Shown here in pieces: positions 1 through 55,688 of a stretch of 55,688 nucleotides of DNA (positions are counted from its first letter, which is position 1; every line of letters starts with the position of its first letter). Position numbers and translations under genes: made by a program. The notes under the pieces are model-generated. The model was not told the DNA's origin. It made no database searches and worked only from the letters and a program-made list of their open reading frames with translations. Source of the stretch: Girardia tigrina (Eukaryota); NCBI GenBank assembly GCA_001938485.1, contig MQRK01242333.1, forward strand, positions 1 through 55,688, in the 5' to 3' direction.

Positions 1-42
1 TCGGCAAGCTACCATATAGTGTACTTGCGTAGTGTAATTTGT

Positions 43-83
43 GACCTGATGATGGGATTTTTATTATCTCGAAACGCGTCGTC
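43..83 (+). ncRNA. Minimal type-I hammerhead ribozyme motif (Penelope-type)
   Basis: gac-CTGATGA-t-gggat(ttttatt)atctc-GAAA-cgcg-TC|gtc. Intact core, 5-bp stem II, palindromic ACGCGT helix III, GUC cleavage triplet, 3-bp stem I gac/gtc. Confidence 0.8.
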
Positions 84-92
84 TTGTTTTTA

Positions 93-568
93 TCCCTAAT
101 ATATATATATATATAATTTTCCAGATTGAATTGAAATTTAATCAAAATGAAATTTAAAGTTCAAGCCAGAGGCGCGTCGTATGTCGTTCTTTAAAAAATA
201 ATTACATCGAAGGAGACTGTCAAATAATTAATATATGTCTAAATTTTAGTTCGTTTGTTTGGTGGTTTGTCGGTCAAGCTCAAAGTTCACTATGATCAAA
301 ATGTCGAGTGGCGGAGGAACCAGAGGAACGTAACGACATGGTCAATCTGGATAATCTGCATCAAGACGACTCTATCGGTGCAGCGTCTTGGCCGAAAGAC
401 CCCGGGTAGCCGACAAAATAAAACCGAAAACCATTCTCGTTGAACGATTGTTAAATCAAAACCGATTCCAAAACAATAAATTATTATATTTACGATTTAA
501 AAATTAAAGCAAAAACTTTCAAGGACGAAAATTTAGCTGCCCGTCATACATAACGCGTATTTTGCTAG
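93..568 (+). mobile_element. Non-autonomous Helitron-like element
   Basis: 3' hairpin cccgtcatacataacgcg followed by tattttgCTAG|t (565-568), related to the 3' ends at 14865 and 26960. The 5' end a|TC plus (TA)n at 93 is tentative. Confidence 0.55.
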
Positions 569-876
569 TTGTAAACAATAACTTTTTATTAACCACATTC
601 TTTCATTTTCAGACAACAAAATTACATTCAAGCTCTACCTGTTAAATAACAGTTGATGAGTACATGGTGTATATACTTATCAGCCACCCTCACAACGCTA
701 AATAGAGTTTTCGCATGATACTTTGGCTTTTTAACATATGATACACAGTGTGGCAGTGCAATTCAAGGGTTTTTAAATCTCTTTCTTTCTTCATAAAGTA
801 TTCGGTATTTATCGATATTTTAATATTTTAATTATTTTTTCAATAATAACGAGAATTTTGTGATTTATTTTTATAA

Positions 877-1320
877 ACAATCTTTGATCGCGTCTTTTGT
901 TGTGGTTTCATTTCAATAAATTCTCCTTTGACAATTCCAATTAACAAAGATAAGTCTGACGAGAATTTGAATTTGCCAGTTATTGAACTATTTTTAAAAT
1001 CATCAACGATCAATCTCCCGGTCAAAGAACCTTGTCCAATTACACAGAAATGGTTTATGGTTGACATTAAAAAACTACCAGAGTATTAATTGAATTTAAA
1101 TGTCTATCGCCATTTACTGGTCACCGTTGTCATCTTGGTACACCATCAGAAAACTAGAAACGACATGATCGGTTATATTGTCGGTTATAATAAGGAAATC
1201 GAGAATCTAATGAACCTATTCAAGTTTCCAGTATTGGAGAAAGGTCAGACAGACAAATTTCTGACAAACATTATTTCTTTTGTGAAATCATTGTACACGA
1301 CAAAGTTACTTGTAATTTAA
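877..1320 (+). pseudogene. CLIC (chloride intracellular channel, GST-fold) pseudogene, N-terminal part
   Basis: The frame from 877 reads ...PVIELFLKSSTINLPVKEPCPITQKWFM VDIKKLPEY*LNLNVYRHLL..., matching the CLIC N-terminal pattern (P-x-I/V-ELF-x-K...CPxxQxxFM). In-frame TAA at 1087-1089, no ATG, no introns. Confidence 0.75.
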
Positions 1321-1486
1321 AAAAAATTTATTATGTATAAAATCAAAATCAAAAACAGACTCACCGTGCGAAGAGTCGATTATCGGTAAATCTTCACTTT
1401 TATCTTTTCTATGTAATTTTAATTTAAAGACATATGCACTGACATTACCTTTAAAAAATACAACTAAAACTTTATACAAAGCAGTC

Positions 1487-2454
1487 ATGAAAAAACTAAA
1501 TGTTCCTCACTCAGTAGATATTTTAATCAAAATGGGTCATAAAATCATAATTAAATCTAATGCTCTTCTATCAAATTATTTTACAACAGGTTTAAAAACT
1601 ATACAAGTTTCGATTAAATTTCGCGGAGGCGCACCAACTAAACCTGGACAACCAGATAACATACAAGCAAATACACATGCTCCTTGTGTTAAATGTTTCC
1701 TTGACACAAATGGCTCAATCACAACTTGGCTAGCAATAAATAAAAATTGGTCAAATGCTACAGGCCACACATCACAAAAATTACAACAAGCTTATGGTTT
1801 ACTATCTTTACTACCATCAGAATATTGCACAAAAATAACGAATATTCCAGATATCCTAACACAGGAAAATGCTTATGATGAATTAACTAAGGCCGTACTA
1901 AACTTGACTGATCCATCACAATATGACTTAATATCAAAATATTTTAAGGCAAATATGTTACGAAACCATACTCCAACGGAACATTTAATAAAGCTAGAAC
2001 AGACTTGTACTCACTAAACCCAGCTTTAACACAAAACGATGATCTTTTGAGACAATTATTTATACAAAGTCTGCCATCTCAATTACAAGTTTTTTTAGCA
2101 GTCGTACCTACTACAGTTCCATTAGATGATCTTGCTGCAATTGTTGACCGATCTTTTCAAATCTTCAAACAAAATCAAACAACACCAGCAATTACTGCAA
2201 ATATTAATACATCTCAATCAGAAATAGATCTTTTAAAACAAACAACAAAACTATTACAAGAATCCGTGGCGAATCTTACAAATAGCATCAATCAATTGAC
2301 GATAAGACAATCTAGAAGTCCAAGTAGATCAAATTACAGGACCAGATCCTCATCAAGAAAACCAATAACTTGCTATTACCACTACAAATTCAAAACTAAC
2401 ACAAGATCAGGCAACTTTGGTTGTCGATATTTTGAAAAAAATCTTTTCAAATAA
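1487..2454 (+). mobile_element. gag: Gypsy-type LTR retrotransposon gag remnant (two ORFs, one frameshift near 2005)
   Basis: Motifs AYDELTKAVL, TPTEHL, DDLLRQLFIQSLPSQLQVFLA, LDDLAAIVD, an RS-rich linker SRSPSRS and a C-terminal CYYHYKF...C knuckle are typical of invertebrate Gypsy gag. No pol follows. Confidence 0.8.
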
Positions 2455-2703
2455 TCAGACAAATGTGTTCGAGAATCTGACGAGAACAAATCGAACATGT
2501 ATTTACAAGGTGATCGAATTAGTTTTGTCGATTGTGTTGTTATGTCTCAATTAAAGAAATTAATTTATTTCGATACGTTTTGCAACAAGAAAGGTTTTAT
2601 GTTAAGTCGTCCATACAACACTGATATCGTTATCCATTCCAGTGAAAAGGTTCCTAGCCCCAGAGATCCCGGAAAAATCAACGTCAAATGTGCAAATTTT
2701 TAG
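2455..2703 (+). pseudogene. CLIC pseudogene, C-terminal part
   Basis: YLQGDRISFVDCVVMSQL matches CLIC FLxGxxL(T/S)xADCxLxPxL. FMLSRPYNTDIVIH resembles invertebrate CLIC FxxSCPxDQDIIxH. Collinear with 877-1320. Confidence 0.7.
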
Positions 2704-3814
2704 AAAGCGTAGATTATTTGCTTTTTAAAAATATTGTCGATCAAGTTTATGTAATCAAATAATATTATATTGATTAAAATCGGTAATATAAAATATTATT
2801 TTATATCCTGTAATAAAATCCAAATACAAATAAATTCTTTTAGAGAAATAAAACAAGTTATAGCAATACGATTTTTAATAAAATATAATTTATTTTTAAA
2901 AAATGTAATCTTTAATTTTTAAAATATTGTTCGGACTAATTTGCTGGATTCTATATGCATATGTTTTCGGTAAAAAAATTATTTATTTTTCAAAAATAAT
3001 ATTTAAAAAGTAAATCTCCAGTTTTTGAAACTTGATATTCTTTAATTAAATTTAAATGTATAAATTTTAACGTTTACACAAATTTTCAAGGTAAATTTTA
3101 TTTATATTTATTTTCCACACGATATTTGTTCAATCTAAATATAAGAATTTAGAAATAAAATATTTTGTACAATTTATAATTTATACATAATTTTTGTAAA
3201 TTTTTATAATATTTAGTTTCAGTTTTTCTGTTAATTATTTTTTTGTAAATACTTCTTTGGCAAGTTAATTATTTTTTAGTAATTATTTTTTGTAATTTAA
3301 ACAAAATAAGGAAAATAAAATTAATATCTTGAATAAAATAGAGCTCAAAGCATGTCTAAGGATACATGCTTAATCAAAAGCTTCAACTCTTTCGAAATAT
3401 ATAAAATGTATAGAACAGTGTAAAAAGGTATATTTTCTACAACAAAAAGTAAGAAAATGATTATATAAAATGAAAAAAATAGTTAATATTTATTAATTAA
3501 TACGAATAATACTAAAAAATAGTTTTCCGATTTTACAGAATGAGAACAAAAGTGATGAAAATAAACTTACCTTGTTCCTGGTACGTCCAGAAGACGTTAA
3601 TAAATAATTATATAAACATAATTATAATTTTTTAATGTAATATTACTTATTAAACTTTAAAATATTAAATTTTATTAATTAATTTACAAAATTAAAATTG
3701 AAATTAAAAAATCATTTGAAATTTAGTTATAAAAAATTAAAAATAAATTTGAATATTAAATCTAAATTTGAATAAATTAGTCTCAGATTATAACAATTAA
3801 AATATTAATCAGCA

Positions 3815-3897
3815 TTATGAGTAGGAGAGACACAATCCCAAATCAACAAACAACATTCAAACACAAAACGTCAACATTCCAAATATTCCTCTCATTA
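3815..3897 (+). repeat. Unclassified ~100-bp dispersed repeat, copy 1 (diverged)
   Basis: gtaggagagacacaatccc...caaca subrepeats...aaatattcctctca; homologous to copies at 14436, 25415(-) and 49993. Confidence 0.6.
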
Positions 3898-4726
3898 TAT
3901 CAAATGTATTATTTAAAAAAATGTAACTACCTGTAAAATTGAATATTTTATGCAAATATATAAGATTTACTTTTGTGAAACTGAAAAAAAAACAATAAAT
4001 TAAACCATAAAATACTCTCAATTATTCAATTTCATTCGAACATACCACAAGTTTCTTGTTTTCGTAAAACAGATCATCCAATCTCTGCGCGGAGAATTCG
4101 TTAAACAGAGTAAAAAAACAAACACATGGATGGTCTGGTAATAACCAGAAATCAACCAGTGTTTATCTTTTTTCTGAAATAATAAATAATATAATGTTAC
4201 TTTTAATTATACTAGATTTATTACAATTATTAACAAAACCAGAAAAAAGAAGATATAATTACAGAAACACCAGAGATAAAAATGTCACCTATTTATAAGA
4301 AAAAGAAATAAAATAATTAATATGTTAATACCAATCATAAACTTTCAAAATGATCTTCTCCCAAATAATGGGACGAGAAATTTCACACAATAATGATGAT
4401 AAATTGTCTTTGAAAATAAACTTTTCTGTCAGTTAATATAGGTACAATACAGTTTAGATCGGACGGAATTTGATATCTTTCTTTCTTCTTTTACCCCAAA
4501 TACGACTTGAAAATAGATTTAGAATATAATAGTTAATATCGACGGTAATAAAATTTTCTAATTGACGAAAAATAAATTGTTTTACAAATACGTATTCAAT
4601 TCACCAGACAAAGTCTAATAATAATTTTTATTTGTTTTAGATTTTAAAACTAATAATCAATTTTTAAAGATTAATAATTTTAAATTTAAATTTTATATCT
4701 ACATAACTACCCATCGTAGTTATGCA

Positions 4727-4915
4727 AATCATAATAATAATAATAATAATAAGAATTATAAAAATTAAATAATAATACATAATAATAATAATACATAATA
4801 TAAATACATAATAATAAATAAAGTAATAATAAATAATACGGTACTGATACGTAATACATAATAATATAGTACATAATAATAAATAAGGTAATTATATATA
4901 AATGTAGTATTATTA
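4727..4915. repeat. Low-complexity (AAT)n / TACATAATAATAA repeat
   Basis: Direct inspection; explains the Tyr-rich ORF 4707..4940. Confidence 0.85.
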
Positions 4916-5309
4916 AATTAAAATTCAAAGTGAGATGCACAACACAGAGTAAAAAATTATTTTTTTATATTAAACGGAACCTTAAAATACAACAAAATAA
5001 ATTAAAATCTGATAGTACTTAATCGGAAAAAGTACGGTGGAACCAGCACAACATACCAAAAGTAGCTTTGAATGACTGACTGGATAAATTGGATATCTAA
5101 TTTTTAAAAGAACATTATGTTGCCGATTTGGTTGATTTATATATATTGTATTGTTGAGTTGCTACAAATGTTAGGTATTTACTTCTCCATTGACATTTAG
5201 TTTCGTTAATCGAAAAATTCTGCCATATCTCACCTTAGGTTGTTGTAAATGTTTATTACCTGTTAGTTTGAACTAAGCAAATTTTTGCAGTACTACATAC
5301 TGACATATA

Positions 5310-5690
5310 TATGGGCCTTCCATCTCTTTCAAATGGTATTGAGCCTCTAGGCTCTTTAGAGGGTTCACCCAAACTAAAGAGTCCTAGCAGCCCTCGATAG
5401 GCCTCCTAAGAGGTCAGAGATTTTCGGTCTCCGAGATGTTTTCAGCTCTCCTGTAAGAAACGACCACTCATAGGTTGTATATATTCGTGAGCTTCTTAAA
5501 GTGACGAAAGGGACATCTGAACTTTCTCCTTGCATTTAGATCTGTAATCCTAAAAGTTAGATGTGTTTCTTCAGTACCTATCGCTTCCTCCGCCGTCGTA
5601 GAGATAGTCATGGAGTCCGTCACGGATTGAAATTGACTGCTTGAAATGTTGAGGTTTCTTTGACATATGTGTAACACTTTTATTGCCATA
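5310..5690 (-). mobile_element. Degenerate dispersed element (copy A), possibly the Zn-finger 5' region of a retroelement
   Basis: Reverse-complement homology to 12700-12970 (ggctctttagaggg..cac..aaactaaaga; ctccgagat; cgaaagggacatct). Translation includes FRCPF. Confidence 0.55.
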
Positions 5691-7189
5691 AACGATACTA
5701 CAAAGATATATTGATTAATGTTTTGAATGATAATTTATTGGGGATTGTGGATCTTTAAATTTTATTTACTGTTCAAAAGATCCAGAACTCTTACCACTAA
5801 TACTAGAATTTTTCTATCTATTTTACCGTGGAAACATTCTATTTTTTCAGTGAACCTTGAGGTTCTTTGATAAGCATCTTCTTAAAAAAGCTTAATCAAT
5901 CTCTCCTCACCAAAAACTTGACCTCATATTTGAGATGAAAATGACATTTTTTTATTTCAGAAATCGTATTTTAGACATTCATTCTTATTTTTACATAAAA
6001 AAATCTTTTGTGTAAACAAGAAAGGTATATTTGATTAAACAGTTGTCGAAATATAAAATATTTCGTTTGGGATAATAAATTTGAAACCATAACTCATCAC
6101 CAAAGTTCTTTATTCATTTATTATTTTGACGATTGACTTAAAACATATGTAAATTAGAATAATTAAAATCTTATATTAATATTTACATATTATACCTACA
6201 TTTTAATAAATATTAAAATATCTATCGAATTCAGTCTTAAGAAATACTAAAAATAATAATTGGCATATTCGTGTTTATTTGTTAATAACTCTTTTATATT
6301 TTCTTGGAGTTTATTTAGAGTGATATTTGTAAATAAATTTATAATAAATACTGAACGTGTATGAATTATATTCACTAATCAAAACCCTAAAGGAAAGCAT
6401 TTCCTTTTTAATAATTATTAATTGAGTTTTAAATATTTTCTCGGGCTATATTAATATTTTATTTATTCATTTTATAAGTAATTTTTTATTTCTTAAAGAT
6501 TTAAAAAAAAATTGTTACTATTAATTGTTAATATATATTTTCGAATATAAATCTAAGAACATTTTTGTTTATGCATCAAACATAGAATTTTAAGGAGTGT
6601 TTCTTCTATGTTTATAAAAATTCATGAAATGAGGTCTTTCGAAACAATTTATTTCAATTCTTAGATCTATAGAGACATGAAGAGACGTTTAGTCTGAGTT
6701 TGGCAAGTTGTATGAAAAATATTTAGACAACCTTCCAGTTTTCTACTTCTTTATGTTATTGAGATTTTTTAAGACTTAGGAATATTATTGTTATTTTTGA
6801 AAAAGTAAAGGCAATTTTTAAATTTTCATTACATTCACAATCAGAAATATTGTTGACAGACCAAACAAAATTCTTTTCGAGTCTATTTGAAGACAATCAA
6901 AATGAACGAGTTCAACACGTATTGAACCATCGGATATCAATCCTAACCATCTTGATGAGATCTAAAAACATACATATAACTTTTTTTAAACATTTAATAT
7001 CTTATAATTTGCAAGTTAGATTTAGAAATCTAAATTTTCCATAGATGCACATGACATTTTTAATGATAAAGATTAAATAAAATATCAAAAACTAAATGAA
7101 AAGTGTTGTTGAAAATTAAAAATGTAACATAATAGAAACATAAAATGTGGCCCAACATTATAAAAACTTGTTTTTCTCCTCCGTCAGTT

Positions 7190-7400
7190 ATGTAGGGCGT
7201 TGTTGAAGATAAAATCACCTGGCAGTGCTAAAACAATAAAAAAATTATGGTTTTCATAAAACATTTTTATTAAAAATATTTTGTAATGATATAATTTATT
7301 TCCAAGTGTATAACATAATACTTTCCAACATTAATAGAGTACGTTTTTATTCTCAATTTTTAGTTGAAGATAAGGGTTTAACTCAATAATAATTATTTGT
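7190..7400 (-). mobile_element. Possible mariner 3'-end remnant
   Basis: TIR-like tagggcgttgttgaa..., followed by a very degenerate minus-strand stretch resembling a mariner C-terminus/3' UTR. Confidence 0.25.
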
Positions 7401-7429
7401 AATGTGGAAGGATATTACATTGTAAATCC

Positions 7430-8190
7430 AATTAATATGAGCAAGTTATTGAATAATAACGGTTACTGTAAGTCCATCATAGACAGACTCACTCGTGAGA
7501 CTGTAGATAAAATAATCGAAAAAGAAAAAATCAAAAGTGAACAAATTAATAGTTTAAACATTGAAAACTGCTTTACCCTGTGTATACTCTAAGCTTATCT
7601 TACTCCGAGGGTTTTAAACACCTCAATAATTCGATCTTGAAATCAACAAATAACATTTTAAATTTAAAAATTATTTCTCAATCATTTAAAGTTGAGAATA
7701 TGTTTTGCAATAAATCACATACTCCTTTAGGATTGTGTTCGGACATTGTTTATCNNNNNNNNNNNNNNNNNNNNNNNNNNNNNNNNNNNNNNNNNNNNNN
7801 NNNNNNNNNNNNNNNNNNNNTCCAAGAACACAGTCAAAAAGGGGGAAAGAGTAATATTGCTGAGCATAAAAAACGTGTAAATGTAATATGAGCATAAATG
7901 ATTTGAAGATTTTTTGCAAGCATTTTAAGAATTATTGCGAGATAATGTCATGTGAAGCATTGTTGATAAGATCATGTGATCCTAAAATCAATGTTCAAAC
8001 AGCACTCTCAACTAATTTGTTAAGAGTTTTCGATTAGACTTACGTAAGTGATTACATAATCACTCATTTCTTATATAAAAGCAATAAAAAAGAACAAAAT
8101 CAGTGATCTGATGATGACGATTAAACTGTCGAAATATATTATCCTAAAATATATTTTTAAATGGCGTTTATTTGTTTATAATAAAAAATT
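7430..8190 (+). mobile_element. Penelope-like element 3' remnant (RT C-terminus/linker, GIY-YIG endonuclease, pLTR tail)
   Basis: LNNNGYCKSIID; LSYSEG; KSHTPLGLCSDIVY-[gap]-QEH...SNIAEH; EALLIRSCDPKINVQ; followed by a hammerhead motif and an aaatggcg tail. Confidence 0.85.
8105..8143 (+). ncRNA. Minimal type-I hammerhead ribozyme motif in Penelope tail
   Basis: gat-CTGATGA-t-gacg(attaaac)tgtc-GAAA-tata-TT|atc. Intact core, 4-bp stem II, palindromic ATATAT helix III, stem I gat/atc. Confidence 0.8.
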
Positions 8191-8371
8191 GACATCTTTT
8201 TTCAAGTTTAATTAATGTGAAGTTTGTTAAAAATTCATGTAGTCAAATATTTATTTATAAAATTCTAATTTTATATCACAATTTCAAAATATAACAAAAG
8301 TAATTTAAAACTATAAAAAAAATAAGTGATTAAAAAATCTAAAAAAAATCAAAAATTTTTTATTTGAATTT

Positions 8372-9450
8372 CGGTTTACTGTAACTTCTTTAAAAATCAT
8401 TTCTTCGAACGATAAATTCTTCGAATGCACTTTTTTTCAAAAATACCTTTTCTTTCAAAATAACTTGTTTTCAAAAATATCTTTTTTTTCGAAAATATTT
8501 TTTTTGAAAAAAATATTGAAAATAGCTTGAAAAGTAACAGATCATTTTTTTAGTAAGCTTTTACTTTTATTTATACTATTGAGGAAAATAAATACCTCTT
8601 TTTTTCTTAATACGGTCAAATGACCGAATTCGAAAAGACTGATAATATTACAAAATTTTTTTTATAAATCACATTATAATTCGGTTTTACAAATCGTACG
8701 AAAACAAATAATATCGTAAAAGCATGGCATAACGGATTTCAATCACTTTTAAATTCGTTTTGGTTATTTATGAAAGCTGTTAAACAAGAACAAAGTTTAA
8801 ACTAATTAAAAATGAAACAAAAATGAATGAAATGATCGAAACCCCCAACGAAAAAAAGAAATATCATGTTTTTGCATCAAGATGGTTCACTTTAACTTCT
8901 TCAAAAACAAAACAACATTTTTAAATGAAAAAAAAATTTACTAAATAAATGAAATTGGCGACATTTATATTGTTTTTTTTAAAAGGAGAAAAAAACTACA
9001 AATGATTAAAGTTTATTTAGAAACGATTATTAAAGTTTGTTGAAATTTATGGGACTTCAAGTTCTAATATTGAAAACAAAATAAGCACAAACTAACAATT
9101 GTACAATCTTGAAAAAACGACGATTTCATGGTCTGACTTTTCAACTTAAGTATATATTTCTGTCAAAGAAAATTAAAAAAATCTATGTTATGCCAAGATC
9201 CTGCGTTTGTTGTAATTCAATACATTCTAAGATAAATTATTTAAGTTTCCTAAAACTTAGTACGTTAAACCATTTTTTGAAAATAAATGAATCTAGTACA
9301 ACACATTTTTATAAAAGATTTTCTCGGTATCTCTGGGACCAAGAACCTGAGAGACATATCAACGAACTCAATTGCGTTGTGATTAAATTTCTCAAAAATT
9401 TTAGAAAAGACCACACTCCCTTCCATCGCTTTTTGCTTTACTCACATTTG
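8372..9450 (+). mobile_element. Degenerate Mutator-like (MULE) element: left end with ~15-bp periodic subrepeats plus transposase remnants
   Basis: cggtttactgtaac then repeated tttcttcgaa units. Protein remnants EIYGTS (xDGTF-like), QLYNL..FHGLTFQLKYIFLSKKIKKIY, and RHINELN...FRKDHTPFHRF (RTNN..E..H..HP-like). No right TIR found. Confidence 0.6.
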
Positions 9451-10481
9451 AATAAACAAAAAGGATAAAACCTAGAGCAAAAGATATTTAATTAATTTAA
9501 ATCGATTGTAACATTATTGTCATTGATAAAATGATTGAATTGTATCGAATAGCGAAAAACCTAGAGAGCCCACAAGACATTCAACAGTCAGTCCGACAAC
9601 AAAATCCCAGTGTCGCTCAATAGATCACGGAACTCACACCTGCAACAATCGCGAGAAATCAGCTCGATATTCAACAATTTCGACTAAAATTCTTTAATAA
9701 TCGATCGATTCATTTTCAAGTGTTTATCGAACAATACTTCAAATTATTTTTCAATTTTTCAAAGGAAACCATAACACAAATCGATTATTTTAAACAAATT
9801 CAAAATTTTATATTAAATTTCCATTTTTTTATAAAAATTAAAATGCTATACAAAAATCCATTTTTTTATTACAATTTCACAAAAAAATTTAAACATTATA
9901 CTGAAGTTTTGATTAAAATATTATTTAAAAACTTAATTTAGAAACAAAAAATACAAAAAACAATCTCCAACTAAAGTCATCCGAAAAAGAGTTTTACGAT
10001 AATTCTAAACATTATTCCTCATATATCTAAGATCTGAACTGATTTTAATTACTTTCTTATCGATCATATAGTCAAGACCTTGAATCTTAAAATTTTTTTT
10101 GAATACTTTTTCGAAATTCCATATCAAAATTTTTGTATTCATTTGTATGTTTCCAATTTTCATCAAATTTTGAGGGAGTGACAAGCATATAGAATTAAAG
10201 ATTTCAAATCAAGTACTACAATTTAAGGACAAAGGAAGTATTATTTGAATATTCAAGTTGGATAATTTCAATTCACTCTTTCTGACACGACAATGATTCA
10301 GCAGGTTACCCAGTCATTTCTAGCTAGGAATAAAACTCACTGGTACTGGCGTTGTAGCGCGCGTGCTGCCTTGGACATCTAAGGGTACTTACCTCTTATT
10401 GCTCCATTTCACTTAGCTAAAGGCTATTTACTCCTCTAAGAAGTCAGCATTTGTGATTTAACACGAATGTACTATATTACA

Positions 10482-10587
10482 GGTGTCGTTCGTAAATGGA
10501 ATTAACCAGAGAAATCACTCCACCAACTAAGAAAGACCATGCCAAGCACCCACTCAATCAAGAAAGAGCTATCAATCTGTCAAACCT
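10482..10587 (-). pseudogene. Isolated, diverged 18S rRNA fragment
   Basis: Reverse complement reads ttgacagattgatagctctttcttgatt...gcatggtc tttcttagttggtggagtgatttctctggttaattcc...acgaacgacacc, a universally conserved eukaryotic SSU segment, here with substitutions. Confidence 0.9.
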
Positions 10588-11279
10588 CAACCTCTTTTCC
10601 AACGCTTTTCATTCAAATTTCATTTTTTTGTTTTCAAACCCCAGGTACCTTTACTTTTACCTCCTGCAGATACATCCAATAATATCCGAATCGATTGTAA
10701 GCCATTTCAAACGTCCCAAATTAAATTCTTTCCCCTCAAAAATAAAATGTAAGTCCTTATTTAACAAAATTTTTAGAAATTAAAAATAAAATTAATTCTT
10801 TTTTTCTTTTAAACAATATTTTCAACTAATTTTCTCAAATTTAGTAAAAACATATTAAATTTCATTGAAAAAAGTTTTGAAAATGAATTTAATTTTTTAA
10901 TGCGAAAATAAATTTTATGTTTATATCATTTTTATAGAGGTAAAATTGAATTATTATGAAATATAAAGTTTGAATATTTTATACAAGTTTTACTGATTAA
11001 AATAGAAAAAGTAATTAAAATATTAATAATTTCATCGATTTATTGATTTATTTTTAACAGCCAATAAATGTAATATTGATTCGATTTTTATTTATTCTAA
11101 AGATTATTGATATTTTAATTAATTGAAATTTTTTTTATTTTTAATTTTAAAATTATGAATTTGGTTATGTTGAAATTTATTTTAAAAAGTTAGTTTCTTT
11201 AATCTAAAAATATAATTACTGTTCCAGAAAAAAACCTTAAATATTAAATAAAATAATAAAAATTAAATTTATAATTAAA

Positions 11280-11632
11280 TAACAAAAGCGCCATTTATAG
11301 GTATCAGATTTATTTTTAACATGTTTCGCCTTCACATGCATGTTCAGTCTTCTCTTTTAGGTTTGTAAAGCGATCTTCTTTTATACTTGCTTGGTTGTTA
11401 TGCAAGTGCTATTACGTAACCCGGGGATTAATTTATTATTGTCAATTAAAATATATTGATGCGATTGGATGTTTCACTCGCATGTTCAAGCATGGTACGA
11501 AATGCTTTATTAGAAGTGCTTCTGTGATGATCCTTTCACTACAATTATCAAAATTCGAGTTCAATATTTTGAATTCACTTTCCCAATTAACAGTTTCCCG
11601 ATCTTTACATCTCGTCAGATGTTCCAGAATTT
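11280..11632 (-). mobile_element. Penelope-like element 3' remnant (GIY-YIG C-terminus plus tail)
   Basis: Minus frame ILEHLTRCKDRETVNWESEFKILNSNFDNCSERIITEALLIKHFVPCLN. The tail keeps GAAA-catg-TT (half hammerhead) and aaatggcg. Confidence 0.8.
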
Positions 11633-12167
11633 ATAATTTATTTATATTATAAATTTTAAATGAAATTTAATATTTCAAATGTTAGTTCGATTAAAATAAT
11701 TGTTATATAAATTTAAACACAGGTAATATATAAATACATTTTAAATTCAAAAACCTTGATGTATTGCCATTTGTTCAATGTTTGTCTGTAGACCGCAAAA
11801 GTCAACTTGATAAGCAACAAAAAAGAGGGCTTTCCTTTCACTGAAAACGTGTAGGTTTAAAAGATAAAACTTAAATGGCTTGCTAGGCAGCCGCACTACT
11901 GTAATGCACTCTCAGTATAATGGGACATTCCACGAGGTAATGTTGGCTTGGTTTGTAGATAAGCCAGATAGATGAAGCTCTTTTCCACATATTGGTTATT
12001 CCTCGTGAAGTTATGGCTGTCATCCCACAAGAGTTTCTTGTGAAATTAGCTGATATGATTCCTCATATTTATTTTAAGTATAAATAATATTAAAACACAT
12101 AGATTACTATTTTTAATATATTACGGAGTTTCTTTTTAATTATCCTGATATATATTATATATTATAT

Positions 12168-12174
<7 letters not shown>

Positions 12175-12238
<64 letters not shown>
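12175..12238. repeat. Compound (TA)n(GA)n microsatellite
   Basis: Direct inspection. Confidence 0.95.
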
Positions 12239-12299
12239 AATAATTATGCTAAAGTTTTTTTAAAAGAATTATTTAATTTTGACATACTTTTCTACGCAA

Positions 12300-12430
12300 A
12301 CTTTCATTTAGATTTAATACTCCATCATCAGCAATGATAATTTAGTATTTATAAGCTTTAATGTTAGTTTTATAAAAGTTATATTTCAAGAGAAAGACTT
12401 TATTATATTTTCAAGTGTTTAGGATAATAT
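12300..12430 (-). mobile_element. Penelope-like tail, inverted copy of 13120-13212
   Basis: Reverse complement attatcctaaacacttgaa...taaaactaaca...ctaaattatcattgCTGATGAtgga aligns with attatccaaaatatcttgaa...taaaactaaca...ctaaattattattgttgatgatgga. Confidence 0.55.
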
Positions 12431-12699
12431 TTATTATATCCTTTTTATTTTTGTCCTTACAAAAGCTCAAGAAGACTTCAAAAATTTCAAGAATTGCTCT
12501 ATCTGGGATTGATTTCTGAAAAACTAAAAAAACTAATGTAAAGACTCGTACATTGGAGAAATCAATCAGAGTAAATAAACCAGATCAGCAACACAATTGA
12601 TGAAACCGAACAAAATACCAAGGATATTCCAGAAACTCAAAATAATTTAGCAACGAATCTTAACAATGGTGACAGAAGGGATCAATACCCAAGAAAATG

Positions 12700-12970
12700 A
12701 TATGTCTTGTCGTATCCAAGACTTATCTGGAAGTGAGAGAGATAAGATGTCCCTTTCGCGGATTGTATAAAGTCCACAAATGTAGACAAAAGCCAGCAAA
12801 ACTATGGAAAAACAATTCCTAAGTGATCTCTTCTTCCAGGAAAATTGAAAAAATCTCGGAGATCGAATCGAAACGACCACTTATCAGGCCTCTTGTTAGC
12901 TGAAAGAAAGTCTTTAGTTTAAGTGGACCCTCTAAAGAGCCTATATGCCCAATATGATTGAAAGAGGAGG
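12700..12970 (+). mobile_element. Degenerate dispersed element (copy B), Zn-finger-like
   Basis: Homologous to 5310-5690(-). Translations CPFADC and PICPI* suggest CxxC fingers. Confidence 0.55.
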
Positions 12971-12974
12971 TTCA

Positions 12975-13240
12975 CATTGAAGACACAAATCGTCGTCTCG
13001 AAATCTGTTTAAATGTATTATTATTTTTAATATATTATTTATCAGCATTGACGATGAACAAGGTAAAGCCCTTTCAAGTTTTAAAATAGTTAATTGAATT
13101 TCAAAAACATTTTGTCTCGATTATCCAAAATATCTTGAACATTTACATTAAATCAAAAACTTATTTCTTTAAAACTAACACTAAATGCTAAATTATTATT
13201 GTTGATGATGGAAAAAGAATATGGAAAACATGTTCAATAT
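12975..13240 (+). mobile_element. Highly degenerate Penelope-like 3' remnant with decayed hammerhead
   Basis: HIEDTNRRLEI (YIGxTxRxL-like), then attg-tTGATGA-tgg...gAAAA-catg-TT|caat with stem I attg/caat. Confidence 0.45.
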
Positions 13241-14658
13241 ATATTGCTTAAAAAGCTTTAACGAAATCATTTTTCTAGAATATAAAATTAGCGTTCACAA
13301 GACTCAATAATATGTATATAAATGAACATGATATATAGAACATTATTAATATCGGAAAAAATATGAAAAGTATTATATGGTAAAATTCACAAACATAATA
13401 ATCCTTTAATATCATTATTAATTTTTCATCTTTCATTAAGCTGCTTATAACAAACCATAAAATTTCCTCATGTTTGAGGAAGCTTATCGAAAGGAAGATA
13501 TTTTTATAAAATATAATGTTTCGTTAAATGGATTAAATAAAAAAAATAATGAAACTAATAATTTTTCATTATTAGTTTTAGTTAACTCAATATTAATTTT
13601 TTAATTGATTAATGTTATTTTGTTTCGAAAATAAATAATCAAAAAATTATGTATCAAATAAATAATAAATCACATTTTAAATTATTGCAAAAAATGATTT
13701 TTATTTTCTTTTTTATGAAACGAATTTCTTTCAAAGAAAAAAATGTAAATGAATTCTTTTATTATCTTTCTCTATAAAAATATGTCGATTTATAAAAATA
13801 TTAATTAATGATTATTATATTAATGAGTTGCGTTAAATATCAAAAGACATTTTGATATTTGTTATGGTCTTAAATCTTCAAACGAAATACTTTCTTTAAA
13901 GTAATTGAGTACACCGATTTCTTGTCTGCTCAAAGAATGAATATTTTTACTACAACAGATCTCTTTAATTTTCTTAATAAAATATATAAAAAAGAATTAT
14001 TCAAGTTTAAAAAAATTATTATTATTATTTATTTTGTTTTTTAAAAGGTTGTTCTAAGTTTATTTCTTTTCATTTTCTAAATATCATCCTTTTTCTACTT
14101 TATTTCTAAAAAAATAATCTTATTAAGAACACTGATATGATTTTCAATACATTTATTGATATCACAACTCAAATTACCTCAAGGACAATTCTCCATAAAA
14201 CTTTTGAAGTTAGGCATCGTTCTTGATAGATAACTTGTTTCTAAACCTCTAATTATTCAAAGAAATTTATAATACAATTTAATTTATAATTTCAATTACA
14301 AAATAATTTTAAATTATTTAAAAAAATATTTTAAACATATTATTTATGATTAAGATATATTAATTTAATTTAAAAGTTGTTGTTTACATTTTTGTAAAAT
14401 TGATTAAATAATCCGATGGTTTAAAATATTTAACATATCAATCTTCCATCTGGGTGGGAGAAACACAATCCTAAAACAACATACAAAACAATATATAATT
14501 AACATCATCTTATCTTATAAAAGCCCAAGTCACTCACTGCCTGCCTGCCTGCCTGCCTGCCTCACTAACGCTCATATTATCTACTTACAATTGTAAGTAG
14601 ATATTTATATTAATAATAATTCATATGAAAAATTATTATTAGCAGAATTTTCCATATG

Positions 14659-14720
14659 AATTATTATTAATATAATTATCTACTTACAATTGTAAGTAGA
14701 TAATTATATTAATAATAATT
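14659..14720. repeat. 62-bp perfect palindrome within a larger inverted duplication (14576-14705)
   Basis: aattattattaatataattatctacttacaa|ttgtaagtagataattatattaataataatt. Confidence 0.95.
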
Positions 14721-14893
14721 ATCTACTTGATATATGAAAATTTGATATATGAAAACAAATTATAAAAAGTGATATAATTGTGTCTTCTTTGTTTTAATGC
14801 ATCTGTTCCACATCCAAAATTGCTCAAATTAAAATTAAAAAATGAAATTTCTTTTCTCAATTTTACCCGTCATACATGACGGGTTATTTACTA

Positions 14894-15353
14894 ACGGATA
14901 ACATCAAATAGTAGGTGGACATGAAATAGTAGGTGTAATGAAGTTTTCAAAAAAATTTCCACCTACTATTAAAATAGTAGGTGGAATCAAATAGTAGGTG
15001 TATTTCGAAACATGATGTGTATGGTGAACGTTTTGTAAAAAAGTATTTGTCGGAATCCCAAAAAGAAACTGATCNNNNNNNNNNNNNNNNNNNNNNNNNN
15101 NNNNNNNNNNNNNNNNNNNNNNNNAGAAACTGATCACAGTGATAGTGAAGAAATATTAACTGATGATGCTTTTATTATCTATGATGAATAAATTCTTATT
15201 TTTCCAGTTTAATTCTTATTTATTTTTCAAGTTTAAGACAAGTGCAAAACAAAAGCACCAAATAGTAGGTGTAAACCAATATTGGGCGCCTTTTCAATTT
15301 TTTTTCCACCTACTATTAAAATAGTAGGTGTCCTACTATTTCATGTTATCCGT
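14894..15353. mobile_element. MITE with TA target duplication
   Basis: TIRs acggataacatcaaatagtagg / cctactatttcatgttatccgt flanked by TA. Multiple internal aatagtaggtg motifs in both orientations. Confidence 0.85.
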
Positions 15354-15993
15354 TAGTTTAAAAATATTCCTCCCAAATCTCACAGCTCTACATTCAATAT
15401 AAAGATTTAGTTTGGATTCAGCCGATTAAAGTAAATATAAACATTTATTGAAGAATCGAGCTTAGCAAATTTATTATTTATTACCACTTTCAAAATAAAT
15501 ATAAAATTGGTAAAAGCCTTTTTTAAAAGATTTGATAATTGATGAATATTTTGAAAATAGCGATAATTTTATGTTGTTTGATCCAATCGTCTCCAAATTA
15601 AGTTTTTGATCAACAAATTTTAATTTTATTTCTGGTATAGAAATGATAACTAATCATGAGAACCATCTAAATGATTTTAAAGAAAAACATTATTAAAATA
15701 CAGACAATCTTTTAAATAATATCCACAGGAAGGGATTATTCGAGACTTTTTTTGTTTTCAGTCGAATCCAAAGTTTTTCAAAGTTTTCTTTACCATTTTA
15801 TTGATACTTTTAAATCTCACTCATTCTTTTATTTTCATCAACCTGCCTTACAACTAGACTGATTATTTTTTCTCTTGTCATTTCCTTTGAAGTACACCAG
15901 ATTTATGAAGCTTTTTCTTTAGTTTTCTCATTTTTACTTCCTATTTTGGTAATTTCTAAAAATTCATTGAATATGGGTTTCTGATTTATTGAG

Positions 15994-16739
15994 TAGGGCT
16001 GGCAATTCCGGGATCTTGGACAATATTTCAATCCCGAAATCAAGGGATTAAAATGCTAGAGATCCAGGGATTTCGGGATTTCAGGAAAATTTATTTTTTA
16101 AGAGATAAAAATTACAAAAAAATTGATTACTTTTTAAATTATAATTTTTACTTTTTGGTAACAAAAGCCACTACTAATCAGTTATAATTTATAACTGCTT
16201 TGTAACTGAATAATATGGGATTTTTTTAAAAAAGTCAAAAATAAAATAAATCACTTTTTAAATTTTACTTTTTACTTTTTAGAAAAAAATTCCTTTTATT
16301 AATCAGTTATAAATCTTTTTTTATAGTTATATTCTCACTGTTCCACCAACTTCCATTGAAAATGATAAGACCTTGGACAAACTTTGTTTCTTGCTTTATC
16401 ATTTCAAATCTTTGTAAATAATGTTATGATACCAGCAAGTACAAAATATGTTTATATTGTGTTGCGTTTCCCGTAAATGTTTGTAAATTAAATGTTTGTT
16501 GAATAAATGTTATTCATTTAATTTATGATGTTGTGTTTATAATTTATGTTTTTAATTAAATTTATTACTAATTAAGTGTTAATAGTCTAAACAAAAAGGA
16601 CAGTTTGATTAGAGGGTGTCCAATAGTTTAAACTGCTATACGAAATAAAAATCAAGTATAAATATATCAATTCCGGGATTACAAAAAATAAAATCAAGAA
16701 ATCCCGGGATTGTAAAATTAACAGGTATTGCCTGCCCAA
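15994..16739. mobile_element. Non-autonomous hAT-like element
   Basis: Ends tagggctggcaat / attgcctgcccaa; subterminal (aa)tcccgggatt repeats at both ends; degenerate 8-bp flanks ttattgag / ctgttaag. Confidence 0.75.
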
Positions 16740-17080
16740 CTGTTAAGCCATTGAATATTTTTTCTTATACATTATTGGGTTCGTGGTCAAGAATAATATT
16801 CATAACTCAAAATATTTATTTTTTAAAAAAATTAATTATTTGCAAATAATTTCAAATTTGCAACATTTCCAAATAGCTTTAATATTTAGATTAATTTTAC
16901 CTAATGGGTTATATTCTCATCAATTCATATATATATAAGCAGTAAAAAGGGGTAAAACTCAGTGAACGAAAGATGAATGCAAAACTTTCGAAATACATTA
17001 TCACGAAAAGATGTATTTTTAAATAGCATCTCTTTTGTTTTATCTCTAAAAAGTTATTACAATAATGAGTAGTGATACTA

Positions 17081-18352
17081 TTAGGTTGAACCTAAAGTCT
17101 TTTCGTATTTTCTACGTTTTTTTGTTCAATTGTTTCTTATTACCAAATAAAGATATTTTATATACATGTGTTATATGTTTTTAAAGCTCTTAAACTGCTT
17201 TATCACAATATATATTAAAACTTCTAATTAGTCCTTAATATAATTATTATGGTCTTTTAGAAAAATCATAGAAAATCTTGAAATTCGTGTTCTTTTACGC
17301 CATTACTGGAAACATGACTTAAAGGCAACTGCAGCAACAAAAAAATATGCGAAGTTAAAGGCGATAATGTGGTCTCAAATAGTACTGCACAAAATTGGTT
17401 CAAAAGGTTCAACGAATGCGACATTGACCTCAGAGACAATGCACGTTCAGGCCGACCTATCACCGTACATTCCGGAGCAATTCGTGAAGCCGTCGAGACA
17501 AATCCGTCAATAAGTACTCGCAGATTGTCGGCCGAACTCGATATTCCTCAAACATCCATTGTACGACACCTTCACACTCTTGGTAAGGTCAATAGACGAT
17601 GTCGAGAAGTGCCTCATGAATTGACACAAATTCAAGACGAAAAGCGTTTCGAAACTTGTCAAAAATTACTTACCGTTTCATCCGTCGAATTGTAACTTGC
17701 GATGAAAAGTGGGTTTAATTCAGTAATCCAGAAAAACAAAATCAATGGTTGGACCCTGGACAAATGGCGAAACCGGTAGCAAAAAGAGATCGTTTCTCAA
17801 GAAAGGCACTTTTGTGTATTTGGTGGAATTTCGAAGGTGTGATTCACTTCGAGCTGGTTCCAAATGGTCGTACCATCGACGCTGACGTTTACTGCGCCCC
17901 ACTTGATCGAATGTATGCGGCACTTTGCGAGAAATACCCCACTTTGATCAATCAAAAGTGAGTTCTTCTACAACAGGACAATGCAAAACCGCACACCGCC
18001 AAACAAACAATGGAAAAAAAATTAAAAGTCTCGACGCCTTTGAACTTCTTCCACACACAGCGTATAGTCCGGATCTTGCACCACCCGANNNNNNNNNNNN
18101 NNNNNNNNNNNNNNNNNNNNNNNNNNNNNNNNNNNNNNNNNNNNNNNNNNNNNNNNNNNNNNNNNNNNNNNNNNNNNNNNNNNNNNNNNNNNNNNNNNNN
18201 NNNNNNNNNNNNNNNNNNNNNNNNNNCCATAGATGGGTTCAAGCTATAGATTCAAATGGCCTTTACTTTGAAACTTAAATGTTTTTTATTTGTTGTAAAA
18301 TTATGTTTAAATTTTTAATAAAAGATACGAAAAGACTTTTGGTTCACCCTAA
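17081..18352 (+). mobile_element. Full-length mariner transposon with disrupted transposase
   Basis: ~28-bp TIRs ttaggttgaacctaaagtcttttcgtat / atacgaaaagacttttggttcaccctaa with TA TSD. Motifs WFKRF, RSGRP, VPHEL, IVTCDEKWV, QDNAKPH, YSPDLAP. Frameshifts, stops and an N gap. Confidence 0.97.
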
Positions 18353-20028
18353 TATTAGGTCTAATAATACTATTAAGTGTTATCAGTTATAATTGAATGA
18401 GTATAATTGATAAAGTATTCAATCAGGAGCTTCACCTTAAATATGATATAATTTTTAATTTTCCTAATAAATCTTAAAAATCGATTATTTCATAAACTTA
18501 GAAATTCAAAATTATTTTTATTAAAAAAGTATTTACAAGTTTTTTTATATTTTGTTTTAATTTAGGACAGTTAGGATTGAAATAACACATAGATTTTTGA
18601 ACTAAAAAACGAATTACAACAATAAAATAATTTAAAATTAATTAACACTAAGACTATTAAAATAGATTTTCAAATCAGATAATAAAATAATTTACAAGAT
18701 GATATAAATTAAAGTTTAGTATAACATTGAAAATTAATTGTAATATAAAAATGTTTGAAATTTAATTAAAATAGAATATAAAGGAAGGTTAAATAAAATA
18801 ATGAATTGTAACTTGTACATTATAGGTTATGAATTAAAAAAATGCAAATTGTAAATAAATTTAGTTCTTTTCCAATTTATTTAAAAAAAGAAAGAAAAAA
18901 GTGCATATTTCAGTAGTTCATAATTATTCCTGTAATTTATTTAAATAAAATATCTGAAAGAAAATATGAAAATAAATTTTATTAAATGAAATTACAAAAA
19001 TTTATTAAAAAATTAAATGTCATAAAAGTAATTAAGGTAAAGAAATTTTCAACTTAATAAACGATTTATATTAATTAAACAACATAAATTAATATTAATT
19101 AAATTTTATCTCTTTCTTATAAAATTTTCTTTATATGAGATAAAAATATTTTTTCATTAAATAATTACTGTTGAAGAGAAAATGAGTAAAAATCTATTTT
19201 CAATAATTGCTTAAGTATAGAAAAGTAATTTTCACTCTTTGATATGAAATTATTCTAATTAAATTAATAATTTCATTTATTTCTCAATATTATCGATTAA
19301 TTAAAGATAATATATAATGCAATAATTTTCATTAACATGTCGAATTTTACTTTTAAATTAAATTTGAATTTCTTCTTTATGGGAATTTTTGTATTGAAAA
19401 TAGTTAAATTAAAAATTATTTTTTTATACCTAAAAAATTTTATTAAATGAATAGAAATTGTATAAAAATTCATTATTTTTATCTACAACAAAGTTAATTA
19501 ATAATTATTGTTCTCTAATAACATTTTCATATATAACAATATTCATATTTTTTATTAATTTATAACATTACCAGAGGTATCATTTTTCTTATCCTTCAAT
19601 TTTAAATTAAAAACCTAATTACTTTTGTTCCAAAAACTCATATATTATACATAACTTTAATTAGAAAGACAATTCCGGTCATCCTTGGTAAACTCGTTGT
19701 AAAGCTTTCTTTTATCACTTTTGATTGAAATAGCAAGTGCGTTTTCTAAATCTTTTTATTTGAACAAATTTATTTAATTATTTTAATAATTACTTAAGTT
19801 TATATTTCTACAATTTTACTTTTTCATTTAACCTATTTTAAAAAAGCAATATACCAACATTTTAAATTATGTTCCGACAATCAATCCAAAAACAATTTTA
19901 ATATCATTTTTCATTCAAAGTATGAGAGAAGATTCTAAAAAAATAAATTGAACTAACAAAATATAACATACTGCATTACTTATAATAAGCTTCCCTGATT
20001 GAATGGATAATTGAGTTTCGCAGAGACT

Positions 20029-20313
20029 GCAGTACCAGCATCGGTTCAAACTATAAATGGAAAATTCAGAGCCTACTGACTTTCTGGCACGGATTTAGAT
20101 GCAAGAATGCAAGCTTTCAGTGCACGGGCACGCTTCAGTTTCCCAGTTAGAAAACATCAGTCATGATCCCTCGTATTCTGTAGAGCTTATGGTGTGAAAA
20201 TAAGTTCGTATAATGAGTAATGATACACCAAAATATCCAAACATTAGTTCTATTACTTAACTTAAAGTCGAGAACCACATTATTTTGTGAAAGACTAGTA
20301 CCGCTGGTACTGC
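20029..20313. repeat. GC-richer segment bounded by an 11-bp perfect inverted repeat; possible small DNA element
   Basis: gcagtaccagc ... gctggtactgc, extendable imperfectly (cggt/accg). No clear TSD. Confidence 0.4.
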
Positions 20314-20737
20314 TGTGCGTTCGGTAATCGATCAATATCTGTCGCTTTAACCATCCATCCGTTTTATAGGCCTTGTAACAATTTTCCATGAGAAATTAAA
20401 GTTAACGTAAGTAAAATACTTTTTAACAAAAGTTTCAAATTTCAGAGATAAATGTTTTAAGAGTGAAAGTTTAATAAATTTATACAAAAGTAAAAATTTT
20501 ATTTTAGAGAAAATTTAATAAATGGATTTTGGCGAAATGTAAAATAACGAGAAGAAATTTTTTTCAATTGTGCGTAGTTTTCATTAAATAATTTTTTTGT
20601 ATAATTTCAAATTCTACTTCGGAATCAAACACGAATACTTAATTAAAATATTACTGTATATTATTAGCAAATTATTATTTATTTTATGAAAAAATAGGTC
20701 TTGAGACGTCTTACTATGCTAATTTAATGGTGATGAC

Positions 20738-20980
20738 AGAGTGGGTTGTGCAGCAGTTGCGTGGCCGTGACGCTCTAGCATTTCGGGACAAACTCTGGGT
20801 CGTGGGGAGATATTTATTTTTATCTCACATGAAAGTTTATTTTTCCCTCTGACAACTGCCATAGATTCTGCTCGTCATGGTTGTCCGTAGAGATCCCCTG
20901 CACTTTGTCGGCCACCAGATACACCGAATAAAACTGAACGGTCATCGAAAAACGGGCACCGGCCACAGCATTTCCATAAA
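20738..20980 (+). mobile_element. Putative tRNA-derived SINE, degenerate
   Basis: GC-rich island with a tRNA-like head (A-box-like gtgcagcagttgcg; B-box-like cgggacaaactctggg) and a non-coding body. Confidence 0.4.
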
Positions 20981-22879
20981 AGTTTTCATCTCCATGATTT
21001 GGAAGAACTCAACATATGTCTCAGCAATTGTCTTTCGGAACCGAGGTTTATTATCTCCAGGAACAATTAAAGATAGATTGTAAAGTCGGTATAGCAATGT
21101 CCAAATATATGTATATGCTAATATATATATATATATANNNNNNNNNNNNNNNNNNNNNNNNNNNNNNNNNNNNNNNNNNNNNNNNNNNNNNNNNNNNNNN
21201 NNNNNNNNNNNNNNNNNNNNNNNNNNNNNNNNNNNNNNNNNNNNNNNNNNNNNNNNNNNNNNNNNNNNNNNNNNNNNNNNNNNNNNNNNNNNNNNNNNNN
21301 NNNNNNNNNNNNNNNNNNNNNNNNNNNNNNNNNNNNNNNNNNNNNNNNNNNNNNNNNNNNNNNNNNNNNNNNNNNNNNNNNNNNNNNNNNNNNNNNNNNN
21401 NNNNNNNNNNNNNNNNNNNNNNNNNNNNNNNNNNNNNNNNNNNNNNNNNNNNNNNNNNNNNNNNNNNNNNNNNNNNNNNNNNNNNNNNNNNNNNNNNNNN
21501 NNNNNNNNNNNNNNNNNNNNNNNNNNNNNNNNNNNNNNNNNNNNNNNNNNNNNNNNNNNNNNNNNNNNNNNNNNNNNNNNNNNNNNNNNNNNNNNNNNNN
21601 NNNNNNNNNNNNNNNNNNNNNNNNNNNNNNNNNNNNNNNNNNNNNNNNNNNNNNNNNNNNNNNNNNNNNNNNNNNNNNNNNNNNNNATATATATATATGT
21701 GTGTAACTGAAATTATACAGCACCAAAAAATATGTTGCTTAATGATAAAATGATTGTATATATATTTCTAAAATCTAATTAATAGTTTTTATTTCATTGT
21801 CAATATTAAAGGCTGCAGATAAATTTTTTTAACTTTTGTCATCAGTTTTGAAGTTCAAAAATAAATGTAGTGCTCGCAATTTCAACATTAAATTTTAATT
21901 TAATTTAAATTTTAAATTAATTTAATTAATGTAACCCGCTGAATTTGATATATTATTTTTCTTTAATATATGTTTTTTTTTAAATCTAATTAGTATTTTT
22001 TATGTCCCCCATCTTGTTAATCCTCGCAACCGGAGGCCGAAAATAAATTTTGAACAAAAACCGTAATCAAAAAATTCAATCAATAATTTTGTTTTAATAA
22101 ACAAAATTTAGTCATTAATTTGAATTTAATAAATTTGTGTGAAAAAAGAATCTTCTTTTCTTCATTTCTCATACACAAAAATAAATATAAACGAGTTTTA
22201 TACCAGTTGTCTTTGAATACTTATTCTTTTATTCTCTATTTAAAACAACCAAAATTGATAAAGGAAAAGAAGGAATGGAAAGAAACTTGTTACTGACAAA
22301 TATTGTTTTGTATATGATTACTTTATTTCGTTGAATAATACAGTAAACATTGTACAAACTGACTTATAATTTAAATATTACAAATATTTCCCAAACTAAC
22401 TAATCAAAGTGATTGCATTTAAAAATTGTTTAATATAAGTAAAACATTTCATATGTTATTGTTCAATTATGTTAAAAATTTACAATATCGAATCCTATGT
22501 AAAATTTGTAATACTTATTTTCTTTCTCTAAATTATTAAATCAAATGATTCTGAAAAATATTTAGTAATAAATGTACATTAAATTATTTTAAAATAAAAT
22601 TAAAATTTCAAAACATCAGTCAAATGAGAAAACACAATAAAAAGAATAAAATTTATTCTTCAGCCGTATGGCACAAAAGAGTTTAAAAGGATTAAATAAA
22701 TGACAAAACAATTTAAAATTAAATAATTTAATTATTTGAAAGTAATTATAAAACTTAAAATAATTATAGGAATATATTTTTCAGAAAATGTTTTTTTTAT
22801 TTTTATATTAATGGTAAATTTAACAAAAAAAGAAAGAAATGCTTAGATGAGAAAATAATGCAAGCATAAAATAAACCTC

Positions 22880-23535
22880 ATAAAATACGGTAACTGAATA
22901 TATTAACTATATAGGAAGAAGACAGCCTTGCAAAGCGTTCTAGGAATAAATGGATAGTGGAGTTTAAGCTTTGATGCGCCAATGCCATGGACGAACTTTC
23001 TCGTGGTAGACATATAGAAATAAGAAATGGCAAATTCAAAGGAAAGGAAGATGTTAGTTATAAATCTTGACAATCGCTCTTAACACGAATAAAAAGTAGG
23101 AAACCAGCATTTCAATTTGTGCAAAACTTCCTAACATGAAAAATGATGGATATTCAAGCTCGATTTTTCAAGAACAATATATCTATATAGAGATATATTT
23201 TTAAATAAAATTATGTTTGAAGCAGAAAACTCTTTGTTGATGTACTGAAAAATGTTTCAGAAAATAGAAAATGTTAAGGATTGATTCGAAATAGTTCTGA
23301 TTGATTTTGCACAACAAGATTATCTCTGCTGATTGTGAATGTTCGGAAGGAATGAAAAAGAACTGGTCAATTAACAAAGTAGTTAGTGCATGGCAACTCT
23401 ATTATTCAAGAAGCCCATCAAAGCAAGAATGAATTGGAACAATTGGGCATGGTAAATGAGTGGTATAAACCAAACAGCCTAGATCTGATACTGTTAGAAA
23501 TTTATTTGTTCGACCATTTACAAAAATTTCTTTAT
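22880..23535 (+). mobile_element. Highly degenerate mariner transposase
   Basis: EDSLAKRSRNKWIVEFK...DELSRGRH (HTH/GRP-like) and KPNSLDLILLEIYLFDHLQKF (YSPDLAPSDFxLF-like). Confidence 0.65.
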
Positions 23536-25414
23536 TGAACTTATTGAGCTCAAAGAGATAACTGTGGACTCCACAGGGAGGAGTAGTGTTGATCCGTACT
23601 TTAAATCAACATTACTTGAATAATTTATAATTGGTATTGTGAAAGTTGTCATGATTGTAACAGCCCATTCATTGAAAAATGACTTTTATATATTGTAGAT
23701 TGAAATATATGCTTTATAGTTTACTGTATCGTTTCTCTTTTGAGTTAGTACAAAAGGTTTCTATCTTACCATGAATCTTATTAGCGGATGTTGTTGACGC
23801 TCATTTGTTTCATAAAATTATCATTGTAAATGTATCAATGTTTCTTGAATCTTCATCAACTGTTATAATTTGTTAAGAAAAGCATTTTTTAATGTCATTT
23901 CGGACAAAATGATAAAATTGTAAAATAAAAATTATTTATAAAGATATTATCGGATACAATTGATAAATGTTTATTTATTTAATTAAAGAATTAAGGAATT
24001 ATTTTTTTTAATTTAATCTTTTTACAAATTTAATTTTTTAATATAACAATATTAACGTACTTCTTAATCGAACTAAATATGTTGCTCAACTATGAACAAT
24101 GGTTACCGAAAATATTTTTATTGTTTTAAACTTTTTCTAATACTATTTATTTCAAAGCTACAGACATAAATGATTAATAAAACATAAAATAATGATAAGT
24201 TGAATATAAATAGACGCAAAAACTGACGACGGTGTTTCTCAGATTATAATTATTTATTCACATTATTTGAGACAAGCGATAAAATATGTTTTATGGTCGC
24301 AAAAGCCGAAATGGATTGCCTAGATTATGCGATTCATACCAAACCTGCATTTTCCCACCATAAAATGATACAGCACTTCCTTGCAAGACATGAAAAAAAA
24401 GTTTATTTTTTCAAATGATGTCTTCTGCATGAGGGATTTAACCTTAAATATCTTCGTTTATTTATTTTTGATATTACAAAATCTCACAGTTTCGTCTTCA
24501 AATATTGCTGCTCATATACCATTGGGCTTGCAAAACATGACTACTATAACTATTCGTTTTAGAATTTTCAAGTATTACTTAGCTCATGACTATCACACGG
24601 CAACTACATCATTGTTATAAGCTAAATATTGGTAACTATTTTGGTAAATATTTTTCTGTTAAATGTGATTTTGCATAATTCGGCAATCTTGTCTAAACAG
24701 AACATGGTTAAACAATTTAAAATGTTCTCATCTTATGTCACAATAAAATTTATCCTTGTTATCCTTGTTATAAATGTATTATGATTAAATTTTATGATTA
24801 AATTTTAATTAATCAAAACATTTTTGGTTATTGATATCATTTTTTTGCATTTTAGAACAGAACTACCTCTTGTAATGTAGATTGATTTTTTTGCGTAGAA
24901 CGGTAAAACTCATTTTTAGAAATGGACAGCTTGTAATCCACAAATCGTTTTCTATTTTTTTTGGGAGACTTCGTACTTTGATTGTAAAAAAAGAATTTTT
25001 ATGCTAATATTGTTCAGGAACTCCGAGAGGAATGCGTTGTTCCAATTTTGAGACCTTAAAAAGTTTTTTAAGCACAAATAATTACATAATCACTTATTGT
25101 TATCGAGTTAGAGTAAGTGTGCAAAGTTTGAAGAAAATTGATTGAGTAGACAGCCTTCAAAAATAGGATTCTAAAGTACATGGATATATATATATATATA
25201 TATAATTATATTTCTAAAATTATATTATATTACTCAAAAATATAAATTGATAAATCAATGAAGTCCAGTAAACATATTTTAAGTCTAACTAGTAAATCAA
25301 ATAAATATTTTATATCCATGCTTTATGTAGGCAAAACTCTGCTGGGTCAACAGAATTATTTTAATTTATATATTGTGTTTTTTTAATTTTTATAAATTAA
25401 ACAAATTAGCCATA

Positions 25415-25528
25415 ATAAGTGTGAGGAATATTTTAAATTTGGTGTGTTGAAATTGGTATGTTGAATTTTATATGTTGAGTTTAGTATTTGGAATGTGTTT
25501 CTCCCACCCAGATGGAAAATTGATATTT
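25415..25528 (-). repeat. Unclassified ~100-bp repeat, copy 3 (uninterrupted)
   Basis: Reverse complement: atatcaattttccatctgggtgggagaaacacattccaaa...(tcaacat)n...tttaaaatattcctcacactt. Confidence 0.8.
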
Positions 25529-26519
25529 TGGATGCTCACGATGAATAATTATTCGAGAATAATTTGCATTTTAAAGTACAGCATAAGATATTTAAAAAAA
25601 AACTGTGATTTAAAAATTTATTGTAAATAAAATCTAAACTCATAAACTAAACCTTTTATACTATTCTAGGAATATTTTTCTTGGAATAATTTTGATTATT
25701 TAACATTTTTCAATATTTATTTAAATAGTTATTGTAAATATCGATTAATGAGGATGATATAAGAAACCTTTATCAAATATTTTTAAATTAAGACTTTCAA
25801 GGGTCTTATATATTTTAAACGTATATTCTAAAACAATGATTAAATAAAGATTCAATATTTATTAATTAATTTGCAAAAATAGTTTTGGCTATATTAAAAG
25901 AAATATAAATAATAATAAAAATAATCCTTCTCGCATTAAACAGAGTAAATAATAAAAAATAGAATTATCTAATCTTATTAATAAAGATTTCCTAGAGAAA
26001 ATAATTATATTTAGATAATTTTCTTTCATCTAGATTTCCCAAACATATGTAATCTTTTATCGAATCTCAACCCTAAAGTAACATGGGAAATTTTTAATGC
26101 TCAAAATGAAAAAAAGTACATTTAAATAACTATTGCAAATTGTATGAAAATATAATAAAATAATTAATTAATATTTGTTTAAATAAGCTTAGGAAAGTGC
26201 AACTCGGTTTGTAACTCAATTGTAGTGTTGAAACAAACAAATAATATAAATATTTCGTAATATTAAAATTTTTTTCCGACTAAATTTAGTTCTGATAAAA
26301 TAAATAATAAAAATTCGAGCTTGAACAATTTCTAATTATAAAAGAAAATAAAAATTTATAATTAAATTTAATGATCAATTGGAAATTTTCTTGTGTATTA
26401 GATCGAAAAGAATCCAAAATTTATTTGAAAAATAACATATTGAAATGTAACAGAAATAATTTGATAAATAAAACATGTATATATTATTTTTAATGTTCTT
26501 CGAGAATCAAAGAGTCAAC

Positions 26520-26990
26520 TAGAATTCCACAGTTCCATACTTCGGTGACGTCAATTCTCACTGCGTTCGGTAATGTCAAACTCCTATGATGTCATGTCTC
26601 ATGACATCACTTGAGTTCAAATTCAGGTGATTTCATATGTCTTGACATCACCGGAATATGCAATTACATGAACTGATCCCCGTGCATATTGCACGATATT
26701 GTCTAAATATCAAAGGGGATAACTATATCATTTTGGTCGATGTCGAATAATGACGATTTCGATGATTCTTACAAGGAATTTCGTAAAAATTGAGATAACT
26801 CTGCATAGTCCGCATCGAGACGGTTCTGTTTATACAGCACCTTAGCTGAAAGGCGCCGGGAGCAAACTTAATTGATTTACTGTAAAATCAACACATTATT
26901 TGAAATAATAAATTATAATAATTATTATTAAAAATTAAAACAAAGTCGAAAATTCAGCTCACCCTTCATATACGACGGTTCTTTTTCTAG
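26520..26990 (+). mobile_element. Helitron-like 3' end and GC-richer interior
   Basis: acccttcatatacgacggttctttttCTAG|t resembles the hairpin ends at 540 and 14865. The 5' boundary is unresolved. Confidence 0.5.
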
Positions 26991-27680
26991 TATTATATAT
27001 TATATTTTTGGTGAATTTGAGGCTCTGTTTTAATAATTATAACAGATTATGTCAATTTTAATCAATTTCTACAACAAAAGTTTTTTACTTAGTTAATCTG
27101 TTTAATTTATTGTAATTTTTCGTTGGGTATTTTTTCTCATATTCTCTATGTAAGCTCATGACTTGACATTCACGTTAAAACTAATTTATATATTTATAAC
27201 TTTTTATTAAGCACTTTTTATTAAGCACTTTTTAAGCACTTTTCATATACCTTCACTGTATATCATCTTGTCAAGAATGGGCCATTTACTTTTGCCTATA
27301 TCTCAGCATTTAGACCACATAGAAACTTCAAATTTTCACNNNNNNNNNNNNNNNNNNNNNNNNNNNNNNNNNNNNNNNNNNNNNNNNNNAAAAATTAAAA
27401 CAAAGTCGAAAATTCAGCTCACCCTTCATATACGACGGTTCTTTTTCTAGTATTATATATTATATTTTTGGTGAATTTGAGGCTCTGTTTTAATAATTAT
27501 AACAGATTTTGTCAATTTTAACCAATTTCTAAAGCAAAAGTTTTTTACTTAGTTTAATTTATTTTTTAAATCTGTTTAATTTATTGTAATTTTTCGTTGG
27601 GTATTTTTTCTCATATTCTCTATGTAAGCTCATGACTTGACATTCACGTTAAAACTAATTTATATATTTATAACTTTTTT
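26930..27680. repeat. Near-identical duplication across an N gap (26930-27205 vs 27390-27680)
   Basis: The sequence right of the gap repeats the sequence left of it with a few SNPs/indels; likely an uncollapsed allelic overlap. Confidence 0.85.
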
Positions 27681-29099
27681 TTAATTTATAATAATTACTG
27701 TCTATTCTTATTGTAGTATGGTAAGTGAAATTATTCTACAATAATAATACAACTAATTTATTTAGAATAATTGTTATTTTCTTGTAATTTTATAATTATT
27801 TTTGTCCAAATTATATTTTTAATTAAAAAGTAAATAATTAGTTTATTAGCTTAAGCGCTAATTATTAAATTGTAATAAATCATCAAGCAAATGCAAGCAA
27901 TAAAAGCATTATAAAAAGAACATATTATTGTGTCTAAATTAATTTGTGTTTTTATTAATGTTTTTTACATTTTGTTTCAACATCTTCTATTCGATAAAAA
28001 TAAATATTACTAAAAATAATTATTGTTACTGGCAAAAGTAATTGTATATTTATATTTTTCTTTGAAACATTATCGGTTTACCTAAACATTGAAAGTTAAA
28101 AATCTTTTAAATAGCAATCGCATAATAAATTACCGCAACAAAACAGGTAAAATTCTTGTATACGCTTTTAGAACAGAAAATATTTTCCCTTCATCAGATT
28201 CTATGATGTTGAGGATTTTATTCGATCATATTACTTTTGGCCTTCAAAACGTCTTTTTATTTGAGAAAATTAAATTAAATATAACAAATATTCAGAATAT
28301 TCAGGATTTTGTAACCGACAAACATTTCTTAATTCGCTATATTTACGATATAGATATATAAATAAATAACTATATAAAATTAAATATATGATGTTTCATT
28401 GAAATACAATGCAGAACATATTCCATCGAACGCAAAGCAATATTAATATTGATGAGTCCAAGTAAATTTAGGGAAATGAGTTTGAGACAAAAATAGTTTA
28501 AAGTGTATTCTTCAGATTGATTTAATTATTGTGTCATTATCCTTTTAAGATAATTTTGTATAATATAATAAAAGATTAGTTTTCTATTTTGCATTAATTG
28601 TTTCATAAACAAGAAATGATATCAGAAAAATTCTAAACAATTTTCTAATTAAAATTACAAAACTAACTTGAAATGAATTGTAAAAAGTAATTGTAAGAAA
28701 CAGTTCTGATCAAAGTTTATGGCAATTAGTTAAATTAAAAAGGTCATAATGTATTGTTTCGGATTTAAATCATAAATTATCTATCGTTTTATTTATTTAA
28801 AAAACATCTCTCTCTTTGCCCAAAGACGATTCAAATCGACATTTTCCCGTTATATTTGAATGACAATCGTGGAAATATTATCATAGAAATATTATTGCCA
28901 TATTGATGATATATAAAATATATAAATACAAGATATAATTCAATAAAGAACAAGAAAATAGAATAAAAATTTAAATTAAAATGATGAGTTTGAATTTGAA
29001 ATAAATACAGTTCATTTATGATTTAATTTTTTATGTAACTCTGTGTATTGTTTGAGAACCGATTATTATAATTAATTTCATTGGTTGAATGAAATAGCT

Positions 29100-29430
29100 T
29101 GCTCTGATTAGTTAACCAATCAAAAAGAGCCTTGTGAGAGGACCAAAATAACTAATGGTATCAAATCATTTTTTTATTTACTAAAGTTTTTTTGAACCGA
29201 TTTAAAACTGATTTCAAACGAATTAAATTGTTGATTATTTTGTTGCGATATTTTGCTGAGATGAATTTTGTTGAATGGTTTTACTGAAACGAATTTCGTC
29301 CACTATTTTGCTAAAACGTAATTTTGTTGTATAATTAAACAAAAATTGTTTGAGGAATATATACTTGAATTTTAATAAATTTCGCTTACAATTTATTTTT
29401 GTTTAATTTTTGTGAACGAGATTTTTAAAT
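29100..29430. mobile_element. MULE-like terminal region with paired CCAAT palindrome
   Basis: ctctgattagttaaccaatca followed by ~15-bp periodic attttg(c/t)tga units; mirrors the arrangement at 50899-51355. Confidence 0.35.
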
Positions 29431-29829
29431 TTTCATTTTGAAAGACTCGGTTTTGTTTTATTTATCTATTAATCTGAATTATGTTTAACGATTAACAATA
29501 AAATAAAATACTATATCACTCGAGCCGAAAAAATTATGAGAAATTTGAATAAACATTTATCTTTTCCCAGTCCGAACAGCAGCAACGCCTAATACGTCAC
29601 ATGGTAGTCTCTAGGAAAACCTGGGAAAGTATCATACAATATGTATAACGTTATTTAAAAATATTTCAGTAAAACATGCTTTCATAAGGTGTTTATTACG
29701 AAATGGAGTAAATTTCCTATATTTTATATCAATAGCGTATAATTTTATATTATTGCCATAATTTGATGTAACATTTTTAAAGGTTACTAGTTTAGAAATG
29801 AAAAAGAATATTTATTCTGACAATATTTA

Positions 29830-30300
29830 TTTTTCAACACGTGTACGAGTGACAAAACAGTAATCAGAAAAATTTGTGTTTGATGAAATATTAATTTCAT
29901 CATGGATCTTAAACAAAACATGGATTCGATAATAAATAGCATTATATTCCCAAAAGAACATCATCATACCTCCCTGGCAAAAAAATATAGTTATAAAAAT
30001 TTTTAACTACCCAATGAACCTACCCAATAGATCGCTTCTCATGCTCTGACATGATAACCCTACAACGGACAAATGGCCGTTGAAAAGTTATAGCTGTTGG
30101 ACTTTAAATTATCAGACATTACCAAATTTGTAAGACTTTACATCCACAGATTATTACTTTCCCAATTAAAAAAATTATGTTTCACAAAAACAATTAATTC
30201 AAAGAAGATTTAAAAACAGTTCATTTAATAAATATTCTTCTAAAACAAGTTAAATGGTAATAGCTTAATTATAGTATGAGTGAATATTTAGAATAAAAGC
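29830..30300 (+). mobile_element. Highly degenerate mariner transposase C-terminal half
   Basis: HDNP (HDNARPH-like), DFTSTDYYF (DLAPSDYHLF-like), terminal KW..LNYSMSEYLE* (RWxKxxxxxGEY-like). Confidence 0.55.
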
Positions 30301-30719
30301 ATAACGCTTTTCAAAAAAATAAGTTTTATTTTTATTAAAATTTTTTTAATTGCAATCTTATATTAATCTTATACACATTTTTATCTTACAAGATAGAAGG
30401 TATCTCTATTCAAATAACAACTTAAAAAAGAATAAAAAATCATTTACGTTTGATATAAACGAGTTAACAATCTTTAACGTTGTCTAACTAATTTGCATAA
30501 AATAAATAATTACAAAAATAATAGTTGAAATTATTTTTTACAAAAATAGTTTAATTATCACGTTTGACGCCGTCGGATTTTCGAAAGAATTTTAATTTAT
30601 AATTCAACTTAGTTATCTAAATTATAAAATTCTTAATAAAAATATCTGTTATTATGATATGAATATTTTATATTAATTTTTGATTTTCATTAATTTTTTG
30701 TTTTTTGTAATGAATCTTT

Positions 30720-32870
30720 GAAAAACTCTATTTGGATCCAGCTTTGAGGTACAAGGTTAAAGGATTTTATGGTCCATTAATGTCATTAAATAAAAATATT
30801 CCAATAAATTTATTGTTTTTATGTCTGCATTGAACAAAGTTTGTGATATGAGTCGCATTACATCTTGCATTTGTTGTGTTGAGCTTCTTTCCAATTTCTT
30901 GTAGTATAAACACATGCTCACATAATCTTGAAATTGCAAAGTATCAATAAATTGATATGTTACATCGTCTTGTACTTCATTGTTTTTTCTTCGGAAAGTG
31001 TTTACAGCAAATTAGGTTAAAATTTCTGTCCAACTTAAATACTGATGTATAAAACTAAGTTAACAGGTCAACCATAATTTGGCTACTAATCAGCCTATTT
31101 TTTACTAAAAAAATAACTAAAAGAAAAGTAATAAGAAGAAATTGTATTACATATAAAAAACTAAATTGTATATATATATAAAGAAAATAAAGGCCTGTTT
31201 GAGTAGAATCTTCCTTCAGTAATGATTCCAAATCTTCATCTTCGAATCTTTTTGGTTTACCGGAACGCTCTTTGTCACTTACGTCGAAATCTTCACTTTT
31301 GAAACGTTTATACCAGTTCTCGCAAGTCTGTTGAGTTGGTGCATGTTGGCCATAAGTTTCTTCAAGAAGCCGAAAACTGTCTGCAGCTTTTTTCTTTTGA
31401 TTAAAGCAAAACAGTAGTGCTTCTCGCAAATGCTGTTTTGTTGGTATGTAAGTTGTCATGCTAAAACTTGATTAAAAATATGTTTATGACGCATTTAATG
31501 TCAATGACCTACTTAATTTTAAAGCCTCGATTTCAGCACTTTAAAAATCTGTACGTACGACTGTAAAATAATGCTTATTACAAAGGTTACACCATCTCTT
31601 AGAAAATCCAAAAAACTAAGTTGTACACCTAATATATGTGTGATAAAGGAAAAGAATTTAATGATGATGCAAATGGTGAAGCAACAGGAAATGAATCCAT
31701 TTATGAAGACCCAAAAGAAATGTATTCGGAAAAATTGCTAATTTTGATAAAATGAAAAAAAAGTAGGAAAAGAAAAGAATTTTGGTTATTTCACCTGATG
31801 GAAATTGAATGTTTTCTATGTTAGTTATCCTTAAGGAGCAATCTTGAAACCTTTTTGAACATGTAAATATAATATAAATCATTATAATATCAAATATTCA
31901 CAATAAATGCTCTAAATCAGGAAATATGAAAAGATCATTAGAAATCATGATTATCCAGTATTTATATTTAAATGTGCAGGAAAATTCTTTGCTTCCCCTT
32001 GACTCTTGAAATTGTTGCAAAGACACTGATATTATCAATTATGTTGTCTCAGAACAAACAAGATAAAATAATGATGGTACCACCCAAAGTTGTTGAATTT
32101 CTTAAACTCATGGGAAATGTTTATTTGCATTTACAAGGCATTCCATCAATCCTTTTTTTTCATGCCTTTCTTAATTTTATTAATATTATATCTCAAAGAA
32201 TAAAACTTTTTAAATTAACTTACTCAATACATAAATTGATTTTTATCACCAAAATATAAAAAGCGTGATAAAGTTCTTTAAGTGTTCTAGAGGATATTTT
32301 GAAAGACCCCCAAAATATATTAATGCCAATCAGTTATATTTATTACCTTCAAATATTTTTTTCATAAAAATTTCTTTATTATGTCACTGGTGGAAAAATG
32401 TGTTTTTTAATCATTTTTATACGAAATACAATAAAAATTGAAATAACATAGAAGCTTTGAGTGTATACATATTTTCAAATACTTACACATTTTGTCTTTG
32501 TACATATTAGCAAAAGTAATATTAACATTGTTAGATGCTGTTGGTACATCTTTGGAATAAATAGAAACTGATATTTTTTTAAATTCATACATATCACATT
32601 CTTACTATAAAGGTTGATAAATATACAATCTTTCTTATCAAAATTTTAATATAACTTACCACATTTTCGAAACTAAAAATTTTCATTAATATGAGCAACT
32701 GTTTATCTAATTATGTGATTTATTTTGTTAATATTTTGAAAAACTGGTAGTACAATTTCCATCACTACCAATCTTCCGACTTGTAGAATGTCGCACTCGG
32801 TGTTCGAATGAGCATACCAATTTGGACATAAGTTGGACATATTTTTTTAAATTCATACATATCACCATTA
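30720..32870 (-). pseudogene. Decayed multi-exon gene of unknown product, interrupted by a mariner
   Basis: Short GT-AG intron-like segments on the minus strand (gtaagt donors near 32659 and 32484; tatag, ccaccag, ctctag acceptors) separate protein-like reading frames with scattered stops. Confidence 0.35.
31196..31632 (-). mobile_element. 5' portion of a Mos1-like mariner (3'-truncated)
   Basis: TA-ttaggtgtacaacttag TIR. ORF MTTYIPTKQHLREALLFCFNQKKKAADSFRLL...WYKRFKSEDFDVSDKERSGKPKRFEDEDLESLLKEDSTQT, after which homology stops. Confidence 0.93.
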
Positions 32871-34540
32871 AACCAATAAATATAAAAATAATAAAACTGC
32901 TTTGTAAAAAGAAATATTAAAATGTATTTTATCTTATAAATGAATAAATATTTTTGAAGGAAATTATAATATTAATAGACTTTCAATGATAATGCTTAAT
33001 TTCTGTTCAAATAATTAGACAAAAAGAGAAACAAAAACTAAATCAATAAATTTAATTAATAAATATTATTAAACTATGTTAATGCTCTTAAAAAATAATA
33101 AAGTTAATATATTTAACAAGGAAAATCTACAGTCAGGATTTAATATATACTTGTGATAGAATGACGGTTATATTCGTAATTATAACATTACATCAATCCT
33201 AAAAGCGCCAAATTTCAAAATTATTTGGATTACAATATTCAAACAAATAAAAAGTCAATTTAATATAGAATTTTAATAAAAATAAAAAAGTTAATATATC
33301 ATCTCCTTATGGTATTTCTCGATTAATATCGTCTTTCCTTCTTATGTGTTCTTAAACCAAACTTGAAGATAAACTTAATAATCAATCTAAAGAAATAATT
33401 TGCTTTCCACTGTTCTAACATGATTATATTTGATTATTCTTTTAAGAATTTTTGAATTGATTCATATAGCAATTCTTATGTAAAATTATATAAAATCCTT
33501 TTTTGAATAAATTGTCAAAGATATTTCGTTATAACATTTTCTATTTGTTTTTTCTCTGAATTTTGTTTTCATTTTTTACCTCTGATATAAGGTGGAGCGG
33601 AAAAATTGATAATTGATCGAACATTTTGCCAATGTTAGGGAAAATATATTAAATTAAAATATATTAAATAATATAAATAATTAACTGACAAAAATGATTA
33701 ATTAAATCAACTTAATTTAAATAAAGTAAAAAAATAATTAAGTAAATTAAATTAAATAAGATTAAATAATTAAATAAAAATATATATATTGAATTAAAAT
33801 TAATATAAATAATAAAACCATCACTTTCACATGGTTTCGTGATGGTATTTCTATTTGGGTTAGCAATAATCAATAAATTCGGTTCGTTCTGGTTTGAATA
33901 ATGAATTGTTTTCAAAATAAAAAAAATATAACTTTTGTTAAATAATCACAAGTAGTTGCGTCATTTTTTGTTCGTTTAAATGGATCGATCGACTGCGTGT
34001 TGAAATCAGTATGTATGTGTGCTAATACAATTGTTGAATGTGAAATATTTGCATGCGTATAAAAGAAAATTTTGATTGTTTGTGCGAAAATGTTGTATTG
34101 TAACAAAATTTGTCACAATTAATGAAAATGTCAATTAACAATTACAATTACAATGTTTTGTGTATAAAAAAAGGTAATTTATTGAAAAAAAGTGTTTAAA
34201 AAGTGTTCAATGTTGTGTTCAAAAAATTAAATCAATGTCCAGTGTGGAAAAAATGTGTACAAAAGAAAATTCGTCAATTGTTATAAAAATGTTGTCACAA
34301 TTAAAATAAGTTAAAATGTCTTTCTTTGTTGATTTGATCTCAGAATTTGAAGATTTGAGCCAGGAAATAAATAAAAAAAACATATATGTCGTTTGATACC
34401 GATGAAATGTTTATTGGAGCTCACATTTCAGTTTAAAACGTATTGAGGAAAGTGTTTTCTAACGCAGAATTGTTTGCTCTCTTTATCAGAATTAAGTAAC
34501 ATAAAAGCTTAAGTTCTTTCTGGATCTCGGTCTAATTTTG

Positions 34541-34662
34541 AGGCCCGGTTTCCGGAACAAAAGGTTTTCGATAACTGTATTACCGAAACAAGTATCACCG
34601 GTATTTTGAAAGAAAATTAACTTCCGTAATACAGGTATTATGGAGTTTGAAAACCGATATTA
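34541..34662. mobile_element. hAT-like subterminal fragment
   Basis: Cluster of (aat)accggtatt-like repeats. Confidence 0.35.
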
Positions 34663-35090
34663 AAATTAAGAATTAAAAGCTTTAATCCAAATACAATATT
34701 TACACTCTTTATTTCTGAAATTATTATTATTTAATTAATTTTTAATAAACTTTATTTTAATTAGATTTGTTATAATAATTTAAATATTTTTTATTTACAA
34801 TTTTAAATAGGTTAATAATTTATTTGTTTAATTTTAATATTTTTCTATTTAGAATTTAAACATTTTTATATTTCTAATTAAAATAAATAGTATTTGCTCA
34901 GTCAAGGAATAAGTATTCAATAGTGGTGTGGCGTAAAACTATCTATTTTTACTTTTTATTTGTAGGGGTTACGTATTGCGTTTAACTAATGACTGTTAGT
35001 AAATAAAAATGATATTTTTTAATATAACACACATATATATATACGAATTTTCTAACAAAGAATAAAAATAATCAAGTGGGTTAATTTACA

Positions 35091-35749
35091 AATAAATAAG
35101 CTGGTTGTTCCGCCCGGACCCAAGTTGGGATTATCAATCGGGTGATGGTAACAGAGTTGCGCGACAAATGAAATTGTGGAAGCTTTGATGTTGAATGCTG
35201 GACAATAGAAGCATTAGTTCACCAAAATTGTGTTTTCCGCTCCTTCGACTTGTCTTCAGCAATTTGAATCATTCAGAATAAATATGCCAGGATGATCATT
35301 ACTCAGATAACATTTGTTAGATATTTCCTTGAATATTGTTCGTTTGGTCAGACCAAGCTTTTTNTATATATATATATACGAATTTTTTAACAAAGAATAA
35401 AAATAATCAAGTGGATTAATTTACAAATAAATAAGCTGGTTGTTCCGCCCGGACCCAAGTTGGGATTATCAATCGGGTGATGGTAGCAGAGTTGCGCGAC
35501 AAATGAAATTGTGGAAGCTTTGATGTTGAATGCTGGACAATAGAAGCATTAGTTCACCAAAATTTTGTTTTCCGCTCCTTCGACTTGTCTTCAGCAATTT
35601 GAATCGTTCAGAATAAATATGCCAGGATGATCATTACTCAGATAACATTTGTTAGATATTTCCTCGAATATTGTTCATTTGGTCAGACCAAGCTTTTTAA
35701 ATGCAGTTCTAATGATAAAGGTCTCCACGTTGAACGAACAAATTCTCAT
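35091..35749 (-). mobile_element. Degenerate non-LTR retrotransposon 5' region (AP-endonuclease start), duplicated across a single N
   Basis: MRICSFNVET matches the APE first strand (xRIxxxNV). 35031-35363 is repeated almost identically at 35365-35697. Confidence 0.5.
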
Positions 35750-37622
35750 GATAAAGGGTTTTCACCGATGATGTTCTATGATGCAGTATAATATATATTC
35801 ACGAGCGCAATATAGAACAGCATGGGAAAGTCTAATCGAAGGGAATCATAACATTTACAAATTTGTCTCAGTTTCCGTTTCAATTGTTCAAATTTTTAGA
35901 ATAAATCAGGTTCATCAATACATCAATATTCTATCGACCTTCGTAAACCATAATTTAAAACTAAGTTATCATACGATAACGATCTCAATAGCTCAGAATC
36001 CATGTCCTTCAGCGGGTTTATTCTGAACAATAGAAAAATTCTCTTAATAGAAAAGAATAAAAAAATTGTTTATTTTTCTTAAATTTCAATTTTACATTTC
36101 ATTCACAGAAAATCAATAAAACTCTCAACACATTCGCTCACACTTTCAACTCGACTAAATCGATTTTTTTCCAACCGCACAATCAACATACTATATATCC
36201 TAATGCCCAATATACAATAGTTTCAAATTCCCAAATAGTTTTTTGTAAACTATGCAAATAGTTTTAAATCTTCAATAAAAAGCTGAGGACAACTTTATCA
36301 AAATATATTATTGAATTGGAGGAACATTTAAATCCAGTGGAAAAAAATTTAAAAAAAATTAAATTCCAGTTCAAATCATTAACAGTCCAGAGACAGCGCA
36401 GCCATCTGAATCAGACAATTTGTCAACTGCATTTGATGATTCAAAGAAAAATTTCTTCAACTGAAAGTGCTGTAGCTGAAAGGCCCCAACAAAATATAAA
36501 AATATCGATTATATTAAATATGATTACATTAATATCATTTTGGTAAATAAAAATAAATTATCGAACAGTGCATAAGAATATTTTTTCGCTATAACTTAAA
36601 TATAAATTAATAAAAGATTTCCTAGAAGGATTACTTTTCTTTTTGGAATGCGTTTTTACCTTCAGTTATTTGTGTAAAAATATTTATTAGTTAAGTTTTC
36701 CCATCTAAATAAAGAAATTTGTAATTATCAAATTGAATTACAATTTCTTACGAAAAAAATAAATAATTTTAACAGATCAAATTACTTCGCAGACGACGAA
36801 AAGTTTCGTTTCTCTCGTGCAATAAAAACTTATTCAGTTTTGTTTACATTTTTTCAAATATACATATTTTATTTATTAGAATTAATTATGCTTAATCGCA
36901 TTTGATTATATTATTATTATAATGTTTTTTTAAGTATTAATAATAATCAAAAATTATATTAAATATTACTTTATCTATTAATTTATTTTTTTTAAATTCT
37001 TTTTTGGGAATTACAACTTTTTATTATTATTTTTTAGATAATTAAAACTGGAAGTATTCTTTTTATAAAATAACTAATAATTTAAGTATTCCATTTTTTT
37101 GCTTTTATAATAAATTTTTATTAATAAATTGATGTCTTTTATGAATAAAACTGCAACACATCATTAGCAAAGATTCATAATTTATACTTTTTTTTAACTT
37201 TTACTTTGTAAAGTTTATACGATATATTTTTTTGCTAGACCGTATGCTTTATTGTCTAAAACATTTTTAAAAAACATTATAAAGTCTTTTACAATCTAAT
37301 ATTAAGTCATGGTATTCCAATTTTCAGTTTTTAATTTTCTTTAACAATACAGTGTTTTTTATTCCTTTATGTTAGTGAATCTTTTTTCACTGATTCGATT
37401 AAAATTTACCAAAATATATAATAATTAACTAAGACACAGACGCAAACTAATTTTAGAGAAACTTTAAAATAAGGCATTTCCCAAAAATATAAATTACATC
37501 AAGATAGATAATAAATTTGTAATACAAATGTAGTTTCACAATTTAACTTCTTGAATTTTATTCGTAAATTTGAGTGAAATTTTATTGTCGAAAACGATCT
37601 CGATCGTTTTCGAAGAAGCTGC

Positions 37623-38105
37623 GGAGGAACAAGAATAAACAACCTGCGATTTCCTGATGACTAAGACCTAATCAATAAAGATGAGACAGAGATTCAAGAA
37701 CTTACAAATAGATTTCACAAAGTGTCAAAGAAATTTTGAATGGAAATCAGCAGATAAAAACCAAAATAATGGTTTCTGGAAGCCATAACAACGAGGTTAA
37801 ACTCGAGATTGACATTTAACGAGAAAAACTGAAACAAGTTAAGAGTTTCAAATACTTAGGCTCAACTATCACAGAGAATGGGAGAACTTAAGAAGAAATA
37901 ATAAGTCGAATTGGTATTACTAGAAACGCAATTATTAAGCTTAGCACAGTTTTTAACCTCAAGAGCAGAATAAAGATCACTAAGGCATTTGTCTGTGGAA
38001 TACTTCTCTATGGATGCGATAGTTGGACAATAAATCCGAAGAGCATGGATAGACTTAAAGCGTTTGAAATGAAGTGCTATATTAGAATGTTGATAATCAT
38101 GGTGG
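37623..38105 (+). mobile_element. RTE-type LINE reverse transcriptase fragment (pseudogenic)
   Basis: GGTRINNLRFPDD, KTKIMV, QVKSFKYLGSTI, EIISRIG, ILLYGCDSWT, LKAFEMKCYIRML; multiple stops. Confidence 0.92.
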
Positions 38106-38789
38106 ATTGAACATGGAATGTGTGAGAAAAGAGACTACAAATAAAGAGATCTGGTAAAGGCTTGTGTATAATTGGTGGCAACCGCGGCGAAACTGTTAAG
38201 GTCAAAAAGAAAGAAAGAAAATTGTTTGAGATTTTTGTTGAACATCAATTTGATTTGAAATTAGTCAAACATTAATTATTTTGAAATTTTATTGAACGCT
38301 AGTTGCTGAGTATTTAAAAGTTTGTCAAACTTTGATTTATTTAAAAATAAATTATCGAATTGTTATTCTTGAATTACGAATTTTAATGAATCAGATAAAA
38401 TAAATTATGCTTCTATGAGTGAACATTAAATTTCACTGTCACTTTATTACGACCACAGTCCGGTCTTCAGTGCAACCTGAAGATTAGGTGGGACATATAA
38501 TATAGTGTTTCTCAAATAAACAAAGTAAAGTAGTTTTATTTATAAATTTGATCATATTTGGATTTAGTTTATGAATTTTTATTAATTGGTGTAATGTTGT
38601 TAACGTAGAAGAGATCAAAAATTCTCAGAAAAAAGACATATTTAAATCAAAACAAAACCTTTTGTTAAAAATATTTTTGAACACGGAAATAAATAGGAAA
38701 GAGATTTTAAAATAAAAATATTGTTTAATCGTTAAAGAGAAAATCGTGATGAGAAAAAAGCATATTCAAATTGTTTCAAATCTCAACAT

Positions 38790-39840
38790 TCCTTATTCAA
38801 TGAAAGTGTTGCAGAAGATATATATTGGTATAACAAGTAAATAAAACTGACCAACAACTTGACAAAGCTCTTTTGCAATATGAAATGAACAAAAATTAAA
38901 GAAAATAACACTTATCAGTCGCTGAGTATCATCTGAATCATAGAATCAAAGAATCATCCATCATTAATCCTTTTCAATCCAATCTAAGCTCTCATTCAAG
39001 ATCAAGTTATCAATACAAAAACATTAACCTAATCCAAAACACCAATGTTCCCAGTCAACCCAATAATCACCACTATGTTTCTTTCAGTTTTGTCTAATCT
39101 TGACTCTTACTAAATTTGTTTATAAGTATTGTAACACTCAAGCGAGTAAATGAAATTCTAAAATCGAAAGTGCGACAATCAGATGAAAGTTTTTTTTAAA
39201 AATGACAAAGACTTAAATGAAGTTATTCAGGGCATTGAAAAACAGGGCAATGTGCAAGACTCTTTGATGAAAAATTTTGTAGCAATAAAGAAACTTTAAC
39301 AACATGTTTTTCAAATGAAATCTGAGATTAAAAATAAAGAAATAGAAATTTTACATATCAAAAATGATCTAAAAAATACAAAAATTAACGAAATTATATT
39401 TCAAAATGAAATTCTGTAATAAGAGATAAGAAGTTTGCAAAAAAAGATTTTGATGCTTAAAGTTTTATCAAGTTCAAACACTAAAACATTGAATTCATCA
39501 AATTTGAAGCAGTCAAAATTGAAATCCAGAAAAGAGAAATATAAATCTGCCAAAAAAAAAACAATGAACTTGTACATCAGAAATAATAACATAAAAAGAA
39601 AATGTTACGGGGTCAAAAATGTGGAATGTTTGGATATGGATCCCAAAAAACTAAATTTGGATGGTGACGAAAATAAAGTTGAAATTGATCGTCTAAAATG
39701 TCAACTTAAGGAAGTACATCAAGAGAAAATCAGTATTGAAAAGAAGTACAAAGTTTAAATATAACATTTTACAAGATCAATATGATAATAACATAAAAAA
39801 GTATGAGATGATGGAATCAAAGTATGATAAGTTAAAGTAA
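38790..39840 (+). pseudogene. Degenerate coiled-coil protein coding remnant
   Basis: K/E/Q/N-rich heptad-like frames (MKSEIKNKEIEILHIKNDLKN; VEIDRLKCQLKEVHQEKISIEKKY) broken by stops. No family recognised. Confidence 0.35.
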
Positions 39841-40269
39841 ACTCATCCCCAAAAAGATATTTAAAACTTATCAATGAAACTTAATTAAAGAAAGACAAAT
39901 TACCATCCAAATCAGCAATATAACACATTCAAAAATCTTTCAATCAGCTGTACTTTCACATTTCAACAGGATTTAATTCTTCTGGATCTTAGGAAACCAA
40001 TGGTTATAAATAAATGAGATGATATAATTGCATCGGCTGTTTCTGGATATTTGTTACGAGAAAATATTATTGAAAAAAAATTGAAGAGACTTTAAAATTA
40101 ACTGAAAAATAATTATATTTTTTAGTTTTTGTAACCAAAAAATAAATAAAATAAATAAGTTTAAAAAAACCAAATAAACAGGTGTTGCCAAAATGGCATA
40201 TTAAAAATACATTACTTGATCAATAAACCACATCGTAGTGGTAATTGTTTTGTTATAAAAATAAGACCG

Positions 40270-40315
40270 TTGTGATTGGCCAATTTCTTGTTAATTGGGC
40301 GTTTGTGATTGGTTT
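40270..40315. promoter_or_regulatory. Cluster of CCAAT/ATTGG boxes upstream of the eIF4A remnant
   Basis: gtgATTGGCCAATttcttgttaATTGGgcgtttgtgATTGG. Confidence 0.35.
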
Positions 40316-40572
40316 TTAAGTTTTGTGAATGTGGGTTTGGTCAAATATTAATAATGTTTATGATTCATTTTTTGTTTGGATGTAAAAATTGTATTGTTAT
40401 AGCAAAATTAGATATTTTACAAAGATCGATATTTTGTCTCTAAATTGAATTGAAAAGCACATTAGTTTCATAGTGGTTTATGAAATTTTCTTATTTGATG
40501 AATTTATTAATTAAGAGCATTGGAAATAACGAACAAAAATTCAAAAGAACAGGAGCAAAACTGTGTCTCCAG

Positions 40573-40955
40573 AGGGATAGAAATGAATTAGAAAAAGTGA
40601 CAGAGAGTTTTGACGATATGAATCTGAAAGAGGATTTGTTCTACGGCATCGGAAGATCAAGTACAATTTGGCAAAGAGCGGTAATGCCGTTTGTCGGTGG
40701 ACGTGGTGTGATATATAGTGCACGGTCGGCCACTAAATCATGTACAAGAAGCGGTGGAACGCGAATTCATGAGATTATTGGTAATCTGGAGAAAGGGTTC
40801 CAAGTGATCGTCGGGTCTTCTGGTCGTATCTACGACATGATCGTGCGAAGGAGCCGGAAACAGATTCGATTCAAATGTTCGTTCTCGATAAAGCTGATGA
40901 AATGTTAAGACAGAGTTTCAAAGTGCGGTTTCAAAGTATGATTCAGATTATCGGA
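40573..40955 (+). pseudogene. eIF4A: eIF4A (DEAD-box helicase) pseudogene fragment with internal deletions
   Basis: ESFDDMNLKEDL, STIWQRAVMP (Q motif), GGT, VIVGSSGRIYDM (motif Ib), MFVLDKADEML (DEAD changed to DKAD). Walker A and motif Ia are missing; frameshift near 40860. Confidence 0.9.
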
Positions 40956-42745
40956 AGTTACGTTTACGGTATTTCCAACCAATTATANNNNATTCTCTCA
41001 CCTTCGCCATTGCGCGACTGTCACGCCCAGCCCGCTCTACAACAAAACATATTTGAGAAAAAAATCTTTTAAAACTAATGGAAGAATAGATTTTGTTAAT
41101 ATCTCCAATTCCAATATAAATATATTAATTCAAATAATTTTTTTAATAACTTTATTTTAAAATAAATGACATAAAAAACGTTTTTTGAAACATTTTTTTC
41201 TACTGTTTTTAGCATTTTTAGTGGGTAAAATTGATATTTTAATNNNNNNNNNNNNNNNNNNNNNNNNNNNNNNNNNNNNNNNNNNNNNNNNNNNNNNNNN
41301 NNNNNNNNNNNNNNNNNNNNNNNNNNNNNNNNNNNNNNNNNNNNNNNNNNNNNNNNNNNNNNNNNNNNNNNNNNNNNNNNNNNNNNNNNNNNNNNNNNNN
41401 NNNNNNNNNNNNNNNNNNNNNNNNNNNNNNNNNNNNNNNNNNNNNNNNNNNNNNNNNNNNNNNNNNNNNNNNNNNNNNNNNNNNNNNNNNNNNNNNNNNN
41501 NNNNNNNNNNNNNNNNNNNNNNNNNNNNNNNNNNNNNNNNNTTTTTTTCGAAAATTCAAAAAAAAACAAATTAGAGGAAAAATGTTTAAATTATTAATAA
41601 ATTTATTTTATGGGGAAATTTATTTCCAATAAACAGAAATGGTTCGTGAATTTTATTATTAATAAAAAATTATATTTTAGAATTAATATTAATTTAAAGA
41701 AAAATTTTAGTTAATTTGTAATATGTTTTAATAGAATAAAAACAATATTAGAAAAAATAAATATAATTAATTAATTATATAAAATATAAATATAATATCA
41801 AATTTTTAGTAAGAAATTTTATCTCATTTTAAAAATCTTCTAAATAAATTTATTTATTAATTATTTAACTTTTTTACTTATTAATTTTTCTTACTTCTTT
41901 CATTTTTCAAACTGAAAGATTAACAATCTTACTTAAGGACTCTTAATTTAACATAGAGATTCTGTCATGTAACCCCTCATAAACCTTACACAAATGGTAC
42001 CATTTTTATACTATCGATCAAGTGACATTGTTTAATAATAATTTATGAAAGGTTTTTAGAAAACACGATATATATAATTTCTGAATCATATTAGATCTAA
42101 TTATCAAAAATAAATAAATCAAATTGACAGAGTTTTCATATTTAAAAGTGATATTCTACTTATTAAAAGTGAAAAGGAAGCTACACAATATAGTTTTTAT
42201 CTTTAGTAATTGTTACACTTCCTTAATGTAATATAAATATTAAATAAATGAATAATTAATTTAGTAGAAAAAAGTTATATTTTTATAACAATGTAACACA
42301 GAGAAACGAAAATATTTTAACGATAAACTAAAATTCGGACATTGGGAGCAAAGCTCTGATTTACAGTTTACTTTGATTCTCAAAATTCTAGACTTTTTAG
42401 TCTATTCGAGAGATCTTTAAAGGTCGAAATAAAAAGGATTTTCAATCTGGTATTAGTTAACTTCACCTTCTTTTTATTTATCTGTAAATTGAAAAATAAC
42501 AGATTCCTTTAATAAAAAGAATAATATGAACTTCATAATTTCTTAAGTCGTGGTTACTAGTGGGCTAGTCGTTTGAGAAAGTATTAAACAAAAGGTCTTA
42601 ACGTGTAAAACTTCTTTGAGTTTTCGTGTTAATATGATTTTATTTTGTCTTGTAATTGATCTATTGCAAAAGGGTCGTTGAAGGATGTCTTTTTGTCTCT
42701 CTAAGCTGAATTAGGAACAAATATTATATTATTGATCTGGATATA

Positions 42746-43309
42746 CGAGGGGTGTCCCAAAAGTTTGCGGACTAATAAGTAACAACAATATAAGCAATAT
42801 AAGAAAAGTAACAACCTGACTTTTAGAAACGCCTGTAATAGCTGCTATCTCATGGATAGTGAGGAATCTGATACCAAGAATGACTGCCTCGATAACTTTC
42901 ACATTTTCTTGACATCCGGACGTTGTTGGTCGCCCACAGTGTTCATCATCCTCCAATGATTGACACCCTGCCTGGAATCGTTGCACCCACTTAAATTCTT
43001 CCCATAGCGGCATCACCAAAGAATCGGTGTAAACGGTGCACAATATCTGCAGTCTTCCTTCCCGAGGAAATAGATGATTGCTCGTTGAGATTTCACTGCC
43101 TCTTCCATACTAACTACAAGAGAGAAATATGACAAATTAATACATTCGTATGTCACACACATGCCGACGGGCATCCAATGTGAGTTCACCTACATTACAA
43201 TTGGTTGGTTCCCCTCTCATGTCATTGTACACACACCGCGCGTTACAGTCACGTACACACGTGACCACGCGATATTCTCTCAGTCCGTGAACTTTTGGGA
43301 CACCCCTCG
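42746..43309 (-). mobile_element. Internally deleted mariner with both TIRs
   Basis: TA-cgaggggtgtcccaaaagtttgcggact / agtccgtgaacttttgggacacccctcg-TA. Only the N-terminal transposase is retained (QRAIIYFL, WVQRFQAG, EDDEHCGRPTTS). Confidence 0.95.
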
Positions 43310-44927
43310 TATTAATGTAGGTCGATTATACATAAATAATCAATTTATAACATACTATTTTTCTTCATCAAGTTTAGAATTCATTAACACCAAATTTTAT
43401 TTCTATGATTTTTCAAACAATGATTTTTTAAACAAATTTTGAGGAACAATGCTTCATTTTTTAGCACAACCAGAGATTCTATTTGAAATATAAATATTGT
43501 TATACAATTTTAATTAATTTAAGTTTTATAATTTAGGTATAATAAATTATAAACGTTTTTTTGACGAAAATTTAATCTCAATCTGTTTTTTATTTAATAA
43601 AAAAATTTTTAGTTCTATTATAAACTAATTTTCTTAAACTATTGTTTACATTTATTCATTTTTACCGAAATTAAATTATTCTTAAAATTATTTTTTTTAC
43701 TTCTAGAAAACTTCTTTAATAGTTCATTCTTATTAAATAAAATCATTTTAATTAGTAAAACATTATTTTAACAAATCTTAACTATAAATATGATTTTCAA
43801 TTTAAAATTTTCAAAAATTTAAAGTTTACCAAAAAAACCTTATTTTTTAATTAATTGAATCATTTAATCTCTAAATAAATCTCCAAACAATTTTTCCATC
43901 TTTGTTGAGTTAGTGTTTGCGAAAGATGACCNNNNNNNNNNNNNNNNNNNNNNNNNNNNNNNNNNNNNNNNNNNNNNNNNNNNNNNNNNNNNNNNNNNNN
44001 NNNNNNNNNNNNNNNNNNNNNNNNNNNNNNNNNNNNNNNNNNNNNNNNNNNNNNNNNNNNNNNNNNNNNNNNNNNNNNNNNNNNNNNNNNNNNNNNNNNN
44101 NNNNNNNNNNNNNNNNNNNNNNNNNNNNNNNNNNNNNNNNNNNNNNNNNNNNNNNNNNNNNNNNNNNNNNNNNNNNNNNNNNNNNNNNNNNNNNNNNNNN
44201 NNNNNNNNNNNNNNNNNNNNNNNNNNNNNNNNNNNNNNNNNNNNNNNNNNNNNNNNNNNNNNNNNNNNNNNNNNNNNNNNNNNNNNNNNNNNNNNNNNNN
44301 NNNNNNNNNNNNNNNNNNNNNNNNNNNNNNNNNNNNNNNNNNNNNNNNNNNNNNNNNNNNNNNNNNNNNNNNNNNNNNNNNNNNNNNNNNNNNNNNNNNN
44401 NNNNNNNNNNNNNNNNNNNNNNNNNNNNNNNNNNNNNNNNNNNNNNNNNNNNNNNNNNNNNNNNNNNNNNNNNNNNNNNNNNNNNNNNNNNNNNNNNNNN
44501 NNNNNNNNNNNNNNNNNNNNNNNNNNNNNNNNNNNNNNNNNNNNNNNNNNNNNNNNNNNNNNNNNNNNNNNNNNNNNNNNNNNNNNNNNNNNNNNNNNNN
44601 NNNNNNNNNNNNNNNNNNNNNNNNNNNNNNNNNNNNNNNNNNNNNNNNNNNNNNNNNNNNNNNNNNNNNNNNNNNNNNNNNNNNNNNNNNNNNNNNNNNN
44701 NNNNNNNNNNNNNNNNNNNNNNNNNNNNNNNNNNNNNNNNNNNNNNNNNNNNNNNNNNNNNNNNNNNNNNNNNNNNNNNNNNNNNNNNNNNNNNNNNNNN
44801 NNNNNNNNNNNNNNNNNNNNNNNNNNNNNNNNNNNNNNNNNNNNNNNNNNNNNNNNNNNNNNNNNNNNNNNNNNNNNNNNNNNNNNNNNNNNNNNNNNNN
44901 NNNNNNNNNNNNNNNNNNNNNNNNNNN

Positions 44928-44961
<34 letters not shown>

Positions 44962-45004
44962 TTGTTATAATATAATACAGGTTAATGAAAATTTAGTCAA
45001 TTTC

Positions 45005-45033
45005 ATGACGGTTGATCTGTCGAAATATATTGT
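45005..45033 (+). ncRNA. 5'-truncated hammerhead motif (same family as 8105 and 46603)
   Basis: at-gacgg(ttgat)ctgtc-GAAA-tata-TT|gt; the CTGANGA box is lost. Tail motif atggcgtttgatttgtttata at ~45226 matches 8161. Confidence 0.55.
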
Positions 45034-46602
45034 TCTTATTGTAAATATCTGACTTTTTAAATCACATCTATATAAAGAATTTTTAGCTTTTAAATCTTTC
45101 AAAATATGGAACGATTAAGACGAACAATTATTTAACCTTCTTTTTATTCTTCTTATTATTTTTTATTAATTATTAATATTATTAGTTTTTAAATTTTAAA
45201 ATAATCATGAATTATAAGTTTAATGATGGCGTTTGATTTGTTTATATTAATTTCATTAATTGATTTTATTTTTTAATTGTTTTATATGAAAAAAGTACTT
45301 TTAATACATAATAATTCATACGAATGTGTTTTACAGTGAAAATAAATTGAAAAATAAGTACATCAATTGTAATCTTTTTATTTGAAAAAATCTATCTCTC
45401 ACTGTTTATTTTATTTAAAAAAATATTTTTTATAAGAAAGACGGTTATTATTCTGTATTTTGAAATACAATTCCCATTTCAGGAGAAAAACTTTATTATA
45501 AATAATTCTTTTAAATATAAAATTACTTTTAATAATGAAATATGACCCTTGAAATATGATTTATTAATATAATTTATTTAAGGCCAAAAAATAAAAATAA
45601 ATTTTATTTTTTTAGTTTTTTAGACTTTATTTTAATTTAAAATCAATTTTATGAATATTTTGGTTTTTAAAGAACATATTTATCAAAAATATGAGTAAAA
45701 AAGAGGAAAATTTACACCTTAACATTTATAATTGTTAATTGACATTAAAAGTTTTTCTCTAAAATAAAAGATAAAATAGAAGTAAAAAAATGATTTTTTA
45801 ATATGATTACAGTTACAATCAACTTCATAAATCGTTAATATATCATTATTATAATATCATTACTATTAATAATAATAATTTTCAATTAAAAACTTAATTT
45901 CCTTTCCCATTTAAATGAGATTTTATTTTTTTTTATTTTTATTAAGGAAATATTGTACTCCACAAAAAACAGGAAATAATTAATTTAATAATTAAACTCT
46001 GATATAACGGCCTTCTGCCATCCGTAGATTTCTTTTCATTTCTTCCGTCTACTTCTAATAATCTTCTTTCGCTTCCTTGGCTGAATCGTTTTGATTAATC
46101 CATTTTGTGTTACAAAATTTATTATTTAGGTTTTCTAAGAAAAGTAGTTTATAAAAATTTAAAAGCCCAATCGAAAAACGTAATAAAAAATAATTGTTAT
46201 TTATTTGCTTTTTATAAATTATAATAAAAAAATTATTATTATTACTCGTTATCATTATTTAAGTGAAAGATTAATTTTTACATACAGGAGCATTATAAAA
46301 TATATTTTTGTAGATTTTTATAAATAAACTTTTCATAAATGAATATTTGTTTGACTAAATAATATATTTTTTGCAATTACTTAAAAATTGTTTTTAATCA
46401 AAAAAAATTAAAAATCTTTATTAACAATGTTTTTAATTTATTTTATTAATATATTTTTATTTTTAAAGAAAAATTATTACATTTATTGTTCAATGTAGAC
46501 GTGCATTTTTGTATTTATTATTATATTTTTATTGATGAAGTGAAATCTAAATGATAATTTTCTATGAATAACAAAACTCATCGATTTAAAAATATATTTA
46601 TT

Positions 46603-46643
46603 GAAAATATATTTCAACGGATCAACCGGCATCTTCAGGTCCC
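46603..46643 (-). ncRNA. Hammerhead ribozyme motif with stem mismatches
   Basis: Reverse complement ggac-CTGAAGA-t-gccgg(ttgat)ccgtt-GAAA-tata-TT|ttc. Core intact; one mismatch each in stems I and II. Confidence 0.65.
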
Positions 46644-47549
46644 CGAATAATAATTAATTATAATATATATAATATATACCGATATATAAATGCAAAAATG
46701 ATGATTATGTAATCGATTGTATGAAATCATGCTAATCAAAAATTCTCAATAAGCTGGTTGAGACTGCCAATTGAACATTGATTTTAGGGCACCGTTACCT
46801 AATTAGCAATGCTTCACACGACACTCTCTCCCAATAACTGTCAAAATGCTTACACAGAATTTTGAAATTATCAAAATTAACATCACATTTACATTTCTTC
46901 CTATTTTACTCTTATGTATTTAATTTTTTACTAAATTATTAATATATAATAATATTTTATAATATAATTTTATATTTCTGAAGATAGTCTGATTTATTTT
47001 CTACATATTGGATTCACAACTTTTAAAAAATCTTTTTTATATTTTCATCTAATAGATCAATAATAATTTCTTTAAAGTCAATTATTTTATATGCTTTAAT
47101 AATGAGCTAATAATGATTTAAAATAGCAGAACTTGTTTTTATAATTTTTTTATAAATTAACAATGGGCTTTTATCACTTTATTAATTTATATAAATTTTA
47201 TTTATTACATTTAGTTTTCATTTATCTACAATTCCCATCGAGGTTTATTCCATAAAGTTTTCGTTTTTATTTACTTTTAAAACTTAATCTTTTTAGTAGA
47301 CATTTTTATTTAGAATTTTTTCATTGTTACTTTTTTACTTCTTCAATATAATAAATTATTATTTTATACTTGAACTTTATAATACTTTTTTTAATACTTT
47401 ATGTGAAATTATAACCGATTTTTTTAAAAATCAATTATTTGGTTGTTTAAGGTGCAGAATAGACGCTTCAAAGACATGCATTAAAAATCAGCAATCAATA
47501 CCGATTAATTTGGTCAAAACCTTTTTAGTCGGGCCGAATAGTTTGAGAT

Positions 47550-47630
47550 TCCGCCATGATCTAATAGTGGGCCCTCGCCCAATCACATATAAATGCTCCC
47601 ATTGACTAACCGAACAGTTATTCATTCAAC
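47550..47630 (+). promoter_or_regulatory. Pol II promoter-like arrangement (GC-rich, CCAAT, TATA, Inr-like)
   Basis: gggccctcgcCCAATcacaTATAAAtgc...tTCATTC about 30 nt downstream. No ORF follows. Confidence 0.35.
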
Positions 47631-48672
47631 TTGTTTCAATCGGTCATCGAATTATCGACTCAAAATTTATTAAATTGTTAAAAATTATTAATTTGTTAAT
47701 CGATTTTTAAGAGACTTTTATTATTTTAAAGATTAGTTTTTAAAAACAAAGGTTTTTTGATTTATTAGTTTTTAGATCTGCATTTCTGTTATCGGTTCGT
47801 TACGTAAACGTTTCTGTGATATTCTATTTAGAATTTAAATTAAAAATTACAAAAATTAAATGTATTTTATTTGGTTTAATAATTATTAAAATGGAAAGAA
47901 TTGTGGATTATTGCACATTTAACTTTTATATTAGAAAATTGATTAATAATCGGCTATCCCAAACTACCATATTTAATGTGTTTAATAGGAAAATAATTTT
48001 AAAATCATTTTTTTATTTTTTGATGATCAAATGACGACTTGAAAAGCAATTAAATAATTATTCTCTATTAATGTTTAATGTTTATTTAAATTCCATTAAA
48101 ATTTTAGATTTTTCAGATTACTGAAATGGAAAGAATTTATTTCAGTATTACAGAAATATTATAGAAAATAACTTTGCAACATTAACCTTTTTTTATATTT
48201 AGATTTTTCCAAGTTTACTGATATAATGATAAAAGTTGTGAGATAAGCTTAACCTCAAAGAGTAAATAAAAATATGGAAATTCATAGGATTAATTTGGCA
48301 AAATAAAATAATTTTAAGCTAAAATGAGTCAAATTATATCATTGGTATATTTTTATTAAACTCTAATGAAAATTAGAAAATTAAACTTTAATTAATGGAT
48401 CTTTTATTTTTTAAATCTTTTCATAGGGAGAAGAATAATTATTATTTGAAAACAGAAATCTATAGAAAGAGAAATGACACAGAATTATATCATATCTATT
48501 AGTTTTTGTCAATCAAAATATAAAATAATTATGATAAAATTTTGCTCTTTAATCTTTAGCTTTTATAATTTTACATATTACAAAAAAAAGAAATATTGAA
48601 TTTAATTTTTCAAAATTTATTGTAATTAATTTTAAAATTTGTGATGTTCCACTCGAACCCAGGTTGCCTCAA

Positions 48673-48740
48673 AGACCGGATGGTGGTAGTATAGCCGCCC
48701 TGTGGAAAACTCAGAAGCTTGGATTCAGTGTCCTGGGCCC
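48673..48740 (+). mobile_element. tRNA-like/SINE head remnant
   Basis: gaccggatggtggtagtatagcc...ggattcagtgtcctgggccc with degenerate A/B-box spacing. I could not fold it as a full cloverleaf. Confidence 0.3.
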
Positions 48741-49992
48741 ATTGTATATTGTATTTATTCGAGGAGTTCATCATTTTCCTCCGATTTTAGATTAATTTCA
48801 AAACTATTTTACTCAAAAGTTTAAAATCGATTATTAGAACAGTTTCGAAAACTAAGGATGTGGTAACCTTCTTTTTACGCACAAGAGGATAAATAAATAT
48901 ATATCTTATTATTTTTTGTTTTATTTATTTATTTGGACACCGATTAGCTGCTAGGAATCAGTTCCGCCTGGGGAAAGATTCATAAACCGTTTACCACAAA
49001 ATAGTTTTTTCCAAGGCAGCCAAAGTGGATATAAATAATTTAAACACAAATAGTTATAATTATATATTTATAAATATAAATCATATAAATTATATGATCA
49101 GGTTGTATAATGTTTAATAATATTTAATATATATAAAAAAATCAATAATTATTAATTAAGAAATTAAAAAAAACAAATTAAAAAATAAACCATAACTTCA
49201 AATCAAGATTTTACTTTCAATATATATTATCCAGTGTTCATTTCTCAGCAAACTTATTTTCAAAATTCTTCGGACATTCATTTCAAGCCAATTTTCATTA
49301 TATTATTAATCGTCTCCCTAAATTGAGCGTTTTTCATTATTCAAATTCAACAAAAGCTGAAAATTAGTTCTTCATATAACGCAAGAATCTTTGAATGATT
49401 TCTCAGACTGTATCATCCGAAATCTTCCGACAACTAAAGTAATTAGATGTATTAATAATTCTTTATCATACTATGTTCAAATTGATAGAACTTTAACCTT
49501 CTCTTTATATTTCAGTTTTAAAATTGTTCCTTTGTTTATTAATATAATTTTCGTTTAATAGTTATTTCGCTTATTTATTTATTTTTACTCACATTAACTA
49601 ATTAAAGGTTATTTAATCTATTGTTTGATTGGATCATCTTTATTTATTAAGAACATTTAAACAAGTCTCGTTTGAATGTTTATTACAATCACATTTAGAG
49701 TCATTATGGCTCTCAGAAAGTCTTTCATCGTTTTTCATCATTCTAATTGGTTTTCTTATTTCTGTTTTTAATCATGATTATTCGAACAATTTTTATTTTT
49801 TAAAATATTTAACCTCTAAAAATATTAATTAAAAATATAATAATTTTTACCATTTTTCAATAAATCTTAAAATAATAAAAATGTCATCAAATTATTAAAA
49901 ATGCATTTAATTTAAATTTTACGAAAAAATATTAAACTTAATTTTAATTGTGTTCGAATAGTCAATCACTTTAAATTTAAATAAAAAATACT

Positions 49993-50098
49993 AATTTCCA
50001 TCTGTATGGCAGAATCACCATTCTAAATTCAACATACTTAAATCAACATACAGCATCCATACATTTACACATTCAAACAAATTTAAATATTCCTTACA
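49993..50098 (+). repeat. Unclassified ~100-bp repeat, copy 4 (diverged)
   Basis: aatttccatctgtatggcagaatcaccattctaaattcaacatac...tcaacatac...tttaaatattccttaca. Confidence 0.65.
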
Positions 50099-50898
50099 AT
50101 AAAATTACAATTGTTGTCAACGTCAGTTTAGTTTAACCGTTATCCATTAACTTCATTATTCGTAAAGATCACCTAAGCGATTCTTTTACAATAGTTCTTA
50201 ATTTTCTTTAATCAGTAATCACAAAATATTATGAAGAGTGTTATTTGAATTTTAAAAATAATTTACTTTCATTAATAAAATATTTTAAAAAATCAAATAA
50301 AATTTATTTTTCCTAATTATTGATTTTATTAATTAAAATATTTTTATTGATTTTTTTAACATTAATTTTTTACTTATATCCTAAGAATAGAATTTCCATA
50401 ACTCAATATTTCCTGTGAGATATCTTCGAGAATTTCTAGAGCAATATATGTCATTCTTTAAGATGATAATTTATCAAAAAACTGCTGTGAAACATATTAA
50501 TGGAAAGATATTTAATCACTTTAAGTGTAATTTGTTTTATGTATAATTCATAAGTTTCATAAAGTCTGAAAAATTGAGGGAATAATATTTAAATTTATTG
50601 TCCAACAATTTAAAATTCTATCTTCAAATTTTCATGAAGTAATTGAGAGACTGAAGACTTTTACGAATCTTTTGAAAAATAAATATTGTTTGAAGCAGTC
50701 ATTATATTACCATAGAGACTGACCGGTGGTAGCAGAGTCATTGTGTTTCTTTTCGCAGTGATTCTTGCTGGACTCATTTAAAATTTAAAATTAATAATAA
50801 TCTTGTTTCGTTCATTATTTTTTTAAAGAGACATCTTTATCAATCAAATTAAAAAAAATTATATTCATGAATCAAACCAATCAGACATCGAAATTAAA

Positions 50899-51355
50899 GC
50901 GGAATTTGTAACAAAATGCGAATTATGTTTCGTTCAAAAAAATAGTTTCGTTTAGACAAAAAACAATAAAAGCATTTACACTTTCAAATATTTTTTTTCT
51001 TTAAAAAATAATTTGTTTTTTGACAAAACATATTTGTTCAAACTTGATTTGTTCAGATTCAAAATTCGATTAAACAATTAAATAATTTTCATTTTAAACA
51101 AAAAATACTTGCTTAAATTAGAATCTATTAAAAGCCGCAATTGGAAATATTCAAACTCGACAAAAATAAATTTGTTTTTATTTCGGAAAAAATATTCTTT
51201 CAAAAACAATTCGATTTAAAACCAAAATATGAAAAATAACTCAAAAAATTCTTCTCGAAAATATTCAATAAGTTCGAAAACAGTAATTTATCAATAACTT
51301 AAAAATTATTGCCTGACAAAACTCACTCTGATTGGTAAACCAATGAGAGAGATCC
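50899..51355 (+). mobile_element. MULE-like left end with periodic subrepeats and paired CCAAT palindrome
   Basis: cggaatttgtaac start (compare cggtttactgtaac at 8372), tttcgttcaaa-like periodic units, then ctctgattggtaaaccaatgagag. Confidence 0.4.
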
Positions 51356-51547
51356 AATCCGGTCAATCTCGAAACTCGATACTGGAACACACACCGGCCC
51401 AGTTCGGTAAATTCTGAAATCTTGACAAAGAAATCTTTGTGCGGATTTGAATTTTATTCAAATTAATTATTTGAATTTTATTATTTCATTAAATTATTTT
51501 AAATTTTTTTTCTTTAAATTATTTAGTTATTTAGTTATTTTAGTTAC

Positions 51548-52296
51548 TATGTATATGTTATGCCGAATTTTTGTAATTGGCGAATTCACGAATTAGATAA
51601 AATTTTTACTAAATTCAGAACTTAGCAATTTCTTAAAATTTTTTTTAATTCAATAATTAAATTGATATTAACATTTAATGTCAAAAAATATGTGTTCAAT
51701 AGGAAAAATTATGTATTTAATATGAAAAAATATCAATTTAATATTAAAAAGGTTTTAAACCTACATACGTTCGCAATTCAGCTTGCCACGAATGAAGAAG
51801 TATAGCTACGAATAAAAATTTTACATTTGCAGTATATTTTGCTTAACCCTTTCCTGGCTGAATTAAAAATCCTTAAATCACTTTCTGCAACTTTCAAATG
51901 ATAAAAATAAAAGGACGGTTGACAAAATACGTGTTAAAATAATTTTTCTTTAAAAGTAAAATCTTCTTTATTCATCAGGATAATAATTTTATTCATATTT
52001 TTTCCATAGATGCCTATAAAATATTAAAATGAAACATGATTCCATATGACATCAATAGTCAGGAAAGGGTTAATAAATTAAGATTGTTAAATTAATAAAT
52101 TAAGAATCTCATATTTAATTTTTGTTGTTTCACATAAAATTGATAATTTTTCATATTAAATTGATATTTATTTTATGAATAATACGTAGTCTTTCGTTTT
52201 TAATTGAGAAATTTTCGAATGAAAAGGAAAATATTTCATAGTTAGTGAACTCGGTAAAAATTAACTAGTTCACAAATTGGGCATAACATATACATA
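51548..52296. mobile_element. Foldback/long-TIR non-autonomous element hosting a piggyBac MITE
   Basis: Perfect 17-bp IR tatgtatatgttatgcc / ggcataacatatacata, plus internal IR ttaatatgaaaaaatatcaattt / aaattgataatttttcatattaa. Confidence 0.7.
51847..52069. mobile_element. piggyBac-type MITE
   Basis: TTAA-ccctttcctggct ... agtcaggaaaggg-TTAA. Confidence 0.88.
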
Positions 52297-52904
52297 TCTT
52301 CATATACATACAAATGCCAGCAAGTAATTCAGCAATATTGCCCCTCATGATTATAAAAATTCAAGTTTTTAATAGATAAATTTGTTCATCGTGGATTGTT
52401 CTCTGGGCAAAGTGAGAAGGAGTATATAAATAGAAATAATAAGGAAATATAAATAAGAATTATATTTAATATCCGAACAAATAAGACCTGAGAAATTTCA
52501 GATATGAATTCCTTTTTCACGAATATTTTCAAAGATTTTAATCAATAATATAAATATATATACAAGTGCTTTAATCTTTTTAATCGTAAGTGAATTTAAA
52601 GGGGTTTTGTCTTTATTATTTAAATATATATATATAGGGAGAGAGAGAATTATTATATGAAATATATTTTTTATCATTAATACCATCAACAAAGGTAAAT
52701 GAAACATAAATTAATATCTTACTATCAAAATGATACTTTGGTAATTTATTTACAATATAAAATAAAAACATTTACAATATTATAACTTGCGAGGTTAAAT
52801 TTAACTAGCCGAAAAAACGGACAGAAGAATATTATAAAACATCAGAAAGTATGCAAATGAGACATTATATCAAAGAGAGATTCTCTAAAGATACTAATAT
52901 TTAA

Positions 52905-53900
52905 AATTAATTAGAAGATCATTTCGTTAAAGTAGATTAACCGATAAGCCGTAGTTTAGGTATCAATGAATCTACTTTCAACAATGTAAAGTATAAATAA
53001 AAATAAACTGTTCGAATAAATTTTTATTAAATCGGATATGTCAACAAGTTTTTTTTAATTATTTGTGATTAGAATTTATTGATCACATTTAATTTCAAAT
53101 ATAAATTTTAATATTACTTAACGACTTCAAATCGTTAAGTATAAAAAAATAATTAATAATAATTTATTAAAAAAAATTAAATAATATATATAAATATATA
53201 ATGAATAATGTTGTATTAATAAATAAAATAATAATGTAGTTTTGAAATAAATATGCAAAATTTGTAAAAAAAACTTTTACAAAAATAAACTGAAACAGAA
53301 AAATTAAAATAAATAATGATATACAGCTGTGGACAAAAGTCTGTTGACTTTCACATTTTCTACACATTAAGTGCACAAAATGATAATATGTTATTAAAAA
53401 AGCTGTAGACAAATGAATAATTTGTATAAATCANNNNNNNNNNNNNNNNNNNNNNNNNNNNNNNNNNNNNNNNNNNNNNNNNNTAATTAGAAGATCATTT
53501 CGTTAAAGTAGATTAACCGATAAGCCGTAGTTTAGGTATCAATGAATCTACTTTCAACAATGTAAAGTATAAATAAAAATAAACTGTTCGAATAAATTTT
53601 TAATAAATCGGATATGTCAACAAGTTTTTTTTAATTATTTGTGATTAGAATTTATTGATCACATTTAATTTCAAATATAAATTTTAATATTACTTAACGA
53701 CTTCAAATCGTTAGGTATAAAAAAATAATTAATAATAATTTATTAAAAAAATTAAATAATATATATAAATATATAATGAATAATGTTGTATTAATAAACA
53801 AAATAATAATGTAGTTTTGAAATAAATATGCAAAATTTATAAAAAAAAACTTTTACAAAAATAAACTGAAACAGAAAAATTAAAATAAATAATGATATAG
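52905..53900. repeat. Near-identical duplication across an N gap (52905-53322 vs 53484-53900)
   Basis: ~415 bp repeated with few SNPs, starting exactly at the gap edge; likely an allelic/assembly overlap. Confidence 0.85.
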
Positions 53901-54039
53901 TAAATTTAAATAAAAAGGATACGGGTGGAGTTTTGACTTTTGTACTTCTACATATTTCTTATAAGAATTTATGTTTACATAGTATAACACTTCCATATCT
54001 GTTACATTATCCTAACCGAAACATCAGTACCACACTAGG

Positions 54040-54270
54040 TCTTACGATTCCACAAGGAAAATACTAGTCTCAATCAGATTTCTCTTCAATACTATTGAGA
54101 CACGGTTACTCTGAATTACAGGTTGTAATTCTTTAAGCTTCCGCTTTCTATTTCGTATTCGTTGACTAATTTGCCGATTGCAACTACCACTAGTGGTCAA
54201 TTTACTTCCAAGATAACATAGTTCATTCATTAACTCTATGACATTCTCACCACATTTGACTTGCGATATT
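54040..54270 (-). mobile_element. RTE-type LINE RT C-terminal fragment
   Basis: NELCYLGSKLTTSGSCNRQISQRI...VSIVLKRNLIETSIF. Confidence 0.8.
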
Positions 54271-55688
54271 CAAGAGCCTGAGTAGTCAGTAAGTCACACG
54301 CATTTATAACAATTTTCACATAATCTGGTATCAATTGACACCAAATGAACACAGTCCAAATTTGTTATTTATATGATTTTATAAGTAAATATTCATAGGA
54401 TATTGAATGCGTAATTATTGCAATTTTTATTATTTATATTTTGATTAAGGCATTTTTATCAACATTTTAACATATCTTTCACTGTTATACGTTATAATGC
54501 AATTTATAAAGAGAAACTCAAAAACAAGAAGTAATCGACAATCAAGTCGCATATAACAAGTTTTTTCCTTGTATTTTCTTTAAACTGCAAATAACACAAT
54601 CTTGTTTTTTACAATAGAAAGAAACAAAAGGGTTTCCACTGGTTTATGCAAGTAAAGTTTTAAATTGAACTTTTACAGGATGTTGTACGGTGGATATTAT
54701 ATTAAATTGTAGACCATTTTGAAGGGAATTTTATCTTCAAATAATTGTGGATAACCTCAACATTTCTAAATATATAGTTCTTTAAATAGCTATGTTGTTT
54801 TATTTACATATGGAGCACCGATAGTCAAATGATTAATTTATATACATTTTAAATATTTTAATAGAAAAGTGTGTTTTCAAACCATACACATGTCTGATTT
54901 CTTATGTCAAAGAATTAATTTCTTAAATTTTTAATTGATCTGTTTTAATTAAAAAAAATAAAATTTCCAATGAATTCATCAATAAAACTACATAGAGACT
55001 TCTATGTGACTGTTATGCCTTTTGATTAGGACAATTATGAATGGAGTTTGTTTTATATTATTTGCATGGATCGGCCAACAATGGAATTTAAATTACTTTC
55101 TGGGAAATGACTTTGAAAAGTTGATGTTAAACGTTCTGTCAAAAGTCTTTAGAAAGAGGATGTCTGATGCGTGATTAAATTGACTGAGATATTATTTCTA
55201 AGTAATTTTAAGATACTTTTAATTATATTACTTGGTTAATTTTGTATAACAAAGAGCTATATATATATATATATATTTATATGAGTGTTTTAAAAATAAT
55301 TTTGTTAAAGCTTTTTTTTTGTTAAAGAGTCGTTTAATCATAAGATTCTAATGATGAAACATTATATAATTGAATCAAAGTTTTATCAACAGATTTATCT
55401 TTCATTTAAGACATCTACGTGCATTTATTAAACAATGATCTACTAGCAAGTTAAAAATCAATTTTATTATATATATATATACATTATTTGGTATGAAAAC
55501 TTTTTTTATTTAGACTTAATGTATTAAACCTTCTGAATGAGTGTGATTTTAAATGGTTGATTAATGGAAGGCAGTCCATATTTTGTCAGGCAGTTTCACA
55601 AATGAATCAACAGTTTTAATTTCAGTACGCAGAGTTAACTTGAATTAATAAAGTAATCTCTCATATTGCTCTTATAAAAGGATCTTAA

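What the first reader, a model, noticed from the sequence alone, without database searches (positions are those of the whole stretch)
43..83. Intact minimal hammerhead ribozyme with GUC triplet and palindromic helix III
Seen: all core nucleotides (CUGAUGA, GAAA, UC), a 5-bp stem II, a 3-bp stem I and a self-complementary ACGCGU in place of a stable helix III. Known: Penelope-like retroelements carry such minimal type-I hammerheads, proposed to cleave as dimers through the palindrome. Inference: this is the best candidate here for an active ribozyme, from a different family than the 8105 motif. Its parent element would lie left of the window.
Basis: partly seen in the sequence, partly recalled or inferred. 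Interest (0 to 1): 0.7.

Follow-up and report, generated by a model that had tools for sequence, protein, structure and literature searches.

The report
Ribozyme-ended repeat targeted by a LINE
This is a textbook-type minimal hammerhead, a predicted self-cutting RNA motif, at the end of a 652-base repeat with over 2,000 copies that likely borrows Penelope transposon enzymes to spread, and a second jumping gene inserts again and again at one spot inside that repeat.

Summary
The motif is there as described and is not chance: 1,284 exact genomic copies, control 0. It fits the minimal hammerheads of Penelope-like elements (PLEs), which this scan has already noted on other DNA of this genome.

The parent is not an RT/GIY-YIG element. 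It is a ~652-bp unit with one hammerhead per junction and PLE-type insertion marks: 5' truncation, inverted copies, partial tandems, and two 3' ends that run into (TA)n. The unit is predicted to fold strongly on the ribozyme strand only (z -3 to -10). It is best read as a non-autonomous PLE, also called a non-LTR retrozyme.

A 174-codon frame opens inside the catalytic core, but it has dN/dS near 1 and no credible homologue. Activity of this copy is doubtful: a blocking fold is favoured, and element ends do not cluster at the cut site.

The extra: an R2/NeSL-like LINE sits antisense at unit position 192 in 24 of 30 loci examined, three with both junctions. I did not find a retrozyme described as such a target.

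The parts
1..98 (+). 3' end of one copy of the ~652-bp non-autonomous PLE / retrozyme unit (last 45 bases of the unit, hammerhead, 18 bases past the cut); cut off by the contig start
   Evidence: 3 mismatches over 1-108 to each of the two junctions of the tandem copy L061, spacing 652; subfamily tag 1-21 has 482 exact copies
20..36 (+). Predicted hairpin upstream of the ribozyme (20-25 with 31-36)
   Evidence: Pair 25:31 is U-A in 57 and C-G in 34 of 101 copies, 10 discordant; a neighbouring pair changes on both sides between old and young subfamilies
43..83 (+). Minimal type-I hammerhead motif
   Evidence: Sequence; 1,284 exact copies of 46-80; stems paired in 129-136 of 136 sampled copies
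46..53 (+). Core CUGAUGA plus the extra U between positions 9 and 10.1
54..70 (+). Stem II (5 bp, G55-U69 wobble) and loop 2
   Evidence: 55:69 is G-U in 118, A-U in 14, G-C in 1, unpaired in 3 of 136 copies; A-U dominates in runs X6 and X7
74..79 (+). Palindrome ACGCGU, predicted intermolecular helix III
   Evidence: Self-duplex -7.5 kcal/mol; other families carry ACAUGU, AUUAAU, AUAUAU, ACUAGU at this place
78..80 (+). GUC triplet; predicted cut after C80
   Evidence: cleavage not tested
49..54 (+). Two in-frame AUGs inside the core, which open the 174-175-codon frame in full units; in this copy the frame stops at 97-99 because the element ends
99..115 (+). (AT)n microsatellite at the short 3' end: likely the insertion target
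   Evidence: 62 of 105 surveyed ends run into (TA)n at one of two points

Best explanation
The motif is the minimal hammerhead at the junction of a ~652-bp repeat that has no reverse transcriptase of its own and is likely copied by a Penelope-like element's RT/GIY-YIG protein. Shown: the unit, its copy number, partial head-to-tail tandems, 5' truncations, inverted 5' copies, and two 3' ends about 18 and 42-49 bases past the predicted cut, both joined to (TA)n. Inferred by analogy with the anole PLE PAc (PMC11167929): the PLE protein nicks AT-rich DNA and starts reverse transcription internally at two sites downstream of the ribozyme, on an RNA that is uncut there or re-ligated as a circle. The ribozyme is predicted to be folded off in the monomer and to cut only when two copies pair through ACGCGU or the PLE protein refolds it, which would release unit-length, strongly self-paired RNA. 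The window copy is one such 3' end and is most likely a passive passenger. Separately, an RLE-type LINE uses one site of the unit as its target (shown at the DNA level).
For: Copy number. Hammerhead-to-hammerhead spacing 650-652 in 5 of 6 gap-free full units, 588 in one; two short 92- and 108-nt repeats also seen. 138 of 214 3' ends fall in two clusters; 62 of 105 ends run into (TA)n, 24 continue into the next unit. Inverted and truncated pieces. The genome holds coding PLE families with RT and GIY-YIG; one shares the ACGCGT palindrome and two-end (TA)n junctions, about 2,000 motif copies. Across families stems I, II and the palindrome change together while the core and extra U stay. Sense-strand circular fold z -3.3 to -9.5 in 5 units, antisense +0.4 to -4.6, four control stretches -1.2 to +2.1. 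An older subfamily at 70-80% identity keeps the same layout. Present in contigs of runs labelled as several organisms.
Against: No autonomous partner found: the unit shares nothing beyond short hammerhead-core matches with the 20 extended GIY-YIG loci tested, and only 150 of 2,832 GIY-YIG candidates were scored. No sign that the cut defines template ends: 1 of 259 5' ends at unit position 36, 0 of 214 3' ends at 33-38. Within this family the ribozyme stems show almost no two-sided changes. Selection on the long-range fold is weak: pair-keeping versus pair-breaking transitions 13:5, p 0.048 in one of five frequency bins, the others not significant. Fold z-scores rest on 12 shuffles each. Expression, cleavage and circles are not shown: all runs laid were contigs, most only guessed to be RNA.
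Confidence: 0.8

Rival explanations
1. The motif is simply the pseudo-LTR hammerhead of an autonomous RT/GIY-YIG PLE whose full-length copy is collapsed or missing in this fragmented assembly.
For: The assembly has 255,254 contigs and most copies sit at contig ends. The AUG lies in the core as in PAc (PMC11167929). Only the best candidates are scored in genome searches.
Against: Six gap-free hammerhead-to-hammerhead units of 588-652 nt hold no RT or endonuclease. Apart from the two tail ends and the LINE site, 3' ends do not cluster, and no 5' end position exceeds 5 of 259. The ORF has no PLE homologue.
Confidence: 0.1
2. The ribozyme is a relic. It is kept as a protein-binding or RT-initiation signal of the pseudo-LTR, and cleavage plays no part in copying. 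This is compatible with the unit identity above.
For: No end clustering at the cut. Blocking fold favoured. PAc catalytic mutants still insert in vitro, and no reads ended at its cut site (PMC11167929). 8 of 9 Xenopus retrozyme dimers did not cleave (bioRxiv 10.64898/2026.07.22.740005).
Against: Every family keeps the catalytic core, a palindrome and a cleavable position 17: in the ACGCGT coding family it is A, U or C in 38 of 38, never G. That pattern follows the chemistry of cleavage.
Confidence: 0.3
3. The unit is a small protein-coding element: the 174-codon frame that starts in the ribozyme core is translated and kept open.
For: A frame this long arises in 1 of 20,000 base shuffles and 3 of 5,000 dinucleotide shuffles. 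No stop among 42 variants shared by 8 or more copies or 21 old-versus-young differences, against 19 of 381 singletons. No ORF indel is shared by 4 or more copies.
Against: dN/dS about 1.1-1.5; 13 synonymous to 29 nonsynonymous among common variants; 3 to 18 between subfamilies. 5 stops among 90 variants in 4-7 copies. Many copies were picked by tblastn with this protein, which favours intact frames. No Pfam, Atlas or credible protein homologue; the one close hit, P0002, is the same repeat at 89%.
Confidence: 0.12
4. The LINE does not target the unit but carries a piece of it at its 3' end, or LINE-unit composites were copied together.
For: Most LINE-bearing contigs start inside the LINE, so only 3' junctions are seen in 21 of the 24 unit-associated loci.
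Against: Three loci (L327, L334, L343) have unit sequence on both sides, with 3-7 bases lost and three different LINE 5' truncations. The flanking units range from 74% to 98% identity to the reference, so both subfamilies are hit.
Confidence: 0.07

Closest known systems
Minimal hammerheads (min-HHR) of metazoan Penelope-like elements (Cervera and De la Pena 2014, PMC4209133; parts 1-2 of 4 read)
   Same: Type-I core, extra base between 9 and 10.1, G10.1-C11.1, short helix I, palindrome in place of helix III, thousands of mostly single copies.
   Different: Helix II is 5 bp (6-8 in their examples). It sits in a 652-bp unit without RT/GIY-YIG. The family is very uniform (1,284 identical 35-mers), like D. 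virilis rather than the variable families they describe.
Metazoan non-LTR retrozymes (Cervera and De la Pena 2020, PMC7229834, parts 2-3 of 6 read; Li et al. bioRxiv 10.64898/2026.07.22.740005, parts 1-3 of 5 read)
   Same: One type-I hammerhead per head-to-tail unit, low GC, predicted strong self-pairing, no RT, co-occurring with PLEs. Length lies within the 51-972 bp range of the preprint.
   Different: Minimal rather than canonical hammerhead; longer than the 150-450 bp of the 2020 paper; mostly dispersed truncated copies and dimers, no long arrays seen in this assembly; a 174-codon open frame; circles not shown.
Non-autonomous PLEs such as MRC1 of Chlamydomonas (Craig et al. 2021, PMC8557442; parts 1-3 of 10 and passages read)
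   Same: Pseudo-LTRs, head-to-tail insertions, 5' truncation, inverted copies, optional 3' tail, microsatellite targets.
   Different: Those resemble their autonomous partner at the 3' end and mostly lack hammerheads. Here a hammerhead is present and no partner with shared sequence was found. The tail is about 24 nt rather than 30-40.
PAc, the Poseidon PLE of Anolis (Frangieh et al. 2024, PMC11167929; parts 1-2 of 4 read)
   Same: ORF start inside the hammerhead; two 3' ends downstream of the cut; AT-rich targets; no ends at the cut site.
   Different: PAc encodes RT and endonuclease; its initiation sites lie 111-118 nt into the ORF, here about 50 and 75-80.
Target-specific RLE non-LTR elements of the NeSL/R2 group (Kojima and Jurka 2015, PMC4640811, introduction and passages; Kojima et al. 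2016, PMC5035012, passages) - for the nested LINE
   Same: C-terminal CCHC knuckle and restriction-like endonuclease region, one fixed site in a multicopy sequence, variable 5' truncation, small target loss. Both papers list transposons among known target types.
   Different: The NeSL-clade targets named in the passages read are rRNA, tRNA, U2, spliced-leader genes and microsatellites; a hammerhead repeat is not among them.

Membership tests
PLE-type minimal hammerhead | Core CUGANGA...GAAA...UH with G10.1-C11.1 and helices I and II | tested here: met
PLE-type minimal hammerhead | [quoted passage not shown] | tested here: met
   U53; 136 of 136 copies
PLE-type minimal hammerhead | Palindromic 15.2-16.2/loop 3 in place of a stable helix III | tested here: met
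   ACGCGU; 101 of 118 copies palindromic
PLE-type minimal hammerhead | Self-cleavage as a dimer or with protein help | not testable with these tools
   No assay; only contig data
Autonomous EN+ Penelope-like element | Single ORF with RT and GIY-YIG between pseudo-LTRs | tested here: not met
   Six-frame translation of natural units; no Pfam hit
Non-autonomous PLE | Partial tandems, 5' truncation, inverted 5' copies, optional tail, (TA)n targets | tested here: met
Non-autonomous PLE | 3' similarity to an autonomous partner family | tested here: inconclusive
   Only core and palindrome shared with one coding family; 150 of 2,832 GIY-YIG candidates scored
Non-LTR retrozyme | Type-I hammerhead in each head-to-tail unit | tested here: met
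   (dimers and one longer partial array, L078)
Non-LTR retrozyme | Highly self-paired RNA | tested here: met
   Predicted only: z -3.3 to -9.5 on the sense strand
Non-LTR retrozyme | No protein coding | tested here: inconclusive
   174-codon frame, dN/dS about 1, no homologue
Non-LTR retrozyme | Canonical hammerhead with loop 1-loop 2 contact (2020 definition; the 2026 preprint also admits minimal motifs) | tested here: not met
   3-bp helix I, no helix III
Non-LTR retrozyme | Expressed as unit-length linear and circular RNA | not testable with these tools
   No raw reads offered
Target-specific RLE LINE (nested element) | C-terminal CCHC plus restriction-like endonuclease | tested here: met
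   Motifs read in L018/L335; all 5 PDB hits are R2 proteins, weak, best E 0.027
Target-specific RLE LINE (nested element) | Fixed insertion site in a multicopy sequence | tested here: met
   24 of 30 loci; 21 of 27 without the three that suggested the query
Target-specific RLE LINE (nested element) | RT phylogeny placing it in the NeSL clade | not tested
   Its RT was not recovered. Homologues P0006-P0008 carry RT and P0007 also a Ulp1 protease, a NeSL/Utopia trait (PMC4640811)

The most novel reading that the evidence does not exclude
A three-tier parasite chain: Penelope elements mobilise a 652-nt, strongly self-paired, hammerhead-processed circular RNA that keeps a translated open frame starting inside its own catalytic core, and a dedicated site-specific RLE LINE uses that retrozyme as its safe-haven target. 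The LINE targeting alone is about 90% likely from the junctions; circles and a translated, maintained frame are the uncertain parts.
Probability: 0.15. Interest if true: 0.72.

Novelty: new variant of a known kind. Interest (0 to 1): 0.42.

Why it matters
The hammerhead alone is ordinary for this genome and for PLEs. Two things add value. First, the host unit is short, young and uniform, and carries the full PLE insertion signature without a coding partner. That makes it a compact substrate for an open question: does ribozyme cleavage matter for PLE or retrozyme copying, and do PLE proteins mobilise retrozymes in trans? Second, an RLE LINE has a fixed target inside this repeat, and sister LINE families appear to have other repeat targets. 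That extends the target range of site-specific RLE elements and offers close relatives with different specificities for comparison. My searches found no paper on a retrozyme as a LINE target. Repbase and the supplements of PMC4640811 (S6 Fig, NeSL targets) were not seen, so either family may already be catalogued.

Tried and rejected
Rfam: no hammerhead hit in the window or in three full units.

ORF identity: Pfam, ESM Atlas and the word-indexed search gave nothing beyond the same repeat. The two extra HMMER hits, P0003 and P0004, are low-complexity repeat translations and were rejected. The 1,000-1,300-residue 'open frames' were runs of N.

Autonomous partner: none found among GIY-YIG loci or other ACGCGT hammerheads.

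Cleavage-defined ends: not found.

The raw pair-keeping trend (34 of 212 singletons versus 25 of 37 common variants) is largely a transition effect. The stratified test is marginal.

One search used a misregistered structure string and is void; one search replaces it. The unit-picking pattern matched nothing, so folding was redone.

Sequencing runs: contigs only. Unique window DNA at 551-1000 had no cover while the repeat did; a part without cover proves nothing, and the organisms may differ.

Earlier-findings look-ups by sequence returned nothing.

Full report
OBSERVATION. There is also an unpaired U53 between positions 9 and 10.1. Bases 46-80 occur 1,284 times exactly in the genome, control 0; a looser pattern gives 2,419, control 3. 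Rfam misses the motif.

IS IT A HAMMERHEAD? In 136 sampled copies each stem pair is kept in 129-136. That sample was partly chosen by exact patterns, so its conservation is inflated. The only common changes are in loop 2 and G55 to A, which turns G-U into A-U; A-U dominates in runs X6 and X7. Two-sided changes within the family's ribozyme stems are nearly absent. The real covariation lies between families of this genome: stems I and II and the palindrome (ACGCGU, ACAUGU, AUUAAU, AUAUAU) differ while core, extra U and complementarity stay, and position 17 is A, U or C in 38 of 38 copies of one family. This matches the minimal hammerheads of Penelope-like elements (PMC4209133).

THE PARENT. The window starts at base 1 of its contig, so I used paralogues. 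Upstream and downstream sequence join into one unit with a hammerhead at each junction. Gap-free spacings are 651, 652, 652, 651, 650 and 588, plus two short repeats of 92 and 108; six further spacings contain N. The window copy differs at 3 of 108 bases from each junction of tandem L061. Copies are 5'-truncated and often carry an inverted piece. Of 105 surveyed ends, 30 stop at the short end and 32 about 24 nt later, both joined to (TA)n; 24 continue into the next unit, 13 are other and 6 are contig ends. The window copy has the short end at 98. These are the PLE marks described in PMC8557442 and explained by two internal RT start sites in PMC11167929. An older subfamily, 70-80% identical, has the same layout (557 motif matches), so the element is long-lived. 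Contigs of runs labelled organisms A, B, C and a leaf-litter metatranscriptome cover the unit; contigs cannot show expression or circles.

NO RT, BUT AN OPEN FRAME. The unit encodes no RT or endonuclease. A 174-175-codon frame begins at the AUGs inside the core, the same position as the PAc ORF start. Such a frame is rare in shuffles (1 of 20,000; 3 of 5,000). It shows no protein-level constraint: dN/dS 1.1-1.5 in 61 copies, 13 synonymous to 29 nonsynonymous among variants in 8 or more of 169 pieces, and 3 to 18 over 129 codons between subfamilies. Stops are absent from those 63 lineage-level changes against 19 of 381 singletons (about p 0.04 by hand), but 5 of 90 mid-frequency variants are stops and the sample favours intact frames. 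No credible homologue exists. I read it as a probable relic, with a small chance that openness is maintained.

RNA STRUCTURE. Five natural units fold as circles with z -3.3 to -9.5 on the ribozyme strand, +0.4 to -4.6 on the other strand, against -1.2 to +2.1 for four control stretches (12 shuffles each). One pair in the hairpin at window 20-36 covaries cleanly (U-A 57, C-G 34, discordant 10). Selection on the long helices is marginal (13:5, p 0.048 in one of five bins).

ACTIVITY. The monomer prefers a fold that pairs the core away (-7.8 versus -2.3 kcal/mol). The palindrome can form a -7.5 kcal/mol duplex between two molecules. No other ACGCGU hammerhead lies in the window; whether one lay 652 nt upstream is unknown. 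Element ends do not mark the cut: 1 of 259 5' ends at unit position 36 and 0 of 214 3' ends at 33-38, while 138 of 214 fall in the two tail clusters. The copied template was therefore uncut or re-ligated at that site, as for PAc. Literature points to low or protein-assisted activity.

LIKELY MOBILISER. The genome holds several coding PLE families (147 GIY-YIG matches among 150 of 2,832 candidates scored; RT and GIY-YIG confirmed). One ends in a hammerhead with the same ACGCGT palindrome and in (TA)n at two points (2,037 pattern matches). It is a candidate only: there is no shared sequence beyond the core.

A LINE THAT TARGETS THE UNIT. Three early loci showed a LINE 3' end abutting the unit; the same junction is a loose end in runs X1 and X5. 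The LINE's 3' tag has 387 exact matches. Of 30 loci fetched, 20 join unit position 191-193 directly, antisense; 4 join diverged unit copies in about the same register; 6 show no unit match. Without the three loci that suggested the query the count is 21 of 27. L327, L334 and L343 have unit sequence on both sides, resuming at 200, 196 and 196, with three different LINE 5' truncations. Targets span both subfamilies (74-98% identity). The ORF end has a CCHC knuckle and an RLE-type region; all five PDB hits are R2 proteins (weak, best E 0.027), and homologues carry RT, one also a Ulp1 protease. The clade was not tested by a tree. The window copy ends before this site and has no LINE. Target-specific LINEs with transposon targets are known in general (PMC4640811, PMC5035012); four searches found none with a retrozyme target.

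VERDICT. The motif is real and of a known kind. Its host is a non-autonomous PLE or non-LTR retrozyme within the published size range, unusual in its minimal ribozyme, open frame and dedicated LINE. Earlier notes of this scan call the genome's hammerheads ordinary PLE ends, and one labels the host a planarian (not tested here). None of the notes shown describes this unit. No supplementary files were read. The Gypsy and Tx1 labels are recalled or taken from earlier notes, not from a family search. Interest 0.42.

Noticed in passing
L369:5714-5830, L370; L373-L377, L379; L349-L368: Sister families of the nested RLE LINE seem to have their own targets. One at about 77% DNA identity joins the same site in a Gypsy-type RT region in 2 of 4 loci (Gypsy label recalled from the motif). 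Another has the same downstream repeat sequence in 6 loci, with the boundary not defined. The P0006-like families end in T-runs at unrelated sites.
   Followed up: partly
window 7437-8219: Broken coding PLE (RT C-terminal part, linker, GIY-YIG) ending in the 8108 hammerhead with an AUAUAU palindrome.
   Followed up: yes
window 46556-46905 (-) and 11475-11630 (-): Two further PLE endonuclease remnants; the first has a degenerate hammerhead at 46638-46612.
   Followed up: partly
L137, L243, L248, L252-L254, L256: A coding PLE family whose hammerhead has the same ACGCGT palindrome (about 2,000 copies), so heterodimers with this unit's ribozyme are possible in principle.
   Followed up: partly
L160, L164, L170: A hammerhead variant with the same GAC/GUC stem I and ACGCGU palindrome but a different stem II and U at position 17, near a short inverted piece of the unit.
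   Followed up: no
L013, L078: Very short head-to-tail repeats of the hammerhead end (92 and 108 nt spacing), which put two ribozymes close enough for a dimer in one transcript.
   Followed up: no
window 10384-10543 (-): Degenerate small-subunit rRNA fragment, below Rfam's threshold (E 0.06).
   Followed up: no
window 1316-2454 (+): Two overlapping frames that look like a broken LTR-retrotransposon gag (recalled resemblance; no Pfam hit).
   Followed up: partly
window 17318-18278, 31055-31471, 42729-43109: Mariner/Tc1-like transposase fragments (recalled resemblance).
   Followed up: no
window 251-300 and 451-550: Short stretches with high cover in all four runs laid; pieces of another repeat family.
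   Followed up: no

What the first reader, a model, noticed from the sequence alone, without database searches (positions are those of the whole stretch)
8105..46643. High density of hammerhead motifs from at least three lineages, sorted by helix-III palindrome
About seven full or decayed motifs: CGCG type (43), TATA type (8105, 45005, 46603-) and CATG type (11315-, 13198, with its inverted partner 12320- lacking that half). The tetramer varies but stays palindromic. That is what dimer-dependent cleavage predicts, and it would restrict pairing to like-with-like copies. The TATA copies share a gac(g) stem II; two have no adjacent coding remnant, suggesting solo pLTRs or short non-autonomous ribozyme retroelements.
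Basis: partly seen in the sequence, partly recalled or inferred. Interest (0 to 1): 0.7.

Follow-up and report, generated by a model that had tools for sequence, protein, structure and literature searches.

The report
Penelope hammerhead relics, one retrozyme end
The motifs are real but mostly worn hammerhead RNA sequences left at the ends of Penelope-type jumping genes, at the ordinary density for this genome, with the already published self-complementary design that likely makes them cut in pairs; one copy instead ends a 652-base head-to-tail repeat that likely travels as an RNA circle.

Summary
The seven motifs exist and beat shuffles (3 strict versus 0.01), but only two (46, 8108) are intact. 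Density is ordinary: 2 seen, 1.5 expected from 37,715 genome-wide matches. Six are 3' stubs of Penelope-like elements (PLEs). Both longer TATA copies sit behind a GIY-YIG remnant and the third runs into an assembly gap, so 'solo' is unsupported.

Palindromy holds genome-wide: TATA, TTAA, CATG and CGCG make 33,044 of 37,715; CTAG is a fifth. Each switch changes two bases, as dimer cleavage predicts; this design is published (Cervera 2014). Five tetramers serve 18 families, so the tetramer alone is no family code; stem I, also intermolecular in a dimer, is predicted to add most specificity.

The CGCG copy at 46 ends a ~652-nt head-to-tail, rod-folding unit without RT or endonuclease: retrozyme-like, a known kind. 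Unexplained: a 174-codon open frame starts at its ribozyme-core ATG, without amino-acid selection. The scan noted PLE hammerheads and retrozymes before on other DNA; this unit returned no look-alike.

The parts
1..108 (+). 3' end of the ~652-nt CGCG retrozyme-like unit; intact minimal hammerhead 46-80 (predicted cut after 80), then tail running into (TA)n; cut off by the contig start
   Evidence: 92% to the L162 unit; 100% over 105 nt to L082; window starts at contig base 1
7437..8214 (+). 5'-truncated Penelope/Poseidon-type PLE (family F1a): RT-thumb/linker and GIY-YIG remnant 7437-8034 (gap 7755-7820), intact TATA hammerhead 8108-8140, tail
   Evidence: tblastn; 39 other places at 95-97% among the best 40 scored of 3,225 candidates; family member L019 hits RVT_1 at 7e-10 and GIY-YIG at 1.4e-4, just under the cut-off
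11318..11630 (-). PLE stub: GIY-YIG C-terminus 11630-11475 and decayed CATG hammerhead 11347-11318 (G8 changed to C, stem I lost)
   Evidence: HMM iE 1.5e-11 and tblastn 9e-11; scan
12250..12520 (-). Inverted, diverged partner of the 13202 end; keeps only the 5' half of the core (12331-12320); bounds approximate
   Evidence: local alignment; blastn
12745..13284 (+). Decayed CATG-family PLE end: short remnant of the IGETNRHL endonuclease motif near 12970-13000, dead hammerhead 13202-13234
   Evidence: 70% to L049 and 80% to L074 beside their endonuclease, 80% to the L144 tail; 66% to L072
44960..45062 (+). Stub of TATA family F1b: CUGA core lost, stem II-GAAA-TATA-TT at 45005-45031; abuts a TA run and a 1-kb gap
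46527..46907 (-). 5'-truncated PLE of family F1b: GIY-YIG C-terminus 46905-46735, TATA hammerhead 46638-46606 with intact core and broken stems
   Evidence: 83% over 381 nt to L263

Best explanation
Six of the seven motifs are minimal type I hammerheads in 5'-truncated, mostly decayed 3' ends of endonuclease-bearing Penelope-like retrotransposons, and the seventh ends a 652-nt head-to-tail unit that lacks reverse transcriptase and is likely copied by Penelope enzymes; in active elements the ribozymes are predicted to cut only as pairs. Mechanism: helix III is A-NNNN-U, which in one copy leaves a 2-nt loop. Two copies pair their 6-nt palindromes, and each core then cuts the other copy. Geometry requires stem I to form between the two copies as well (inferred). 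The natural partner is the second pLTR or the next unit of the same tandem transcript. Selection keeps the tetramer self-complementary, so families switch only between palindromes. Specificity would come from tetramer plus stem I together (predicted). Reverse transcription starts downstream of the cut site on uncut or circular RNA, which leaves a tail and 5' truncations (inferred from copy ends and PMC11167929). The lone copies in this window are likely inert relics.
For: Endonuclease remnants lie directly upstream of 8108, 46638 and 11347, with a short one before 13202. 117 of 321 hammerhead-like hits in fetched loci have a GIY-YIG end within 450 nt upstream. Genome counts: 37,715 versus 29 control and 5,433 versus 14 for short stems. 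Four palindromes make 33,044 of 37,715; the rest matches about 3.3% neutral decay per site. All 13 families with 4 or more copies have a palindromic majority. Endonuclease trees split a T..A clade (TATA, TTAA) from a C..G clade (CATG, CTAG, CGCG), with AT/TA swaps in both. Self duplexes are more stable than every cross duplex. For the unit: sharp boundary in 38 of 40 best places, tail-to-head junctions, 259 exact junctions genome-wide, a 651-nt back-joint in contigs of 3 of 4 runs, circular z of -5.7 to -10.8 in 4 of 4 copies, an older ~75% subfamily with the same bounds, and pair-keeping changes 20 versus 12.5 expected, p=0.005.
Against: No cleavage was tested. MFE dimers of the two intact window copies do not adopt the active fold. 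AU-only palindromes give very weak duplexes (-0.8 and -0.2 kcal/mol). Rfam finds no hammerhead in the window. Published activity of minimal PLE hammerheads is low even as dimers (PMC4209133), and a Poseidon hammerhead needed protein to cut and was dispensable for insertion in vitro (PMC11167929). PLE 3' ends also fold better than shuffles (z -0.4 to -4.9, 5 of 5). The runs are only guessed to be RNA, so the back-joint may be genomic tandem DNA. The unit's relation to a PLE endonuclease is not significant (E 0.02-0.13), and no partner PLE was identified.
Confidence: 0.87

Rival explanations
1. The tetramer is a family-specific dimerisation code that by itself restricts pairing to like-with-like copies.
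For: Cross duplexes between different tetramers are weak or positive; each family has one tetramer.
Against: Only 5 tetramers for 18 families; TATA is used by 5, TTAA by 5, CATG by 5 and CGCG by 2. Six of 62 same-tetramer cross pairs can also form 3 or more stem I pairs, and 4 of 26 come within 1 kcal/mol of the self stem I. A partner on the same tandem transcript makes a code unnecessary.
Confidence: 0.1
2. The TATA copies are solo pLTRs or a short non-autonomous family.
For: 45005 shows no coding remnant in the visible sequence.
Against: 8108 and 46638 carry GIY-YIG remnants, and their families have RT-endonuclease bodies. 45005 abuts a gap. Motifs are often cut upstream by contig ends (12 of 30 within 150 nt upstream versus 3 of 30 downstream).
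Confidence: 0.05
3. The 652-nt unit is a tandem DNA repeat or tiny PLE deletion derivative spread from multimeric linear RNA, with no circular intermediate.
For: Genomic partial tandems exist; PLE insertion does not need cleavage (PMC11167929, passages); contigs cannot show circles.
Against: Strand-specific rod fold (sense z -6.8, antisense -2.5), structure-keeping substitutions, and a core and palindrome kept in both old and young subfamilies.
Confidence: 0.3
4. The palindromes serve something other than RNA dimer cleavage, such as a DNA site or a protein-bound monomer.
For: Protein-assisted cleavage of the Anolis Poseidon hammerhead (PMC11167929); very weak AU duplexes.
Against: The sequence changes freely among five palindromes while symmetry is kept, which a protein site would not predict (inference). 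Dimer constructs cleave better than monomers in PMC4209133 and PMC7229834.
Confidence: 0.1

Closest known systems
Minimal and palindromic-helix-III hammerheads in pLTRs of metazoan PLEs (Cervera and de la Pena 2014, PMC4209133; Lunse et al., title only)
   Same: Type I core, unpaired base between positions 9 and 10.1, G10.1-C11.1, short stem I, palindromic 15.2-16.2 and loop 3, thousands of single truncated copies, opposite-strand pairs 100-700 nt apart.
   Different: Nothing of kind. Here five tetramers are tied to endonuclease clades in one genome, with about 43,000 pattern matches; one coding family closes stem II with G-U.
Penelope/Poseidon EN+ PLEs (PMC8557442 passages; PMC11167929)
   Same: RT followed by C-terminal GIY-YIG, 5' truncation, inverted 5' copies, tail beyond the ribozyme, ATG inside the ribozyme core.
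   Different: No full-length copy was examined; clade assigned by eye from the missing linker zinc finger, not by an RT tree with references.
Metazoan non-LTR retrozymes (PMC7229834; bioRxiv 10.64898/2026.07.22.740005)
   Same: Head-to-tail unit with one type I hammerhead, low GC, strongly self-paired, no RT, co-occurs with PLEs; 652 nt is within the 51-972 bp range of the preprint.
   Different: The ribozyme is the minimal PLE type. Arrays seen are short (about 2 units at most in a fragmented assembly). The unit holds a 174-codon open frame from the core ATG, whereas retrozymes are described as non-coding.

Membership tests
PLE minimal hammerhead | CUGANGA core, extra 5' base, stem II, GAAA, UH | tested here: met
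   Met by 46 and 8108 and by family majorities; the other five window copies are damaged
PLE minimal hammerhead | Palindromic helix III | tested here: met
   33,044 of 37,715; 13 of 13 families with 4 or more copies
PLE minimal hammerhead | Lies in the pLTR downstream of a PLE ORF | tested here: met
   50-240 nt after the GIY-YIG end in family representatives; window copies 8108, 46638, 11347
PLE minimal hammerhead | Cleaves as a dimer | not testable with these tools
   Needs in vitro kinetics
EN+ Penelope/Poseidon PLE | RT plus C-terminal GIY-YIG | tested here: met
   L019: RVT_1 7e-10 over cut-off; GIY-YIG 22.5 bits against cut-off 22.6; PF01541 places over cut-off
EN+ Penelope/Poseidon PLE | RT groups with the Penelope/Poseidon clade | not tested
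   No reference RTs aligned; linker zinc finger absent by eye
EN+ Penelope/Poseidon PLE | 5' truncation with inverted or tandem pLTR | tested here: met
   Inverted partial copies in several of L001-L030; window 12331-/13202+ is a diverged candidate
Non-LTR retrozyme (CGCG unit) | Tandem units each with a type I hammerhead | tested here: met
   successive hammerheads 647-653 nt apart in L165, L166, L169, L183
Non-LTR retrozyme (CGCG unit) | No RT or endonuclease gene | tested here: met
   0 of 97 hits have an endonuclease upstream; no Pfam, Atlas or credible phmmer hit
Non-LTR retrozyme (CGCG unit) | Encodes no protein | tested here: inconclusive
   174-codon frame open but no amino-acid selection
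Non-LTR retrozyme (CGCG unit) | Stable self-paired circle | tested here: met
   (prediction only)
Non-LTR retrozyme (CGCG unit) | Expressed as circular RNA | tested here: inconclusive
   Back-joint in contigs of 3 of 4 runs; RNA status guessed, contigs cannot show circles

The most novel reading that the evidence does not exclude
The CGCG family is a PLE-mobilised 652-nt ribozyme circle that is translated. It folds as a rod and cuts by a dimeric minimal hammerhead. It keeps a 174-codon frame open from the ATG inside the ribozyme core across the unit junction (273 stop-free codons round the circle; shuffles reach at most 143). The two lineage-level length changes inside the frame are 3 and 12 nt, while those outside are 1-2 nt. 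If the frame is kept for ribosome passage or for a fast-evolving peptide, this is a genome-integrated, coding, viroid-like retroelement between retrozymes and PLEs.
Probability: 0.15. Interest if true: 0.7.

Novelty: new member of a known kind. Interest (0 to 1): 0.3.

Why it matters
As given, the finding re-observes a published design. Two things are of use. First, one genome offers a natural series of five palindromes and varied stem I sequences, which makes the dimer model and cross-family cutting directly testable. Second, the CGCG unit is a young retrozyme-like family (2,475 long-stem CGCG matches, of which the 100 listed look like this family) whose open frame could show how a PLE shrinks to a circular RNA parasite.

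Tried and rejected
Rfam at E up to 10 gave no hammerhead hit and five weak unrelated matches. TRF (period up to 500) found no tandem array holding a hammerhead in the window. Other CTGANGA..GAAA hits at 50651, 51978, 38470, 35594, 35259 and 11618 lack the stem/palindrome layout and were set aside by eye; 11618 lies inside the endonuclease remnant. Pfam on 12 window ORFs found no PLE domain; tblastn with own-genome PLE pieces did. The unit as a decayed GIY-YIG: two faint collinear echoes, E 0.018 and 0.13, not significant. Protein-level selection on the unit's frame was rejected: 11 synonymous, 31 nonsynonymous and 1 stop at lineage level, against 25% synonymous expected and 46/152/14 in singletons. 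Homologues of the frame: one same-family protein and three repeat-driven hits that I judge spurious. An autonomous partner of the unit was not found among 29 loci of the older subfamily. The first tree had four long, out-of-frame rows and was rebuilt with 10 rows, leaving out 8 families without a clean frame. Sequencing-run contigs do not show RNA level or circles. Lunse et al. could not be read. The host taxon was not determined.
Full report
1. Observation. The window is bases 1-55688 of contig C242333 of a 1.43-Gb, AT-rich genome. All seven motifs are visible. A strict descriptor finds 46+, 8108+ and 46638-, all palindromic, against 0.01 in 200 block-wise dinucleotide shuffles. A relaxed descriptor adds 11347- and two non-palindromic chance hits, against 0.79. 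Only 46 and 8108 are intact. 11347- carries G8C, a change that abolishes cleavage in a Poseidon hammerhead (PMC11167929; passages and section 3 part 2 read). The window is not unusually dense: the genome holds 37,715 matches of the long-stem pattern (control 29) and 5,433 of a short-stem pattern (control 14). For the first pattern 1.47 are expected per window and 2 are seen.

2. What they belong to. The 8108 region matched 3,225 candidates; the 40 scored gave 39 other places at 95-97%. Their loci carry RT and GIY-YIG frames and often an inverted partial copy. Using those frames, endonuclease remnants lie at 7437-8034, 46905-46735 and 11630-11475. A short trace precedes 13202, within sequence 70-80% like that beside the endonuclease in L049 and L074. 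45005 is a stub of the 46638 family whose homology runs into the TA run at the gap 43932-44927. So the statement that two TATA copies lack coding remnants is wrong for 8108 and 46638 and cannot be judged for 45005. Apparent solos are also an assembly effect: 12 of 30 motifs lie within 150 nt of a contig end upstream, 3 of 30 downstream.

3. Palindromes. TATA 10,952, TTAA 10,860, CATG 8,757 and CGCG 2,475 make 33,044 of 37,715. By hand, 13 of the 100 listed matches are non-palindromic, mostly one change from the family tetramer. The remainder equals about 3.3% decay per site. For a sample not chosen by the ribozyme I took GIY-YIG places (147 found; 90 fetched). This added a coding CGCG family and a CTAG family. 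Clustering 321 hits gave 25 clusters. I split one and used 18, leaving out 8 singletons, five of them non-palindromic (TGCG, TTGA, CGTA, GAGG, CGCT). Two of those five are old relatives of the CGCG unit, one resembles the 13202 family, and two were not traced. All 13 families with 4 or more copies have a palindromic majority. After dropping loci fetched with a fixed tetramer and duplicates, 189 of 219 hits are palindromic; part of that sample was chosen by DNA likeness that includes the tetramer. Endonuclease trees separate T..A from C..G families (97/93, 100). The inner pair takes the states AT, TA and GC, and AT/TA swaps occur in both clades. A monomer needs only the outer pair; given it, the inner pair is palindromic 29% of the time. 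Four or more two-base switches that all land on palindromes have a rough chance of 0.29^4, about 0.007 (my estimate, few events). This supports pairing between molecules.

4. Like-with-like. In a double hammerhead one copy's core surrounds the other's cut site, so stem I is also intermolecular (inference from the geometry described in PMC4209133). Tetramers are shared: TATA by 5 families, TTAA 5, CATG 5, CGCG 2, CTAG 1. Among same-tetramer pairs of different families, 6 of 62 can form 3 or more contiguous stem I pairs, against 12 of 18 self pairs. By energy, 4 of 26 come within 1 kcal/mol of self and 9 of 26 cannot form the first pair. Tetramer plus stem I would thus give near family-specific recognition with some leaks, such as the F1a core on F1b. 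These are crude predictions: self was the best stem I partner for only 6 of 13 families, and free folding of two window copies gave inactive dimers. Since tandem transcripts supply a partner in cis, no selected code is needed.

5. The CGCG copy. Window 1-108 is not from the coding CGCG family. Homology upstream of its ribozyme stopped by about 600 nt in all 29 loci examined. A search with the far end gave a sharp boundary in 38 of 40 places, and the base before it is nearly always the tail of another unit. There are 259 exact junctions, and contigs of 3 of 4 public runs show a 651-nt back-joint, with RNA status only guessed. Copies end a few tens of bases past the cut site in TA runs, often with inverted pieces, as PLEs do (PMC8557442, passages). 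Monomers fold as rods: circular z -5.7 to -10.8 (4 copies, 12 shuffles each), antisense -2.5, PLE ends -0.4 to -4.9. An older subfamily at about 75% has the same bounds. Of 28 changed strong pairs 20 stay paired (12.5 expected, p=0.005), but only 1 is a double change, no more than chance. This works like a non-LTR retrozyme (PMC7229834, part 2 of 6 and passages; bioRxiv 10.64898/2026.07.22.740005, parts 1-3 of 5).

6. The open frame. The majority of 14 young copies reads 174 codons from the ATG in the core across the junction, and 273 stop-free codons round the circle; 2,000 shuffles reach at most 143. L187 holds a natural 223-codon ORF. PLE ORFs also start in the ribozyme (PMC11167929). Against a protein: lineage-level changes are 26% synonymous, as expected without selection, and no credible homologue was found. 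For a kept frame: old-versus-young indels of 1-2 nt fall outside it, and the two inside are 3 and 12 nt. However, a 2-nt deletion is shared by 4 of 55 young copies, one fixed stop appears in the old majority, and that majority read only 17 codons from the ATG, which I put down to misalignment at the 12-nt duplication. It remains unexplained.

7. Known and new. Cervera and de la Pena 2014 (PMC4209133; parts 1-2 of 4 read, no supplements) describe these motifs, their palindromic helix III, the dimer model and low in vitro activity. A review (PMC6765202, passages) repeats this and cites Lunse et al., which is not held and which I know by title only. Its alignments, and the supplements I did not open, may already tabulate the tetramers. 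Searches for hammerhead + heterodimer + Penelope (0 papers) and for palindrome and loop 3 terms found no cross-family test; the library lacks most subscription papers. Earlier notes of this scan reached the same reading on other windows of this and other genomes; a sequence look-up of the unit found nothing.

8. Verdict. Real, mostly dead PLE hammerheads of a known kind at background density. The palindrome rule is confirmed, the family code is not, and the non-autonomous idea is right for a different copy than proposed. Interest 0.3.

Noticed in passing
L187:135-806 (+); unit family of window 1-108: Long open frame from the hammerhead-core ATG across the head-to-tail junction of the 652-nt unit, without amino-acid selection or homologues.
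   Followed up: yes
L157, L149, L156, L142, L137: Five CGCG-unit copies lose homology at the same internal point about 460 nt upstream of the core, and inversions break there too: a possible truncation hotspot at a small hairpin.
   Followed up: no
window 10350-10590 (-): Decayed 18S rRNA fragment (Rfam SSU match E 0.06); another lies upstream of a unit copy in L137.
   Followed up: no
window 1316-2454 (+): Two overlapping ORFs that look like a Gypsy-type gag (label from recall; no Pfam hit).
   Followed up: no
window 17318-18278, 31055-31471, 42729-43109: Mariner/Tc1 transposase remnants (HTH_48 at 5.5e-8 and 3e-18 for the first two; only weak HTH hits for the third).
   Followed up: no
window 40474-40908 (+): ORF resembling a decayed eIF4A-like helicase start (recall; no Pfam hit).
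   Followed up: no
window 5324-5660 (-) and 12745-13000 (+): A repeat fused directly to the IGETNRHL endonuclease motif in L049 and L074: a possible chimeric PLE subfamily.
   Followed up: partly
window 35033-35698, 52908-53860, 26930-27684: Near-identical direct duplications (97-99%); the last two flank 50-N gaps and may be assembly artefacts.
   Followed up: no
window 14576-14704: 59-nt inverted repeat, 97% complementary, with nested palindromes beside a (CTGC)n run.
   Followed up: no
family F2 (L193-L219): Coding PLE family whose hammerhead closes stem II with G-U and whose cut triplet varies (UA, UU, UC) among copies.
   Followed up: no
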